The notes below the pieces were generated by a model, which saw only the letters and a list, made by a program, of their open reading frames with translations, did not search any database and was not told the DNA's origin. 64,000 nucleotides of DNA from Schmidtea polychroa (Eukaryota), in assembly GCA_044892525.1 (NCBI GenBank), contig CM097885.1, forward strand, positions 7,690,001 through 7,754,000, given 5' to 3'. The translations under genes and the position numbers were made by a program. Shown here piece by piece: positions 1-64,000 of this stretch. Positions within the stretch are counted from its first letter, which is position 1. Every line of letters starts with the position of its first letter.

Positions 1-2
1 GT

Positions 3-638
3 GGTGAACTTCGTAAAAATGCCATCAACCGAATCGGAAACATGTTGGTGCCAAATTCGAATTATATAAAATTTGCTAACTGGCTTAAGCCGATTTTATT
101 ACAAATGCACAAAGAACAATTAGAAAACAATATCAACTGGACCCCTTCAAAGGTTATTCATAGACTGGGAAAAGAAATTAAAAATCGAGAAAGCGTTTAC
201 TACTGGTGTTATAAAAATAACATTCCCGTATTTTGTCCGGGCTTAACAGATGGATCAATTGGTGATCTCCTCTATTTTCATGCAATGGAACATCCGGGAT
301 TTCGAATAGATGTTGTGGAAGACGTCTGTTTGATGGACCAACAAGCGACTTGTGCAAAGAATTCGGGAATAATTATTATTGGAGGGGGGATTATTAAGCA
401 TCATATAATGAACGCCAATCTGATGAGAGGTGGCGCGAATTTCTGCGTATACATTAATACCGGAAATGAATTCGAAGCAAGCGATTCTGGAGCTCCTCTT
501 GATGAAGCTGTTAGTTGGGGGAAAATCAAAAGCAATGCAAAGAGAGTCAAACTGATTTCCGAAGGGTCTCTCGTGTTTCCGTTGATTGTTGGGGAAACTT
601 TTGCAAAACGAGTAGAAAATAAAAAACATTTCATTTAG
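3..638 (+). CDS. DHPS: Deoxyhypusine synthase, 3' part (frame open from the window start)
   Basis: Frame reads [81 protein letters not shown], all diagnostic DHS motifs. Confidence 0.97.
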
Positions 639-934
639 TGAAATAATTAGTTTTTAGGATGTTTTATTTAATTTATTTTATATAATAAAACTTTTTTGTA
701 TTGTTACTATTTTTCATAATCGACCATATTGCCACAATAGGCGTATTTCAAAGGTAAATCATCGGACGTAGATAATACAATTCACTGACTATACAAATTG
801 TGTTCATAAATCATAAACTGTGCCAATTTTATTATATTCTAATTAAAAACTATTTTGTTTAAATATGTCAACATTTTTTTGTTTAACTTTACAGAAATAA
901 AAGTAATTTATAAATAAAATAATAAAATAAATAA

Positions 935-938
<4 letters not shown>

Positions 939-1004
<66 letters not shown>
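939..1004. repeat. (TA)n microsatellite
   Basis: Perfect dinucleotide run. Confidence 0.95.
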
Positions 1005-1007
<3 letters not shown>

Positions 1008-1443
1008 ATTAAACAAAGTCAACAAAGATAGTTACAGTTATATAATTAGGGAAATTATTCATATATAATAATTGCAAATGCGACATAAAAAAATTACGAC
1101 AAAAATAAATTCTTAGAAAATTTGGGATTGGATAAAAAATTATAAAATTTATAAATAGATTAAATAAATAATTATTTAATTAAAATCATCTCCGCTTTCA
1201 AGTTCCTGATCACTATCGACTGAAGCAATTGATTAATATTAGTAAACACAATTTTGTGGAAAATTTATTGAAGTCTTGTTTGATTTCAATTTTTTTAAAA
1301 CTTTTTTAATTTTTAATGTTTGAATTGAAAAAAATAGAATTTTGTAAATTTTTAGCGAGATTAATTTAAAAAAAATTGATGAATTAGTTAATTAGCTTGT
1401 TTAAAAAAGAGCAATTTATATTGATTTAGTTTGATTTTCAATT

Positions 1444-1484
1444 CTACCTGAAGATGACAGTGATTCTGTCGAAATATATTGTAG
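1444..1484 (+). ncRNA. Minimal type I hammerhead ribozyme (Penelope-like element type)
   Basis: CTAC-CTGAAGA-T-GACAG(tgatt)CTGTC-GAAA-TATA-TT-GTAG: conserved core, stem I CTAC/GTAG, 5-bp stem II, palindromic mini stem III. Confidence 0.75.
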
Positions 1485-2375
1485 TAAAATATATATATTG
1501 GATTTGGTGCTTTTCGTTAGAATTAATTATATAATTATATAATTATTTATTTTTTTATTTTAAAAATTTTAATATTTTTAAATATATCCAAAATAAGCCT
1601 TAAAACATTTTCACAGCAACATTTATGAACTATAATTTATTATTGATCAACATATCTCCATTAACATAATGCAACCAATGATATTAAACAATTAAATGAT
1701 AATTTAAGCCTTTTTCTGCGAACTTTATATTAAATACAAATGAAAATATTTTCAACTATTTTAGTAAGGAAAAGTAATATTAATATGATAATAGAAAGTA
1801 ATAATATGGCCCATCGGTTATTTGGCTTGAAAATCTTTTTTTAACGAGTGCAGGATTCAATGTAAAACAATATTTCAGTTGCCTTAGTTCTTCGGATATT
1901 TTGGTTTTCTTGAGTATATGCTTTTTGGTTTTCAAATGCCCACTCAGACGAAAAGTCATGTGATAATAAGTCAGGGGGTCTAGCAGTCCTAAGAAATGGT
2001 CATACTCTGCTAATTCATTATCTGAGAAATTTATATATATATATATATATATATATTATAACATCACACGTTATAAGATTTATAAATTATCATAATTCTT
2101 GTAGAGCTAAACTAAATACATTCTCCTGGCCAATATAAATAAAATAGATGTTATAATGACAATATAAAATCAGCATAAAAATTAGAATAATAAACAAAAA
2201 TATCAATTTCAATTCAAGTGAAATGTCAATTACTCTAAATGAAAATGTCACATTTCAATCTTATGAAGCTGTGAATAAGATATTGATATATATTTTGTAA
2301 CAGATTCCAAAGTACATCTTAAATAATAATAAAAAAATTTTAAAAAAATAACACTAATAATAAACAACAACAACA

Positions 2376-2511
<136 letters not shown>

Positions 2512-2714
2512 TAAATAATGTTATGTAATGTAAATGAATTCGGATGAAAATATTTATTCATAATATGATTTGCAATTAATTCTGCCATCAATATATTGTT
2601 GAAATGGTTTGGTAATTTCTGTCGATTTTTCATCAGCGATAACTTTAACACATTAGTAAGGCAAGTTCGGTTGACTTTGATTTAAAAAAGAAAAATGAAA
2701 GAAATGAATATATA

Positions 2715-2749
<35 letters not shown>

Positions 2750-2755
<6 letters not shown>

Positions 2756-3108
2756 AACATTACAAGCTTTGTGATACCCAGTGCAAATACCAATAGTAGA
2801 CTAGTTTCGAGCTTAATGTAAGACATCGGTAAAAGAATTTTCACCATTACAAGTTAAAAATGCTAAAGGTTTAAATGTTTACAAGTTTACAGATATTTTT
2901 TCTGTGATTTAGCGAATTTGCAAGTGATGTGATTTCCAGTGTAGCAGGTAAAGTATGCAATAGAGTTGAATCAGCAATATTGTATACTTACCTGGCGCGA
3001 AGAGAAATCTTCGTGTCTCCTGCATAGTACTGATGAGAGCCAAAAGCTCGAAACTAGTCTACTATTGGGATTTCCACTGGGTATCACAAAGCTTGTAATG
3101 TTTATATT
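2750..3108 (+). mobile_element. Penelope-like element remnant: hammerhead-containing pLTR with an inverted, truncated pLTR copy at its 5' end
   Basis: 2750-2814 is the near-perfect reverse complement of 3044-3108; the right copy overlaps an intact hammerhead and the left copy stops inside hammerhead stem II. Confidence 0.65.
3024..3065 (+). ncRNA. Minimal type I hammerhead ribozyme
   Basis: ATAGTA-CTGATGA-GAGC(caaaa)GCTC-GAAA-CTAG-TC-TACTAT: perfect core, 6-bp stem I, GUC cleavage triplet, palindromic ACTAGT stem III. Confidence 0.9.
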
Positions 3109-4190
3109 TTTATAATTTGTTTTTTTTCCATTTTGCTTTTGGCATTTCCATTACTTTTTCCAATTCCCGTGTTGTCCCTGGCAGTTCGGCACTCAGGATA
3201 GTTTGTCATTTTTTCCATTTCTGCTTCTGATATTTTGCATATTTTTTCATTTTCCCGCATTACCTCGGAAAGTTCGGAGATGCCGATTTTGCTTTCATGT
3301 TTTGTTTTTGTTTTCCAATTTTGGAATTCCTTTTTGCTTTCTTGCACTTATTAATAATAAGTGACCTTTCTCCGTTGTATTTCTTTTGTTTGTTATTTTG
3401 CTTTTCTGTTTTCTTCTCCAAGTTTCAGAGTGCTATCCCAATCACCTAATCAGTTTTCCTGCTAGTTATTCTAATTATCTATAATATTATTTTTCTTTCT
3501 GTTTATAGATGTTTTTATTTTAAAATATTTTATCTAATCCGGATTATTAAATTCACACAATCTGCAAATGAGACTATTTACAGGGGGGAGCAAATTTAGT
3601 TTTTTCCTGGGGCGCAAAAAAATCTATGACCAGCCCTGCCTGATGACGACAGCCAAATTGTAAAGATATAACAAAAGTAAATTTTAAAATTTCAGCTAAA
3701 CTTTATTATTACTTACCTTATTATTGGAATGAAGGCCACCCATCTCATTTCAGAAGGAAAATCACAATTTCCAAACACAAGAAAGATTATCAACATACCT
3801 TTTATATATATTAGGATTTTTAGAAAAAGTTAGAAATCTTATTCTCTAATTTTGTTTGAAATTCGGTAAATCGACACAAAGAGACCCCGTAGCGACACCA
3901 TCAATCGGTTGGTACCAATCATCACTAAATATGACGGGAAGAGTAGATTTTGCAAAACATTAACCATTGTTGAAATGCAACCTTATCCAATATCGGACTA
4001 CCCAGCATATTTTCAATCCCCAGATTACATCATACAACAAATCGTTTCCGTATATAGTATTTGACAATGATTGAAATGGCAGAATAATGATGAGAATCAT
4101 TTCCTTGAAATATATTTCGATTATTTTTCGTTTTTGTTTAAATATTCTGATATTTTTAATATTATTAAAATAAGAAATTATTGTTAGATT

Positions 4191-4694
4191 ATGTTGAATA
4201 AAATTATGAATTTTACTATTTTATTGCTCCTTGGAATCATAATAATCCATGCTTCAAAGGTGCAATCCGAATATACGTTGAATTGTTACAACAAGGACGA
4301 ACCGTACCGTCTAGTGATCAAACCATTTGAAAAACACTCTTCTAAACCCATAATTGAGGATGATGCTGATGATGACGAGAAAAACAATCTTTTCCTTCAT
4401 TTTAAGCCTCTAGTAATTCCCAAAGTTCATTCCAAAGAAGTGATCACTGGAAATAGATTATGGCACAGCGATATTATGAAAATATTTTACCAAAAACTTC
4501 ATGCTGAAAAAATATTCCAAGAACAATTCAAAATGAAGAAATTTCCAATTGATGTTCATTTTAGCATGACATTTACAAAAGACATCTTGAAAGAGTTGGA
4601 AAAGTACATCAGTGATTCAAAGGAAACAAAACCATCCAGGATAAATGATTATTTCTTAAGCGTAATAAAAGTAGAAACAGTGAAGACAAAATAA
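4191..4694 (+). CDS. Hypothetical secreted protein, 167 aa
   Basis: Uninterrupted ORF in very AT-rich DNA, N-terminal signal-peptide-like segment (NFTILLLLGIIIIHASKVQS); no recognisable family. Confidence 0.55.
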   Translation: MLNKIMNFTILLLLGIIIIHASKVQSEYTLNCYNKDEPYRLVIKPFEKHSSKPIIEDDADDDEKNNLFLHFKPLVIPKVHSKEVITGNRLWHSDIMKIFYQKLHAEKIFQEQFKMKKFPIDVHFSMTFTKDILKELEKYISDSKETKPSRINDYFLSVIKVETVKTK

Positions 4695-5009
4695 GAAAAG
4701 GTTGAAAAGGTATTTGCAGGGACTCCGTTAGAAAATCAAGTTGATATAAAAGTTTTAAGTTATATCGTACTAAACTTGAACTGCAATTCTTTAATTACCT
4801 GGTTATAGAGGCGCAGCGAGGATATTTTGTAAATAAATATTAAAAAATAATTTTGTATACTTAAGTTCTGTAAATCTCCATACGATTGTAAACAATTTCC
4901 AAACTTAGTGCCTAATGGGGCAGCAAAATCATATTTGAATATCGTTATATTTGATTTATTATTGTTAGAATAAATTATTGTTTATTGCGTGTGCATGTGT
5001 AGTATATAT

Positions 5010-5528
5010 AAGCATTTCCCAACGTTTGGGTCACTAGAAATAGTTCCGAAGTGTGTACTCTTTCATATAGCATATATATAGCACATCTTCTAAATTATTT
5101 TTTAAATCAGGTTCAAAAAATAACGTCATAATTTCAAGTATTTATTTAATGAAATATTGTATAATTTTCAAACAAATTTACTAAATTTATTAAAAAGAGA
5201 GTTTGAAGACTATAAATCAGTAATATATCGATATATTCAAACTCTCTTTTTAATAAATTCAATAGAAAAAATAATGAGTGGTGAAATTGGAAGAAATAAA
5301 AATTTACTAAAGTTTTAAATGAAGATAATGGATATTTTTTTAATTACTTATGTTTTTGTTATATAATTATTTTGCAATTTTTGTGTATGAAATAAACAAA
5401 CAAATAACTTGATTTTTATTAAAAAATAAAATTTGGTTTGTAAATAAATGTTTTTTGTTCATAAGGTGAGTCACGAAAATTTTTAAAATCTCGTACCGGC
5501 CGCGGTCAAAAAAATTTGGGAAACGCTG
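5010..5528. mobile_element. hAT-type non-autonomous element (MITE)
   Basis: Termini (a)AGCATTTCCCAA / TTGGGAAACGCTG, 8-bp TSD GTATATAT (5002-5009, 5529-5536); internal segment ~5083-5180 recurs at ~35929-36026. Confidence 0.75.
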
Positions 5529-5775
5529 GTATATATCATATAATTGTAATGTATTTATTTTTCTTTAACGTTATTTTTACTTAATTCTTTAACGTCATAC
5601 AAAGAATTTTAATCTAAAAATTAAATCAACAGTAAAAGTGAAATATATTTCAAGGAATTGATTCTCATCATCAGTCTGCCATCTTAATTAGTGTCAAATA
5701 TTATATACGAACACAATATATTTTGTTAAACAAATTATTCCATTTTGTAGATTGATGGAAATATATTTTTTAGTA

Positions 5776-8700
5776 AGTAGGTAGTTAGTAGCTTACTGCA
5801 GCAATGACCCCCGGGGGGGGGGGGGGGGGGGTTCTGCTGCAACTTTTTTTTGCTGCAACTTTTGATTACGCAATTGCTGCAAATCACATTTTTTGCTTTC
5901 AGGGATTTTTGGTCCAAATTTTTTTTTATCACACTATAGTGAGGGGGTCTAGATGGTCCTGGGATTTTCAATACAAAAAATTTTTTTCTATACAAAAATC
6001 CGACTACCAATAAAAAAGCATGGATTATTCACACTATAGTGAGGGGGTCTAGATGGTCCTGGGATTTTCAATACAAAAAATTTTTTTCAATACAAAAACG
6101 ATGATCCTGGGATTTTCAATACAAAAAAAATTTTCAATACAAAAACGATGGTCCTGGGATTTTCAATACAAAAAATTTTTTTCTATACAAAAATCCGACT
6201 ACCAATAAAATAGCATGGATTATTCACACTATAGTGAGGGGGTCTAGATGGTCCTGGGATTTTCAATACAAAAAATTTTTTTCTATACAAAAATCCGACC
6301 ACCAATAAAAAAGCATGGATTATTCACACTATAGTGAGGGGGTCTAGATGGTCCTGGGATTTTCAATACAAAAAATTTTTTTCTATACAAAAACGATGGT
6401 CCTGGGATTTTCAATACAAAAAAAATTTTCAATACAAAAACGATGGTCCTGGGATTTTCAATACAAAAATAAAATTTTTCAATACAAAAACGATGGTCCT
6501 GGGATTTTCAATACAAAAAAAAATTTTTCAATACAAAAATCCGACTACCACTAAAAAAGCCAAGGATTATTCACACTATAGTGAGGGGGTCTTGATGGTC
6601 CTGAGAATTTCAATACAAATAAAATTTTTTCTATACAAAAATCCGATTACCACTAAAAAAGCATGGAATTTTCAGACTATAGTGAGGGGGTCTCGATGGT
6701 CCAGGGATTTTCAATACAAAAATCCGACTACCACTAAAAAAGCATGGTAATTTAAGGTCTCAGGATATTTTCAATACAAAAGCTGGTCTTCAATAAAAAA
6801 GCATGGTAATTTAAGGTCTCAGGATATTTTCAATACAAAAAGACAGTCTTCAATAAAAAACAGCGGTAATTTAAGGTCTCAGGATATTTTGAATACAAAA
6901 AGGTGGTCTACACTAAAAAGCATGGTAATTTAAGGTCTCAGGATATTTTCAATACAAAAAGACAGTCTTCAATAAAAAAGCATGGTAATTTAAGGTCTTA
7001 GGATATTTTCAATACAAAAATCCGATTATCACTAAAAAGCATGGAATTTTCTAGGTCAATTCAGGTGGGACTCCTTGGTCCTGGGATTTTCAATACAAAA
7101 ATCCGACTATCAATAAAAAAGCATGGATTTTTCGAATTAAATTAAGGTGGGTCTCCTTGGTCCTGAGAATTTCAATACAAAAAGGCAGTATACACTAAAA
7201 AAGAGTGGCAATTTAAGGTCTCAGGATATTTTCAATACAAAAATCCAACTATCAATAAAAAAGCATGGATTTTTCGAATTAAATTAAGGTGGGTCTCCTT
7301 GGTCCTGAGAATTTCAATAGAAAAAGGTGGTCTACACTAAAAAACATGGTAAATTTTTAAAAATAAAGCAAATTATGGGTCTAAAAATTGAATTACAGTA
7401 AATTATGGGTCTAAAAAATTAAATTACAGTAAATTATGGGTCTAAAAAATTAAATTACAGTAAATTATGGTCAAAATATTTGAATTAAAGTAAATTATGG
7501 GCTCAGATTTTTGAATTAAAGTAAATTATGGGCTCAAATAACTAAATTAAGGTTCAAATTTTTAAATTAAAGTAAATAATGGTTCTAAAAATTTAATTAC
7601 AGTTAATTATGGTTCTAAAAAATTAAATTAAGGTTCATATTTTCGAATTAAAGTAATTAATGGGCTCAGATTTTTCAATTAAAGTAAATAATGGTTCAAA
7701 TTTTTTAAATTAAAGTAAATAATGGTCCAAATTTTTAAATTAAAATAAATTTAGGTTCTAAAAAATTAAATTAAAGTAAATTATGGTTCTAAAAATTGAA
7801 TTACAGTATATTATGGTCCAAATTTTTGAAATAAAGTAAATGATGGTTCTAAAAAATTAAATTAAAGTAAATAATGGTCCAAATTTTAAAATTAAGTAAT
7901 CAATGGTAAAAAATTTTAAATAAGTAAATTAAAGTAATAATTTTTAAATAAGAAAATTAAAGTAATGTAATAAGTAAATTAAAGTAAGATTTTTAAATTT
8001 ATTAACAAAAAGTTGAAATAATAGGTGTTTGAGAATTGAAATTTTTTAATGAAAATTTTTATGAAATATTTTTCAATGGTAATTTTTAATGGAAATTTTT
8101 ATGGAATAATTTTTTAAGTTAATTTTTAATGGAGATTTTTATGAAATATTTTTCAATGCTAATTTTTAATGGAAATTTTTAAGATAATTTTTAATGGATA
8201 TTTTTATGAAATATTTTTCAAAGACAAATTTTAATAATAATTCAACAACAAACCAACAACTTAGTACCAACATGTATTTACAACCAGATACCTACAACTA
8301 GTTACTAACAACATGTTACCTGATACCAAGTACTTACAACTAGTTACTTACAACCAGTTACCAGATACCAAGTACCTACAACTAGTTACTAACAACTAGT
8401 TACCTGATACTAAGTACCTACAACCACCTACCAAGTACATACAACCAACATCAACCAGGTACTAAGCATTAATTACCAACTACTAAGTACCTACCAAGTA
8501 CCTACAACCACCTAACAAGCACTAACAACCAAAAACAAGCAACCAACTAAGTACCAAGTACTAACAACTAGTTACCAGATACCAACTACTCACAACCGAC
8601 AACAACCAGCTACTAAGCATTACCAACCACCTACAACCTACAACTAGTTACTAACAACTAGTTACCTGATACCTACAACTAGATACTAACAACCAAAAAC

Positions 8701-9290
8701 AAGCAACCAACTAGGTATCAAGTACTAACAATCAAAACAAGCAACCAACTAGGTACCAGATACTAACAATCAACTAACAACCAGGTACTAAGCATTAATT
8801 ACCAACTACTAAGTACCTACAACTAGATACTAACAACCAAAAACAACCAACCAACCAGTTACCTGATACCAAGTACTTACAACTAGTTACTAACAACCAG
8901 TTACCTGATAGCAACTAACTAGGTACCAGATACCAAGTACTAACAACCGCCAACAACCAGATACCTACAACTAGATACTAACAACTAGTTACCTGATAGC
9001 AACCAACTAGGTACCACCTACCAACTACTAACAACCGACAACAACCAGATACCAAGTACTCACAACCGTCAACAACTAGGTACTAAGCATCATCAACCAA
9101 CTACTAAGTACCTACAACTAGTTACTAACAACCAATTACCTGCTACCAAGTAACTACAACTATATAACAACGATCAGTAAACAACACTGTACCAACTACC
9201 AAGTACTTACAACTAGTTACTAATAACCAGATACATACAACTAGATACTAACAACTAGTTACCTGATAGCAACCAACTAGGTACCAGATA
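5776..9290 (+). repeat. Left TIR arm of the outer element (part 1), built of successive tandem-repeat blocks
   Basis: Reverse complement of ~29240-31724. Blocks: GGTCCTGGGATTTTCAATACAAAAA repeats (~5890-7340), ~29-bp AAATTAAAGTAAATTATGG repeats (~7370-7990), C/A-rich CAACTAG/TACC repeats (~8245-9290). Confidence 0.92.
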
Positions 9291-9608
9291 TGCACCCCAG
9301 CACCCCAACCCTCAAAAAAAAACAGCGCTATTGACCCATATTTTCCACATTTATATGCTTTTTTACCCCATATTCTTCACTTTTTTTAACTTTTAAACTT
9401 TGTCCCTTATTGCCATTAACCCTTAATTTCTTCCCTTAAAAGTAAAAAAGTTCGGAATAGATGTATTTATAGATTAGTAATTCCGAGAAAAGGTAACGGG
9501 GTGCATAGATTCCTCACTACTTGGTCTTAAGGATTTAATGTTATAAGGATTTAATGTTATAAGAATATCAGATTACCTAATTCATAATGATCTAGGTCGC
9601 CTGATCAC
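9289..9608 (+). repeat. Left TIR of the inner Polinton, lacking the terminal 14 bp
   Basis: Reverse complement of 23927-24245 with few mismatches; the expected AGTAGTGAGGAATC is absent. Confidence 0.93.
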
Positions 9609-10202
9609 CTTAAGGTTTTGAAAGTTTTAAAAATAAAAAATTTTATGAAAATAGTAAAACTGCTCTGAGGGGACAGTGGTATTTTTTTTTTTTTTTTTTT
9701 TTTTTTCACTGTCCCCTCAACAGTTTTTTTTGATCCGGATCATTTTTTTTTATTTATCAACCTCTTTCGTTTATCAAATCTCTTCCAATATACAAGCTGG
9801 CCAGACTCATACATCAGAATCAATCCGATAATAGCAGCACACCTTATTATTCGCTTCTCGCTCACGAAGTCGATTTCAACGGCGTTTTAAGCGTGCTGCT
9901 CGAAACTACAAATGAATTCGAAAGCGAATCCGAAAGAGGTCCGAAAACAACCAAGAAATAAATGTGCACATTATAGAATCGATCCGGGGGTGTTCGAAAG
10001 ACAGGTGGCGATAATTACCAGTTCGCCACCATCACCCGTTTCAATATTTTTTTTTTCATATTTATGTTTAAAAAATAATTAATTAATAAAAAAATAAAAT
10101 AAAATAAAATAAATAAAATAAAATATACAAGTACTTTATAAATATAAGATACCCACACTATTATTTTCAAATTTTTAATATTATTTTTATGTTGAAAAAA
10201 AA

Positions 10203-10278
10203 CTAACCACAGTTAGGATTTGAACCGCTATCTATTTGAACCACTGTGCCGGTCTAGCCCACTGCGCCATCAAGGTTT
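10203..10278 (-). ncRNA. tRNA-like Pol III gene, copy 1
   Basis: Minus strand: A box TGGCGCAGTGG, B box GGTTCAAATCC at tRNA spacing, followed by a T8 terminator; cloverleaf not canonical. Confidence 0.7.
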
Positions 10279-10442
10279 GAATTTTTGTCATTTTTTAGAC
10301 TATAAATAATCGATTCAAGTTAAAACGTTTTTGATCTTAAATTTCCAAGAGTTGCCGTTGACCAATCACCTTTAAAATTTGTACAAGTACTAAATCGAGT
10401 ATGCTGATCAATATTTTGTTTAAAAAAAAATTTGAAAAAAAA

Positions 10443-10515
10443 TGACCGAAATGGGATTTGAACCCATTGGTATTGGCAATGCAGTCGAGTGCTATTACCA
10501 CTAAGCTATACTCAA
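10443..10515 (-). ncRNA. tRNA-like Pol III gene, copy 2 (tRNA-Cys-like 5' half)
   Basis: Minus strand TTGAGTATAGCTTAGTGGTAATAGCACTCGACTGCATTGCCAATACCAATGGGTTCAAATCCCATTTCGGTCA then T8; A box, perfect T-arm ATGGG/CCCAT; anticodon and acceptor stems do not pair canonically. Confidence 0.75.
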
Positions 10516-10675
10516 TATGAAATAAGTTGTTAATGTGTGACTATTTATTGATGAAATTAATAATTAATTATTCATTTTCTCGACAACTACCACTCAGATC
10601 CATCTGAAAATTTAAATATATACTAAAATCAGTACGCTGAATCAGATTCCGTTGAAAAAAAAATATCGAAAAAAA

Positions 10676-10752
10676 TTGACCAAAATCGAAAATTGAACCC
10701 GGTACTCCCGGTGATAAAGTTGAAGCCTATTCCCACTCCGCTATAATGGCTT
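10676..10752 (-). ncRNA. tRNA-like Pol III gene, copy 3
   Basis: Minus strand: A box TAGCGGAGTGG, degenerate B box GGTTCAATTT, 3' GGTCAA then T7; same position within a ~236-bp repeat unit as copies 1-2. Confidence 0.6.
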
Positions 10753-10806
10753 ACATAGTATATTTAATTAATCCTATTGTGTGTGTGTAAATTTTAATAT
10801 ATAAAA

Positions 10807-12099
10807 ATGAATAATATAAATCTTAAAATTCAAGAAAAAAATAAATTAAATCTTGATTATAATAAAGAATTTACTCATGAAATCAAGAAAAACGATGTAC
10901 TTAAAATCTCCCCAACTTCAGGATCTATTGCAAACTTAAATCGTAGGGGTGATATAGTTTTTCAATCTCTTCAAACATCAAACCCTATAGATATTTGTAA
11001 TGCCAAATTATATTATAAAATCGAATTAGAAATTGAAGCAAACAAAGATATAACCCTAGAAAATAATTTCTTTCCAAATTTATTCTCCAATATGAGATTA
11101 AAACTAGGATCATCAGAAATTGAAACTGTTTTACATCCGGGAGTATATTCTACAATGTTAAATTTTATTTTGACTGGTTGTGATTATAAAAACGAATATG
11201 GTGAATTAACAGGTTGGATTCCTGATGTTAATAAAGGGGATTTAGATAAAGATGGTTTAGATGTAAACCATGGTTACTATAAAAGAGCTGAACTTTATAA
11301 ATCTAAAAAATTTGAAGGTTATTTTGAATTAAAACACTTGTTTGGATTCCTTCAAAACTATAATCGTATACTTCATAATGTTTTTATAGAATTCATCTGT
11401 AATAGAGTAGAAGGTGATAAAAGATTGTTCTATGGAGCTGTAGATACAAAAGCTAAATTAAAATTATCAACACTTGAATTACATATACCTGAATGGACAT
11501 TAAACCCACATTCTGAGATTAAACTCCTTGAAAGATTAAATTCCAACAAGTCTATAAATGTAAATTATTTAAATAGAATCTGTAGTGAATTTAGTATGAC
11601 AGAGGGTTCAACATATTCTATAAAGGTAGCAAATTTAGCATACCGACCAAGATATATCTTGATTGGATTCAAAGAAGTAGATTCATCTTTCCAAAAAAAT
11701 AACAACTTGTTTATTCAAAAGATTGGAGTTGATAATTTAAAAACAATCCAAATTCAATTAAATAGTTCTTATTATCCAATAAATAGAATGGAATTTAATA
11801 TTGAAAATAATGAAAACATATTCCCATATCTAAATTATATTGAAACATGTTATGATTTCAAAGTTGAACCGCAATTAAGTTTAGAAGATTTCAAAAATTT
11901 ATATTCTATATTTTGTATAAATGTTTCAGACCAAGATGATCGCCTAGCCATAAATAATGTTGATGTTAAACTTCATGTAACAAAGGATTCTAATTTTAAA
12001 GCTAAAGTATATACATTAATATTAGAAGAAAAGAAAATAGAAATGAAATTATATGGTGGAAAGATTTCAATAATCGAAAATGTTAGGGGAGATTCTTAA
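10807..12099 (+). CDS. Polinton major capsid protein (double jelly-roll, hexon-like)
   Basis: 430 aa, LENNFFPNLFS, RPRYILIGF, LNSSYYP, FKNLYSIFCINVS motifs typical of Polinton MCP; genomic context. Confidence 0.85.
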   Translation: MNNINLKIQEKNKLNLDYNKEFTHEIKKNDVLKISPTSGSIANLNRRGDIVFQSLQTSNPIDICNAKLYYKIELEIEANKDITLENNFFPNLFSNMRLKLGSSEIETVLHPGVYSTMLNFILTGCDYKNEYGELTGWIPDVNKGDLDKDGLDVNHGYYKRAELYKSKKFEGYFELKHLFGFLQNYNRILHNVFIEFICNRVEGDKRLFYGAVDTKAKLKLSTLELHIPEWTLNPHSEIKLLERLNSNKSINVNYLNRICSEFSMTEGSTYSIKVANLAYRPRYILIGFKEVDSSFQKNNNLFIQKIGVDNLKTIQIQLNSSYYPINRMEFNIENNENIFPYLNYIETCYDFKVEPQLSLEDFKNLYSIFCINVSDQDDRLAINNVDVKLHVTKDSNFKAKVYTLILEEKKIEMKLYGGKISIIENVRGDS

Positions 12100-12128
12100 T
12101 ATAATCCCTGATATTTTAACATTTTAAA

Positions 12129-13538
12129 ATGTCTCTAAATAAATATTGGAGATGTGAAACTTGTAATTGTCAAGTTACAAGACATCATAAAGCAAGCCAT
12201 CTTAAAACTAAAAAACATACAGTAGGTGACCTAATTCCACGAGCTGGAGGCGATTTGCAATCTTCAAAAACAACATCTTCAATATTAAAACCTTTTACTA
12301 CAGAAAAATATCCAGGTGAAAGACATTTATTTAAACACAACTATACTGGACCAGGAACATGTCTAGATATTAGATTAGATGAAAATAATAATCCCAAACA
12401 AGGAGAAGAACCAATAAATAGAATTGATCAAGCAGCTTTAAAACATGACATTGCATACAATTCAACAAATCTTAGAGATAGACATGTTGCAGATGTGAAT
12501 TTAATACATGATTTAAATAGTATCCAAAATCCATCAACCCAAGAAAAGATTCAAAGAGCTCTAGTTAAATTAGCAATGAAAGGTAAGATTTTCATAGGCT
12601 TAGGACACAGTCCGATCACCATGGGTGCAAGACTTCCTAGGAAAGCAAAAGATGTTGCTTATAAAAAGATTATCGAACAAGCAGAGATTGAAAGATCCCT
12701 CGAGAGTACAGCCAAGACTAGTTTACAAACCCCAACAGAATCAGAAATAAAATATGCAAATGAATTACACCATGAATTTAGAAAAAATAAAAAATATTTA
12801 AAAGTTCAAGTACATGAAAAAGATCAAACATGGTCTGCAGATTTAGTCTTTATGCCCAAATCATCAGACCCTGAAAAATATAAAATAATTTTAACTGTAA
12901 TAGATTTATATACAAGATTTGCTTTTGCAAGATGTTTAGAAAATAAAACAGGATATTCTATTACAGAAGCATTTGAAAATATATTTGAAGAAAATCAAAG
13001 AATCCCAAAATATTTATGGTGTGATAAAGGAACAGAATTTTATAACAAAGTTTTTACAAAGTTTTTAAATGAAAATGATATTAAATTATATTCAACAGAA
13101 AACGAAGGAAAAGCAGTCGTAGTTGAAAGATTAAATAGAACATTAAAAAATAAAATGTGGAAATATTTTACTGCTATTGGAAAACAAAAATGGAACAATG
13201 AATTGTTACAAAAGATTGTAAATGAATATAATAATGATGTACATAGTTCTATAAAATCAACACCTTTAAATGCTTCCATGAATCCTGAAACCATTAAAGT
13301 GGTAAATATTGAAAATGATGTTATTGAAAAACCAAAGTTTAAAATTGGTGACCGAGTAAGAATATTTAAATATAAAAATAAATTTGAAAAAGGATTCACA
13401 GCAAAATGGACAAATGAAATTTTTATTATAAATAAAATACATTATACAACTCCAATAACATATAGCATCATTGATTTAAATAATGAAAAAATATTAGGTA
13501 GATTTTATAATAATGAGTTACAGAAAACAGATTTTTAA
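12129..13538 (+). CDS. Retroviral-like (c-)integrase with N-terminal Zn finger and parvovirus-type phospholipase A2 domain
   Basis: DDE: WSADL, WCDKGTEF, VVERLNRTLK; C-terminal KFKIGDRVRI..GFTAKWTNEIF; PLA2 motifs NYTGPGT and DQAALKHDIAY; CxxC..HxxxxxH at the N-terminus. Confidence 0.93.
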   Translation: MSLNKYWRCETCNCQVTRHHKASHLKTKKHTVGDLIPRAGGDLQSSKTTSSILKPFTTEKYPGERHLFKHNYTGPGTCLDIRLDENNNPKQGEEPINRIDQAALKHDIAYNSTNLRDRHVADVNLIHDLNSIQNPSTQEKIQRALVKLAMKGKIFIGLGHSPITMGARLPRKAKDVAYKKIIEQAEIERSLESTAKTSLQTPTESEIKYANELHHEFRKNKKYLKVQVHEKDQTWSADLVFMPKSSDPEKYKIILTVIDLYTRFAFARCLENKTGYSITEAFENIFEENQRIPKYLWCDKGTEFYNKVFTKFLNENDIKLYSTENEGKAVVVERLNRTLKNKMWKYFTAIGKQKWNNELLQKIVNEYNNDVHSSIKSTPLNASMNPETIKVVNIENDVIEKPKFKIGDRVRIFKYKNKFEKGFTAKWTNEIFIINKIHYTTPITYSIIDLNNEKILGRFYNNELQKTDF

Positions 13539-13549
13539 GTCGACAAGCC

Positions 13550-14395
13550 CTAAAACAAACTTTTCCATATTTCAGCTTCTTCTCTATCCAAATAAATATA
13601 ATTATATTTTTCTTTCCAATGATTATCAACAAACATATCAAACATATTCTTATCAGGTTCAACATTTGAAAATAAATCATTATAAATCATATTCTTATCA
13701 CGGCGATCTAATTTAAAAAATATAAAACAATTGGAATTATTTCTTATTGAATTTTTATCTAAAGCATAATATGTTTGAGATATATAAATAACATTACAAT
13801 TATTATGTCGACCTCGTGTAAAGTAACTCTTTTGAATCTCTTGATTTTTCATATTAACAACATCATCAAATATAACTAGATTCTTTTTATCTTTAGGAAG
13901 TAAATCACAATGTAAAACATCTTCAGGTTTATTAGAGAATAAAACTTGAATTGCCTCCTGCCCTTCTTCACAAATATAATCATTTTTATTACTAATATCT
14001 GATTCTAAAATCTTTTCCTTATACCAATCAACCATATCACAAGGTTGAAAAACTTCTTCAGGACACCTATGTTGATTTTTAAAAATATCAATTATTGCTT
14101 TTTTAGTTAATTTATTTTCAAATCCACATTTCAAAAGTTGTAATTCTGGTTGATTTATGGTTGTAGAATAAAAGATTAAATTATTATAATCTAAAAAATC
14201 ATCTTCAAGTAACATTCTCAAAACAAGTACATTCTTTCCACATCCAGAAGAACCAACAATTAATAATCTAAAATTATCAGGAAATACTTTATTATTGAAT
14301 TTACTCTTATGTCTATTTAAAATTGGTTTCCAAATTATTGGACTTCGTACATCCATTTTGTTTATTATAAAATGACAACTGAAGAATCTTTGCAA
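13550..14395 (-). CDS. A32/FtsK-like genome packaging ATPase (true start probably MDVRSP at 14356)
   Basis: Walker A GSSGCGKN, Walker B LVIFDD, TRGRHNNCNVIYISQTY, IRNNSN. Confidence 0.93.
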   Translation of the reverse strand: MQRFFSCHFIINKMDVRSPIIWKPILNRHKSKFNNKVFPDNFRLLIVGSSGCGKNVLVLRMLLEDDFLDYNNLIFYSTTINQPELQLLKCGFENKLTKKAIIDIFKNQHRCPEEVFQPCDMVDWYKEKILESDISNKNDYICEEGQEAIQVLFSNKPEDVLHCDLLPKDKKNLVIFDDVVNMKNQEIQKSYFTRGRHNNCNVIYISQTYYALDKNSIRNNSNCFIFFKLDRRDKNMIYNDLFSNVEPDKNMFDMFVDNHWKEKYNYIYLDREEAEIWKSLF

Positions 14396-14965
14396 GAATT
14401 AATAAATTCAAATAAAAATAAATCAGTAGTAATTGATGGTAAAAAATATTTTATTGGAAAACATGTAAAAGAACAAGTTAGAGCGAAGCTCCACGAAGCT
14501 AAAGAAGGTGGCATTCTTCCATTAGCTGCTTTAATACCTGCAATCATTGCTGGTTTATCAGGTGCTGCTGGAATAGCTGGAGGAATTGCAACTACAGTTC
14601 AAAAAGCTAAAGAATCTCAAAAGACAGACCTAGAAAAAGAAAAACTACAAACTGAAATCGATTCAATGAAGAAGGTAGGGCAAGCTAAAGGGGGAGTGTC
14701 CGTTGGAAAGGTTCTCTATCTTAATCCATATGAGGGGAGTCGGCAAAAGTCTCAGGGCAAAGGTCTCTATCTTGATCCTTATAAAGGTAGAGGTTTAAAT
14801 GATTTTTTAAAAAATCAAATTTCTACATCTGAATCTCTATCTTCAAAAGATAAAGAAGATTTAAAAAAAATATGTAAATCTTTAAAGAATGGATGCCTTT
14901 GTAAAACTAAAAATGGTAAAGGATTATACTTGAAGCCCTTTCCAACGGATCCTTTACCAAAATGA
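14372..14965 (+). CDS. pX/pre-mu-like virion core protein
   Basis: GG|ILPLAALIPAIIAGLSGAAGIAGG resembles adenovirus pX; repeated GKGLYL/GxG putative protease sites; basic. Confidence 0.65.
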   Translation: MTTEESLQELINSNKNKSVVIDGKKYFIGKHVKEQVRAKLHEAKEGGILPLAALIPAIIAGLSGAAGIAGGIATTVQKAKESQKTDLEKEKLQTEIDSMKKVGQAKGGVSVGKVLYLNPYEGSRQKSQGKGLYLDPYKGRGLNDFLKNQISTSESLSSKDKEDLKKICKSLKNGCLCKTKNGKGLYLKPFPTDPLPK

Positions 14966-14987
14966 TACCATTTTTAATACCATAAAA

Positions 14988-15857
14988 ATGGTATATGAAG
15001 AAAGATTAGCACTTTTAAAAAAATTACAATCAGAACAAGATAAATATAATAAAAAAGATACAAGTCAACATGCTGAATCTATAATATTAAATGAGGTAAT
15101 AACACAACAACAGGGGCCAACAATTAAAGCTATAAAAGGATTAAATGAGCAAGCAAAATTTAAAGAGTTAGAAGATGGAGGAAGTCCCCGTGAACAAAAA
15201 ATAAAAAAACTAGAGTGGAAGGAAGAATCCAGTGAAAGTCATTCTGAAAGAAATCAAAGAAAACGCAGAAGAATTTCTAATGCGGAAGAAGAAGAAGAAA
15301 TGTTTTTAAAAACAAAACCTCTTAAAGTTGATCCTAAAATTAGAGATGATTTACCTCCTTCAATTAGACCCACATTTAATACTAATACTGAAGGATATCA
15401 AATAATAACAATTAATAAACAAAACTTTACTTTATATTCAAATTCAGAAAATAAATCACGTATTCATTCACAAAATGTTTATAATAATGAATATTTAGAC
15501 TTTGAATTTACAGATGATTTTTATAAATTACTTTGTGGATATTCTTCAGATGATCTTGAAGAAATTAAAAAATATTTAAATTTAATAAGATTAATAAGAG
15601 CTGGTTCTAAAGCAAAATATATTCAAGATTTAAAGAATTATTTAGATAAAAATGAAAAGGGTTATGTTGTTACAGAGGGAGAGGGATTAATTAGTGAAGG
15701 AAATCCCATCAATCTTTTTATTGAATTAAGAAAACTATTAGCTGCAAGGAAAGCAGGACATAATAATTTAGATTCTGATATTTTAAAGATTTCTAAAGAT
15801 TTGTTAAAACAAGGAATAATTTCAAAAGATAAATTTAATAAGTATACGAAGTTATAA
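14988..15857 (+). CDS. Conserved-type Polinton hypothetical protein, 289 aa
   Basis: Intact ORF in the virion gene block; C-terminal GEGL..LRKLLAARKAGHNN..LLKQGII motif; basic NLS-like RKRRR. Confidence 0.6.
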   Translation: MVYEERLALLKKLQSEQDKYNKKDTSQHAESIILNEVITQQQGPTIKAIKGLNEQAKFKELEDGGSPREQKIKKLEWKEESSESHSERNQRKRRRISNAEEEEEMFLKTKPLKVDPKIRDDLPPSIRPTFNTNTEGYQIITINKQNFTLYSNSENKSRIHSQNVYNNEYLDFEFTDDFYKLLCGYSSDDLEEIKKYLNLIRLIRAGSKAKYIQDLKNYLDKNEKGYVVTEGEGLISEGNPINLFIELRKLLAARKAGHNNLDSDILKISKDLLKQGIISKDKFNKYTKL

Positions 15858-15879
15858 ATACGAAGTTATAAAATACAAA

Positions 15880-16332
15880 ATGACTCCTTCAATATTAGAT
15901 TTTTTAAAAACATTTGGAATAAATGCAAAAACAAATTTTGATTTAAAAGATTATGCAAATTATTTAAATTTAAAAATTAAAATATTAATGAATGATGAAT
16001 TATCAAGTCTGGAGAGTCCCCTGAATATAATAATCAATTATCAAAATTCAAATGAAAAAGGATCTCATTGGGTTTGTATATATAAGAAGTCTATCTACTT
16101 TGATTCTTTTGGGATTAAACCTACTAAAGAAGTTGAAGATTATCTCTTGAGGGGTTCTCCGATTGATTCCCCAAATGGTTATACTTTTAACTCTTTACAA
16201 GTTCAACCTTTGAATACTAAAATATGTGGTATTTTAAGTTTATATGTTTTGTATAGATTGAATATGGGGCATACGCAGGATTTTGAATCTATAATTCAAG
16301 AAATTTATAATGATCTAGAATCTCTACTATAA
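15880..16332 (+). CDS. Adenain-like cysteine (maturation) protease
   Basis: GSHWVCI (His), YFDSFG (Asp), QVQ..ICG (oxyanion Gln and Cys). Confidence 0.92.
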   Translation: MTPSILDFLKTFGINAKTNFDLKDYANYLNLKIKILMNDELSSLESPLNIIINYQNSNEKGSHWVCIYKKSIYFDSFGIKPTKEVEDYLLRGSPIDSPNGYTFNSLQVQPLNTKICGILSLYVLYRLNMGHTQDFESIIQEIYNDLESLL

Positions 16333-16380
16333 GGATTTTTACTATAAGGATTTTTACTATATGAATTTACTACTAAAGAA

Positions 16381-17127
16381 ATGGAGCTTCACAACCCTCC
16401 GGAAGATAATTTAAAAAAAATGGTAAACATAATGTCAGATAAATATTCAAGAACTTTATCTATAAATTCAAAAGAATCAGAGTTTACTATAAACTTTCAA
16501 GATTCAATTAAATTAGATCAAAATTTAAATTATGAATTGGGGCTATTATGGTTTTGTGCTTATAATACTATTTTTAATATAACTAAAGATAATAATAAAT
16601 TTACTATTCAAACTCGTGATGGGCATAAACCAGAAATTATAACAATAGAACCTGGGGCATATGAGATAAAAGATTTAAATGATATACTTTCTAAAAAAAC
16701 AAATGAAGGAATTAAAATTAAAATGGATATACCAACTTCAAAATGTGTAATGACTTTGAAGAATATAAAAATTAGTTTTTTAGATAATTGTTTCTTTCAC
16801 ACAGTTTTAGGATTTAAACCTATGGATATAACAATAAAAGAAGATAAAATAATAACATCAGAACATATTATAAAAATAATAAATACAAACACAATAAATA
16901 TTCATTGCGATTGTATAACAGGTTCTTATAATAATGGTAAACAAACAAATGTTTTATATTCCTTTCCCTCAAACACAGTTCCTATGGGATATAAAATAGT
17001 TGAAAGAATGAATCCTCCAAATTATTTACCTTTATGTAGAAAATATATAATGGATATTAATTTTAAAATTCTTAATCAAGAAGGAGAATTGATTGATTTT
17101 AATGGAGAAGAGATTTCAATGTATTAA
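16381..17127 (+). CDS. Minor capsid protein (penton-like, single jelly-roll); possibly truncated by a few residues
   Basis: YNTIFNI, IEPGAYEIKDLN, INIHCDCITGSY, LYSF, GELIDFNGE motifs; position after the protease. Confidence 0.75.
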   Translation: MELHNPPEDNLKKMVNIMSDKYSRTLSINSKESEFTINFQDSIKLDQNLNYELGLLWFCAYNTIFNITKDNNKFTIQTRDGHKPEIITIEPGAYEIKDLNDILSKKTNEGIKIKMDIPTSKCVMTLKNIKISFLDNCFFHTVLGFKPMDITIKEDKIITSEHIIKIINTNTINIHCDCITGSYNNGKQTNVLYSFPSNTVPMGYKIVERMNPPNYLPLCRKYIMDINFKILNQEGELIDFNGEEISMY

Positions 17128-17185
17128 CATTTGAAACAGGTTTAGTTCCTCTCAGGGGACTCCGTCCATTTTAAATTATTAATAA

Positions 17186-18196
17186 ATGAGTTCTTATATT
17201 CCATGTAATAGAGGTGGTGAAACAATAAAAACAGGGTTTAATACAGAAGAAATATTAACTTTAACAGAAAATAAATATATTAATGAAAGAGGTGATTCAA
17301 TGAAGGGTGATTTAATTTTAAATGGACACAAGATAAAAGAATTATCTTTTCCAACTGATGAAGCTGATGCAGTTAATAAGAAATATGTAGATGGTGTTAA
17401 AAAATATACTGATTTAACAACAACAAGAATTGAAAGTTCATTAACAACAAAAATTGATTCAATGGAATCAAAGCTTAATAATATCGAACAACGATTTAAT
17501 GATAAATTTGACAAGTTACAAAGTCTGTTAACTGAACAAGTTGTAAAGTTAAATACTGCTATATTAAATTCTAAAGATAAACAAATTATGAATACTAAAT
17601 TTAATGCAATATATAATATAATAAATGAGATGATTACATCATTTAATAAAAGAATTTCAAATTTAGAGTCTCATGGAACACACATTAACACCACACATAG
17701 TATTAGAAAAAGAGCTGCTGAATTAGAACAGAATAAAACATTATTACCCCATACATATAAACATTTTATAGAACCAAGTTTAATAACAACAAACAGTAAA
17801 GAATGGGGTGTTTTTATGGTTGTAAAAATTATTGATCCTTATTTCTTTTTGTTTGATGATGATAATGAAAGAATGAAATGGTTTGTGAAATGTGATTATA
17901 ATAGTAAGCTTGAAAAGGGTGATGTTATAATGACTAGTTATGATTTACCACACGGAGATTGGTATGTTAATACTCATTCACATGGACTACATAAAGTTAA
18001 AAGTAAGAATATTCATTTTTCTAGTTCACTTGTACAATATATAGATTTAATATTTTATGAAAAAAAGGTTGATGTTGATGAAGTTCGTAAAGCATTGAGA
18101 GAATTGTATAAAGACATCCTCTCAACAAGATTTTCTTTTGATATCCGAGTATTGGTGCCAGATGGTGCTCAGAAGAATAAAGTCTTATTTTTTTAA
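17186..18196 (+). CDS. Putative fibre/receptor-binding protein
   Basis: GDSMKGDLILNGHKIKELSFPTDEADAVNKKYVD fibre-shaft-type repeat, then coiled coil and a beta-rich C-terminal domain. Confidence 0.55.
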   Translation: MSSYIPCNRGGETIKTGFNTEEILTLTENKYINERGDSMKGDLILNGHKIKELSFPTDEADAVNKKYVDGVKKYTDLTTTRIESSLTTKIDSMESKLNNIEQRFNDKFDKLQSLLTEQVVKLNTAILNSKDKQIMNTKFNAIYNIINEMITSFNKRISNLESHGTHINTTHSIRKRAAELEQNKTLLPHTYKHFIEPSLITTNSKEWGVFMVVKIIDPYFFLFDDDNERMKWFVKCDYNSKLEKGDVIMTSYDLPHGDWYVNTHSHGLHKVKSKNIHFSSSLVQYIDLIFYEKKVDVDEVRKALRELYKDILSTRFSFDIRVLVPDGAQKNKVLFF

Positions 18197-18204
18197 TTAT
18201 TAAA

Positions 18205-18801
18205 ATGGAAGAAGTAAGAGAAGAAAAAATTTACCCAGAATTGAGATCATCAGGATATTATTCTTCCAAGGCCTCGGCTCCCACAGAACTTGAAATTATG
18301 AGAGTAAAAGAATTTAAATCAGAAACCTTACATTTACAAGATTTATTAAAGCATTATAAAAAAATTAAAAATAGATGGAATAAAGGGAATACAGTTTTAA
18401 AAGTTATAGGTTATTCTTTAGGATTTGCATCTGCAATATTAACAGTTATTTTACCCATAACTTTACCAGTTTTAACACTTGCGCCAGTAATACTTGGAAG
18501 TATTTCTGTAGCTGATAGTTTCTTAACTGAAATAGTTTCATTATCTTATACTTCTAAAAAGAAAAGTTTATATAGAGAAGTTTGTTTATCAATAGAATTA
18601 GGAATCTCTAAATTATTTTTATTTCAATTAAAAGCTTTGGAAGATGGAATCCTGACAGACGAAGAAATAATGAAATCAAATCAAATAATACAAGATATAA
18701 AGAATGAGGTTATAAGATTAAAAAGGGAGGGCATGGTGGCTAATGTTATAAGTAATAAAAAAACATCTCGAGAAAAATGGTTAAAGAATTCTTACTTATA
18801 A
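18205..18801 (+). CDS. Polinton-associated membrane protein with hydrophobic hairpin
   Basis: IYPEL..SAP N-terminus, hydrophobic stretch VIGYSLGFASAILTVILPITLPVLTLAPVILG, KALEDGILTDEE motif. Confidence 0.6.
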   Translation: MEEVREEKIYPELRSSGYYSSKASAPTELEIMRVKEFKSETLHLQDLLKHYKKIKNRWNKGNTVLKVIGYSLGFASAILTVILPITLPVLTLAPVILGSISVADSFLTEIVSLSYTSKKKSLYREVCLSIELGISKLFLFQLKALEDGILTDEEIMKSNQIIQDIKNEVIRLKREGMVANVISNKKTSREKWLKNSYL

Positions 18802-18895
18802 AATGGGTGTATTTTTAAAAAAGTAGATCAGGTTGCTATAGTTGCTTAAATTAATTGTCGACATTTTATTATTAAAAAATTAAATATCGTTGGTT

Positions 18896-19450
18896 TCAGT
18901 TATGGTTGAAAGCCAACCTATGAATCATTAATTTATGATCTTTAAATTCTTTATCACTTAGACCTTTTATATATTCAGGATCAGTATTAAAATATTTAAG
19001 TTCTAAACATATAGGATTAAAAACTTGAGAATATAAAGGTTTCTCGATTTCTCTCTCGGGATAAATAATTTCAACATTATAAATATCAAGATCAGTAATC
19101 TTTGTATCATATAACTTATTCAACTTTTCTAGATTTTTTATTATAGGGATTAAATTATTTCCAATAGGTAGAGTTGTCTTTAAATCACTTAGTATGAATC
19201 TCTTATCATCATAATTTGATAATGATACTTTTTGAGATTCTATCAAGTGAATATCATGGTTTTCACTTTTAAGTTGATGTATTTCATCAATTTTATCTTT
19301 ATGATTTGCATTCAATGTATCTATATAATCTTGATGAGAAAGATTCTTTGCAACCACTCTCTGTATTCCTTTACATCTGTTATCCTTTAAATTAGTAATA
19401 TTTTTTATAATTTCAAAAATGTTATTTTCTTGATTTTTAGTTTCCATCAT
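18896..19450 (-). CDS. Stand-alone paralogue of the pPolB C-terminal domain
   Basis: Aligns over ~160 aa with the end of ORF 19475..20839 (KGIQ, HxLKSE, NYDDKRFILSDLKTTLPIGN, ELKYFNTDPEYI). Confidence 0.85.
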   Translation of the reverse strand: MMETKNQENNIFEIIKNITNLKDNRCKGIQRVVAKNLSHQDYIDTLNANHKDKIDEIHQLKSENHDIHLIESQKVSLSNYDDKRFILSDLKTTLPIGNNLIPIIKNLEKLNKLYDTKITDLDIYNVEIIYPEREIEKPLYSQVFNPICLELKYFNTDPEYIKGLSDKEFKDHKLMIHRLAFNHN

Positions 19451-19474
19451 TTTATAGTGTTAAAATTCTAATTC

Positions 19475-22400
19475 TTAGACCAGTCGTAATTGATTTATAA
19501 TTATTTCTGCAGTAATGCTTTTTAACATTAATTTATGTGATTTAAAGTCTTCTGGTGTTAGTCCTTGGATATATTCAGGATCAGTATTAAAATATTTAAG
19601 TTCTATAGGTTTTATATTTTGAACTTGATTATATAAAGGTTTAGGAATTAATATTTCAGGATATTGGATTTCTACTTTAGCAAGTTGAAGGTCTGTAATC
19701 TCTAGGTTATAAATTTCATTTATTTTATCAAGATTTTTTATTATAGGGATTAAATCATTTCCAATAGGTAATGTTGTCTTCAAGTCAGAAAGTATAAATC
19801 TTTTATCATCATAATTTGTTATAGCAATCTTGTTACACTCTTCAAGATATATATTATGTTTCTCTGATTTAAGATGATGGGTTTTAGCAATTTTATTTTT
19901 ATAATTTATATTTAATGAATCTTTATACTCTTGATGTGTGAAGGATTTTGACACTGATTTTTGAATTCCTTTACTTTTATTTTCTTTATAGCTTTTCGGG
20001 TTTTCAGGGAATGAAGGATATTCAAATGTGTGATCTATTTCAACAGATCCTTCTCCCTCCCCTATTATAAATTTTATTGTATGCTCTTTCATAATTGGTT
20101 TGTCTTTCATTTCAAGAGAATATTGTTTAGGTCTAATAAACACTCCTCCACTTATTGGAGTATTTGGTTTTTCATCTTTAAAAGTAAATAATTCTCCAGA
20201 GTTGTTTATTAATTTATTTAAGGTTTCGTTTTCACTTATTTCCTTTTTTAAATCTTTACTATGACCTTTTAAAAACATACTATCAGTGTCCATAGCATGC
20301 ATGGATATTCGATCTCCAAAATGTGGTACTAGAACATCATAGTAGGCTTCATACATTTGAAGCTTTGAAAGTTCTAAAATTGAAAACCCTATAAAGATTG
20401 GTTTATTATAAGTTTTTACAGAGTTTTTAATCTCTATGGCTATAAGGTTACTAGAGAATATCTCGGCATTTTTAAATGTGGGCTTTCCAATTATCCGGTT
20501 GTACCTATTAAGGTCTTTGGATGTATTGGTCAAAAGCTCTACACGTGTGTACTTGTCTATATTCTCCATGGTCTTTCCAAAGACCGCATTGTTCAGGAGT
20601 TTGTAAATCATATCAAGAAATGCATTTCCAGCTCTCTTTGCTGCATTTCTTTTCAAAATATTTCCCTCTATGAATTTTTTCATAAAAGGGGCTTGTCGAA
20701 ATTTAATAATGGAATGTACTTTTTTTAAAACCATTCCATGGGAGAGATAAAACTGAAGGAGTCTATAATGACAAAGGTAATCAGTTTTATCGGTCTGATC
20801 GCATAAAAGTTTTATACAGGGCGATCTATCCTGAGCCATCTGTCAGTCTGAAAGTTCTTCAGTCGAGATCTTTCTTCTTACTGGAGCAAATGGAAAGAAT
20901 CTTGTCCTGGATTTTATTTCATTGGGATATTCAAGATCGCATTCTATGACATATCCAAATTGAGAATCTTTTGGTGTTTTTAGAATTTCTTGTATTAATT
21001 CCTCAGTGGGCTCTTCCCAGGTGAACTTGCCAATTGGAAGGTATTGAGTCATTACTCCCGCATATAAAGCTGTTGCATCTATATACATTATTTCAGAAGG
21101 ATTAGAAAGACCTTCCATTATTTCCTTACGATCTTCTGGGTTTGTTATTTCTACATATAGAGCATCAGGATCTTTGAAAAATTTAGGATAAAGAGTTGTA
21201 AAATTATTAGCATTTATTTCTCTATTCCCTTGTACTGAAGAAATACCTCCTCTAATATTATGTTTATATACATTAAACATATCAAGCTCAACTAATAATT
21301 CAATAGTTTTATTTTTTACTGCTACATCTTCATCAGTCCATATGGTATATAATAATATATCCCAAGCTAGAGAGGGAGCGGTTATATAATTATAAGGTTT
21401 TAATTCAAAAGCTTTTGAAAATGTCTCGAAGCAATCAGCTAAGATATAAACATCCAAGGAAAGATACATGTCAGTATATTCTCCAAGGTTTCTACAGTTG
21501 AATAGATTCCACATTTTAACTGCACGGGAATATTCCTGATCAGAAATCCCTGATTGTGTTAAAACAGAAAAGAAATCTTCTTGGGGTGGGAGTAATTCAT
21601 TATATTTTTCAAAGGAGTCTATATAATCATATGGATAGATTCCTTTTGCTAGACAGGTATTATATTCCTCTAATGGAATATTGTTTTTTAATAACACATG
21701 TTCTTTTGTATATTTAAAATCCTCAGGGTTCATAGTTTTAGCAATCCCATCCAAAGACATCCCTAAGAAATTTAACGAGTCCAAAAACTTAAAGCATCCA
21801 TATTGAATGCTTTTATATTTTTCTTTTGTAAGTCCAATAACCTTGAAAGAGTTTTTAGCATTTGCGGCCAGATGCTTAATGAATAGGTGAATATCATAGC
21901 CAAAAAGATTGTGAAATATAAATGGTATGTGTGTTGGTTTTTTACAATTGAGATTACATTTTTTATGGGCTGCTCCTCTGTAATTATTTTCTCTTTTAAA
22001 ATGATCATGGTCTGCAACCTTTGGCTCCTCATCCTCAAACTCTTGTTTACACATCCAGCAGTGTGTTGCATTTTTATATTCTTCCTCTTGTTCTTCTGAA
22101 AAATTCATAGGAAAGTGGGATTTTAATATTATATATAATTCATGTTCTAGATTATTTAAAGTTTTAACAAAATGATCTAGAGTCTCTTTGTCAGAAGTTC
22201 CTCTAAATGAATATTCTCTAGATTCTACAAGTTCTGGATAATTACTTTTAAAAAACATTTTATAAGCAGAGGGTAATTGTTTTGTTAGTTTTACAGTATT
22301 AGTTTTTGTTCGTCTTAGTTTTACATTTATAGCTTCAAAATCATAATAAACCACTCCCAATGCTTCTAATAGATTGGAATAGTTTTTAAACCTCATATTA

Positions 22401-23401
22401 GCATTTTTCTTGTGTGGCATTTTTATTAAAGCAGGTTGATTCTTACAACAGAGTCTCTCATGTTTAATAGCAGCAAGTTTTGAAGTTGAATGATATAAAC
22501 ATCTTTTACAACATATGCCTCCACGAATGAGTGTGTTTCCTTTCATAAAACTTTGAAAATTCTTTATTGAGATATAATGAAGTTTTTTATCTAACATAGT
22601 GCCTCCGGACGCAGTGCTTTCTGCTTCTGGTTCTAATGAAATGCCTTCTTCTGCTTCTCTCCTCGGGTGAACGCTTTGAACCTCTTCACCATATTCTTCT
22701 CCATCAAAGTCTTCATCTGGTTTACCTTCTTCTAATATTAAAAGATCTACTTCTCTCTTTTCATCTGAGATTTCCATGTTAGAAATGTAAATAGGAATAA
22801 TGTGTTTATAATTTTTATTTTTTCTAGTTTTTGTAATTTTGGTTGGAATGAATTGATAAATATTAATTTTAAGATTATTTAATTTTTCAAATGCTGGAAC
22901 ATCTTCAATTTTCATTGGGTGGGAAAAATCTTTTGGATAAATTAATTCAGATTCATATTCTTCATATTTTTGAACTCTCTGTGGGTTAGTTGCTTGAGGA
23001 TGTAAGTGTGCAAGTATTGACCATTGAAAACATTTATTATCTTTATTCTGTACATTTATAACATGGTTGGAGGTGAATGGTGTGTGAATAAAAGATTTAG
23101 GATTTGGTGGTGCGCCTCTCCAGTATTCAATCTCTATATTTTGAAAAGAGTGGAATCTTAAATTAGATTCTCCTAGTTCTTGTTCCACCTGTTCTTGTTT
23201 TTCTTCCAATTCTTTAGCTATATCATTAACAAGTTTATTTCCTGCTTTTGTAGAAAATAAATATTTATATGAGGTTTCAATTTTTACATCTAGAGGCATT
23301 GCGATCGAATCATCTCCTCTCCAGTATTTTGCATTTCCTGTAAATTTAACTTTTATAACATTAAATCTTGATCTACCAAATTTTTTTATAGCATCATCCA
23401 T
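19475..23401 (-). pseudogene. polB: Protein-primed family B DNA polymerase interrupted by one in-frame TGA (20843-20845)
   Basis: Exo motifs YYDFEA, FHNLFGYD, YLSLDV; inserted EndoVII-like CWMC..DHDH..YRGAAHKKCN; Pol motifs YIDATALY, KLLNNAVFGKT, MDTDS; the two ORFs are in the same frame. Confidence 0.95.
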
Positions 23402-23409
23402 TGATGATA

Positions 23410-23853
23410 TTATTTTTTTTTATTTTCTCTTATATATTGCATGATTGATCTGGGTCCTCGTTTTACTTCTGCAATTACATCGGTGTGATTGAAGTCATCC
23501 CAATTAAACTCTAGTTTTTCAGCTTTTTCAGTCATTGAGTTTGAATCAGAATCTTTTGCTTCAAGACCACAATCTTCTATGTGTCTTAAGTAAAAAGATT
23601 TTATCCTCATCGTTTTTCCACATGCTGAACATTCGAATATTTCTCTGTTTTTAGGAACTCCAATACAATTTTTAAAATGCTTCTTATAACCTGAAAATAA
23701 ATATCTATCCTTACATTTAGTACAGATTTTGGAATTAGTGTCATCTAGTGTGTTAGCTTTTATTAAATGGTCTTTTGATTTTTTATGAGATGTTAAAGCA
23801 GTTTTATTTTTAAAATTTTTTTCACAAATTTCACAATTGAAAATAGCTTCCAT
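23410..23853 (-). CDS. Zinc-finger protein, probably the N-terminal extension of pPolB separated by a 1-nt frameshift
   Basis: CEIC..HKKSKDH, CTKC..HFKNC, CSAC..HIEDC; ends in an A9 run plus TAA, 8 nt before the polB ATG. Confidence 0.7.
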   Translation of the reverse strand: MEAIFNCEICEKNFKNKTALTSHKKSKDHLIKANTLDDTNSKICTKCKDRYLFSGYKKHFKNCIGVPKNREIFECSACGKTMRIKSFYLRHIEDCGLEAKDSDSNSMTEKAEKLEFNWDDFNHTDVIAEVKRGPRSIMQYIRENKKK

Positions 23854-23926
23854 TTTTAAAAGAATCTTTTGGTTGGATACGATGTTTTGGTTTTGATATT
23901 AATTTTTATTTTTTTTAAATCTAAAA

Positions 23927-24259
23927 GTGATCAGGCGACCTAGATCATTATGAATTAGGTAATCTGATATTCTTATAACATTAAATCCTTATAACATTAA
24001 ATCCTTAAGACCAAGTAGTGAGGAATCTATGCATTCCGTTACCTTTTCTCGGAATTACTAATCTATAAATACATCTATTCCGAACTTTTTTAATTTTAAG
24101 GGAAGAAATTAAGGGTTAATGGCAATAGGGGACAAAGTTTAAAAGTTAAAAAAAGTGAAGAATATGGGGTAAAAAAGCATATAAATGTGGAAAATATGGG
24201 TCAATAGCGCTGTTTTTTTTTAGGGTTGGGGTGCTGGGGTGCATAGATTCCTCACTACT
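23927..24259 (-). repeat. Right TIR of the inner Polinton (complete, 333 bp)
   Basis: Reverse complement of 9289-9608 plus the terminal 14 bp; reads AGTAGTGAGGAATCTATGCACCCC from the end. Confidence 0.93.
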
Positions 24260-24755
24260 AACGATCAGTAAACAACACTGTACCAACTACCAAGTACTTA
24301 CAACTAGTTACTAATAACCAGATACATACAACTAGATACTAACAACTAGTTACCTGATAGCAACCAACTAGGTACCAGATACCAAGTACTAACAACCGAC
24401 AACAACCAGATACCAAGTACTCACAACCGTCAACAACTAGGTACTAAGCATCATCAACCAACTACTAAGTACCTACAACTAGATACTAACAACCAAAAAC
24501 AACCAACCAACTAGGTACTAGATACCAAGTACTAACAACCAACATCAACCAGGTACTAAGCATTATCAACCAAGTACCTACAACCAACAACAACTAGCTA
24601 CCACCTACTAAGTACTTACAACCAAGTATAAGATACCTAGTACTAAGCACTGTCAACTAGATACCAAGTACTTAAAACCAGATGACCACATGAAATTATT
24701 GGTAAAATAAGTAAATTAATGTCTAATTTTAAAATTAAGTAATCAATGATCTAAA
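24260..24755 (+). repeat. Left TIR arm of the outer element (part 2, resumes after the nested Polinton)
   Basis: Reverse complement of 28875-~29362; first 122 bp duplicate 9169-9290. Confidence 0.9.
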
Positions 24756-25527
24756 ATATTAAAGTCAATTTAATATGAAAGTTTTTCTGGGATTTTCAAT
24801 GTTAATTTTAGATGCAAATCTTCCTCAATTAATCAATGACCACATGAAATTATTGGTTAAATATGAAAATAAGGATTATATTTAGTTGTTAAGCAAATTA
24901 TGGTGTAAAATTAAGAAATAAAGAATAATTAGGTAAATTAAGGAAAAGTAAATTAAAGTTAAAAATTTTAAATAAGTAAATTAAGGTTCAAAATTTTAAA
25001 TTAAAGCTAAATGAGTAAATTAAAGTAATAATTTTTAAATAAGTAATGTAATAAGTAAATTAAACTAAGATTTTTAAATTTATTATCAAAAGATTGAATA
25101 ACCACCAACTTTTTTGAGAAATGTAATTTATAATGAAAATTTAAATGGAAATTTTAATGAAATAATAATAATAATAATATTTAAACAGTTACCAACAATT
25201 GGTTACTGATTTTTTTTAACTAGGTGCTAACAAATAAGTAACAAATACTTTCAACATGATCCCACGTACTAACTAACTCTCAAACAACCAAGTAAAAACA
25301 ACTAACTACTTACAATCAACTAAATATTCTTTATTGTATTTCATGAATTGTATACCATCACTCAATCACTTTAACACACCACGTGAAATTCAAAATAATT
25401 TAAATTACAATGAAAGACTAATGAATTCTAATTTACAAAACATTCTTCTTTTAATTGATAACTGATTATTGCATTGTAAAAATCGCATTCAATAAATACT
25501 TATTGTTGATCAGTTTTATTATATATA

Positions 25528-28520
25528 CTCTGAGTTTATCCTACAGGATGTTTTGACCCCCTAAGGGTACTGGTCGTAAGGGTACTGGTCGTAAGGGTAT
25601 TAGTCGTAAGGGTACTAGTCGTAAGGGTACTGGTCGTAAGTGTATTGGTAACACTCAACAACCACCTACCCATTAACTAGCTACAACCAGCTAACAACTA
25701 GATACCAAGTACTAACAACCGACAACAACCAGGTACTAAGCATTATCAACCTACAACTATATAACAACAATCAGTAAACAACACTGTACCAACTACCAAA
25801 TACAAGATACCAACAACTTAGTACCAACAATCAACTAACAACACATAAAAATAATAGCAATTAAATACAAAATATTCTTCATCGTATACACTATCTTCTT
25901 ATCAAAATCTAAAAAGTCAACCAACTACTGACAACCAACAACTATGTATTAACAAATAGATCTTTAAAAGCAAATACTCATCACTTGAAAAATTAGATGG
26001 AAAATTAATTGAACTCAAGACATCAATAACTTGGTAAAAATTGATTAAATAATTGTAAAAATTTAAATTATACCAAATAATTATTATAAAAATGTAATTA
26101 ATGGACAAGAAAGAATTTGAATCATTAATCATCCAGTAAATAAAAAAAAATATTGATCATTCAAGTTGAATCAACTAAGATAATAAATTAATAAATTTTT
26201 TGAAATAAGATCTAGTAGATAATTGATTTAGATTGAATAAATTAATTGAAATAAAATTAATTTTAATTATTTTTTTTAAAAGTACTCAAATTGATTGACT
26301 GATTTCTCAATATATTCAAAAATCAGTATAAATTCATTACAATTATCAATGTCATCAATCTACAATAAAAATAATTATCATTAAATTCCAAGAGACTAGA
26401 AAACTAACAAACCAGTAAATTCATTCAAATGACAATAATTGGTATATCCGAGTGAATTCTCCAATAAAATCATCTAAAAAGCATCATATTTCCCTGAAAT
26501 ATCTCTATCTTTTAAGATTAGTATCTTATCGATAAGTACTTGTTAAAGATCATATATTCACCTCAAACTAAAAAGATTCCTTAAAATCCCTTAAATGACT
26601 ATATTTCAACCCTTAATTCGTATTATTACAAATATCATCTAAAAAGCATCAAATTTCCCTGAAATAACTCTATCTTTAAAGATTAATATTTTATCGATAA
26701 ATATCCTTAAAAGGTTATATATTTACCTCAGACTAATAAGATTCCTTAAAATCCTTTTAAATGACTAATTCATATTATCACGAATATTTCCCTTTAAAAC
26801 ATGTAAAATAAATTGGTCATTAACCCTAAATAATTTATAAAATCTAATGATAAAACTGGTTATAATTAAATTTTTATTCTAAAAATAAATCACTCTATTT
26901 GAAATTTAAAATAATTATTACTGTACAATATAACTGACTAGGTCCCATTGAAAGATTAAATTTATCCATTCAATTAAATAAATTTCTTCAAATGGTCAAC
27001 TTTTGTCGTTGTCCGTCTAAATAAACATAAAAATAATTTAAAGTTGATATCAATTCCAATTATCTGTAAAGATTTCATTGTCAAAACCAAGTAATTCGAT
27101 CATTATCCCTACTTAATAAAACATTGTTCTAAATTAATTTACTGTGCATTAATCACAACCTAATAAAACGATATAATTATTATTTATTCATAACTGACTA
27201 ATTGACATTTCCCTTACAACATTGTTATTTTACCAACAGCATACTTAAAAAATCATATATTCCCATCTTAACCCATCTCTCATTAAATTTAACCGACTAT
27301 ATCTCCCTTACAATGATATATTCCCATCTTAACCCATCCCTCATTAAATTTAACCAACTATATCCCCTCAAAAGATCATATTTTTCCATCTTAACCCATC
27401 CCTCATTAAATCTAATCGACTATATCCCCTCAAAAGATCATATTTTCCCATCTTAACCGATCTCTCAGCAAATATTTCTACACTTTTAAACATCTATCCG
27501 ATTATATCCCTTAATTTCCCCAAAGATTCCACCCACTTAAGCACTTTAATATATCAATCCTCTTAAAATCCTTAGAGAACTTCAAAAATATGACTTAACT
27601 GTTATAGACACCAAATATTCTTCCATTGAAATAATTTAGTAGCTATGTATTTCACCCATCAAATACCTAACTGGGGATGATATATATTGTTTGATCATAA
27701 TTCTTCAGCTATTCAGCCAATCATTTTCAAGCAATAACAGCAAACTAAATTTCAGTATATCCTACAATAATCAAGTAAATTTAAAGTCATTGATAAAGTT
27801 AACTGGTTTCTTAGCTTATGTTTTTTAAAGTGCATCAATGTGTAAATATTCTTAGAAAATTATTTATTCTATCACTTAATTATTAACCTAATTGTCAATG
27901 AAATTAATTTTTATTTAAAAACTATTCAATAAAATACCACTAATTATCAAGAAATTAATTAAATTTATCAATTAAATTTATCACCATTAAAACTTTTAAT
28001 CAGTCAACATGAAATTCTTAGAAAATTATTCAATATCCTCATAAAAATTTATCCTATCACTTGATTATTGTAAAAACTCTAATTATTAACCTCATTAAAA
28101 ATAAATTTTTATTTAAAATTAAAAAACAAGTCAATAAAAATACATTAAATTATCAAGAAATTAATTAAATTTACCTTAGAATTAGCATTAAATTACAGAT
28201 ATTCACAAAAAATTACGGAAATTCATGAAAATGATAGATATCCACAAAAATTACGGATATTCACAAAAATGATAGAAATCCGCAAAAATAATAGAAAATT
28301 ACAAAAAAACGATAAAAATTCACAAAATTGATAGAAATTTATTTGAATATTTACTAAAACCATCAACTCTAAAAATTATCAATGAATGCCTTAAACAAAT
28401 TTGACTAAATAATCATTCAAATAAAAGCATTAAATACCTTTACGACATGTTGAATGTGAGTAGTACCCTTGTGAGCAATACCCATAGGGGATCAGAATAT
28501 TTTGTCGAATAAACTCAGAG
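25528..28520. mobile_element. Possible degenerate TIR element in TA runs inside the outer core
   Basis: CTCTGAGTTTATCCTACAGGATGTTTTGACCCCCTAAGGGTA at 25528 and its inverted relative ending at 28520; a third copy of the end lies at ~57594-57656; 15-bp subterminal tandem GGTACTGGTCGTAAG. Confidence 0.5.
27250..27460. repeat. ~56-bp tandem repeat (CCCATCTTAACCCATCCCTCATTAAATTTAACCGACTATATCCCCT)
   Basis: About four degenerate copies; explains ORF 27202..27456. Confidence 0.8.
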
Positions 28521-28874
28521 TATATATTAATTAACTCATTCAAATTTATCATTGAATCAGTAAAATTATCATAAATTTCGATAAAAATTCTAAAGTGGTA
28601 AGCAATGTAAAATGAAAAGACAATTATTCTTTAAACTTTGATAAAATTAACAATGAAGGTGGTAACAATCTTCATTAAAGTGAGGAAATTATTCATTACT
28701 CGATGATAAATTCAAATGAGTGAAAATAAGTGGTAGAATAATTCATTAATGGATCATGGGAAGTAAATACTGAGAAGCGGCATAGATAAGATGAAGGTTG
28801 ATAAGAATGCAAATATATTAATTTATTTAAAATTATTTCATAAAATTCATAAATTTAATAAAAAAAAAATAAAA

Positions 28875-31724
28875 TTTAGATCATTGATTACTTAATTTTA
28901 AAATTAGACATTAATTTACTTATTTTACCAATAATTTCATGTGGTCATCTGGTTTTAAGTACTTGGTATCTAGTTGACAGTGCTTAGTACTAGGTATCTT
29001 ATACTTGGTTGTAAATACTTAGTAGGTGGTAGCTAGTTGTTGTTGGTTGTAGGTACTTGATTGATAATGCTTAGTACCTGGTTGATGTTGGTTGTTAGTA
29101 CTTGGTATCTAGTACCTAGTTGGTTGGTTGTTTTTGGTTGTTAGTATCTAGTTGTAGGTACTTAGTAGTTGGTTGATGATGCTAGTTGTTGACGGTTGTG
29201 AGTACTTGGTATCTGGTTGTTGTCGGTTGTTAGTACTTGGTATCTGGTACCTAGTTGGTTGCTATCAGGTAACTAGTTGTTAGTATCTAGTTGTATGTAT
29301 CTGGTTATTAGTAACTAGTTGTAAGTACTTGGTAGTTGGTACAGTGTTGTTTACTGATCGTTGTTATATAGTTGTAGGTACTTGGTAGCAGGTAATTGGT
29401 TGTTAGTAACTAGTTGTAGGTACTTAGTAGTTGGTTGATGATGCTTAGTACCTAGTTGTTGACGGTTGTGAGTACTTGGTATCTAGTTGTTGTCGGTTGT
29501 TAGCAGTTGGTAGGTGGTACCTAGTTGGTTGCTATCAGGTAACTAGTTGTTAGTATCTAGTTGTAGGTATCTGGTTGTTGGCGGTTGTTAGTACTTGGTA
29601 TCTGGTACCTAGTTAGTTGCTATCAGGTAACTGGTTGTTAGTAACTAGTTGTAGGTATCTGGTTGTTAGTAACTAGTTGTAAGTACTTGGTATCAGGTAA
29701 CTGGTTGGTTGGTTGTTTTTGGTTGTTAGTATCTAGTTGTAGGTACTTAGTAGTTGGTAATTAATGCTCAGTACCTGGTTGTTAGTTGATTGTTAGTATC
29801 TGGTACCTAGTTGGTTGCTTGATTTGATTGTTAGTACTTGATACCTAGTTGGTTGCTTGTTTTTGGTTGTTAGTATCTAGTTGTAGGTATCAGGTAACTA
29901 GTTGTTAGTAACTAGTTGTAGGTTGTAGGTGGTTGGTAATGCTTAGTAGCTGGTTGTTGTCGGTTGTGAGTAGTTGGTATCTGGTAACTAGTTGTTAGTA
30001 CTTGGTACCTAGTTGGTTGCTTGTTTTTGGTTGTTAGTACTTGTTAGGTGGTTGTAGGTACTTGGTAGGTACTTAGTAGTTGGTAATTAATGCTTAGTAC
30101 CTGGTTGATGTTGGTTGTATGTACTTGGTAGGTGGTTGTAGGTACTTAGTATCAGGTAACTAGTTGTTAGTAACTAGTTGTAGGTACTTGGTATCTGGTA
30201 ACTGGTTGTAAGTAACTAGTTGTAAGTACTTGGTATCAGGTAACATGTTGTTAGTAACTAGTTGTAGGTATCTGGTATCAGGTAACTGGTTGTTAGTAAC
30301 TAGTTGTAGGTATCTGGTTGTAAATACATGTTGGTACTAAGTTGTTGGTTTGTTGTTGAATTATTATTAAAATTTGTCTTTGAAAAATATTTCATAAAAA
30401 TTTCCATTAAAAATTATCTTAAAAATTTCCATTAAAAATTAGCATTGAAAAATATTCCATAAAAATTTCCATTATAAATTACCATTGAAAAATATTTCAT
30501 AAAAATTTTCATTAAAAAATTTCAATTCTCAAACACCTATTATTTCAACTTTTTGTTAATAAATTTAAAAGTCTTACTTTAATTTACTTATTACATTACT
30601 TTAATTTACTTATTTAAAAATTATTACTTTAATTTACTTATTTAAAATTTTTTACCATTGATTACTTAATTTTAAAATTTGGACCATCATTTACTTTAAT
30701 TCAAAAATTTGGACCATAATTTACTGTAATTCAATTTTTAGAACCATAATTTACTTTAATTTAATTTTTTAGAACCTAAATTTACTTTAATTTAAAAATT
30801 TGGACCATTATTTACTTTAATTTAAAACATTTGAACCATTATTTACTTTAATTGAAAAATCTGAGCCCATTAATTACTTTAATTCGAAAATATGAACCTT
30901 AATTTAATTTTTTAGAACCATAATTAACTGTAATTAAATTTTTAGAACCATTATTTACTTTAATTTAAAAATTTGAACCTTAATTTAGTTATTTGAGCCC
31001 ATAATTTACTTTAATTCAAAAATCTGAGCCCATAATTTACTTTAATTCAAATATTTTGACCATAATTTACTGTAATTTAATTTTTTAGACCCATAATTTA
31101 CTGTAATTTAATTTTTTAGACCCATAATTTACTGTAATTCATTTTTTAGACCCATAATTTGCTTTATTTTTAAAAATTTACCATGTTTTTTAGTGTAGAC
31201 CACCTTTTTGTATTGAAATTCTCAGGACCAAGGAGACCCACCTGAATTGACCTAGAAAAATCCATGCTTTTTTATTGAAGACCGCCTTTTTCGATTGAAA
31301 TTCTCAGGACCAAGGAGACCCACCTTAATTTAATTCGAAAAATCCATGCTTTTTTATTGATAGTCGGATTTTTGTATTGAAAATCCCAGGACCATCGAGA
31401 CCCACCTCACTATAGTGTGAAAAATCCTTGGCTTTTTTAGTGGTAGTCGGATTTTTTGTATAGAAAAAAATTTTTTGTATTGAAAATCCCAGGACCATCG
31501 TTTTTGTATTGAAAAATTTTTTTTGTATTGAAAATCCCAGGACCATCGAGACCCCCTCACTATAGTGTGATAAAAAAAAAATTTTGGACTAAAAATCCCT
31601 GAAAGTAAAAAAATGTGAGTTGCAGCAATTGCGTAATAAAAAGTTGCAGCAAAAAAAAGTTGCAGCAGAACCCCCCCCCCGGGGGGGGGGGGTCATTGCT
31701 GCAGTAAGCTACTAACTACCTACT
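28875..31724 (-). repeat. Right TIR arm of the outer element (uninterrupted, 2850 bp)
   Basis: Reverse complement of 5776-9290 joined to 24382-24755, with fewer tandem units in the distal block. Confidence 0.92.
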
Positions 31725-34316
31725 TTAGTATTAATAATTTATCGTTTCAAATTAATGAAAAGCTTAAAAAATACAATTTTATCCTAATTTTTTAATAAGA
31801 TCATCCATCTTCATTTTAACTCTAAATCAATGCATATTTCTTTTGCTATTTAATACAAATATTTTGCACGTTCGTTACCTTTCTCACGATAAAATTACAT
31901 TAAATCGATGTAGTGAGCCGTTACACGGCCTTAACAAAATCTATATAAATATTATATTATATATAAATTGGTGATCATTAGCGAATAAGGATCAATCAGA
32001 ACACAATTATGGCCAATCAAATATCACCTATAATTGCACATTATCTGGAACATCGCAGTCTACTCTATCTCATCCCAAGAGTCAATCAAAATTCATGCAA
32101 TCAGCTAATACTTCTACTTATCAATCAGGCTCTCTTAATCAATCTCAGACGAGTAAAGCAAATTTGATGCCATGTTATTATTATCAAGATTAACTGTATT
32201 CGGCTCCTAATAGTTTTAGTGTTGGCTCTCATAGACCAAAATCTTTATCCATTATAATTCGCGAAATATGTAATAAATCCTAAAAATAATATGAACCAGA
32301 ATAGATTTGTTATCCAACCATTACACAAATCAATTATGGATCCAAGAAATAACGAACAAATAAATTTATTGGGATATCTGAATAAATTGGAAGCTTGATA
32401 ATTAATTGTTACTTTTTATGATTTTTTGTGGATCAAGGAATATCGTATTTTTTTTGAGTTTTAATGCTTTATAAATAAATCATTTTTATTTATTGATGTT
32501 AAGTAAAAGTTTGTTTTGACAGATGCCAGAGATAATGCGGGAAACCAAGATTATTATTAACTGATTTCAGAATTTTATCAGTCGATCAGTTGAAAACAAA
32601 TTCATCTTGAATATCATAAACATTTTCATCTGTTTCATTAACTCCCACGACTAAATTCCTAACAATTCATTGTATAAACCTCTCTCCAATTTACTTTTGA
32701 TATTATTGAACTTTCACTTGACTTTATATTCCTTTTCAGAATTGAGACTTCAAAATTTAAAAATAAAAGTTCTTTTAAAGATACCAAAAAAAACTAATTA
32801 AACAAATATAAAATAATCGGGGAGAAAATGTGTAAATCGGAGATTGTGTCGTTCCGGAACTCTGAAAATACAAATTGAGGAAAAGAAATTAAAATTGATA
32901 AGAGAAATAACAAATCAAAGAAATACGTCAAGGTCATTCTTAAATGAAGTACAAATGAAAAATATGAAAATAAAAACAAAAAAAAATTGGGAATGGAATT
33001 TGGTCCGAAATAACAAATGGATTACTGGAGAAGTCGGAAAAATTAAAAAGTAAAGAAAACGAAATAAAATAGTATAACTCAACAGATGTCAGAGATGATG
33101 GAAATTTCCGGGAAAAAAAATTATCTAAAAGATTCATAAGATGGCAAAATATAAAAAGAAGGACACTAATTGGAGAAAGACAGAAATTATCGTAGAAGCA
33201 GAACTGAAAAAGCGAATAGAAATAAAATGATAGAAAACGTAGAATTGAAACATTATTTAACAGAAGATAAACGGAAAAAGAAATCTGATAGCTAAATCAG
33301 TAAGCCAATGAGACTTGAACTAACAACCAGCAATTCAAAAAGTATCTAAGTCAGGGCAGTAAAGCAGCCGGACCGATTGTATGAAGTGTCAGTCCACTAG
33401 CAGCTTATTAATAAGTGTCAGAAAATGGCAAGGTATAAAATAAACACACAAATTTCAAAGACAAGAGAAAATTTATTTTGGGAAGCAGAATTAGAGAGTA
33501 GATTATAAATAATTTGAAAAGAGAAGAAGTGAAGTCGTATTAAATCGTATTTAATAAAAGATAAAACGAAATAGCCAAAGAAATATAGAAAAGGGGAATA
33601 TAATCGTTAAAACCAATAACCTAGTGATAACCAAATTAACAAGCAGTAATTGTTAAAGTAGGAAAGCAACCAGATCAATTATGCGAGGTGTCTACCGCTA
33701 GCAGCAGTTAAATTGTCGGATAATTAAAGTGTTTCCAAAGTGCTTTTCGTCCCGAAGGGTTGTAATAAGCACTCGAATACGTTTGAGTTGCATTAAGAAA
33801 TTGGTTTCATTGTAATCGTTATAACCATTTAGGATATTCAACCGCCAATACGCCCAGGAAGCGAGGTCAACCCCGGAAAATACTACCGGGTCATCGAAGT
33901 CCACTGACTGGTGATATATCCTTTCGTAATTAAGACGCACTCACTCATCTAACGCTACAGTTGGTTGTCTCTGATTTCCCATTGGTTACATTTTCGTAGT
34001 CTGTATCTCTGTGTGCTTGTGCCTACAACATTGTGACCCATTTGATTTTATTAATTTTTGATTTTTCACTATAGGTTCGTAATAGTTAACAATATATATG
34101 GTTTTCATATTCATTTTCTGATCTATTTCAGTTTTATTGAATAGTTTTTTATTTAGAAAATTATTTTAATAACTCTTCGGTTCCATTTTTCACCACACCG
34201 AAAAAGCTTGATAAATGGTTTTGAATTTTTTTTATCTATATTTCAATCAATGTTAAAATTGAAACAATTAATCTCATTTGAAATGGTTGGTGAACTTATC
34301 TCTTTGGTGTTTGGAT

Positions 34317-34553
34317 CAGTGGCGTAACTAGTAGACGCAGGACCCTGCGTCCAGGGAGCCCAAAATTATTAGTAAAAAAATATTTACAATCATTTTCTGA
34401 AACTTTTTCCCGCAGTTATATTTGCCTACAAACATAAAACTATCATTGAATAGCGGCTGCTGTGAATAACTATGTATTAAACTTTAACCGAAAAGTTTAA
34501 GTGGAAATATTTTACATTGCGCGGGGGGCCCAAATTTCGAAGTTCCGCCACTG
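34317..34553. mobile_element. hAT-type MITE, 237 bp
   Basis: TIR CAGTGGCGTAACT / AGTTCCGCCACTG, perfect 8-bp TSD GTTTGGAT. Confidence 0.9.
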
Positions 34554-36240
34554 GTTTGGATGTTTTAATTATTGTCCCAACTCGGTTTGTATTTACATTA
34601 ATGTCATATAATAAAAATGCAAGGATTTTCTCGGAACACATTCACGTATGTGCGTATTTCTCCAAAATAGATCTCGTTGAATTTATAGAGAATGTTTCCA
34701 GTTGAAACCTGGTGAGTTTGGTTCTAATGATAAAGGTTAATGAGGTCGATTGGATCCAATAATATTTCTGGGGTAACGCATTTAATCAGACAATAGTGAT
34801 AGAGAGTAAACCCTGACTAGCAGTAATAGTGCAAATCTAGAGGCGCTCCCGGTTTAGTGTTTTCTTTCGAAACTTTAATTATTAATCCAACAGCGAAAAC
34901 CCGTAAATTCCATTTCTTTATTCAGAGTTCAAGCTATTCGAAAACATTCGGCACGAGCGGGAACAGGCGCAACAACAAGCCGAAAGATTGCAAACAAGGC
35001 TTACCCGGTTTAAGGGACGGTACCGGGAACTGGAAGGCACATGGTTCAGTCCCGCCAAGATGTAGAAGCGCCTGAAGTTGATTCAACAACTATAGCTTCA
35101 GAACGCCCAAGACTAGACGGAGATCCAAGCCCTCCGCCTTCAAGTACGGCAGCTGGAAACTCAACTCTATCAGAGATCCATCGAATAGGATGTAGTCGAA
35201 CAAATCGGACCCATGGTGGAAATAATCGCAATCCACGGGTGATCTGAGTCTCTCCCAAAGCCCAAGAAGGGATCCGAGGATCCGACCCAGCAAAATCAAC
35301 CAGGCAAAATTCCGACAGGTGCAGATGGCGAGTGCGCTAAGCACCAAATCAAACTGAACTATTTTAATTGTGATATTTACTATGCGGTCATAACCGTTAT
35401 CGCTGTATGTAATTATAATCTAGTTTCTTTAAAGAGACTCAAATTGAAATGTAAGGGGAAAATGGATTCGGAAACACTATCAAGTCTGAGGGACTAGTAA
35501 AAATCGAACATAGGTCTTCTATCGGTAGTCTGTGGACCCAAATGAGTGCTTGACAATTATAGCATGACAGGCATACTGACTTTCTGCCAGTGCTCAAACC
35601 CTTGATACAGTACCAACGTTGATCATTCAACGGGTATTAAATGGTCGAATTCTAATTGTATTCTGGGTTACGCTGGAGACAGGACGACAAGGCAAGATGT
35701 TAATTACCTGTAACCCACCAGTAATAACAACTTGAAAATCTCTCCTTGCCTATCCTACAAATCAAAAAAGAACTTCTGATCGAGAAGACGAGTTGAATTA
35801 TAAGTTCTTTCCTACCGAATAATAACACTAATCCAACAGTATTAATAATTGGAAACCGGTGTAATCATTATCTTGTTGAGGTTCTCAGAATCTCAACCTT
35901 GTGGTTCTTATATATTAGAAGCTCCTAACACATCTTCTAAATTATTTTTTAAATCCGGTTCAAAAGTTAACGTCATAATTCCAAGTATTTATTTTATGAA
36001 ATTTTGTAAAATTTCCAAACAAATTTTCAGTGTTGAATAAAATATTTTAAAAACTATTTGTAGTTTTATTGACACAATGAAATCACAACGTTTTTTAAAT
36101 TCTATTTTTATCACAATATCTGTATATTCAAACAAATTTAATTATGCAATTACATCTCCGCCTGATTTTCATCTTCGTTCTCGATAAAACTGGTTTCAAA
36201 ATCATCAAGATATCGAGGTATTTTTGTCCTGCCTCTACGT

Positions 36241-37020
36241 TTATCTCGGCGTAGTGTTGAATATAGGATTGTCTACATCTGTTAATTCACCATCGTCGTT
36301 GTTCTCCAATGACGCTTCGTTGACTGCCGGCCGTATGTCGGAATAGTGTCGCGGAATCCCGTTGATATCGAAGTTAGTCGATGAATTTACCTTCGTTATA
36401 ATCCCTTCACCCCATTTTGATGTGCACTTCGCGTTTGGTGGTTTAACGTAAACTGCATCGTCAACTTGGAACGACATTTCATGTGTCTTCTCTTCTGTAT
36501 AACAAGCGCCAACTCCTTTCCAACAATATGAAAACACGGATGAAGACGGCGGCATTCCGCACTTGTCATTGGGTTCTAGGTTATACCAATATACAATTTC
36601 CAATATTCCTTTGTTGGTTCTTGCTGCCTTGCATTTAATTGTACGATGGTTTCGTTCTATTATGCCGTTTCCTGATGGCCGATAAGCACATCGAAACACA
36701 CATTTCACACCCCATTTGCGACACAGTACTTTCATTTGTGTCGACCGAAATGATGTCGCATTATCAATCACCAGCTCATCAGGGGAACCTCGTTCTCTAA
36801 AGATCTGTTCAAGATTCCATGTAATGGTCTCCGCGTCTTCACCTCTTATTTCTCTCCAGAGAGCAAAACGACCCGGTCCACAATCAATCATAGTTAAATA
36901 AAGCTTACTTAGATAGTGTGTAACATTCATAGCCAGTCTCTTCCACGTCTCCTTAACGCTTAACTCTCCATGCTCCCATTTTACAGGCGGTGGATCTATA
37001 GATTGACATTCTCAACATTC
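36241..37020 (-). pseudogene. Ty3/gypsy integrase fragment
   Basis: ECQSIDP..WKRLAMNVTH (first catalytic Asp replaced by Asn), VIDNATSF, GNGIIERNHRTIK; no adjoining RT. Confidence 0.85.
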
Positions 37021-37551
37021 ACATAATATCTCCGTTGTCAAATTTATGTTAATAAATAATTAAGTCACATTCAAATTGTTAATGGATTAATCATGTAATG
37101 TCCTGCAACCATTGCCAAATTTCTCCCATCACTCCTTGTTCTGAATGTATGTTTACCGCACCTTACGATTTAATAGTGTTCTAACAATCTTTATATCCTT
37201 AATTGGAATGCTTTCTATTTATTTATTAAATTTCAATGTGACCAAAAATGACAATTGAAACACAAAAATAATTCCCTTTAAAGCGATAAGAAAAATAAGT
37301 GAAGCACAAGTTCCCTGTAATTCAATAAAAAATGTTATCATTCATTCGGAAGTAAGCTATAAAGTAATATTTTCCGTCTCAAATTCATGATTAACGTTTT
37401 CTGATTTCGGTGCAAGCATGACAATTTCACTTCATTATCGACTGCATAGGAGCGCCCTAAGCGAGCGCAAAATTCATTATTCCAGCGCATTCTCTCATTA
37501 AACCGAAAAAAATTTATCAGGTTTCCTAACAATCAATTTTTATAAACAAAT

Positions 37552-38355
37552 TCATCGAAAATCAAATTTCAAGCTCAAAATTTTGATAAAAATAATAAAA
37601 AATAATGAAATAAAATCAAAACAAGGAAAAAATAATTCATTAAGACGCTTTTCATCAAGAACTTTGCCAAATCTATAAATTAATAAAAAATAATCAAATT
37701 TTGAGGTGGCATTATATTTGCGGATTTTGCTAATAGAATGCAAATATTGTATTTCTCCAGTGTCACTGAGTGCCATTACCTCATCGTAATCGATGACTGA
37801 ATAAACTCTTCTTCCCCAAAAATCCAAGTGACCGATTTTGACGAATCTTTTATCCTCACTCACGGCAATCTTGAGTGGTGAATAAATAGTCATTTAGAAA
37901 AAAAATGAAATTATAATACATTGCCTACAATTCTCGTTACAATGACGCTATAAACACCAAGAAGAGCAAGAAATACATTACAAGCAATAACGCATTCAAC
38001 CAAATGCTGCTTGTCAACAATTATTGGCGATATGGCAATCAAGGCGATTGCCACTCGGAATTTAATGCGAGATATTAAATGAATAATCGTTTGAGGGGGA
38101 AACCAGAACACGGTATTCCATTTAATATCTTGAAAATTTGATAAAATTAAGGAGTTTTTGGAAAAATATGTTTTTGAATTATCTTGGTAAATTAGCTTTG
38201 ATTTGAGGTCTTTGAAATAACTCATATAACGCTAAAAGAATAGATTAAAAATTATTTTACAAAAATTAACAACTTACACTTTTCATAGAAGTTGGTAACC
38301 ATGAATTATTTATTAGTGAATTGCGATTTCTAGTCAATTTCAAAATGTGCAACAT
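37552..38355 (-). CDS. TMEM186: TMEM186-like mitochondrial membrane protein; exons 38355-38278, 38231-37920, 37869-37552
   Basis: Two phase-0 GT-AG introns (46 and 50 bp) join the ORFs; LISRIK, two TM segments, TRIVG, KIGHLDFWGRR and YRFGKVLD resemble TMEM186; basic N-terminal transit-like peptide. Confidence 0.75.
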
Positions 38356-38989
38356 TTATTTAAAGTATAAAGAAAACAATTAATATTAAAACATTTAATG
38401 TTTATCAAAAACATTCTAATTTAAAATTTGAAAAAAATATTTTTATGATTTTATATATGAAGAATAAATATTTAAAATGTGAATTCATTTCTATTATAAA
38501 AGGAAACTAAAATACTTAATAAAGTTCTTAAGGTAGTTGTCAAGGCTACTTTTTCTAATGCATATAACTTAACGAAATTTAGCATAACTGTTGACTCATT
38601 ATTGACAAGAATATTGGTTATTCAGGTTTGATTTCAGTAATACAAATAGTCAACTACATTATTGTTCCAGGATCATTTCTTAATGACATCTCAGAAATTT
38701 CATATTCTCTTCATCTTGTTTTAATCTGGATAGACAGAAATTTACTATTTTTAATCGCAAATTTACATTCATATTGAAAATTTTTCAATGTAATTAAATT
38801 TTGTTCAAACTTTTTTAAACCTGTAAATGATTTAAATTTAATACAAATTTAACAACCGATCATATATTAGAAACTGGTAAGATTCAGTACTCGAGGATTT
38901 TATGGTGACCATTGGAAAGAATTATGTTGTTTCATGATCTAGTAAAATGTAAATGACAATATATGAATTAATTAAAAAAGCATATTGAT

Positions 38990-39490
38990 GCATTAATTTT
39001 GCCATAATAGGAAATCACTGAAATATACCAACTGTTTAATTCTCGATGATGCTGATTGAACCAAAGATGATATTTATTTTAGACTCTATTACTATATAAA
39101 TCTTTACGAATATCCACATCGGATTTTATCATGCTGCTATATGTCATCTCATGAATACCAGCAGTTTCCAATTCCAAGAATGATGACTGGAACAAAACTT
39201 TTTGAAATCTGAATCTTTCATATCCAATGTTAATAACTTGATCATCTGGAAGTTGATAACTTTTTTCAAGTAATGATGAAAAAGCACCTGTTTGCATTTC
39301 ATGTTCAAAATCAAGACCAATGTAATAAAAACTTTCTTTAAAATCTCGAACAGTTTCTCTTTCGGCAGTAGTTGTAAAACTGTATCTTCTGTCTCATAAT
39401 AATGTCATAAATAATCAGTTAAGTCTCTTCCGTTCAAACTCATTGAGTGAATTGAACGATCCAACGCATAAACACCATCTCTGGAATCTC
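38990..39490 (-). pseudogene. Actin pseudogene fragment
   Basis: [76 protein letters not shown] with frameshift, stops and deletions. Confidence 0.92.
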
Positions 39491-41112
39491 TCTTAGACAG
39501 AGCCCATCACCAACATAACTAATAAATTAATCCACACCAGAATAGTTGACAGACGAAAAGTGAATAGTGTTTTGGAGAATTAAATCAAAATAAATAAAAA
39601 TGAATAAAAAGAATATGATATTTTAAAAAATCCAAATAGTTTTCTGTGACTGACTTATTATTGTTGGGCTGGAACCGAGAATCGAGAGCTTGTTTTAATG
39701 AATCAAAAACACATAACATAAAAATCGCACCAAGTTAAATTAAAACACCAATCAATACGAATTAAAGTACATAACACATTGATGATAAATAAGACCCGGG
39801 TGATAAAATAAAGGAACGAAAATAAAGGTCGCAATCACTAACACAATTAGGAGAAACATCACATTCGGAATAGCTAACAACTAAGAAATAAAATAATAAT
39901 AAATAAAATAATGGGTAATAAATTAATTAATAATATGAAAAATTTCTAAATAAATAAATTTAAAATTTAAAATAAATTATCTAGTAAACTGGTAAAATAA
40001 TAAAAAGTAGAATAAAAGTAGTAAAATTAGATAAACCATAAAATTTATAAAACTAAATTGTTTAATGAAAACTAAAAATAAAACCAACAAAATTATTTAA
40101 ATTATAAAACTTATAAAACCAAATTGTTTAAATTAATGAAACTAAAGTAAAATTAACTGAACTTATTTAAATTATAAAACTTGTAAAACTAAATTAAAAT
40201 TAGCAAAAAACTATTTAAATTATAGAATTTATAAAAATAAATCTTAAAAATTAATAAAAATTAGAATTTTGATTAATTAAATTAATTAAATTAAAAAATA
40301 ATAATTGCACACATTCATGCATGCATGCAAAAATTAATCAGAATTGCCTCGCATTCTAATTGGATATAACAGCAGAGAATGCGTAGGCGTATAATTCAAT
40401 CAGTATAAATACTGAGTGAAATTTCATTTAAAAAAACTCTCTCGCTCCACTGGTTACACAACAGTTCATTTACTGGCAGTGAACATATGCTCTCAATTTT
40501 CGATTCCATGCCATCGCGGTGAGGTAAATTTGATTTTTGTTAATTTTATGTTAATGATTTATATGTTAATTTTACGTTAAAACTTATATGAAATAATATG
40601 TAATTTTTAGGATTTAGTAATTGAATGTCTGTTCTTTTGTGTCTGTTCATTTTAATTTTACCTTGGAATAATATTTTAATAGGAGTAAGATGAGTTTGAT
40701 TTTATTAATGACAAATTTATATGATGTAAAATGTAATTTGTAGGATTGAATAAAATTTTTTAATTGGATTTGTTTTTAATTGATTCTGGAGTCTTGTTTA
40801 TGATATTTTTTTGGATAATATGATAATGTAGGTTGGTGTTTTATGATATTTATGTGTCGATGGTCTGGACTGGGGGAAGGTTTGTGGATGGGCGGCACTA
40901 CGTGCTGTTGGTCGGCAGATGTTTCGCCAGTTGAGTCCATGGGGGTAGGGAATATAGATAGGGATATGAACGGTTAGAGGGGGAAAATCAATTTGCGATA
41001 GTTTAGGGCCTTATTTAGAGTTAGGTAGTATTGGACGGCTCAGTCACTTTTATTTTCATAGATATTTCCGAGTTAGGAGAAATAATAGGATAGTTATGTC
41101 CAGTTGTCGGTA

Positions 41113-42169
41113 TGTTGAGGTCTGTAAATTAAAATTAAAAATTTAAATAAAATTTAGGATAATAATTCAAATGGAAAGTAAGCGAGGAAAAATGGCGAAT
41201 AAAAGCGGGATCGTGCACAGAATTAATAGTAAAGGAAAGTGCGATGGAAACAGTATCAGAAAATGCAAAAAGCAATTACGAAAGGCGAGAATCCGGAAAT
41301 CCGAGAAAAATCAATAAAGGGAAAAATCATCGAAATCGAATGGGAAAAACGGGACAGGTATAGAATAGCTAATGGTCAACAAGATGATGGTTAGGGATTT
41401 ATCAGAAAAGGGTTAGGAAGGGTCGAAAAACATTCAAACGTATGAAAACAGAAAACGTTAATTAATTAATTAATTGGCTAATGGAAAACCCGAGCTAATG
41501 GGAAACCCGAGCCAATGGAGAACCCGAGAGATAAAGGAAACCCGAGCTGGGTAAACAAGAAGAAAGGCAAACAAAAGGAAGATTTGGGCCCATTAGCTTG
41601 ACACAATGATTAATGGGAAAAGAGTAAGGAGAAGATAGCGCGCGTAGGAAGACCGGTAGGGCCATTAATTATCTGGATTCGTTGGACCATTATGGGTGAC
41701 AGCCGAAGCAAACACGTAGGAGAAAATGTCAAACGAAAGATTGGCTCGGCAATAACCATTTGTCATCCTGATTTCGAGGAGTATATAAGCAAAGGGAAAA
41801 TCAGAGAAAATCGGCATTCTGCCTCAGCTAGGGTTCGAAGAATTAGACTGTAGGAAAAGTGGTAAACGATTTAGGGAAGTAGGGAAAAGAAGAAATAGAA
41901 TTAAGAATACGGAAAGGCGAAAAGAGATCAAACCAAACCGAAACCGAGGAAAACGAGAGTCAACAGAACTAAAGGATCAAAAGGTGAATATTGTTTGTTT
42001 GCAAAGCATCAACGCCGAGCAGAGAATCGTATAAAACTTTGATTGGTAATTGTAGCGTGATAATAAATTGTGAACCTGTTGTTTCAATATACGTTGGGTC
42101 GTTCATTGTTTTAATTTAAAGAACACAGGAGTCAGAGAGAACCGACTTGAAATAATCCAAAACCCAACA
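41113..42169 (+). repeat. 5' LTR
   Basis: TGTTG...CAACA; TATATAA at ~41782 and AATAAA at ~42062; matches 52653-53709 (one mismatch noticed by eye). Confidence 0.96.
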
Positions 42170-42176
42170 TATATTC

Positions 42177-42192
42177 TGGTGAGCCCAACGTG
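42177..42192 (+). promoter_or_regulatory. Primer-binding site, resembling tRNA-Lys(CTT)-type PBS
   Basis: TGGTGAGCCCAACGTG 7 nt after the LTR versus canonical TGGCGCCCAACGTGG; followed by ~72-bp tandem repeats to ~42440. Confidence 0.6.
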
Positions 42193-42593
42193 ATTGCAAG
42201 TCGGCGGAAAATTATTGAAAGTTAGTGAAAAAATTAATTGTTGAAAAAAAAATAGTACCGACGTGATAGAAAGTCGGAGGAAAATTATTGAAAGCTACTG
42301 AAAAAGAAATTATTAAAAAATTAGTACCGACGTGATTGAAAGTCGGCGGAAAGTTACTTAAGTTAGCGAAAAAGTTAATTATTGGAAAAGTACTACAGAA
42401 GTGAGTGAAAGTCGGCTGAGAATCATTAAAAGTAGTGAAAAAGTTGTGGAAAATAGTGTTAACGAGAGAGATATAAAAGGCTATTATTGGGAGATTTAAA
42501 AGAAGTTGAAAAGTAATTTTAAATTATTGTTTAACGTTTGAAGTTTAGCTCAAAGTGAACCGATACAACCTCAGAAGTCAGAAACAAGTCCAA

Positions 42594-45500
42594 ATGGCAA
42601 ATGATAATGCTGTTATGCCTCTCAATAGAGAGATGATTGATTTCGCAAGTTGCCAGAAATTACCCGTCAATCAATATGGAGGAGACCCTGTCGAATTTGC
42701 AGATTTCATGGAAGATTATTATATGTACGCCTCAGCATACGGATGGACACAAGCCATAATGGTTCAGAGATTCCCACTCTATCTGAAGGGTGCGGCAAGA
42801 GAAGCCTGGCAGCAGGTCGACAAACGAAATGTTGGTAATGATTGGACAAAATTGAAGGATGCAATGGCACTGAAACTGGTTGGTGGAGATATCAAAAGAA
42901 TCATGCGACAGAAATTTTATAATCGAGTTCAAGGCCCAGATGAATCGGTCAGTGAGTTTGCTTATCATCTGACCACTTTAGCAGATAAAGCCTTCGAAGT
43001 CAAACCAGATCAAGCAGATATGGCCAAGCAGGTTTAAGAGCTGTTAGAAGATCAGTTTATAACCGGAGTTCACTCCGAAATCAAAAAAGCCCTATGTTAT
43101 GTGGATTTTTCCAATTTCGATGAGCTCGTGAAGAAAGCCATGAAAATAGAGCTGAATTTGAAAAGTGCAAAAAGATCAGATGCTTTTGGAGTTAATGTGG
43201 AGAGACGTGAGCGATCAATTACGCCTGTGAGAGCACCATGGGATGAAAAGAAAATAAATCAAATCAGTAGTCCAATTTTGAGACCAAATAATAGATTTCA
43301 AGCCAGTAGATCAGCCATGAATGTACAATCAAATGGACAGGTAAATAATCCTCAATGCGAACATTGCAAAAAGTCTGGACACTACTCAAATCAATGTTGG
43401 TTCAAATATGGGAAAAATCCCAGCCCTAACAAGAGATTCACAGAAAACAAACGGATCAGCAGTGATGTCGAATGCTATCGATGTGGAAAGAAAGGGCATA
43501 TTAGCAGAAACTGTTTCACCAGATCAAGATCATCGTCAACGTCACCTTCACCACAAAGGGACAAAGTGAATACAAATGGACAGATACAATGTCATTCGTG
43601 CAAGGGATACGGCCACATGGCGCGATCATGCCCAAGGAACTCAGAAAGATTCAGCAGACCTATTTTAAAGAAATCAATCAGATTCCAAGAAGATATGCCA
43701 AACACCAGTAACATGACATATGCTCAAAGAGAGGAATTTCAAGACAAAATGGAAAAGGAATTTCGAGAAATGCGACAGAAGCTAAACAAACTAGTGGCGA
43801 AATTTGAATCAGATGAGGAAACTGAATCTCATATGATAATTGGAACCGTGTCAGAAGGTGAGGGAAAACCTGCCACGAAAGTGCGAAAGATCGCTTCAGA
43901 TGAGAATCCAACTGCACTGTTAGCCCGAGTTGAAAAATGGCTTGAGAAAATGGAAACTGACAACTCCCAGTTGAAACGATGGATCGCGGAACTCAGTGTG
44001 ATGTCACTAACCCAAAGCGAACTAAAGAGAGCCATAAATTTATGTGCAAAGTTAGTCAAAGGAAACAGAGACGATGAGATACTTAAACAAATGCAGAACT
44101 TTGGGAAGGCTTTACGGTCAACAATGGATTTAGCTGATATCATAGTGGAAACGACGGGACTTGATAATGTGAAGTGCCAATTCCGTGTAAATGCATACGG
44201 ACAAATCAGAGAGCTAAAGGAGCGAATACTGCGTCAATACAGTGGATGGCAAGTGCAATTAAAATTTGAAAATCGATGTCTGGAAGACGAAGAGTACTTA
44301 GTAGATTGCGGTCTGATACCAGGCTGGAAAAATAAAGTAAATGTCGTTAATGCTGTTAATACTTTGAAATCAGACAGACAAAATTGGGAAAAGATTCTAG
44401 CAGATTTACAAGATACCCTGTATGCAGGGAATAGAGATAAAATTAAATCGAGTATCGACTTCATAATGAGCATCGAAATGGATCGAGACATGAAAGAAGG
44501 GTTGTTTGAATGTATCGTACCGTATACGAATAAACCGACGAGTTATCAGGCAAAGCTAAAAGAGGTAATCCGAAAACTAGGACATGATTATGAGGCGGCA
44601 GACGATAGTGCGAAGTCTTTGATAATAGCGTTAAATATTGTGGATCAAAGGATTGAATATTATCAGGAACATTGGAGTGTAAAAGCAAAGAAAATACGAC
44701 AAAAAGCAGCGGAGATATTAGGTAATGAAGGAATTATCGTGTTGACGTTCAAAGGACGAGAATTGGATGATGAAGAATATTTATTAAACTACGGATGTAA
44801 CCAAAATTGTATTAATAATGTGTACGCAACAAAACAAAGTGATGAAATGGAAAGAGATGCGGTAATAGTACCGTTTTGGCCTCTATATGAGGAAATGGAT
44901 AATAATAATGTGGAGATTAAAACTGAAGTTGTAGATGACCCAGGAGAAATTGATCAAGAAATTAATGAATTGCAGAGATTAGAAACAATGGAAAAAGAGG
45001 AAATGGGATCGGAAAATGAAGTTGCAAGGGATATCGAGGAAATGAGCACCGATAATAAGGTACTACCGAGCATAGATGAGATGAAGAGCGAAGAGAACTT
45101 CGTTGAAACGAAAAATGACATTGAGATATGTCGGAAAAAACAGAATGATGCGGAAATTGAATCTTTGAGTTTAGATGAATCAAGCGAAACTGAACGTTTA
45201 GATGAATCAAGCAGGACTGAGCGAATATTAAAAAGTTTAGTTACGGAATTGTACTTGTTAGATGAAACTGAAACAGAAGGAGATGACACTTCGGAGGGGG
45301 AGAAAAGAGTTGTAAAAAGATTGGCAACGGAATTAAAGAGGAGATTACCGTCGATAATTAAAAGAAATTATGAAGAAAAGGAATTTTGTGAGGAAGCAGT
45401 AATTGAGGACCTAACACGAACTGAGTTAGATCGAGATGTAATATTGACAGTGTTAGCCTATATAATATTGGAGATTGGTATTTATGGTTGTCTGGAAAAT

Positions 45501-48500
45501 GACAGTTCAAAATCATTGATAAAGAAAGCTACGGAAATGACGAATAAATATTTGGCTAGGTGGATCGCAAACAATGGCGGATGGGAAAATTTGATACAAA
45601 AGGCTGAGAGCCCAAAAACCGAGACAGTGAGGAAAAAGGGAAAACTCGCATTTCAATGGTTGATGATTTCTATTATTATGTTATTGGGAATAATAAACAC
45701 GACGAATTCATTGGTGGCATACGACTGCTCCCAAACCGAAATGGGAAGAGTATATTCGTTGGTAAACGTAGCAGAGTGTTCGGATGCATATCCAGTAAAA
45801 TTTAAAGTGACAAATCCAGTAAAATATTATGTATATCAAGAATCGGGATTTCGACGAGTAAAGGTGAGAGAGTGTACAGTGAAACGAATTACTTTTGTAT
45901 TTTATTGTGGAAAATGGAGCCACTCATCGATGGTGAAAATGCAATCGATACCTAGACCGATAGAAATAATTCCAGAGAATTGTTTGGCAGCCTTTCAAAC
46001 AGGACAGTTGAAAATCAATGCAGATCTCAAACTACAAGCAAAGCTTAACCACAAAATCCGTGAGACTGTAACCGTGCGAGGGATAATAAAGTCGAATGGT
46101 GATTGCCAAGGCGAGCCATACAAAGTAGACGATGCTATAATGGACAAAGCCGTGGTTGTGGAAGAGTACATGTCAGAATTAAGAGAATTTGATGGATCAT
46201 TTGATGATGATACTGGTAAACTACAAACACATCCATTCTGCAACATGAAACAATCTAGCTGTCAGACAGGAGAATCAATCTTGGTGTACGATGTCGATAC
46301 CAAAAAGTGCAATTTAGTGCAATTGAAGTCAATGAGTGTTAAAGAAATAACGGGAGAACAGATCAGGGAAAAGCCTGAGAAAATAAGAATGGATCCAGCA
46401 ACGAGTACAACAACAAGAATCACACCTCTACGGATGAAAGATACTCCAACAGTGTTAATGTCAACCTCGGAGGAAGATGGGATGCGATTCCTGAGAAAAG
46501 AAACTAAAACAAAGTGTGGACAAAATGTCTATGAGACAAATTATAAAGGTATATATGTATCTCAGAAGATGATTACAGAGGCCCAAACAAACATACATGC
46601 CGGAGATATTAAGTTGACAAATTACTTTAATAACAAAATAGATTATTTATTTCACTTTGGTCAAAATACTGTTGAAAATGTGTACCGAGAAGTTATTATA
46701 AATGATTGCAATCTCAACAAAGAAATACTCCGAAATCGGATGGCAATGGCTATAACCAATCCTAATTTGGTAGCACCAATGTTAATTGCAGAAAATGGAG
46801 TGTTCGCCAGAATTTTCGGTGAAGCACTATATAGCTATAAATGTAAAGCGGTACCAGTTAAACTGACAAAGTATGACCAATGCACCAACGAGTTACCAGT
46901 GAATTTAAATGGAAAGTTGCGATTTATGGAGCCTGTAACACGAATCTTACTGGAAGAGGACGTGAAACCGAAAGTGTTACAGTGCAATAGATTGTTGGCA
47001 CCACTATACAGACTAACACCAGAATCTTGGATTGCATTACCAAATCATCGAGAAGTAAAGACACCGGAAAACTTAGAATTGACAGAATTACAATATCTGG
47101 TAAATTTTACGTCGTTAGAAAAATTGTCGCAAAGTGGAATTTACTCGAACGAAGACATTGAGGAAGCTCGCAGAAACTTGTTATTTCCATCAAAGAAAGA
47201 AAGAGTAATAATGGAAATGGTAGATACAATTCTCCCAAGCGGAAGTGGGAAGGTAAATTATGAGTATTTGTTAACTCCAGATCATTACAAGAAAGCGACG
47301 TATAATACAATGAAAAAGATCTGGGGAAAGTTTATGTTCATTGGACAAGCGTGTGCCGGATTGATTGGAATTTACGTAATATGTGTTGTAATCAAAGTAA
47401 TAATATCGCAGGTCCTGTCAACACACAGATTATACGCGATCACAGGTTGGTCGTGGAAACTAGTAATTGGTTGCATACCACTATTGGCTAGATTCTTCAT
47501 TACTCATCATCAATATCAATAGTTGGAGATACTCAAGGCGCGAATATTAAAGAAGAAAAAGGTGAGCTACGCTAGTACTACCCCTTCAAGGGACGAGAAT
47601 AACGACAATGACAACGAGGGTGATAGTGCACCGTTATATGTTGACAATCAAGAACTAAGTGGAATGAATAAAGAAGCGTTGAGAACCTATCAAATCTTAA
47701 AAGAGCCACTGTTGAATGCGAGTAGCGTAGACACGTTTAAAAAATTGTGTATACCAAAATCATTTATGCAACAAGCACCAGTGTATCCAGTTGATCGATT
47801 ACGAGAGATGAAACCAGTGGAAAATATCGCATTACAATGTGAAGGAATGGTAGGAGAGAGAATCGAGCCTTCTAGCGCAGAGATCGAGAGAAAAAACATG
47901 TTAGGCTTACCATGCAACTACTCAATGATGACATTAACAAAAAGAGGAAAGCAACCCCGAATATTTATACAAGTGAACAAACATAAAGTGGAAGCTTTAG
48001 TCGATTCGGGATCTAGTCACACAATAATATCGGAAAATGTATTAAACGCGAAGGAAAAAATGCGAATAAAGCCTACCGACGAAATAGTGAGGTCATTATC
48101 AAAAAATGAATTAAACATAATTGGACAACTTAACGTCATATTCCATATTGGAGATCGAATAATAGCGCAAGATGCGCTCATAATGAAGGGAAGTCCAGCA
48201 CGATGTCTGATCGGCATGGATATATTAGAGCAGCTGGACGGAGTCTCACTTGATTTAAAGACAGGTAATTTGATAGCAGGAGAAACAGGAGAAATAATTC
48301 ACAGGGCAGGTGAAGTGTTTGTGAATCAGACATTGACAATACCACCACAATCGGAGATGGTATATTGTGCAAATACCATGAGTGTGGATAATGGTGATTT
48401 TATATTCGAACCAAATGAAACGCTAATCAAAAAATATGATTTACCGATATGTGACGAAGTTGTCAAAGTGGAAAATCAGATAGTACCATTCCATATAACG

Positions 48501-49646
48501 AATAGCAGTAAGAAACCGGTTCAGCTACACCCAAAAACAAAATTGGGAAAATTATCAAAAATGTCTATTGAAACAAATTGCAAAATACCAAGAAACGTCA
48601 AAGTGTATAAGGAGCCTGAAGTGGTAAGCAATGATTTAAATGAGATGCAGAAAAAGGAATTCACAAAACTGTTGAGAAAATACCGAGATATCTTTGCTAA
48701 ACACGAATATGATTTAGGTTTAACCAATGTAATTGAGCATGAAATACCGTTATTAGACGAAACTCCAATAAAAATAAAGCCATACAGAATCCCCTACGTT
48801 CATCAAGATGAAAGTGATAGACAGATTACAGCAATGAAGGAATTTGGAATAATTCGAGATAGCGCGTCACCATTCTCCTCATCAATAGTGATAGTTAAGA
48901 AAAAAGATGGAGACTTACGATTTTGCGTAGATTATCGGAAGCTAAATCAAGTTACGAGGAAAGACACTTATCCAATTCCGGTACCCCAAGAAATGTTTGA
49001 TCAAATGGGAGAGGCACGATATTTCACAGTTATTCATTTAAACAAAGGGTACAATCAATTTAGAGTAAAAGAGGAAGATAGAGGAAAGACGGCGTTCTCG
49101 GATGGCAAAGGACTGTATGAGTTCAATGTGTTACCATTTGGATTAACAGGAGCCCCAGCTACATTCCAACGAGGAATGAATTATGTGTTACGAGGAATTC
49201 GACATGCATTGGTATAAGTCGACGATATAATAATATTTTCAAATGATTTTGAAGAACATCTGAAAGATGTAGAAACTGTATTTAAACGGCTCAAAAGTGC
49301 AAAATTAAAAATCAAACCATCGAAATGTGAATGGGGCAAAGCAGAAGTGATTTATGTTGGACATATAATATCACGGCGAGGGTTACAAACTAATCCAGAT
49401 AACATCAAAAAAGTGGAAGAGTACCCAGTACCAAAAGATGCCGATGAGGTTAGAAAATTTTTAGGTTTGGCTAGCTATTACCGAAAATTTATAAAAGATT
49501 TCTCTCATATCGCACAACCATTGAATACGTTACTAAAGAAAAACAATAAATTTATTTGGGGACAAATGCAACAAAACGCTTTCAATACATTAAAAGAGAA
49601 ATTAGTAACAACTCCTATATTAAGATGTCCAGATTTTACAAAACAG
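42594..49646 (+). pseudogene. Single-frame polyprotein Gag-UBL-UBL-Bcl2-like-Env(class III)-PR-RT with three in-frame stops (43035, 47520, 49215)
   Basis: All four ORFs share one frame; three CCHC knuckles, LVDSGSSH protease, LRFCVDYRKLN, LPFGLTGAPATFQ, V*VDD (YxDD), truncated at PILRCPDFTKQ. Confidence 0.93.
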
Positions 49647-50267
49647 TCTAATATTAATAATAATGGTAATAATGATGAAAGAAAAAATATAAATAAAAAA
49701 AAAAAAAAATTACCTTGCGACTGGGAATAAATTAGACAAATATTTTGCACATAAAAATCGATCAAACCGTAAAGACACACACACACAGACAGACACACAA
49801 GCATATCCCATCAACTGCTCAACTCTGTTATTAACCACAATTTTATCCATATTCTTGGTAAACCGTATTCATCTTGAACAATAACAACAACCACAGCTAA
49901 TATCATCACGCTACTAACAATGTAGTATAAGAAATTTTCAATAAATTTTACTGTTGATTTCCACCAAAGTCGCCAGTCTAATCAATTAATGAATTCATAA
50001 ATTCGCACACAAAAAATTGTAAAAATGCAAATTGTAACAAAATATAATTTAATCAGATACTATTTAAAAATTTCTTTTTATTCACACCACATAACCAAAA
50101 TAGGAGCAATATACACTTTCAAAATGCAGGAATATCTTTTTAATATCCTGAAATAATAAACTAAATGTAGGAATATCTCTATAATATCCTAAAATAATTA
50201 ATTTCAATACTCTGAAACTACAATAACCTTACCAGACTGTCGTCAGTCTACTTGATTTATTAATTTT

Positions 50268-50457
50268 TAATAGACGTCCCGATGAAAAATTATTTACCTC
50301 AATTAATAGACGTCCAGATAAAAAGTATTTCCCTTAATAAACGTCCCGATAAAAAATTATTTACCTCAATTAATAGACGTCCAGATAAAAATTATTTCCC
50401 TCAATTAATAGACGTCCCGATAAAAATTATTTCCCTCAATTAATAGACGTCCCGATA
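50268..50457. repeat. ~34-bp tandem repeat (TTAATAGACGTCCCGATAAAAATTATTTCCCTCAA)
   Basis: About six copies inside the replaced segment of the LTR element. Confidence 0.85.
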
Positions 50458-50567
50458 ATTGCGATAATTGGAGTAGGATTGTGATAAATAATAATATTGA
50501 TAAAATAATAATATTGATAATAATAATGGTGATGATAGTGGTAATAACAGTAATAATTATAACAATA

Positions 50568-50616
<49 letters not shown>

Positions 50617-52652
50617 TTGATAGTAGTAATAATAATAGTAGTAGTAGTAATTTTTCAAGTTTATTTCTCATTTAAATTGATATCTCTTTATTGCTAAATA
50701 TAATAAAAATATATTAAAAATATTATTTATAACCTAATATAAAAAAAAGTCCTAACCTGAATATTTAAGCTATATTTACGTACTTATTTCTTAATTCATT
50801 TGTTTAAATTATACTAATTTACTTCAATCTTAAAAATATAAATTAATAAACCCAAAAAAAATCTTTTGTAAAAAATATTTCAGAATATAAAAAATTTCAT
50901 TATTTTATTGAACCTCCGATTTGAGCTGGAATTCTGAGATTTGATCGACAGATTAGATAAATATACATTTCAAACCTGTGCTATAATTCTCATAATTTAA
51001 TGTTGTCAGTGCATATCGATTTTTCCCCAACTTATCAATCATCGGTTTTGATAAAGAATCAATGACTAAGAATAATTCGAATTTTTATACAATTAATACA
51101 AAAAAAAAATTAATCTAACCATTCCGTGTTTCTTCTTCGACGTTTTGTAGCATACATGGTTTTTATAACCCAATCGTTAACCATAAATAAGTGTGAATGA
51201 AATTTAGGCCAAACTCTAATAAAAAAAAAAAAATAAATAAATATATTTTCGTTAAATTCGTTTGCGAAAATCAAGTGATTGAATTTTCCTAGAAATCTCC
51301 TGCTTTTAAAAAGCTATATTTTCTCTCTTTCAGCCGTTGACAAATGGCCAAGAGAGTAGGAGAGAAATTTCCAACCATAAAAGAAACTGGAATTAGTTAT
51401 GTGGATCCAATCAAATTCATTTTAAAAATATTGTTGATATTTCTTCCCAGACCTGTACGATTAGAAATAGGTTGTGTGCGACAGCAAATGCGAGTAACGA
51501 TTATAGTCACAACATTAAAAATTCGATTGAAAGAGAAAATTTATTTCCTTTGCCCGATGAAAAGGTATTACATTATCAGTCAATTATGCGTGCGTGTTAA
51601 TTAGTTTTTTGATCAAAAAACAATTACAAATCTAAAGTAATTTAAATGAAAATTCATTGGTAGATATTTTAAGCTAATGCAAATTTATCAATTAATTGCA
51701 TTTACCGATTCGCCTTGGTTTATAAAATTATGTATCCAATATATGTATCCAAAATTCTATTTATTAAAATTTACTAAATTTCTTGAAGTTTTAATCGGTT
51801 AATTAAATTTTTTTAAAGTGATTAAATTTAATATATTCAATCTTTCAATATACGAAATTGATCCGAAAACCCTGTAAAGTATTTTCTTGATAATAGTTCT
51901 TTAAAATAAAACGAATTTCAGATTTTGAGGATTTATAAATAGATACATTCATTTTATTTATCTAATTAACAACAAACACAAAAATAATCTATTATCAAAA
52001 ATAACATCAATAGATTAACATCGAAACGTTGGTGAAATGCGATTTCCTATCCTTGACATGAAGTGCAGCCTTTGTCGTCTCGTGAGCACACCATATTCTC
52101 GCCTTTAATTGATAACTTCTTTAGGATGCCTTTGTCATCCAATATATTTTCGTAAAGCTTTTTAACGTTTTCACCCATTATTAATTTAGAAGCTTTAGTT
52201 AAACTGCCTGTCAACTAAATTTAGAATCATTTTTAACTTGCAAGTAAATTTCTCAAACTTTCTTGGTAATATCCAAATTATCAACACAAATTGAATCAAG
52301 GCGCTTAAATCAAGTCCATTTAAACTAGTCGATTAATTTTCTTAATAAAGCGAAAATGGCATCAAATTAAATTAAAATATTTTAGTTTTACATCGGAAAA
52401 ATTATTATAGATTTTAGAGTTTAAAATTTATTGTTTATTGTAGGAAAGAATAACAGTAATAATAATAATAGTAACAATAATAATATTAATAATAATATTA
52501 CTCGTAAAATAATTAAAAGATTTCTTTCTAAAAATATTTAATAATTTAAAAGTATAAAGTACAATTTAAATGCATGTAAAATTACATCCAAGGACATAAT
52601 CACAGCAAAACATAGATTTCGAGGACGAAAAAATTTTTTAAGGGGGGAGATA

Positions 52653-53709
52653 TGTTGAGGTCTGTAAATTAAAATTAAAAATTTAAATAAAATTTAGGAT
52701 AATAATTCAAATGGAAAGTAAGCGAGGAAAAATGGCGAATAAAAGCGGGATCGTGCATAGAATTAATAGTAAAGGAAAGTGCGATGGAAACAGTATCAGA
52801 AAATGCAAAAAGCAATTACGAAAGGCGAGAATCCGGAAATCCGAGAAAAATCAATAAAGGGAAAAATCATCGAAATCGAATGGGAAAAACGGGACAGGTA
52901 TAGAATAGCTAATGGTCAACAAGATGATGGTTAGGGATTTATCAGAAAAGGGTTAGGAAGGGTCGAAAAACATTCAAACGTATGAAAACAGAAAACGTTA
53001 ATTAATTAATTAATTGGCTAATGGAAAACCCGAGCTAATGGGAAACCCGAGCCAATGGAGAACCCGAGAGATAAAGGAAACCCGAGCTGGGTAAACAAGA
53101 AGAAAGGCAAACAAAAGGAAGATTTGGGCCCATTAGCTTGACACAATGATTAATGGGAAAAGAGTAAGGAGAAGATAGCGCGCGTAGGAAGACCGGTAGG
53201 GCCATTAATTATCTGGATTCGTTGGACCATTATGGGTGACAGCCGAAGCAAACACGTAGGAGAAAATGTCAAACGAAAGATTGGCTCGGCAATAACCATT
53301 TGTCATCCTGATTTCGAGGAGTATATAAGCAAAGGGAAAATCAGAGAAAATCGGCATTCTGCCTCAGCTAGGGTTCGAAGAATTAGACTGTAGGAAAAGT
53401 GGTAAACGATTTAGGGAAGTAGGGAAAAGAAGAAATAGAATTAAGAATACGGAAAGGCGAAAAGAGATCAAACCAAACCGAAACCGAGGAAAACGAGAGT
53501 CAACAGAACTAAAGGATCAAAAGGTGAATATTGTTTGTTTGCAAAGCATCAACGCCGAGCAGAGAATCGTATAAAACTTTGATTGGTAATTGTAGCGTGA
53601 TAATAAATTGTGAACCTGTTGTTTCAATATACGTTGGGTCGTTCATTGTTTTAATTTAAAGAACACAGGAGTCAGAGAGAACCGACTTGAAATAATCCAA
53701 AACCCAACA
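52653..53709 (+). repeat. 3' LTR, preceded by polypurine tract AAGGGGGGAGA
   Basis: Direct repeat of 41113-42169. Confidence 0.96.
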
Positions 53710-55518
53710 GGTAGATAAAGTAGGTTTAGGTAATATTATAGAAACCACGAATAGTTAAGACATTCGATCGTTCAGGATTAGAAGTACAGGCAGATCCCTG
53801 CTCAAATTTTCATGAGAAGTGTTGAAACATGTTTATTAACTTGTGAATAAGGGCCAATCCCTGCTCAAATTTTTTGAAGGATAATTTGGATATTTTAGGG
53901 AGTATATAACAATAATTATTAGATGGACAATAAGGGAAGAGTTGGAAATACCCTTAATTGAGGACCGCAAATGATGTTAAAACAGCATACATAGTGAATA
54001 ATGACGTAAGACCTTCTATCGGCCGTCTAGAACCCGAAGAGAAAATACAATGGGGAGTAGTTTTAGCAATAGAGCTCACCTGCTCATTGCTTTTTCGCCT
54101 TTGTGTACAGTACCAACATGGTCGTCGCCATGGGTACACAAATGGTTTAAGGTGCAATAGTCATGGAGGTGCTTAGGAAAGAGTCGAGCAGATATCTAAA
54201 TTACCCCTGACGTATTTAAAATTCAAAATGACACACCCCTAAGTAACCAACATTATTCAGTAATAATTTGCATTGGCGAAAAACATTTGTAAAGATTAAC
54301 AATTACATTTATAATAATAAAGGTGGTGATGCAAATTTTGAGACCCATATGAAACTGAAAGATAGAATAGGTCCCTGCACAAGTTTTTTTAGGAAACTGC
54401 GACGAATAACATCCGCTGAGAGAATTTGTTTATTTGCATAATTAAATGAAGATAATGACCAATAGACGTTAGAGTTCTCGCACAGTTACTCTTCGGGAAG
54501 TAGTGATGTTAATTGAGACTGAGGCAGTAGTTGGTGGAACGCCGACACGCTCCTCGTAATCTTTTTTGGGAATTTCTGCAGTAAGAAAAATAATAAGGCA
54601 TACAATACCGACTATAAAGAATAAAAAGTAATACTTACGAAAACCATTTTATTGGTAGTCAAATACCCGAAAGGGAGTATAGTTTGGAAATAATTTCGTG
54701 AAATCAGCTCACCAACCAATTAAATCTTTACCACATTATACATTTTAATATGGTTACTAAAAATGGTAATCATGAGTGTAGAAATACCATATTAAAATAA
54801 TTTATCTTTTCGGGTTAAGATCGACTGACTGTTGTGTCGTACTGAGAATCAGAAAGCTTAAATATTTATATGTCTAAAGGGAAATCAGAAGTGATTCTTA
54901 GTCAGACGACCACATGACTATTGAAATTAACTTCCTGCATACCCATAGAGATGGGCATGTTCGTACTGTATACAGTGGTTGAATGTGACTAATACTACTC
55001 TCTGCTTAACATCCACCAGGAAATCTAAACGGCAGGTAGAAGGTCTACCTTCAAAGATGATTAATTACTATAAAAAAAGATTATTGATACCAGGGTTCAT
55101 AATCATTTAAAATCGTTAACCAATGTACTGTGTTGGAACCCATTAAAGAAAAACACATAATAATTTTTAAAAAAATTACTAAGTTATATTAATTATATAC
55201 ACAGACAAATGGCATAAACGAAAAATGGAAATATATAACTAAAGAAACTCTTACAAAAATTCCATATAAGGGTTTATCATGTATAAAGTTCAAATAAAAG
55301 TTACTGATTGATTGAACAGCCACCTTTTATATCAGTTTTACCCTTTTGGGAAAACTGATATTTTCTTGCAATACCATAATAAGTAAACCATTTCAACACA
55401 AATAATGCTTTTTGGTGTAAATTTAAATATTTATAAGAAAATATTACTGAAAAACTTGTTGTATCTTTTAAGATACTTTGATTATTTGCTAGTTAAAGAA
55501 AAAATCTATGAGTCTAAA

Positions 55519-55742
55519 CCCCTTAACGCGCACTGACCTATATATACGTTCGCGCAAAACCGGACAAAATGTGCAGTGACGTGATAGTTTTTGAATAGTT
55601 TTAGTTTATTATTTTTCAGCTAATAAATATTATTATTTTATTCTTACATTATATTGTTATTTATTGAAATTGGTAAAAATATATATTTTCTTAAAGAAAA
55701 AAAATTGATTTTTTTGGTCGTTTTTTTTTGTGCGTTAAGGGG
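55519..55742. mobile_element. piggyBac-like MITE
   Basis: TIR CCCCTTAACGC / GCGTTAAGGGG, flanked by TAAA (left) and TTAA (right). Confidence 0.7.
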
Positions 55743-56225
55743 TTAATTGAATCAGAGTAATCCTAGGGATTAATTAAAAATAATAATTGTTAAATACTGC
55801 AGTTTTACTAAGTTTTGTAAGGAATTTGTGAATCTCAGTTTATTGAATTATTAATTAATAAAATTTTAAAATATTTTGGTACAATTTAAAAATTAAATGC
55901 TACTCATCTACTGAAAGAATTTGTGAAGTTTCAAAATTTTTATGTTCATAAAATCTAAATGTTTTCAAAGTTCTTTAAAACTGGCTATGTAATCACATTT
56001 TAATGATTCTTTAATGCTAAATAAAATACATAACAATTTTATCATATATTAAATTGAAATATTTATATAAATATTTATTTAAGTTTTATTGTATTATTAT
56101 TATTATTGAAATTTGAAGTTCAACCTCAACATTTGTTTAAATTAGTGATTTACTTATTATAATAAATTGTAAAACTTTAAATTATAGTTTTTATCAAAGA
56201 TTTGCTGTCAAATTTCAATTCTGCA

Positions 56226-56443
56226 ATGAGCGCTTTATCTCATTCGAGAAATGGTTATTCAAGGCCTCAGTCATCAGGAAATGTTAGTAAATTAAATTAT
56301 TATATTAAGCAAATTATTTTTTTTAATTAAATTAAGATGTGTGACCTACACATTTACGTAGTTCCACCGGAATTATGGGAAGAGCGACAGAATTTAGCTT
56401 TCAATCAGATCATAAGTGAAACAATTTCAGCTGGATTTGTGAG
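56226..56443 (+). CDS. SPATA1: SPATA1-like gene, first two exons (56226-56282, 56337-56443); later exons not identified
   Basis: Spliced product MSALSHSRNGYSRPQSSGN|MCDLHIYVVPPELWEERQNLAFNQIISETISAGFVR resembles the SPATA1 N-terminus (SRPSSS..LHV..VP..W..ISAGF.R); 54-bp GT-AG intron; absent from the ORF track. Confidence 0.7.
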
Positions 56444-57466
56444 GTTAATTTGTTTTGCTATTAATATTTAAATAATTTTTTAAAGTTTTAAATAATTTTT
56501 TTAAATTTTAAATAATTAAAATTAAATTTTAAAACTTCATAATAACAATAATAATAATAATATAAAATAAATATATTTCGTAGGTATTTTAAAATTATTT
56601 ATTTTTTAATATTTTAGTAGGTTATTTATTTTAAAATTTGAGTTGTTACCATGATAATATTCTAACATAAATGAGTAACGCTTGAATCCATTCAACCGTG
56701 ACTAAATATAATAATTCACTCAATGCTTGATAAGTCAATTTTAAATAAATTAAAAGTTGATAGATATTTTAGTAAATCAGACAAATCCATAAATGTTTAA
56801 CAATGCGGTAAATCGTAGTTATTTTAATGACGAAAAGAATGACGGGGGGGCTGAGACGACCTCGGGATTTTTAACAGGAGGGCTAAATAAAAAGTTTCCT
56901 AACTGTTTATAACTAAGTAATTTAAATGTTACCCCAAAAGCTAGGTGGGGTTAGTGTTTTTGTAGCCACCCATTTCTAAATGCTCTCAGAGCAGTAATAT
57001 ATCAATTAAGTAGCAATCTAAATATAATAATATCTACTGCATACAAAACTCTGGTTTCTTGAACACCAATTTATCTAACCGACTCTTTCAATATTATAAC
57101 TAAAATTAGATAAATTTTGCTTTCATCGTTTCCAACTCCAAATAATCAGGCAACTAGTAATAGCCTTATTATTCATTCATGGTGGCCCATTATAGGATTA
57201 TAGCCTCAAACATGTGAATGTGAAAAATAGGTATACAATACTTTTGCAAATTTTCAGTTCTCTTTTCTGTGTTTTGAGTAAGATGGATTCTTGGTTTAAC
57301 CATCGTAAACTTGTCGTTACTGTTGTTTATTCCATTAATTTTCTTTTTGTAGTAATAAATTCAGCTCATCTTGAAGCGAAATATTATGCGTTGTCGACTG
57401 ACTAGTTTGCATAGTTCCTTACTACTATGACCAGGATCAATCAAATATATTTAAAATATTTATTAC

Positions 57467-57523
<57 letters not shown>

Positions 57524-57663
57524 TCATTGCGTTTAAATTATTTTATTGTTTAATAAATGTATGTTTTATTGATTTGTTTGATAATATCATTATGAGCAGT
57601 ACCCTTACGAAAAATACCCATATGGGGACAGAATATTTTGTCGGATAAACTCAGAGTATATAT

Positions 57664-57725
<62 letters not shown>

Positions 57726-59507
57726 GAATAAAATAAATTTGAAAATAATAATAATATTAATAATAATAAAATTACTTTGAAAATAATAATAAAATTATCA
57801 ATAAATGTTTATTATAAATTCTCCAAACAAATATTAATAAATAGTTAAACATGAATGGCAACGATTTAATTATAAGAAAGCGGCAATCAAACATTCGTTT
57901 CACGATATATTTCGGCAGTTTTCCTGTCATCATCAATTAGGATATAACTATAGCAATTTTAGATTTTTGAACAATCTTATTAATTGTATTAATTATAATA
58001 ATTATATCAATTTTTTAATAAAAATATTTTAATCTTTAAAAATTATAAAAATTATAATTCAAATAATATATTATTCTTTTTTATTTATTTATTTAAATTT
58101 TTTTTTAAATATATATTTGATTCTTAAAAATTAAAAAAAATTATTATTTGAATTATAATTACAGCTGTTTTCAGTTTCTATTAACATGTCCGATAAATCT
58201 TTAATGTAACCCTCTCATAATAGTGTGGTAGACTATTATGATAATTTTATTATAAAAATAGTGGTTACCGAAATATTTAGACTTGGCAATTTTCAACTAC
58301 ATAATACTTTATTCTCTAACTCAATTGGCAAACATGGCGTCATTTACGTTCCCAAACATCGTATGACAGTTCCAAAAGACATTCCTATATGCATAAAACC
58401 GTTTCAGTTACCTTATGATTACACTTTGCAAATTTACAAGAGAACGTTGGTTAGAATTCATTATTGTGTTATTAGTTTCGAAAACAATAAAAAAGACACA
58501 ATATCTATTAATATCACCTTTTTCTCCAAAGGCCACTGGAAACTACCAATAAGTAAGTATAGATACATGGATGAAACTAAAGAAATTTTATTATCACTCC
58601 GTCATAAATAGTCTAGGTTTTTGTATAAATCATAGTCTAAGTGATTATAGGTTGCGATTTATATATTCACTTATTATCCAACCACTTCTCACAATGGAAT
58701 GATATTTTACTAACGTTTCCTATTACTTATATTCATGATCTTATATATATTGTCTCTTACCCCTAAAATCTATTTAAAACCATATACAATAATCATGAAT
58801 CTACAACCAGTCATCGACCTACGAATTCTGCGATTTTAAAACCATAAATATTTTATAAACATTTTTTATTTCTTTTATTGAATTAAAATAATTTGTTTGA
58901 ATATTCAATTCAAATCAATTCAAAAATAATAAAAAATCTCATCTGCCTCCAATTTGTCCTCGACTGCAGATCAATTTTTTTTATTTAACATAACTTTTCG
59001 GCACTGACTTTTCAATTTGGAAACACTTCAAAAAGGAAATGATTAATTTGTGGTGGAAAACTAAATAACTACTTTATTTAAAGTAGGCATTTTTTACGAT
59101 CCATGTATATATAGTAAAACGAACTCGAACTGACCTTAACTTTACATGGCCTACTTAATTTGTATATGAACTATTTAATTATATACTTGACCTCATTAAA
59201 TTTGACCTTAAAGTGACCTTAAAGCAATCACAATGAACTGAACTTAACTAGGAATCGACTTTTTTGACCCTAAGACTACTCTGACCTTAAAAGATAACCT
59301 TTGATAATAAAAATAAAATACTAAAAATTGATTTGCTTTTTTAATCTTATATCTGACAGGAACATCTTTTTTATTTTTTTTCGAATTTGGTATTTATTTT
59401 GTATGTTTTGCCCTGCATTTTATATTTTTGTATTATTTTACATTCTTTCAAATATAAACATAAACTACAAATTGTATTAAATTGGAAAGAAAAAGTAAAG
59501 TTATAAA

Positions 59508-62500
59508 TATTAGGATGTTCATCCTGTAAAACATTAAAATCAGTTTTTGCTTCCATAAATTTTATTTCAGTAAATATCAGTATCAAATTATATCTTCTTT
59601 AAACTTTCTTATTTAAACAAATTTTCTACGAAGATATTTTTAATTAAAATATCTTCTTATTTTTTTTAATCTAATATTTAATTAATCTAAAATTTAATTT
59701 TTAAAATTTTCAATTTAAAAATTTCTTCATCATAAAACTTCCTCATATCCCCCTTCTTAAGAAATTTTTAAGTTTTTCCACATTTCTTTCGATCCTTTTT
59801 CCATCTTCATTTCTTAAGATGTATCGTCTGTCATGCACTTTCTCTATCACTTTGTACGGACCTTCATACCTGTCCTGGCCTTTGTGGCGTGTTTCTACTT
59901 TTACTAATACTTCTTCTCCTACATTGAATTTTCTCCTTGTTTGTTCTTCTAGTTCTTCCTTTATCGGTATTTCTTTGGACCCGTACCATTTTTCCCTGCT
60001 AATCTTTTTTCCAAAAACTATCTCTGCCGGGCTTTTCCCTGTCGTTTTTGTTTGGTTGCATTCAAAGTGAATTCGACTTCTGGTAATATCTCTGCCCAAT
60101 CCGTCTTCTTTCTATCCTGTAAAGTAGCATTTATCAAATCCCGTATTGTCCTGAATTGTCTTTCTATCTGACCGTTTGTTTGGTAATGGTATGGACTCGA
60201 AAACATAATTTAATATCTAGCATCTTTGTGAATTCTCTCATCATTCCTGATTCAAACGCCTTTCCGCAATCAACTCTTATCTCCTTTGGGCATCCAAATC
60301 TTAAAATCCACTTTTCTAAAATCGTTTTCTTTATTGTTTCTTCGTCTTGTTTTGTTATCGCTGTCAAGACTTGATACTTACTATACTGATCTATTATGCC
60401 CAATATATACTTCTTACGTCCTTTTGTTTCTGTCAACGGTCCACATATATCTACGAATATAATTTCGAACATTTCCTTCGAATCTTGTTTTTTTACTGGT
60501 TCTTTCGTTGTTATTGTTAAAGCCTTGGTTTTTTTGACAAATCTCACAACTTCGAACTATTTCCTGAATCTGACTCCACAGGTGTTTTCCAACATATCTG
60601 TCTTTCATATAATCGGCTATCTTCTCGACTCCAGCATGACACAATAGTCTATGTATTTCCTTTATTGTTTCTTGTAACTCATTTTCAGGTATCATCGTTT
60701 TCTTTCGTACTTCTTCTACAATTCCATGTTGGATGTTGCTTCTTCCTTCTTCTCTGATCGAGTCTACTAATCTGGTTTTTATCTTTCCTTTATTAGCTTC
60801 TTCGTGGGCCATTTGACATTGAACACACGTGTCACATTTAGTTCTCGATACCATGTCTGCATTTTGGTGATTAATACCCTTTCTGTATTCTACTCTTATA
60901 TCTAAACTGCTCAAATAATTGATCCATGTTTGGAATTGTGAAGTAATCGGCTTCTTGGTTGTCATCATAAACGTGATTGCCTTGTGGTCTGTCCTGAGCG
61001 TGAATCTTCTTCCGTAGAGATAGTGCTTAAAATGAATGCAAAAATGATATACCGCCAATAGTTCCTTTCTTGTAATACAATATCCTTTCTCGTGGCTCGT
61101 CATCGAGTGTGATCCATACGCAATTACTCTTTCCTTTCCATCTTTATCTCTTTGTGAAAGTACTGCTCCAATGGTATCGAAACTAGCGTCGGTATCTAAA
61201 ATGAACTCCTTTTTCAGATCCGGAAAACATAAGATTGGCGCCGTCGTGAGTGCTAATTTCAATCCCTCAAACACGCTATTCGTTCCTTCACTCCATTCTA
61301 ATTTTTTGTTACTTGTTCCGCTACATAATTGTTCTAACATCCTTGCCTTCTTTGCATAATCACTGATGAATCTTCTATAATAATTGCAAATACCTAAAAA
61401 GCTTCGGAGTTTCTTTACGCAATTAGGCTTCCCAAAGTTCTGTATGGCCTGAATTTTAGATGGATCTGTCTGTACTCCTTCCTTGCTGATTATGTGTCCT
61501 AAGAATCTGATTTCTTCCTTTATTATTTGGCATTTTTCTGGATTAATCCTTAGGCCTGCTTCCTCAATCGCCTTTAACACTTCTCCGAGTATTGTATAGT
61601 GTTTCTCTTTACTGCTTGAATAAATCAAGATGTCGTCCAAATACACCATTGCTCCCTTTATTTTGCCTAATACTTTTGTCATCATTTCTTGGAACGTACC
61701 TGGTGCTGCTGCAATTCCAAACGGCATTCTGTTGAAACAATATTGTCCGTTCTTTGTTGAGAAAGCTGTTTTCTCCTGTGATTCTTCTTCTAGTTCCACT
61801 TGGTAATATGCATTACCTAGATCGATTGAGCTGAAAAAGACGGATCCTCCTAACAAATCCAACATGTCGTCTATGTTTGGCATTGGAAATGCCTGCCTCT
61901 CTGTTACCGCGTTCAGCTGTCTAAAGTCCAAGCATAGTCTAATATCCTTTTTCTCTTTTTTCCATACACATATTAGCGGTGTATTCCATGGAGAGTTACA
62001 TTTCCGTATAATTCCATTTTCTTACAAATTTTGTATTGCTTCTTCAATCTTTGATTCCAAATTTAGTGGTTGGCGATATGGTTTTATGTTTATCGGCTCA
62101 CCTCTTGTAACTATCTTGTGTTTTACCAAATGAGTGCGACCCACATCCCATTTATCTGCCATAAACACGTTTCCACTGTTTGTTATAATTTCCTTTAATT
62201 TGCTATCTTCATTGATCTTTAACTGTTCCAACGCTCGTATCAATCGTTCTTCATCCTTTATTTTTCTGCCAAATTTTGCTTCAATGTTACAAATATAGTT
62301 CTTGTCTTTTTCACTAGCCTCGATATCTTTAATTTTTAACAGTCTAAATCCAAATGTTTCTTGTAATTCGATTCATCCAATCACATCTGGTGTCACTTTC
62401 TCCGCCACAATGAATATAACTTCCTTCGAAACATTTCCAATGGTTACTTGCACCTTCGTTCTTCCTATTGTCTCGATCGTACTCCCGTTTGCGCATCGTA

Positions 62501-64000
62501 ACTTATCGTCACTTTTCGTCAATTGTTGTCCTCGTAGCTTGTTAAAACAGTTCACACTCATTACATTGATTCTTGCACCAGTGTCTAATAAACAGTCGAA
62601 AGTTTCCCCATCCATCCTTACTGTTATACTAGGCCTTCCTTGCATTTTGTTATACAAAATTTCAACAACCTGCTCCGTTTCAATGGTTCCAATTCTTTCC
62701 ACTTCCTCTTCAAACATTTCTCTCTTTAGGAACCTGTATACTTTCTCGCTTACCCTTCCAACATTCTCACACTTTTCTGCCCCTTGAGGATATCCCATCA
62801 AATTTTCTGTTAGAATATAGCTCCAACCAACTCCTCTACTGGTGGAGCCCTGTTGTTTGGGTACGTCTTCCTAAAATTATCTTCATTTGTCTCTACACAC
62901 GATTCCTTTTCTTCTTCTTCCTCGATACCATTTATCCGACTGTATCTGTTTCCCGTGAATCTTTGTCTCTCCGTCGCTCTCCCGTAACTCATCTTTGTAT
63001 AACACTCCTCGGATCTATGACAATTTCTGCTACATCTTTCACAACGTATTTCCTGACACAATCTTCTTATATGACCTTCTTTCCCACACCCAAAACATCT
63101 TGGAGCTTTTTTATCTGGACAGTTTCTACTTATATGTCCGCTTCTATGACATGTCCAGCATTCTATTTTTCCTTTTATTGGACAATCAATTTTCGTGTGT
63201 CCTATTTTGTGGCATAACCAGCATTCTGGCATTTCTCTTCGGATACTTTCTTCTCTCTGTTCTTTCTTCTTGTATTGTACTCTTCTCTGTGATTCCTGAT
63301 AGACCACTCTGGCGTAACTTTTCATACTGTTTATCTGATCTCTTTGCTTGTCTACTTTGTCCATCAGAATTAGTGTTTCCTTTATTTCTTCTGTGCTTTT
63401 ATCTTCCGTAGTATCACTTCTTTCTCAACTTCTTTATTCTCCGCACATACTATTAACATCCTTGCTGTTAATTTCTCTTTGGTAAATTCTTTATTTTCAA
63501 ACAACCTATCAACAAGGTCCTCCACCTTTTTAAAATACGTTTTTATTTCTTCACCCTTCCGCTTGTAATTCAACAAGTTTTGTAGATCCTTTAAAACATC
63601 TCTTTCGCGATCGAATGCCAATCGCAACCTAGCCTGGAATCCTTCGGCTTTTTTCAGTGTTTTGGCATACACTTCCAGGAGATCCTCATCAATCATGCAA
63701 GATGTTAATCTTTCCTAATCTTTCTTCTGCGTGATTCCTTTGGCGTCGAAATAACTTTCGCATCTTTTAATGAACTTTTCCAAGTCGTCACCTTGGCAGA
63801 ATACCTTTGGTAGCAATCTTTCGGTGATTGCGTCAGTGTTTACCGCTGCCACCATATTAGGATGTTCATCCTGTAAAACATTAAAATCAGTTTTTGCTTC
63901 CATAAATTTTATTTCAGTAAATATCAGTATCAAATTATATCTTCTTTAAACTTTCTTATTTAAACAAATTTTCTACGAAGATATTTTTAATTAAAATATC
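59508..64000 (-). mobile_element. Degenerate Ty3/gypsy LTR retrotransposon with short LTRs (3' LTR 59508-59745; 5' LTR 63855 to beyond the window)
   Basis: 59508-59652 repeated at 63855-64000; PBS TGGTGGCAGCGGT (tRNA-Leu-like); PPT AAGAAGGGGGA. Confidence 0.93.
59743..63855 (-). pseudogene. gag-pol (4 knuckles, PR, RT, RNase H, integrase) broken by stops and frameshifts
   Basis: CWLCHKIGHTKIDC etc., LLDTGA, VYLDD, LDTDASF, VDICGP/RVDCG/QIERQFRT; RT-RH-IN order. Confidence 0.93.

Follow-up and report, generated by a model that had tools for sequence, protein, structure and literature searches.

How a gene-bearing Polinton comes to lie within the arm of a larger, gene-less element, and whether such a composite travels as one unit, are the questions raised by a locus of Schmidtea polychroa that we examine here in a window of 64,000 nucleotides (GCA_044892525.1 CM097885.1:7690001-7754000), the window being the whole stretch of DNA that was analysed, with positions counted from its first letter. 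Ideas on how Polintons integrate have so far been drawn largely from gene content and from 6-bp footprints.

Architecture of the composite

The composite extends over 25,949 bases (5776..31724). Its shell termini read AGTAG..CTACT, are identical at 33 of 33 terminal bases and are bounded by the direct repeat TTAGTA, a 6-bp target-site duplication (5770..5775 and 31725..31730), in agreement with the ends and duplication proposed in the initial annotation; the probability that two random 6-mers from 2 kb of flanks are equal is 0.0016. With the insert and one 122-base duplicate subtracted, the shell by itself measures 10,858 bases, and its arms, described earlier as repetitive and ~2.9-3.9 kb long, are indeed composed of tandem repeats and reach 2,850 and 3,889 bases, insert excluded. 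The left arm lies on the plus strand in two parts, the first (5776..9290) running from the terminus through tracts of 47/100-, 60/82/142-, 30- and 13-base repeats and becoming A/C-rich from ~8250, and the second (24260..24755) being a 98% match to 29362-28875 in the uninterrupted right arm (28875..31724, minus strand). Over the inner 2.2 kb, an alignment of the left and right arms shows 18 differences in 2,205 positions and five gaps of repeat units.

Between the arms lies a core (24756..28874) of arm-repeat scraps and 15-, 62- and 165-base tandem repeats, which had been claimed to span ~4.1 kb without a credible open reading frame; its longest stop-free frame is 84 codons and none of its six frames matches Pfam at E<=0.1. 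The longest ATG frame of the arms, at 85 codons, falls within tandem repeats, and 13 inner-element proteins found no match in the shell and flanks (tblastn, E<=0.01). Decayed Polinton genes in the core were rejected as a candidate, none being found among stop-free frames, by Pfam or with the inner proteins.

The inner Polinton occupies ~14,970 bases (9289..24259, with its start at about 9289-9290) and does interrupt the outer left arm; the nesting of a gene-bearing Polinton inside a gene-less shell is real. Its terminal inverted repeats (9289..9651, plus strand, and 23891..24259, minus strand) measure 363 bases at 94.8% identity, with left and right differing at 4 of ~320 positions; the right repeat has an intact (AGT)2-type end, and 14-16 bases are missing from the tip of the left. 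Each repeat also contains the inner terminus as an inverted copy (left, 9502..9521, minus; right, 24014..24033, plus), and pairing of 24014-24033 with 24240-24259 is predicted to give a stem of 20 pairs that encloses a terminal segment of 246 bases (z -4.9). The earlier view of these repeats survives in part: they are unrelated to the shell, with no match between inner element and shell by blastn (word 7, E<=0.01), but a shared AGTAG start applies only to the right end (24259), where inner and shell termini have only five terminal bases in common before diverging. As had been noted, the outer ends alone are intact as a pair, because the inner element lost its left tip on or after arrival.

Junctions of the inner element

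Polinton target-site duplications are 5-8 bases long (PMC10748475), and those of vertebrate Mavericks 6 bases. Around the inner element, whose junctions had escaped the initial annotation, a 6-bp (or 5-8-bp) duplication is absent and 122 bases are duplicated instead: the left copy (9169..9290, plus strand), whose last two bases (9289-9290) fit the inner element too, is exactly identical to the right copy (24260..24381, plus strand), which lies directly 3' of the intact inner end, and the right arm holds one further identical copy, making three. The inner left joint is a 2-base microhomology at 9289-9290. Because of the exact 122-base duplication, the intact right end, the clipped left end and the 2-base overlap, our analysis favours, with a probability of roughly two in three, the reading that a Polinton entered the arm of an already-placed gene-less shell by one-ended insertion, leaving a passive nest.

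By this account the 10.9-kb shell would have been inserted by the Polinton-type integrase of another element, probably from a family with the shell's own end sequence. A shell-first order is suggested by the intact outer duplication and by the single target copy in the right arm; dating gives no order for the two insertions (arms 18/2,205; inner repeats 4/~320). The left arm of the shell would next have been struck by a member of an unrelated Polinton family of very high abundance, its integrase joining the inner right end cleanly before 24260 and its left end failing. After losing 14-16 bases, the left end may then have primed at a site 122 bases farther on, through a match of 2 bases, with host repair filling the gap and so duplicating 122 bases, a mechanism that we draw by analogy from retroviruses; the inner element encodes a retroviral-type integrase, which speaks for it. 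Without two intact outer ends to present, the inner copy would have decayed, probably neutrally, its polymerase becoming broken twice.

PMC5041404 describes aberrant retroviral proviruses of this form, with one normal end, the other often truncated and showing short homology, and duplications in the host DNA that reach hundreds of bases and beyond; such scars arise when retroviral integrases insert one end and host repair adds the other. Normal and truncated ends, short homology and a long target duplication are thus features held in common with aberrant proviruses of HIV-1 and avian sarcoma-leukosis virus (PMC5041404). Those proviruses came from cells in which drugs were present or the integrase or a DNA end was mutated (PMC5041404), whereas here the insertion is a natural, inherited one of a DNA element, and its mechanism would be read from one junction; one-ended integration has been demonstrated for retroviruses, not for Polintons. 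The 122-base duplication marks the insertion event as abnormal, and the inner copy is not classed as an intact Polinton.

The scar alone fits a faulty insertion as well as a normal one with later rebuilding of the left junction. In the latter case, which we regard as unlikely, a normal 6-bp insertion would have been followed by a break at the left junction, perhaps triggered by a nick from abortive excision or by breakage of the foldback, and repaired from right-flank or opposite-arm sequence that replaced the repeat tip. Long inverted repeats are prone to breakage, and any of the three identical 122-base copies is a possible template, both of which count for later repair; it calls for a second event although a single one is enough, and the outcome of a single event fits in every feature the class described in PMC5041404. 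Two insertions 122 bases apart fused by recombination were set aside, since one shell at one locus would have to be hit twice and the clipped end would still lack an explanation.

Sequence of the target tract

The insertion site lies in an inner tract of the left arm (8250..9290, plus strand) that is rich in reverse-orientation 6-mers of the shell terminus, and to this extent it has the possible look of a landing pad. The 1,041 bases hold 79 such 6-mers (dinucleotide shuffles: mean 50.3, maximum 67, n=100), or 76 per kb where the flanks have 1-2 per kb, and 5 of 2,000 shuffled shell termini score as high on the tract, in a test that was picked after the sequence was seen and in which composition accounts for most of the enrichment. 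For words of the inner terminus the tract shows no enrichment (5 against a shuffle mean of 12.4).

These counts bear on the proposal that shell arms are preferred landing sites, in which a terminus-like tract would draw Polinton integration complexes and perhaps also disturb the second strand transfer; it is compatible with one-ended insertion, and we hold it to be improbable. In its favour are the shell-terminus enrichment and the report in PMC8547959 that 91% of type 1 Ngaro retrotransposons lie inside endogenous virophages. Set against it are the single event, which cannot by itself reveal a preference, the post hoc and largely compositional enrichment, the absence of any excess of words from the inner terminus, and the chance nesting to be expected where both families fill the genome; PMC8547959, moreover, found no sequence-specific integration for mavirus-like elements that have this type of integrase. 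The Ngaro case resembles the present one in being a mobile element nested within the Polinton-virophage circle, but there the virus is the host and the preference extends over many copies (PMC8547959), whereas here the gene-bearing element is the guest, in one case.

Nature of the shell

The best reading of the outer element, and the one given by the initial annotation, is that of a gene-less, non-autonomous Polinton-type shell, as judged from its AGT..ACT ends, 6-bp duplication and absence of genes. A 6-bp duplication and AG..CT ends in long inverted repeats are both present. Non-autonomous Polintons were reportedly described by Kapitonov and Jurka in 2006; Polinton-like ends, a 6-bp duplication and a lack of genes are common to these and the shell, which differs in its arms of arrayed repeats, 2.9-3.9 kb long, and in the 4.1-kb core that they enclose.

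That the shell is instead a foldback of another superfamily (Mutator- or P-type) with similar ends seems to us a slender prospect. Its build is that of a foldback, with tandem-repeat arms and a non-coding middle, and most foldbacks are placed with Mutator (PMC4079207); its end, AGTAGG, is one base off the usual (AGT)2 motif (PMC8097293); and no matching autonomous element was found in the loci compared or in viral contigs, a sequence look-up of the shell terminus giving no match, the terminus having no exact match among viral contigs and the shell none among 37 capsid-bearing JGI metagenome loci. The duplication is nevertheless one of 6 bases, and not the 8-10 bp of Mutator- and P-type elements, those of the Tetris foldback being 8-10 bases long (PMC4079207). 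The shell shares with foldbacks (FB, FB-NOF, Galileo and Tetris) long inverted tandem-repeat arms, an unequal repeat number, a non-coding middle and the possibility of cargo between or within the arms, and departs from them in its 6-bp duplication, its AGT..ACT ends and in that no Mutator or P transposase remnant was found in it.

Gene content of the inner element

Family assignment of the inner element as a Polinton is carried by its predicted gene content. A major capsid protein with a double jelly roll (10807..12099, plus strand; 430 aa; PF21738, E 1.7e-26), 97% identical to P0001 (431 aa), is followed by a retroviral-type integrase with an open frame (12129..13538, plus; 469 aa; PF00665, E 5.8e-12), whose N-terminus carries a phospholipase A2-like domain (PF08398, E 1.1e-8), and by a packaging ATPase with Walker A and B words (13550..14356, minus; PF04665, E 1e-8). 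Capsid relatives are encoded by 37 of 501 candidate stretches in JGI metagenomes and by 0 of 1 and 0 of 67 candidate stretches in viral contigs. Two unassigned genes of 197 and 289 aa (14372..15857, plus) have relatives in other Polinton loci. The frame at 15880..16332 (plus) is likely an adenain-type, adenovirus-like maturation protease, a lead of one kind drawn from Atlas features (score 0.96-0.97), where the matching clusters carry PF00770 on 15-62% of members; Pfam, PHROG and PDB sequences gave no match. A conserved 248-aa gene (16381..17127, plus), whose Atlas matches are unnamed viral clusters and which is kept in 8 of 37 capsid-bearing JGI loci, is possibly a minor capsid (penton) protein, as judged by size and position. 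Beyond it lie a fibre-like gene (PHROG tail fibre, E 1.8e-5) with a hydrophobic 198-aa gene (together 17186..18801, plus) and an older partial duplicate of the polymerase C-terminal region (18896..19450, minus; 73% DNA identity to 19526-19987).

The protein-primed polymerase B region (19475..23853, minus strand) matches PF03175 at E 1.7e-14 when read with X at its stop, and is broken twice: by a stop at codon 853 (20843-20845), which lies after the word for motif A (774) and before those for motifs B (934) and C (1037), and by a frame break near 23410. The latter coincides with a homopolymer of 10 bases, and either a sequencing error or a feature of the family could account for it. Two relatives (L002 and L023) keep the polymerase parts in one frame, L002 having all three in a single frame of 1,414 codons. 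Readthrough of the stop by a special code was rejected: TGA also terminates 2 of the other 12 listed frames, and the two relatives have no break there.

Upstream of the capsid gene, the left leader contains three tRNA-like units on the minus strand, at 10195..10269 (with A box, B box and T run), 10435..10513 and 10669..10743. ARAGORN detected no tRNA gene in them, none folds as a cloverleaf, and only the second has an Rfam tRNA match (26.7 bits, E 0.0067), which is below the gathering score of 29; lacking a cloverleaf with acceptor stem and anticodon arm, the three units do not qualify as tRNA genes. Neither an A/B-box pair nor a tRNA occurs in any of the 37 capsid-bearing JGI loci (0/37), and the leader itself matches none, but by gene order and length none of these loci evidently reaches the element end, which makes them uninformative on conservation of the units. 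Among at least 30 variant places listed in 10150-10800, one of those listed hits the 65 bases of the boxes, where 3.0 would be expected, a difference that is not significant. Titles and abstracts, with few subscription papers covered, held no report of Pol III units in Polintons.

In its PF03175 polymerase B (the Alpha class of PMC8502044), rve integrase, packaging ATPase, double-jelly-roll capsid and protease-like gene, as in its ~360-base terminal inverted repeats, (AGT)2 end and length of 15 kb, the inner element resembles Polintons, Mavericks and adintoviruses. It differs from them in lacking a 6-bp duplication, in its clipped left end and broken polymerase, in the inverted terminus copy within each repeat and in the three tRNA-like units of the leader; its phospholipase A2-like domain is fused to the integrase, whereas PMC8502044 places this domain in a PLA2X gene.

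The same inventory speaks against the proposal that the shell captured a helper and that the 26-kb composite moves whole, the inner integrase and capsid acting on the shell ends. The outer ends are both intact, both termini start AGTAG, and the integrase, capsid, ATPase and protease-like frames are still open, so that the inner copy could, as far as these frames indicate, still supply some proteins; foldback-framed composite units are moreover known in Drosophila (PMC6431247). Helper capture is very unlikely all the same, because the polymerase is broken twice, which leaves the cargo without a complete mobility-gene set, and only five terminal bases are common; the composite, at 25.9 kb and 1.7 times the inner element, is also longer than intact vertebrate Mavericks, which span 12.7-24.6 kb with a mean of 16.9 kb (PMC8097293). 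With junction marks of a single faulty insertion added to these points, co-mobilisation as suggested by the initial annotation is not upheld. Equally doubtful is an extended form, in which gene-less foldback satellites would be landing pads whose arrays of terminus-like words attract gene-bearing Polintons, one-ended insertion would lock in the guest through the clipping of its end and the composite would travel on the shell ends; if true, a satellite would be enslaving a virus, using captured integrase and capsid genes.

Representation in public sequencing runs

Among the public runs listed, the inner element or part of it is present in 20 of 24 rows from 7 studies, and no RNA data with the inner element occur among the matches listed. 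Contigs were checked in 4 of the 24 runs over the stretch 9110-10850, which includes the left junction. Arm sequence is abundant in all four (the outer ends lie outside this stretch), and one run (X1) has 30,055 contigs on the 1.7-kb stretch, a depth on arm and inner parts that is not a copy number; both inner and shell families are highly repeated in public runs. At 9286-9290, listed joints and loose ends in runs X1 and X10 run on into arm-like sequence, from which an uninterrupted arm can be concluded to exist, although the right arm of the locus itself could be the source. In X1 at least 99% of the depth has another letter at at least 4 places in ~1,560 inner bases, and the present inner copy therefore has private changes. 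Runs X5 and X10 have zero depth over 9346-9522 with the leader beyond covered, which could reflect other copies with other ends, a hole in contigs proving nothing.

Least probable of all is an assembly error fusing two repeat families, for which speak the identical 122-base copies, the high repetition of both families and the fact that no public contig spans the left junction among the matches listed (32 pieces, with 33,020 more unlisted), and against which stand the shared sequence that misjoins need and that the inner element and shell do not have, the two false joins required 122 bases apart in one arm, one exactly at the last base of the element, and the 122-base identity expected of a young event (about 4 private changes per 1,560 bases).

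Discussion

We present a composite that would be a passive nest and not a helper-satellite partnership. In titles and abstracts (few subscription papers, with Repbase reports and supplements outside this scope) we found no Polinton nested in a non-autonomous Polinton, no giant gene-less foldback Polintons and no one-ended Polinton integration, a result that does not establish absence from print. Its scar aside, the locus is an ordinary one, a single nested insertion in a repeat-rich genome.

Its meaning lies in the junction, which has all the marks of retroviral one-ended integration and suggests that free linear Polinton copies enter one end at a time, host repair serving as the fallback. Clipped-end copies escape searches that require a short duplication, and in a copy-rich genome the share of copies with a clipped end and a long duplication would be a countable integration error rate. 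Whether Polintons with genes are drawn to, or carried by, foldback satellites without genes can also be tested directly at this locus.

Results

The outer element, a gene-less shell, occupies 5776-31724 between two copies of TTAGTA (the probability of two flank 6-mers matching by chance is 0.0016), and its termini are identical at 33/33 bases. Without its insert the shell measures 10,858 bases, of which 3,889 belong to the left arm, 4,119 to the core and 2,850 to the right arm. Both arms consist of tandem-repeat arrays with unequal numbers of units, and a comparison of their inner 2.2 kb shows 18 differences in 2,205 aligned positions. Within the core the longest frame is 84 codons, none of the six frames matched Pfam, and searches with the 13 proteins of the inner element found no trace of them; six G+C-richer 15-base tandem repeats, unlike those of the arms, lie at 25562-25649. 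The footprint of the shell matches that of Polintons, non-autonomous forms of which were reportedly described by Kapitonov and Jurka in 2006. Its build is the same as that of foldback elements, as described in passages of PMC4079207.

Inside the shell lies the inner element (about 9290-24259), a Polinton with genes for a double-jelly-roll capsid, an rve integrase, an A32-type ATPase and a protein-primed polymerase, together with protease-like and fibre-like genes; open frames cover 97% of 10807-23853. This element fits the Polintons and adintoviruses described in parts of PMC8502044 and PMC10748475. A phospholipase A2-like domain (12129-12570) is fused to the integrase N-terminus, and two metagenomic loci encoding relatives of the capsid (L001 and L022) show similar full-length alignments to this fusion. 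Of 4,019 candidates, 41 are relatives of the capsid itself, the closest showing 97% identity. A separate gene at 18896-19450 duplicates the C-terminal region of the polymerase with 73% DNA identity.

A stop at codon 853 interrupts the inner polymerase, falling after motif A and before motifs B and C. A frame break at a homopolymer near 23410 places the N-terminal zinc-finger region out of frame with the rest. In one metagenomic relative (L002, 3-4244, minus strand) the zinc finger and the remainder of the polymerase, all three parts, share a single frame of 1,414 codons, and in another (L023) the parts on either side of the stop share one frame. Gene order around the L002 capsid gene differs from that of the inner element.

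The terminal repeats of the inner element, of ~360 bases, are unrelated in sequence to the shell. In each, 20 bases of the terminus recur exactly, in inverted orientation, ~230 bases inside (9502-9521 and 24014-24033), the terminus having 3 matches in the window versus 0 in 100 shuffles. A fold-back of the last 246 bases is therefore predicted (z -4.9), and this segment resembles a self-contained mini-element or fold-back end. Of the four sequencing runs aligned, two showed no depth on the 246-base terminal segment. In the left leader, sequence motifs mark three putative outward-facing tRNA-like units with A box, B box and T run (10195-10743, minus strand), the only such pairs in 64 kb (mean 0.025 and maximum 1 in 200 window shuffles); they are not cloverleaf tRNAs, and their reading as tRNAs was rejected. 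Two hairpins also lie in the leader, a strong one with a T-rich loop of 26 bases (9658-9723, z -7.2) and another at 9990-10040 (z -2.0).

The nesting noted in the initial annotation is real, with corrections needed, and the inner junctions, which that annotation did not settle, are worked out here. The right end of the inner element is complete and meets the shell at 24259/24260 with zero overlap. At the left end 14-16 bases are missing and two bases (9289-9290) are common to element and shell, and no 6-bp duplication is present in the flanks of the inner element. Positions 9169-9290 are identical to 24260-24381 at 122/122 bases, and the right arm holds one copy of this stretch, indicating that the shell was the target and that the left arm alone was hit.

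Elsewhere in the window, a young LTR retrotransposon (41111-53709; 1,059-base repeats, 99.9% identical) has a 1,460-aa frame combining a zinc knuckle, a weak ubiquitin-like stretch and a Monjiviricetes-type fusion glycoprotein (PF24664, E 1e-92), which precedes a protease-reverse transcriptase frame. A second LTR-retrotransposon remnant (60414-63364, minus strand) retains zinc knuckle, protease, reverse transcriptase, RNase H and integrase zinc domain. An isolated integrase fragment (36241-36930, minus strand; PF00665, E 1.1e-6) is not matched by the inner integrase in tblastn. At 42-638 (plus strand) lies the C-terminal part of a host deoxyhypusine synthase gene, 198 codons without introns.

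Discussion

In the reading of this locus that we consider best, with a probability of roughly two in three, a Polinton that is now defective entered a gene-less satellite by chance, through one-ended insertion. Passages of PMC5041404 describe the outcome where just one end is inserted by a retroviral integrase: that end is normal while the other is often truncated, usually with short homology; host polymerase extends this other end on nearby DNA and recombination joins it, leaving either a deletion or a duplicated stretch of hundreds of bases or more. All four marks of these insertions are present at the junctions of the inner element, and by analogy the inner Polinton probably inserted through the same route. 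Alternatively, the Polinton may have inserted normally and its left junction been rebuilt afterwards, with which a single junction is also compatible.

That the shell is a preferred landing site was one of the two ideas in the earlier interpretation. In a test chosen after the sequence had been seen, the target tract held 79 reversed words from the shell's own terminus, more than any shuffle (mean 50.3, maximum 67), and 5 of 2,000 shuffled termini scored as high; however, the tract is not enriched in words of the inner terminus (5 versus 12.4). In one public sequencing run, 30,055 contigs aligned to 1.7 kb spanning arm and inner sequence. Both families are thus highly repeated, and chance nesting is therefore the default.

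The initial annotation was half right in its interpretation: the gene-less satellite is retained in the reading preferred here, while its proposal that the shell captured a helper and that the composite moves as one unit is very improbable. Integrase and capsid frames are open and the outer ends are intact, but the polymerase is broken, inner and shell ends have just five bases in common, and the composite, at 25.9 kb, exceeds the 12.7-24.6 kb given for intact vertebrate Mavericks in the relevant part of PMC8097293. It is possible that an outside helper carries the composite passively. A misassembly is improbable, since the inner element and the shell have no common sequence through which a false join could arise; among the matches listed, from contigs of 4 of the 24 listed runs aligned to the left junction only, none crosses that junction.

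Passages of PMC3014272, PMC11414722, PMC12220804, PMC6431247, PMC8547959 and bioRxiv 10.1101/2025.02.07.637071 describe retrotransposons that sit within such elements, or loci with several Polintons, and those passages contain no case of a Polinton nested in a gene-less shell as here. Maverick expansion in Dugesia is described in part of bioRxiv 10.64898/2025.12.11.693146, and would fit if the host is a planarian. Taken alone, the locus represents one nested insertion; its scar offers a useful lead on how Polintons integrate and justifies a count across the genome.

Follow-up and report, generated by a model that had tools for sequence, protein, structure and literature searches.

Why should a Polinton carry, directly beside its capsid gene, a row of tRNA-like units equipped with Pol III signals? 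Polintons are animal relatives of adenoviruses and virophages, and to our knowledge hardly anything is known of the non-coding portions of these elements. We analyzed such a row in a 64-kb stretch of DNA (hereafter, the window), in which three tRNA-like units occupy positions 10080–10790 on the minus strand. A preliminary description, made from the sequence of the window, had interpreted the units either as a viral cassette of decoy RNAs or as a TFIIIC-based chromatin barrier that protects the provirus.

The anatomy of the units was directly observed. U1 (10195–10276), U2 (10435–10515), and U3 (10669–10750) are all tRNA-like, and their A boxes start at 10269, 10508, and 10743, giving spacings of 239 and 235 bp between U1, U2, and U3. 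This confirmed the earlier description of three units on the minus strand, each with an A box, a B box, and a terminator, at a spacing of ~236 bp. Pol III type-2 promoters are composed of an A box with the consensus TRGCNNAGTGG and a B box with the consensus GGTTCGANTCC, which is located ~44 nt after the A-box start. The A boxes of the three units (TGGCGCAGTGG, TAGCTTAGTGG, and TAGCGGAGTGG) matched the former consensus at 11 of 11 positions in U1, U2, and U3 alike. The B box is GGTTCAAATCC in U1 and U2 and GGTTCAATTTT in U3; by our own count, it matched the consensus at 10 of 11 positions in U1 and U2 and at 8 of 11 positions in U3. The distance from the A-box start to the B-box start was 43–44 nt in all units, i.e., the spacing of tRNAs. 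U1 contains two B-box-like motifs. An oligo-T run was observed 13–15 nt 3′ of the B box, consisting of T8 in U1, T8 in U2, and T7 in U3. All three units therefore show the full set of type-2 sequence features, namely A box, B box, spacing, and oligo-T terminator. U3, which is located ~55 nt from the capsid start codon, has the weakest B box and contains T4 runs within and just 3′ of this box, upstream of the T7 run; these early runs could stop Pol III prematurely. The units directly adjoin the capsid gene (10807–12099, plus strand) and diverge from it, as had been described.

A generic A-box/B-box/T4 regular expression gave three matches in the 64-kb window, which were exactly U1–U3, whereas 100 first-order Markov shuffles averaged 0.13 matches and never gave more than 2. 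No further copies of any unit were found in the rest of the window. The degenerate motifs said to be common to the spacers were also verified: TACAAGTACT is located at 10126 and 10382, and AGTAYGCTGA at 10398 and 10631, so that each has exactly two matches, both in the spacers, compared to ~0.1 expected. When the three paralogues were compared with each other, 17–19 of 22 box positions agreed, as did 16–20 of 33 positions between the boxes. This similarity fits the keeping of the boxes, yet it could also reflect different parent tRNAs.

The tRNA identity of the units was analyzed with ARAGORN and Rfam. ARAGORN called no tRNA genes in the window with default settings and gave only odd calls at 80–90% of its thresholds; as a control, the default settings called tRNA-Arg(TCG) and tRNA-Lys(TTT) genes across all six host loci tried. 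Similarly, Rfam gave no matches in the window at the gathering score. When matches with E ≤ 10 were considered, the tRNA family (RF00005) was matched by U2 only, with 26.7 bits (E = 0.0059) against a gathering score of 29, and no tRNA match was listed for U1 and U3; the anticodon position of U2 in the Rfam alignment is GCA. Over positions 9700–11200, no Rfam family besides this sub-threshold match was above chance. In standard numbering, 9, 12, and 13 of the 21 cloverleaf stem pairs were formed in U1, U2, and U3, respectively. Canonical tRNA genes were rejected on these grounds, in agreement with the preliminary description, which had considered the cloverleafs non-canonical and had expected low scores from tRNA models.

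The decay of the cloverleaf (9–13 of 21 pairs) speaks for a serious rival explanation, namely neutral hitchhiking. According to this explanation, host tRNA DNA was captured, then decayed, and is now carried along as a relic in a successful young element, with the boxes still recognizable as the most conserved parts of tRNAs. The host could have supplied the material, as its tRNA genes form tandem arrays with periods of 278–424 bp. Against neutral decay, the stems are gone, yet each of the three units has an intact terminator and an intact A box.

The carrier of the units is a Polinton of ~15 kb, which encloses them between inverted repeats (TIRs) at 9289–9636 and 23899–24245. The TIR arms at 9304–9636 and 23899–24231 are 333 nt in length and 95% complementary, and are accompanied by the pair 9289–9321/24213–24245. 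The gene next to the array encodes a major capsid protein with a double jelly roll (DJR; Pfam PF21738, E = 1.7e-26). Other genes encode an rve integrase (PF00665) with a PLA2-like domain, an A32-type ATPase (PF04665), and a protein-primed PolB (PF03175). The combination of PolB, rve integrase, DJR capsid, A32-type ATPase, and TIRs assigns the element to the Polinton/Maverick (adintovirus-type) group, and the proposed carriage by a Polinton/adintovirus was thereby borne out. The element also encodes a zinc-finger protein of the dsRNA-binding type (PF12171, E = 9.5e-7).

The left TIR is followed by two further minus-strand segments, HP and S0. HP (9637–9742) is a hairpin segment in which a G+C-rich stem of 12 bp encloses a long A/T run. 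S0 (9743–10045) is 303 nt in length and is composed of a tRNA-like head, a strongly folding body (~9752–9960), and an A-rich end. The head of S0 is a fourth tRNA-like head in the element (9976–10035), with an A box at 10018–10028 and a B box at 9976–9985. HP, S0, and U1 together form a subterminal module; no such module is located beside the right TIR in the window copy. A 36-nt remnant on the minus strand (10286–10321) corresponds to the 3′ end of a 73-aa coiled-coil ORF, which is carried by sister subfamilies. Pieces of S0 with few differences were also observed in contigs of sequencing runs labelled with three other organisms, such as 226 nt of run X4 over 9827–10037 with 5 differences and 158 nt of run X7 over 9757–9913 with 4 differences. 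The contigs of a further run, X1, cover S0, U1, and U2, and several of them end in letters of other subfamilies.

The membership of the units in this element was directly observed in its other copies. Searches of the genome with the array DNA gave 2103 candidates, and those with two capsid relatives gave 3322 and 4944; the family comprises several thousand copies. The best 40 of the 2103 candidates were 98–100% identical to the array at 10080–10790. We assembled a near-identical set of 50 loci, including the window itself, and all 49 non-window loci aligned from the TIR through the array. All 50 loci contain U1 and U2, and 49 contain U3; the boxes were intact in 50 of 51 instances of U1, 47 of 51 instances of U2, and 49 of 52 instances of U3. 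Pattern matches in the genome with at most three mismatches amounted to 931 for the window variant of U1, 3204 for U2, and 2949 for the S0 head, i.e., on the order of the copy number of the element itself (3322–4944 capsid candidates). At least 37 of the 46 exact U2 matches on contig C1 below 25.6 Mb had a same-strand S0 match 0.46–1.3 kb away (counted by hand). In addition, U1 adjoined S0 at all six sampled S0 sites, which were taken from the start of the match list.

These counts bear on the possibility that a tRNA-derived SINE of the host inserted into this element and gave rise to the units. The head of such SINEs is a degenerate tRNA containing A and B boxes, which the units resemble, and the neighboring S0 even has the order of head, body, and A-rich end. 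However, U1–U3 close in a T run right after the tRNA-like part and have neither a body nor an A-tail. They also differ from SINEs in showing no solitary dispersed copies among those sampled, and move only within the Polinton. The Polinton context was observed in 49 of the 49 other near-identical copies, in 19 of 20 sister loci, and at all six S0 sites, while the pattern counts are on the order of the element copy number, and the rest of the window contains no further unit. An origin as SINE copies is therefore already largely refuted and must be considered extremely improbable, and the earlier claim that the units are borne by the element was upheld. S0 as a free SINE was likewise rejected, given that 6 of 6 sampled sites were in the module and that its 2949 matches approximate the element count.

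The arrangement of the units was compared among 20 sister loci (L056–L075), which were found with two capsid relatives. These loci include subfamilies whose capsid DNA is 96–99% identical to that of the window and differs at 4–13% of four-fold sites. U1 was observed at the same, syntenic place in 19 of the 20 loci and was intact in 21 of 23 instances, so that a search of sister elements for syntenic units, which had been suggested, gave a positive result. U2 and U3 were found in 6 of the 20 loci. The number of units among elements ranges from 1 to 4, and one sister locus, L074, lacks units up to 1.5 kb from the capsid gene. Thus, the array of three described previously holds for some subfamilies, including that of the window, but not for others. 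This variable number, together with the locus devoid of units, is in line with neutral relics. In the sisters, the outward order from the capsid gene is U3 and U2 (in the 6 of 20 only), the 73-aa coiled-coil ORF, one or two copies of U1, S0, HP, and the TIR. The ORF separates U1 from the capsid gene (or from U2), and only its 36-nt remnant is kept in the window type. HP was matched at 79–93% identity in 13 of 13 mapped sister loci, and S0 is 79–97% identical in the sister loci.

A different layout was observed at three of the six sampled S0 sites (L108, L110, and L111), where the HP-S0-U1 module abuts the zinc-finger-gene end of the element, opposite to its place in the window. The module at these loci is ~90–94% identical to that of the window, whereas the adjoining zinc-finger-gene region is only 66–71% identical, which argues against neutral relics. 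Many of the S0 matches in the genome are inverted pairs 13.3–13.8 kb apart. These pairs, together with the layout of the three loci, show that the module is present at both ends in that divergent lineage, where it is part of a long inverted repeat with the units facing outward. The window type is the most abundant subfamily and has no module at its right end; therefore, bracketing at both ends is not required.

Constraint on the units was analyzed by a variation test, in which variable columns of the S0-proximal U1 and its flanks in the window and 19 sister loci were compared with those of the same 20 capsid genes; the columns share one tree, and many of the copies may be dead. The four-fold sites of the capsid gene served as the baseline and were variable at 35 of 101. 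In contrast, the U1 boxes and terminator (A box, both B-like motifs, and TTAG plus T8) were variable at 3 of 43 columns (Fisher p = 0.0004 vs. four-fold sites), a set that was partly defined after viewing the alignment as to the second B-like motif and TTAG; the stricter set of A box, second B box, and T8 gave 3 of 30. The rest of U1 was variable at 20 of 39 columns (p = 0.084), the spacer at 54 of 151 (p = 0.89), and the S0 head at 19 of 68 (p = 0.4), while the S0 body was variable at 35 of 223 (p = 0.0002), all compared to the four-fold sites. Direct comparison of the U1 boxes and terminator with the rest of U1 (3 of 43 vs. 20 of 39) gave p = 1.3e-5. Within the unit, the B box had 0–1 variable columns of 9–11, and the most variable columns were the two strands of the former acceptor stem. 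Reduced variation of the U1 boxes and terminator was thus directly observed and is the one statistically clear sign of constraint. Since it is far below that of the neutral proxies while the rest of the unit is free, it fits selection on transcription signals.

The same comparison for U2 and U3 gave no difference from their spacers (7 of 163 vs. 13 of 267 variable columns, p = 1.0), with the available sisters differing too little. The preliminary claim that boxes and terminators are kept while the rest has diverged, hence selection, therefore stands for U1 and does not stand for U2 and U3. A conservation of U2 and U3 that does not exceed that of their own spacers is again what neutral relics would show. 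Furthermore, the four-fold divergence among subfamilies is only ~5–8%, so that the variation test has little power, which also leaves room for neutral decay. The strongly reduced variation of the U1 boxes and terminator compared to the four-fold sites and the other U1 columns counts against it, as does the lineage in which the module is still ~90% identical next to a gene region at 66–71%. Considering both sides, we regard neutral hitchhiking as a serious rival, though a rather doubtful one.

S0 was analyzed separately for folding. Its minus strand folds with −96.2 kcal/mol (z = −4.0), compared to −62 kcal/mol (z = −1.3) for the plus strand. In this fold, 61 pairs are 99.7% kept. Covariation in S0 was not significant, as 125 of 500 shuffles reached the observed score. 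A hammerhead-type ribozyme was considered for S0 and rejected, because the core motif is imperfect by eye and Rfam gave no match.

If an RNA product were the point of the units, their short Pol III transcripts would serve as decoys or as precursors of small regulatory RNAs, like VA RNAs or TMERs. Adenovirus VA RNA I and II are ~160 nt in length, highly structured, and transcribed from internal A and B boxes, and adenoviruses, with their protein-primed replication and terminal repeats, are evolutionarily linked to Polintons. The TMERs (tRNA-miRNA-encoded RNAs) of murid herpesvirus 68 (MHV68) are viral tRNA-like Pol III genes that are clustered near one genome end and are not used in translation; they keep the cloverleaf and have pre-miRNA hairpins before the terminator. 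Several features of the units are in agreement with such a product. The Pol III boxes and terminators are present, the internal A and B boxes are shared with VA RNAs, the tRNA-like cluster lies near one end of the genome as in the TMERs, and the element encodes the dsRNA-binding-type zinc-finger protein. However, the predicted products of U1–U3 would be ~80 nt in length without conserved structure, in contrast to VA RNAs. In contrast to the TMERs, no fold is kept, and the terminator directly follows the tRNA-like part, so that there is no intervening sequence for hairpins and no hairpin before the terminator. A conserved RNA fold of U1 was rejected, as none was found across 15 distinct variants (alifold −6.3 kcal/mol). 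The acceptor-stem columns, which are the most variable, showed no clean covariation or clear compensation, and the non-box columns of U1 vary at 51% compared to 35% at the four-fold sites. Because no fold is conserved, the viral decoy-RNA cassette of the preliminary description is left without support, and an RNA product as the purpose of the units appears quite unlikely.

U1 thus keeps only the promoter boxes and the terminator and has no fold, indicating that selection most likely acts on occupancy or transcription itself. The reading that we tentatively prefer, at somewhat short of even confidence, is that the units are tRNA-derived Pol III type-2 modules native to this family, which may have been captured once, duplicated, and selected for occupancy or transcription. 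The capture was probably a single event from host tRNA DNA, with later duplication of the units together with their spacers. On this reading, TFIIIC would bind to the A and B boxes, and TFIIIB and Pol III would then assemble on the unit. An RNA of ~80 nt would be made, ending at the T7–T8 run. The open, Pol III-bound patch may shield the adjacent Pol II promoters (of the capsid gene, the small ORF, and the zinc-finger gene) or the whole provirus from silencing, and small fragments may be derived from the RNA, unless it is a mere by-product. Here, we infer from sequence features that the units bind Pol III and are transcribed, and that chromatin may be affected.

The data fit the TFIIIC/chromatin-barrier idea somewhat better than the RNA-decoy idea, and candidate counterparts exist among cellular boundaries. 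In yeast and mammals, tDNA and extra-TFIIIC (ETC) elements form boundaries via TFIIIC/Pol III occupancy and not via RNA. Similarly, the putative function of the units would be exerted by occupancy of box DNA, and the units flank the gene block at both ends in one lineage. The case differs in that the module occurs at just one end in the commonest subfamily. A more specific proposal is that the whole non-coding subterminal module, i.e., the outward tDNA-like units plus the conserved, strongly folding S0 segment of 200–300 nt, at both ends in some lineages, recruits TFIIIC and Pol III and insulates the provirus from host silencing, thereby aiding its spread. It may also give an element-specific structured RNA. 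We consider this proposal unlikely as it stands.

The distribution of the units beyond the family was analyzed at loci of relatives of the capsid protein, 41 of which were found among public metagenome proteins. The JGI metagenome set comprised 35 loci with capsid relatives at 19–52% identity, approximately 17 of which hold at least 500 nt upstream of the match; the closest capsid relatives (P0001–P0006, 53–97% identity) are outside this set. The A-box/B-box/T4 regular expression found no unit in any of the 35 loci, ARAGORN found no tRNA in 25 of them, Rfam gave no tRNA match at E ≤ 1 in 20 of them, and S0 was absent from all 35. Thus, syntenic units beside relatives beyond the family, for which a search had also been suggested, were not found at these loci, and the units appear to be specific to this Polinton family as far as seen. 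The lack of units beside distant capsid relatives is a further point in line with neutral relics. In the viral_contigs set, no relative was found with the capsid protein or its alignment, and exact patterns from S0 and U1 gave no match.

The preliminary description had also stated that no such arrays are described for Polintons. Our literature search yielded no account of arrays of degenerate tRNA-like units in Polintons of animals, with the tRNA lists of one relevant study (PMC12220804, Tables S11 and S12) lying outside its coverage. In the parts of the published work that were consulted, however, a scan of 8300 PLV/virophage genomes gave 558 tRNA matches (PMC12220804), and predicted tRNA genes were flagged in related midsize viruses (PMC8502044). 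The statement therefore holds for degenerate arrays in animal Polintons but not for tRNA genes in Polinton-like and related viruses, which, to judge from these parts, are already in print (PMC12220804 and PMC8502044), and the novelty is narrower than had been thought. The carriers in the former study are small DNA elements of the same broad class with tRNA-type genes, and in the parts consulted those genes were called by ARAGORN or at the Rfam gathering score and were discussed as decoding tRNAs (PMC12220804). In contrast, U1–U3 pass neither tool, have decayed stems, reside in an animal host, and form a repeat array in a subterminal module.

Collectively, Pol III promoter signals are kept throughout a family of thousands of young copies while the tRNA itself decays. 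This family offers a concrete case of a DNA virus or transposon that possibly employs the Pol III machinery for purposes besides decoding. If selection for occupancy or transcription is the true explanation, the finding would bear on the means by which integrated viruses evade or handle silencing by the host, and copies with 1, 2, 3, or 4 units, at one or both ends, would provide a natural comparison set. If the subterminal module indeed insulates the provirus, it would represent a virus-encoded chromatin boundary built from tRNA relics.

The segment termed S0 (9743-10045, minus strand; 303 nt) lies between a hairpin near the left terminal inverted repeat (TIR) of the Polinton and U1, the tRNA-like unit at 10195-10276. 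The hairpin (9660-9720) is located just internal to the TIR, where a 12-bp G+C-rich stem surrounds a stretch of ~27 T residues, read as A on the minus strand, and it was found in every mapped sister locus. We observed A-like and B-like boxes at tRNA spacing in the head of S0, and this head showed no special conservation. The S0 body (~200 nt) contained a smaller proportion of variable columns than the four-fold degenerate sites of the capsid gene from the same 20 sequences (35/223 versus 35/101). Its minus strand was folded strongly (-96 kcal/mol, z=-4.0), whereas the values for the plus strand were -62 kcal/mol and z=-1.3, such that strong folding was confined to the minus strand. The 61 base pairs of this fold were kept at 99.7%; covariation was tested for these pairs and was not significant. 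No Rfam family was matched by S0. Pieces of S0 with few differences were also observed in contigs from sequencing runs labelled with three other organisms.

Immediately upstream of U1, and divergent from the capsid gene, sister subfamilies (L056, L059, L065, L066, L069, and L075) carried an ORF for a 73-aa coiled-coil protein, the frame of which continued into U1 in some copies. This ORF has been lost in the window's subfamily, which is the most abundant one, leaving a remnant at 10286-10321. In L023, a contig of metagenomic origin that contains a capsid relative, the minus strand at 2810-2889, upstream of the capsid gene, matched the mir-754 family with 48.6 bits, below the gathering score of 84.

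Among the other Polinton genes, the integrase ORF (12129-13538, plus strand) encodes a phospholipase A2-like domain (PF08398, E=1.1e-8) before the rve core. A small minus-strand ORF adjoining the right TIR (23410-23853) encodes a C2H2 zinc finger of the dsRNA-binding type (PF12171, E=9.5e-7). The module of hairpin segment, S0, and U1 was located between the counterpart of this gene and the TIR in one divergent lineage. The Polinton is embedded in a satellite-like array (8250-9290 and 24260-24700) that shows registers of 14/21/28 nt. A perfect 122-nt direct repeat of this array flanks the element (9169-9290 and 24260-24381). Furthermore, the 14 nt beyond the right TIR recur within the left TIR (9509-9522). 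This flank arrangement differs from a simple 6-bp target duplication.

Elsewhere in the window, a long retroelement ORF (43038-47522, plus strand) encodes a zinc knuckle as well as a viral fusion glycoprotein domain of the Monjiviricetes type (PF24664, E=1.1e-92), and is followed by protease and reverse-transcriptase ORFs.

In the host genome (G000), tRNA-Lys and tRNA-Arg genes are arranged in long tandem arrays whose repeat periods are 424 and 278 bp, as seen at C4:76658343-76669437 and on contigs C474 and C333 (loci L112-L117). These arrays of tRNA genes are a possible origin of the tRNA-plus-spacer repeats.

Follow-up and report, generated by a model that had tools for sequence, protein, structure and literature searches.

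The Burro elements of planarians are the closest described relatives of the element considered here, whose family shares with them a single polyprotein: Gag, three CCHC knuckles, a ubiquitin/SUMO-like domain, a BCL2-like domain, a mononegavirus-type Env and PR-RT-RH-IN. The order ubiquitin-like, BCL2, Env was described by Arkhipova and Yushenova in 2019, who noted a BCL2-like motif in Burro-2, -3 and -4, preceded by a Ubi2/SUMO-like domain and followed by Env in the same frame (PMC6431247); Burro1/GYPSM1 and Burro-2, -3 and -4 come from Grohme 2018, as cited there. That paper confirms what an earlier note on this DNA had put forward, that giant planarian LTR elements have been reported to carry anti-apoptotic cargo. 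Since the BCL2-like cargo is already reported at family level, its existence is no discovery and most of the novelty is removed. Our literature searches turned up no functional assay of the BCL2-like domain in Burro elements; Grohme 2018 and Lee et al. 2026 may contain more. The Burro1 B-IAP, a BIR-RING protein with its own ORF, has been tested for function and reportedly shields stem cells against apoptosis (Lee et al., Dev Cell 2026, as represented in PMC13465017).

How does a Bcl-2 fold fare when its BH1 motif is altered? The Gly and Arg of NWGR are important for BH3 binding (PMC9027176). In vaccinia N1 acidic residues replace both, yet the protein co-precipitates Bid, Bad and Bax (PMC2885619). 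In Bfk (BCL2L15), where Arg replaces the BH1 Trp, the groove is lacking and a BH3 peptide is not bound (PMC8814693). The domain described below resembles N1 and orf virus ORFV125 in being a mobile-element-borne Bcl-2 fold with altered BH1. Those two have measured partners and are encoded by genes of their own in large DNA viruses, whereas this domain is part of a reverse-transcribing element and would have its tail in common with Env.

The window, the whole 64,000-nucleotide stretch of Schmidtea polychroa DNA that was analysed, contains an LTR retrotransposon at 41113–53709, in the order Gag, ubiquitin-like, Bcl-2-like, hydrophobic segment, Env, Pol. Its features are as follows.

41109–41112, no strand: left target-site duplication GGTA, copied at 53710–53713
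41113–42169, + strand: 5′ LTR, TG...CA, 1057 bp, differing from the 3′ LTR at 1 of 1056 aligned bases
42177–42194, + strand: putative primer-binding-site-like stretch beginning TGG, from sequence
42594–43037, + strand: Gag N-terminus and capsid part (PF03732, Pfam E 4.7e-10), with an in-frame stop at its end in this copy
43356–43631, + strand: three CCHC zinc knuckles, from Pfam and sequence
44142–44321, + strand: weak ubiquitin-like domain (Pfam ubiquitin E 5.5e-4, under cut-off)
45198–45605, + strand: Bcl-2-fold domain of seven predicted helical segments, from profile searches, alignment-based model and fold comparison
45306–45344, + strand: helix at the BH3 position, lacking the Gly-Asp core of the BH3 consensus, from translation, alignment and model
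45429–45440, + strand: eroded BH1, D-R-D-V for N-W-G-R, from HMMER alignment to Bcl-2 and column counts
45561–45584, + strand: BH2 motif WIANNGGW, from translation and column counts
45645–45701, + strand: hydrophobic segment behind the basic patch RKKGK, from hydropathy; putative signal peptide of Env within the polyprotein and, for the product upstream, putative tail anchor
45714–47519, + strand: Env, a Monjiviricetes-type fusion glycoprotein (PF24664, E 1e-92), with a TM helix at 47349–47405 and an in-frame stop at 47520–47522 in this copy
47949–48242, + strand: aspartic protease (Pfam E 1.7e-8)
48894–49646, + strand: reverse transcriptase and start of RNase H, with an in-frame stop at 49215–49217 in this copy
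49708–52652, + strand: AT-rich 3′ region with polypurine tract at 52640–52650
52653–53709, + strand: 3′ LTR, from LTR comparison

With three stops and one deletion the window copy is broken, so that any function is the family's and not this copy's. The deletion, near 49646–49708, has taken the rest of RNase H, the integrase and the C-terminal module; a foreign insertion at 49650–52650 was rejected, since parts of that interval match the 3′ region of a sibling copy. This sibling, of 17.8 kb, has a 3334-aa ORF with gag, CCHC, Env, PR, RT, RH and IN, in the domain order that the window copy repeats with stops. The Gag-Bcl2 product suggested for the element by the earlier note cannot be made from the window copy, because the stop at 43035–43037 divides the capsid part from the rest. 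Between PR and RT lies a spacer of some 200 residues with no dUTPase match in Pfam (the published Burro dUTPase call used HHpred). A second ubiquitin look-alike at about 44670–44810 was picked out by eye; self-BLAST was negative. Reads of 4 runs (21 listed; RNA type guessed, not on record) cover 30/30 bins, a coverage that is not proof of expression.

Is this, then, Burro1? Burro1 (4873 aa) has a close counterpart in the genome analysed here, a family with a 4791-aa ORF containing MATH, a BIR-RING gene downstream and the domain at the same place; its RT is about 51% identical to that of the window family. Burro elements exceed 30 kb and carry MATH, BIR and ankyrin cargo, whereas the compact sibling has neither a BIR-RING/TRAF-MATH match nor a Pfam ankyrin. 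No BIR-RING or TRAF-MATH gene was detected in 49708–52652 of the window copy either, and no counterpart of B-IAP, itself anti-apoptotic-type cargo of the same element clade, in the window family. Given its size and the lack of these modules, the window family is a compact Burro-type relative and not Burro1.

All motifs quoted in the earlier note fall in one frame of the ORF 43038–47522 (+). A Bcl-2-like domain had been proposed at 45220–45710; the domain is real, but its bounds shift, helix 1 starting at about 45204 and the fold ending near 45605. The proposed BH2-type motif is present as WIANNGGW, with the pattern W-x4-GGW. Its GGW is kept in 33/33 transposon rows and its first Trp in 30/33 (Tyr in family E); as a control for chance, shuffling the ORF 20000 times produced W[ILVM]xxxGGW in 5 cases. 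The loss of NWGR, also proposed, holds, but BH1 itself is present in eroded form, D-R-D-V standing in the window domain where canonical BH1 has N-W-G-R, and VILTVLAYIILEIG, the hydrophobic central helix, beginning at 45438. Across the rows neither the Trp (0/33) nor the Gly (0/33) of NWGR survives, Asp, Glu or Asn replacing the latter; Arg or Lys occupies the Arg column in 16/33 rows, with Val in the window family, and family F reads LFRTGINGDRV. The BH3 consensus contains a Gly-Asp core. The helix RVVKRLATELKRR (45306–45344) was rightly assigned to the BH3 position, but it reads L-A-T-E-L, and by eye the Gly-Asp is absent in all aligned families. The acidic loop behind helix 1 is family-specific and not conserved across families. 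Like Bfk, the domain has a basic residue for the BH1 Trp (PMC8814693); unlike Bfk and Bid, in which cleavage exposes a true BH3, it has no BH3. A caspase-activated, Bid-like role was rejected on the missing BH3 core and the family-specific loop.

What fold does this sequence adopt? The AlphaFold model (pLDDT 76, pTM 0.77) used an alignment of transposon copies only, the 33-row set serving for profile and column counts. It is a Bcl-2 bundle (best Z 14.9, rmsd 2.8 Å, 135 residues aligned), so that on the predicted fold, as on the conservation of WIxxxGGW in related elements, the earlier note's own tests came out in its favour. Of the 50 rows listed by VIA, the top 36 hold Bcl-2-fold chains from cells or viruses (Z 14.9 to 6.2), and an unrelated chain first appears at Z 5.1; in Foldseek every listed row is a Bcl-2 family member (TM 0.54–0.71), with none reaching E<=0.001. 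The single-sequence model, seemingly confident at pLDDT 71, was an up-down helical bundle with TM of about 0.2–0.3 to Bcl-2; it matched nothing clearly in the PDB, viral and VIA searches and gave way to the alignment-based one. The domain shares with the cellular multi-domain proteins Hydra HyBcl-2-4, Trichoplax trBcl-2L2, Bcl-xL and schistosome BCL-2 the fold (Z 13–15, rmsd 2.4–3.1 Å), BH2 and a hydrophobic C-terminal segment, but differs in lacking NWGR and the BH3 Gly-Asp, in its 12–15% identity and in its place inside a polyprotein.

The HMMER comparison suggested earlier gave a divided answer. The window copy alone falls under the Pfam Bcl-2 cut-off (E 0.002–0.0036, 19.1 bits against 31.4), and its best phmmer match in PDB has E 0.12, but the 33-row profile matches Bcl-2/Bcl-xL at E 3e-7 from BH1 to BH2. 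PF00452 is matched at E<=0.01 by 28/33 rows, some family B copies exceeding the Pfam cut-off, and a 3-row profile of families not picked by Pfam Bcl-2 still reaches E 8.6e-4. The best language-model look-alikes, BCL2L15/Bfk and BID (0.90–0.92), have low recognition value. Protein database searches held true relatives among 0/505 and 0/1068 candidates, and 7514 protein candidates gave a single partial Env match; such polyproteins are scarce in those libraries, so the empty searches say little. Two repeat-protein matches in a 1.84-billion protein library were judged spurious. We conclude that, almost certainly, a divergent domain with the Bcl-2 fold is carried here by a compact Ty3/gypsy element of Burro type, whose Env lies in frame after Gag and ahead of Pol.

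The domain occupies a fixed position in families A, B, B′, C, D, E, F and G of the same genome (seven or more families), one of them with Burro1 architecture, and is full length in all, despite RT identities of only about 50% among them. The split A/C/D versus B/F/G versus E recurs in domain, RT and Env trees, with G missing from the RT tree and E weakly placed in the domain tree. Its most likely history is a single capture of a host Bcl-2 gene, earlier than the divergence of the families, followed by inheritance together with RT and Env. In the phylogeny against host Bcl-2, proposed in the earlier note, one branch (86/89, not starred) sets the transposon rows apart from the others, and no host donor is resolved; a source in Polinton-borne Bcl-2 genes found no support. 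The BIR-RING IAP and the MATH and TRAF domains occur in family E, to which IAP and MATH cargo is confined among the families checked.

Selection, too, had been put forward as a check. Between families the domain is under purifying selection: in four pairs its dN/dS is 0.24, 0.12, 0.13 and 0.18, against 0.37–1.17 for the linker in the same pairs; the upstream 300 residues give similar values (0.16–0.35). One recent pair gives 0.85. For family A itself the data are weak (A versus C, 0.38), because dS is saturated over most regions in comparisons of A with C or D. The domain evolves faster than its neighbours, identity of A to C/D being 36–38% in the domain, 63–73% in Env and 87–88% in RT. Within-family variants at 29 loci (8 shared synonymous, 9 non-synonymous) give a ratio of 0.32, which is biased since the loci were chosen by similarity in the Bcl-2-like domain itself.

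What role might be played by the hydrophobic segment? The hydrophobic stretch noted after the domain is borne out by hydropathy: the segment lies between domain and Env, starts 22 residues past GGW and runs on into Env. Similar segments precede the Env start motif in other families, the spacer from BH2 to Env start varying from 44 to 72 residues. From hydropathy and position we infer that it is the Env signal peptide; N-glycosylation counts were uninformative on topology. Stop-free copies would make a single polyprotein, in which the segment would act as an internal signal peptide and direct Env into the ER. A cut at that point would leave the Gag, ubiquitin-like and Bcl-2 part in the cytosol, held at the membrane by the same segment in the way that its tail holds a cellular Bcl-2, and the element's protease may cut off Gag. 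The anchored domain would favour cell survival, its remodelled groove without NWGR engaging pro-death Bcl-2 proteins of the host as N1 and ORFV125 do. Taken as a whole, this mechanism, a membrane-anchored, non-canonical pro-survival factor, is in our analysis the likeliest role, although we hold it only tentatively. The IAP of the related family E speaks for it, as do the reported action of Burro1's IAP in stem cells and the precedent of N1. The loss of the NWGR Trp and Gly in all rows and of the Arg in the window family speaks against it, as do the Arg shared with Bfk at the BH1 Trp position, the ranking of Bfk and BID as best look-alikes, the domain's faster evolution relative to Env and RT, the single-sequence model and the Foldseek list without a row at E<=0.001. 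A signal segment that enters the ER, moreover, does not necessarily arrive at mitochondria. When the domain was modelled in complex with L034, a BH3-like stretch from the host, without use of the alignment, the score was 0.01, which is no evidence either way.

The same eroded motifs could mean that the fold acts without its groove, as a binding scaffold for innate-immune, ubiquitin or ER-stress signalling instead of for BH3 proteins. Poxviral A46, A52, B14 and K7 are Bcl-2 folds that act in this way, independently of a BH3 groove. Consistent with such a modulator are the absence of BH1 Gly and Trp and of the BH3 Gly-Asp, the ubiquitin-like domain upstream together with MATH and TRAF in family E, a fast-evolving surface around an invariant GGW core, and the presence of A52, A46 and B14 among the fold matches (Z 7.5–6.2). 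But the model is far closer to canonical Bcl-2 (Z 13–15), with the caveat that predictors favour well-known folds, and BH2 and the hydrophobic tail are retained; we regard this possibility as serious but unlikely. Somewhat less probable is a structural role in the particle, in which domain and Env signal segment tie Gag to the Env-bearing membrane as a matrix-like or leader-peptide-like spacer, leaving death pathways unaffected. In every family examined the domain directly precedes the Env signal-like segment, while of the families checked E alone has IAP/MATH cargo. The domain is inherited with Env, and the single-ORF layout requires a cytosolic domain at that membrane crossing. Yet the variable spacer speaks against this role, a tether has no obvious need of a Bcl-2 fold, and a host-derived death-regulator fold beside other apoptosis cargo suggests a host target.

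Might the domain instead be a relic, a captured gene whose function is lost and which is held only by the need to stay in frame and to fold within the polyprotein? Its eroded BH1 and BH3, its conservation below that of Env and Pol, a dN/dS near that of the upstream 300 residues and the recent pair at 0.85 would all fit; its full length in every family, its invariant GGW and its constraint relative to the adjacent linker would not, and we consider a relic improbable. That an ordinary helical spacer resembles Bcl-2 by chance is largely refuted and scarcely credible: the under-cut-off single-sequence scores, the single-sequence model and protein libraries without a true relative are outweighed by the family profile over BH1–BH2, the fold match, the family B copies above the Pfam cut-off and the published annotation of a BCL2-like motif (PMC6431247).

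Where the published note is a motif annotation, the present analysis adds fold support, the erosion of motifs in all families examined and the presence of the domain in a compact family without Burro1's IAP. In its fullest form the pro-survival reading is bolder, and we think it unlikely. The domain would be a working Bcl-2 of a reverse-transcribing element and, among the host-control cargo of Burro elements, the oldest and the most broadly shared across their radiation, pre-dating Burro1's IAP; its anchor would be shared with the Env signal peptide, and it would keep planarian cells alive via a groove without NWGR, many copies adding to the host's survival threshold. If structural or inert, the domain would be an ordinary captured spacer. 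It is under selection in a compact family lacking the IAP to which Burro1's benefit was assigned, and so offers a test of how a Bcl-2 fold functions without NWGR and a direct test of whether the mutualism between planarian host and transposon has a second, older anti-death route.

What kind of element carries the Bcl-2-like domain, and how intact is it?

41113-53709, LTR retrotransposon carrying the Bcl-2-like domain
45198-45605, + strand, the domain itself, with its BH2 motif at 45561-45584

The 1057-bp LTRs are almost identical (1 difference in 1056 aligned bases) and the target duplication is 4 bp, GGTA; these two features point to a recent insertion. A single reading frame runs from Gag (PF03732) through three CCHC knuckles, a weak ubiquitin-like match, the Bcl-2-like domain, a hydrophobic segment and a Monjiviricetes-type Env (E 1e-92) to protease and RT. 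This copy is broken by stops at 43035, 47520 and 49215, and by a deletion near 49646-49708 that removed most of RNase H and the whole integrase. Relatives are numerous in the genome. When it was searched with the region, all 150 scored matches, drawn from 1300 first-look candidates (not a copy number), were 92-100% identical across it. For several of them the frame stays open over 3334 residues; one such sibling, spanning 17.8 kb, holds Gag, Env, PR, RT, RH and IN in a single ORF. Elsewhere in the window lie an integrase fragment (36241-37011, - strand) and a second, distant gypsy RT-RH-IN fragment (60048-62171, - strand), about 40% identical to this element's family.

Sequencing runs under three organism labels contain the 44400-46400 stretch. 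In four of them (X1, X3, X10, X14; two labels) most differences from the window are common to all, and a single 5.9-kb contig covers the stretch with 82 differences in 2001 bases. The pattern could come from species having shared the stretch recently, or from the way the runs were labelled.

In LTR families A (that of the window element), B, D and E of the same genome, a second module after integrase ends the polyprotein (L068:859-1986; also L062, L144, L146). It comprises a signal-like hydrophobic segment, some 200-370 residues to which Pfam gave no name in families A and B, and a C-terminal TM helix. This module, lost from the window copy through deletion, may be a second surface protein. 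The second ORF of family B (721 aa; L062:1800-3962; L146) had no Pfam match. It has a relative in the sequence lying downstream of family D (E 1e-14), and none was detected in family A.

Is the domain truly Bcl-2-like? Every motif quoted in the earlier note, which had proposed as much, was found in the window sequence, and W[ILVM]xxxGGW arose by chance in 5 of 20000 shuffles. A single copy gave a marginal Pfam Bcl-2 match under the cut-off (E 0.002-0.0036), a best PDB sequence match of E 0.12, and language-model neighbours (BCL2L15 and BID at 0.90-0.92) of low recognition value. Modelled without an alignment, it folded as an up-down bundle and could not be superposed on Bcl-2. The domain recurs at the same place in further families, followed directly by a hydrophobic segment and the motif at which Env starts:

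L061 and L066, families B and B'
L091, family C
L114 and L115, family D
L113, family E (Burro1-like)
L130, family F
L137, family G

These were found by genome searches with PF00452, BIR, Env and single domains. The Pfam Bcl-2 search led to family B, which led in turn to B', F and G, a selected set; the Env and BIR searches led to C and E, and C to D. When the profile was limited to the window copy, C and E, it still matched Bcl-2 at E 8.6e-4. One built on 33 stop-free rows, picked among those fetched and exclusively transposon domains, matches Bcl-2/Bcl-xL at E 3e-7, spanning BH1-BH2; PF00452 recognises 28 of these 33 rows at E<=0.01. The alignment-based model (pLDDT 76, pTM 0.77) lies closest to Hydra Bcl-2-4 (Z 14.9, rmsd 2.8 Å, 135 residues). 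Bcl-2-fold chains fill the first 36 of the 50 rows listed, the first unrelated row scoring Z 5.1, and every match listed by Foldseek belongs to the Bcl-2 family (best E 1.4e-3, none at E<=0.001). The relatives in other families, through profile and model, thus settle the identity. We conclude that the domain in this compact Burro-type element is a real Bcl-2 fold.

In BH2, GGW is kept in 33/33 rows and the first Trp in 30/33, these rows representing about eight lineages with near-identical copies within families. The BH1 NWGR is not conserved: its Trp and Gly columns each score 0/33. The first BH1 column is N or D in 32/33; the Gly column holds Asp (21), Glu (8) or Asn (4), and the Arg column Arg or Lys in 16/33 and Val, as in the window element's family, in 16/33. 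The BH3 consensus has a Gly-Asp core; in the alignment, read by eye, the helix at the BH3 position lacks it. With BH1 eroded and Gly-Asp absent, the domain is neither a canonical pro-survival Bcl-2 nor a BH3 donor.

The same division, A/C/D against B/F/G against E, appears in the domain tree and in quick trees of RT and Env; G is absent from the RT tree and E sits on a long branch. In the domain tree, ten transposon rows stand on one side of a branch (support 86/89, not starred); the Bcl-2 rows on the other side are of host type (eight) or carried by Polintons (three). This arrangement is consistent with a single capture, from a donor that the tree does not pin down.

Host-like Bcl-2 genes are repeated across several chromosomes within Maverick/Polinton-like repeats (L046-L060, L077-L088; for example G000:C1:15405873-15406136). 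L053-L058 are intronless; L046-L051, L059 and L060 have one short intron. About 13 kb, Bcl-2 gene included, is common to three loci at 98-99% identity, and holds a 1389-aa ORF related to the polymerase of the window's own Maverick. A canonical NWGR-bearing host Bcl-2 gene occurs as seven near-identical copies in one cluster (G000:C4:89.9-90.8 Mb; L031-L037). The window Maverick (9300-24231) encodes a double jelly-roll capsid, an integrase and phospholipase A2-like fusion, an A32 ATPase and a split polB; searched with three Bcl-2 queries, it yielded no Bcl-2-like gene.

9304-9636 and 23899-24231, Maverick inverted repeats

The Maverick region is flanked by long inverted arms (6467-9290 and 28875-31524) of 30-31-bp plus irregular tandem repeats.

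How new is such cargo? According to PMC6431247, planarian Burro-2, -3 and -4 carry a BCL2-like motif, credited to Grohme 2018, preceded by a Ubi2/SUMO-like domain; after BCL2 and ahead of protease comes a mononegavirus-related Env in the same frame, and the paper suggests that Burro meddles with apoptosis of the host. Stem cells are reportedly protected by the IAP of Burro1 (PMC13465017). Family E matches Burro1 in its MATH-bearing 4791-aa ORF and downstream BIR-RING gene, and on this match the host was taken to be a planarian-like flatworm. The Burro1-like family has separate downstream ORFs, namely a TRAF zinc finger with MATH (487 aa), BIR-RING (392 aa), a coiled ORF (533 aa) and one of 341 aa:

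L101:8302-9762, L102:5-1180 and L102:3823-4845, downstream ORFs of the Burro1-like family

Bcl-2-like cargo of this kind is already in print; the window element's own family may or may not be.

What might the domain do? The hydropathy profile places one hydrophobic segment at 45645-45701; the Env TM follows at 47349-47405. In the simplest topology Gag to Bcl-2 would be cytosolic, Env lumenal and Pol cytosolic again, the first segment serving both as Env signal and as anchor for the upstream product. That the domain is there as a structural tether is rather unlikely. Signalling independent of the groove has somewhat better prospects, at perhaps one chance in four. Bfk, which has the same Trp-to-Arg change as our domain, is reported to bind no BH3 (PMC8814693), and this counts against a pro-survival role.

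Might the domain be a relic? Between families with usable dS its dN/dS is 0.24, 0.12, 0.13 and 0.18, beside 0.05-0.18 for the first 300 Env residues and 0.37-1.17 for the linker. A versus C gives 0.38, dS for A versus D is saturated, and the values for two recent pairs are 0.25 and 0.85. We regard a relic as improbable.

The best reading, held tentatively, is that the domain acts as a pro-survival factor by means of an altered groove. Vaccinia N1 pulls down Bid, Bad and Bax despite acidic residues in place of GR (PMC2885619), ORFV125, which has SPGR, retains binding of lower affinity (PMC9027176), and an IAP is carried within the same element clade; on these grounds the transposon domain may favour survival of the host cell.
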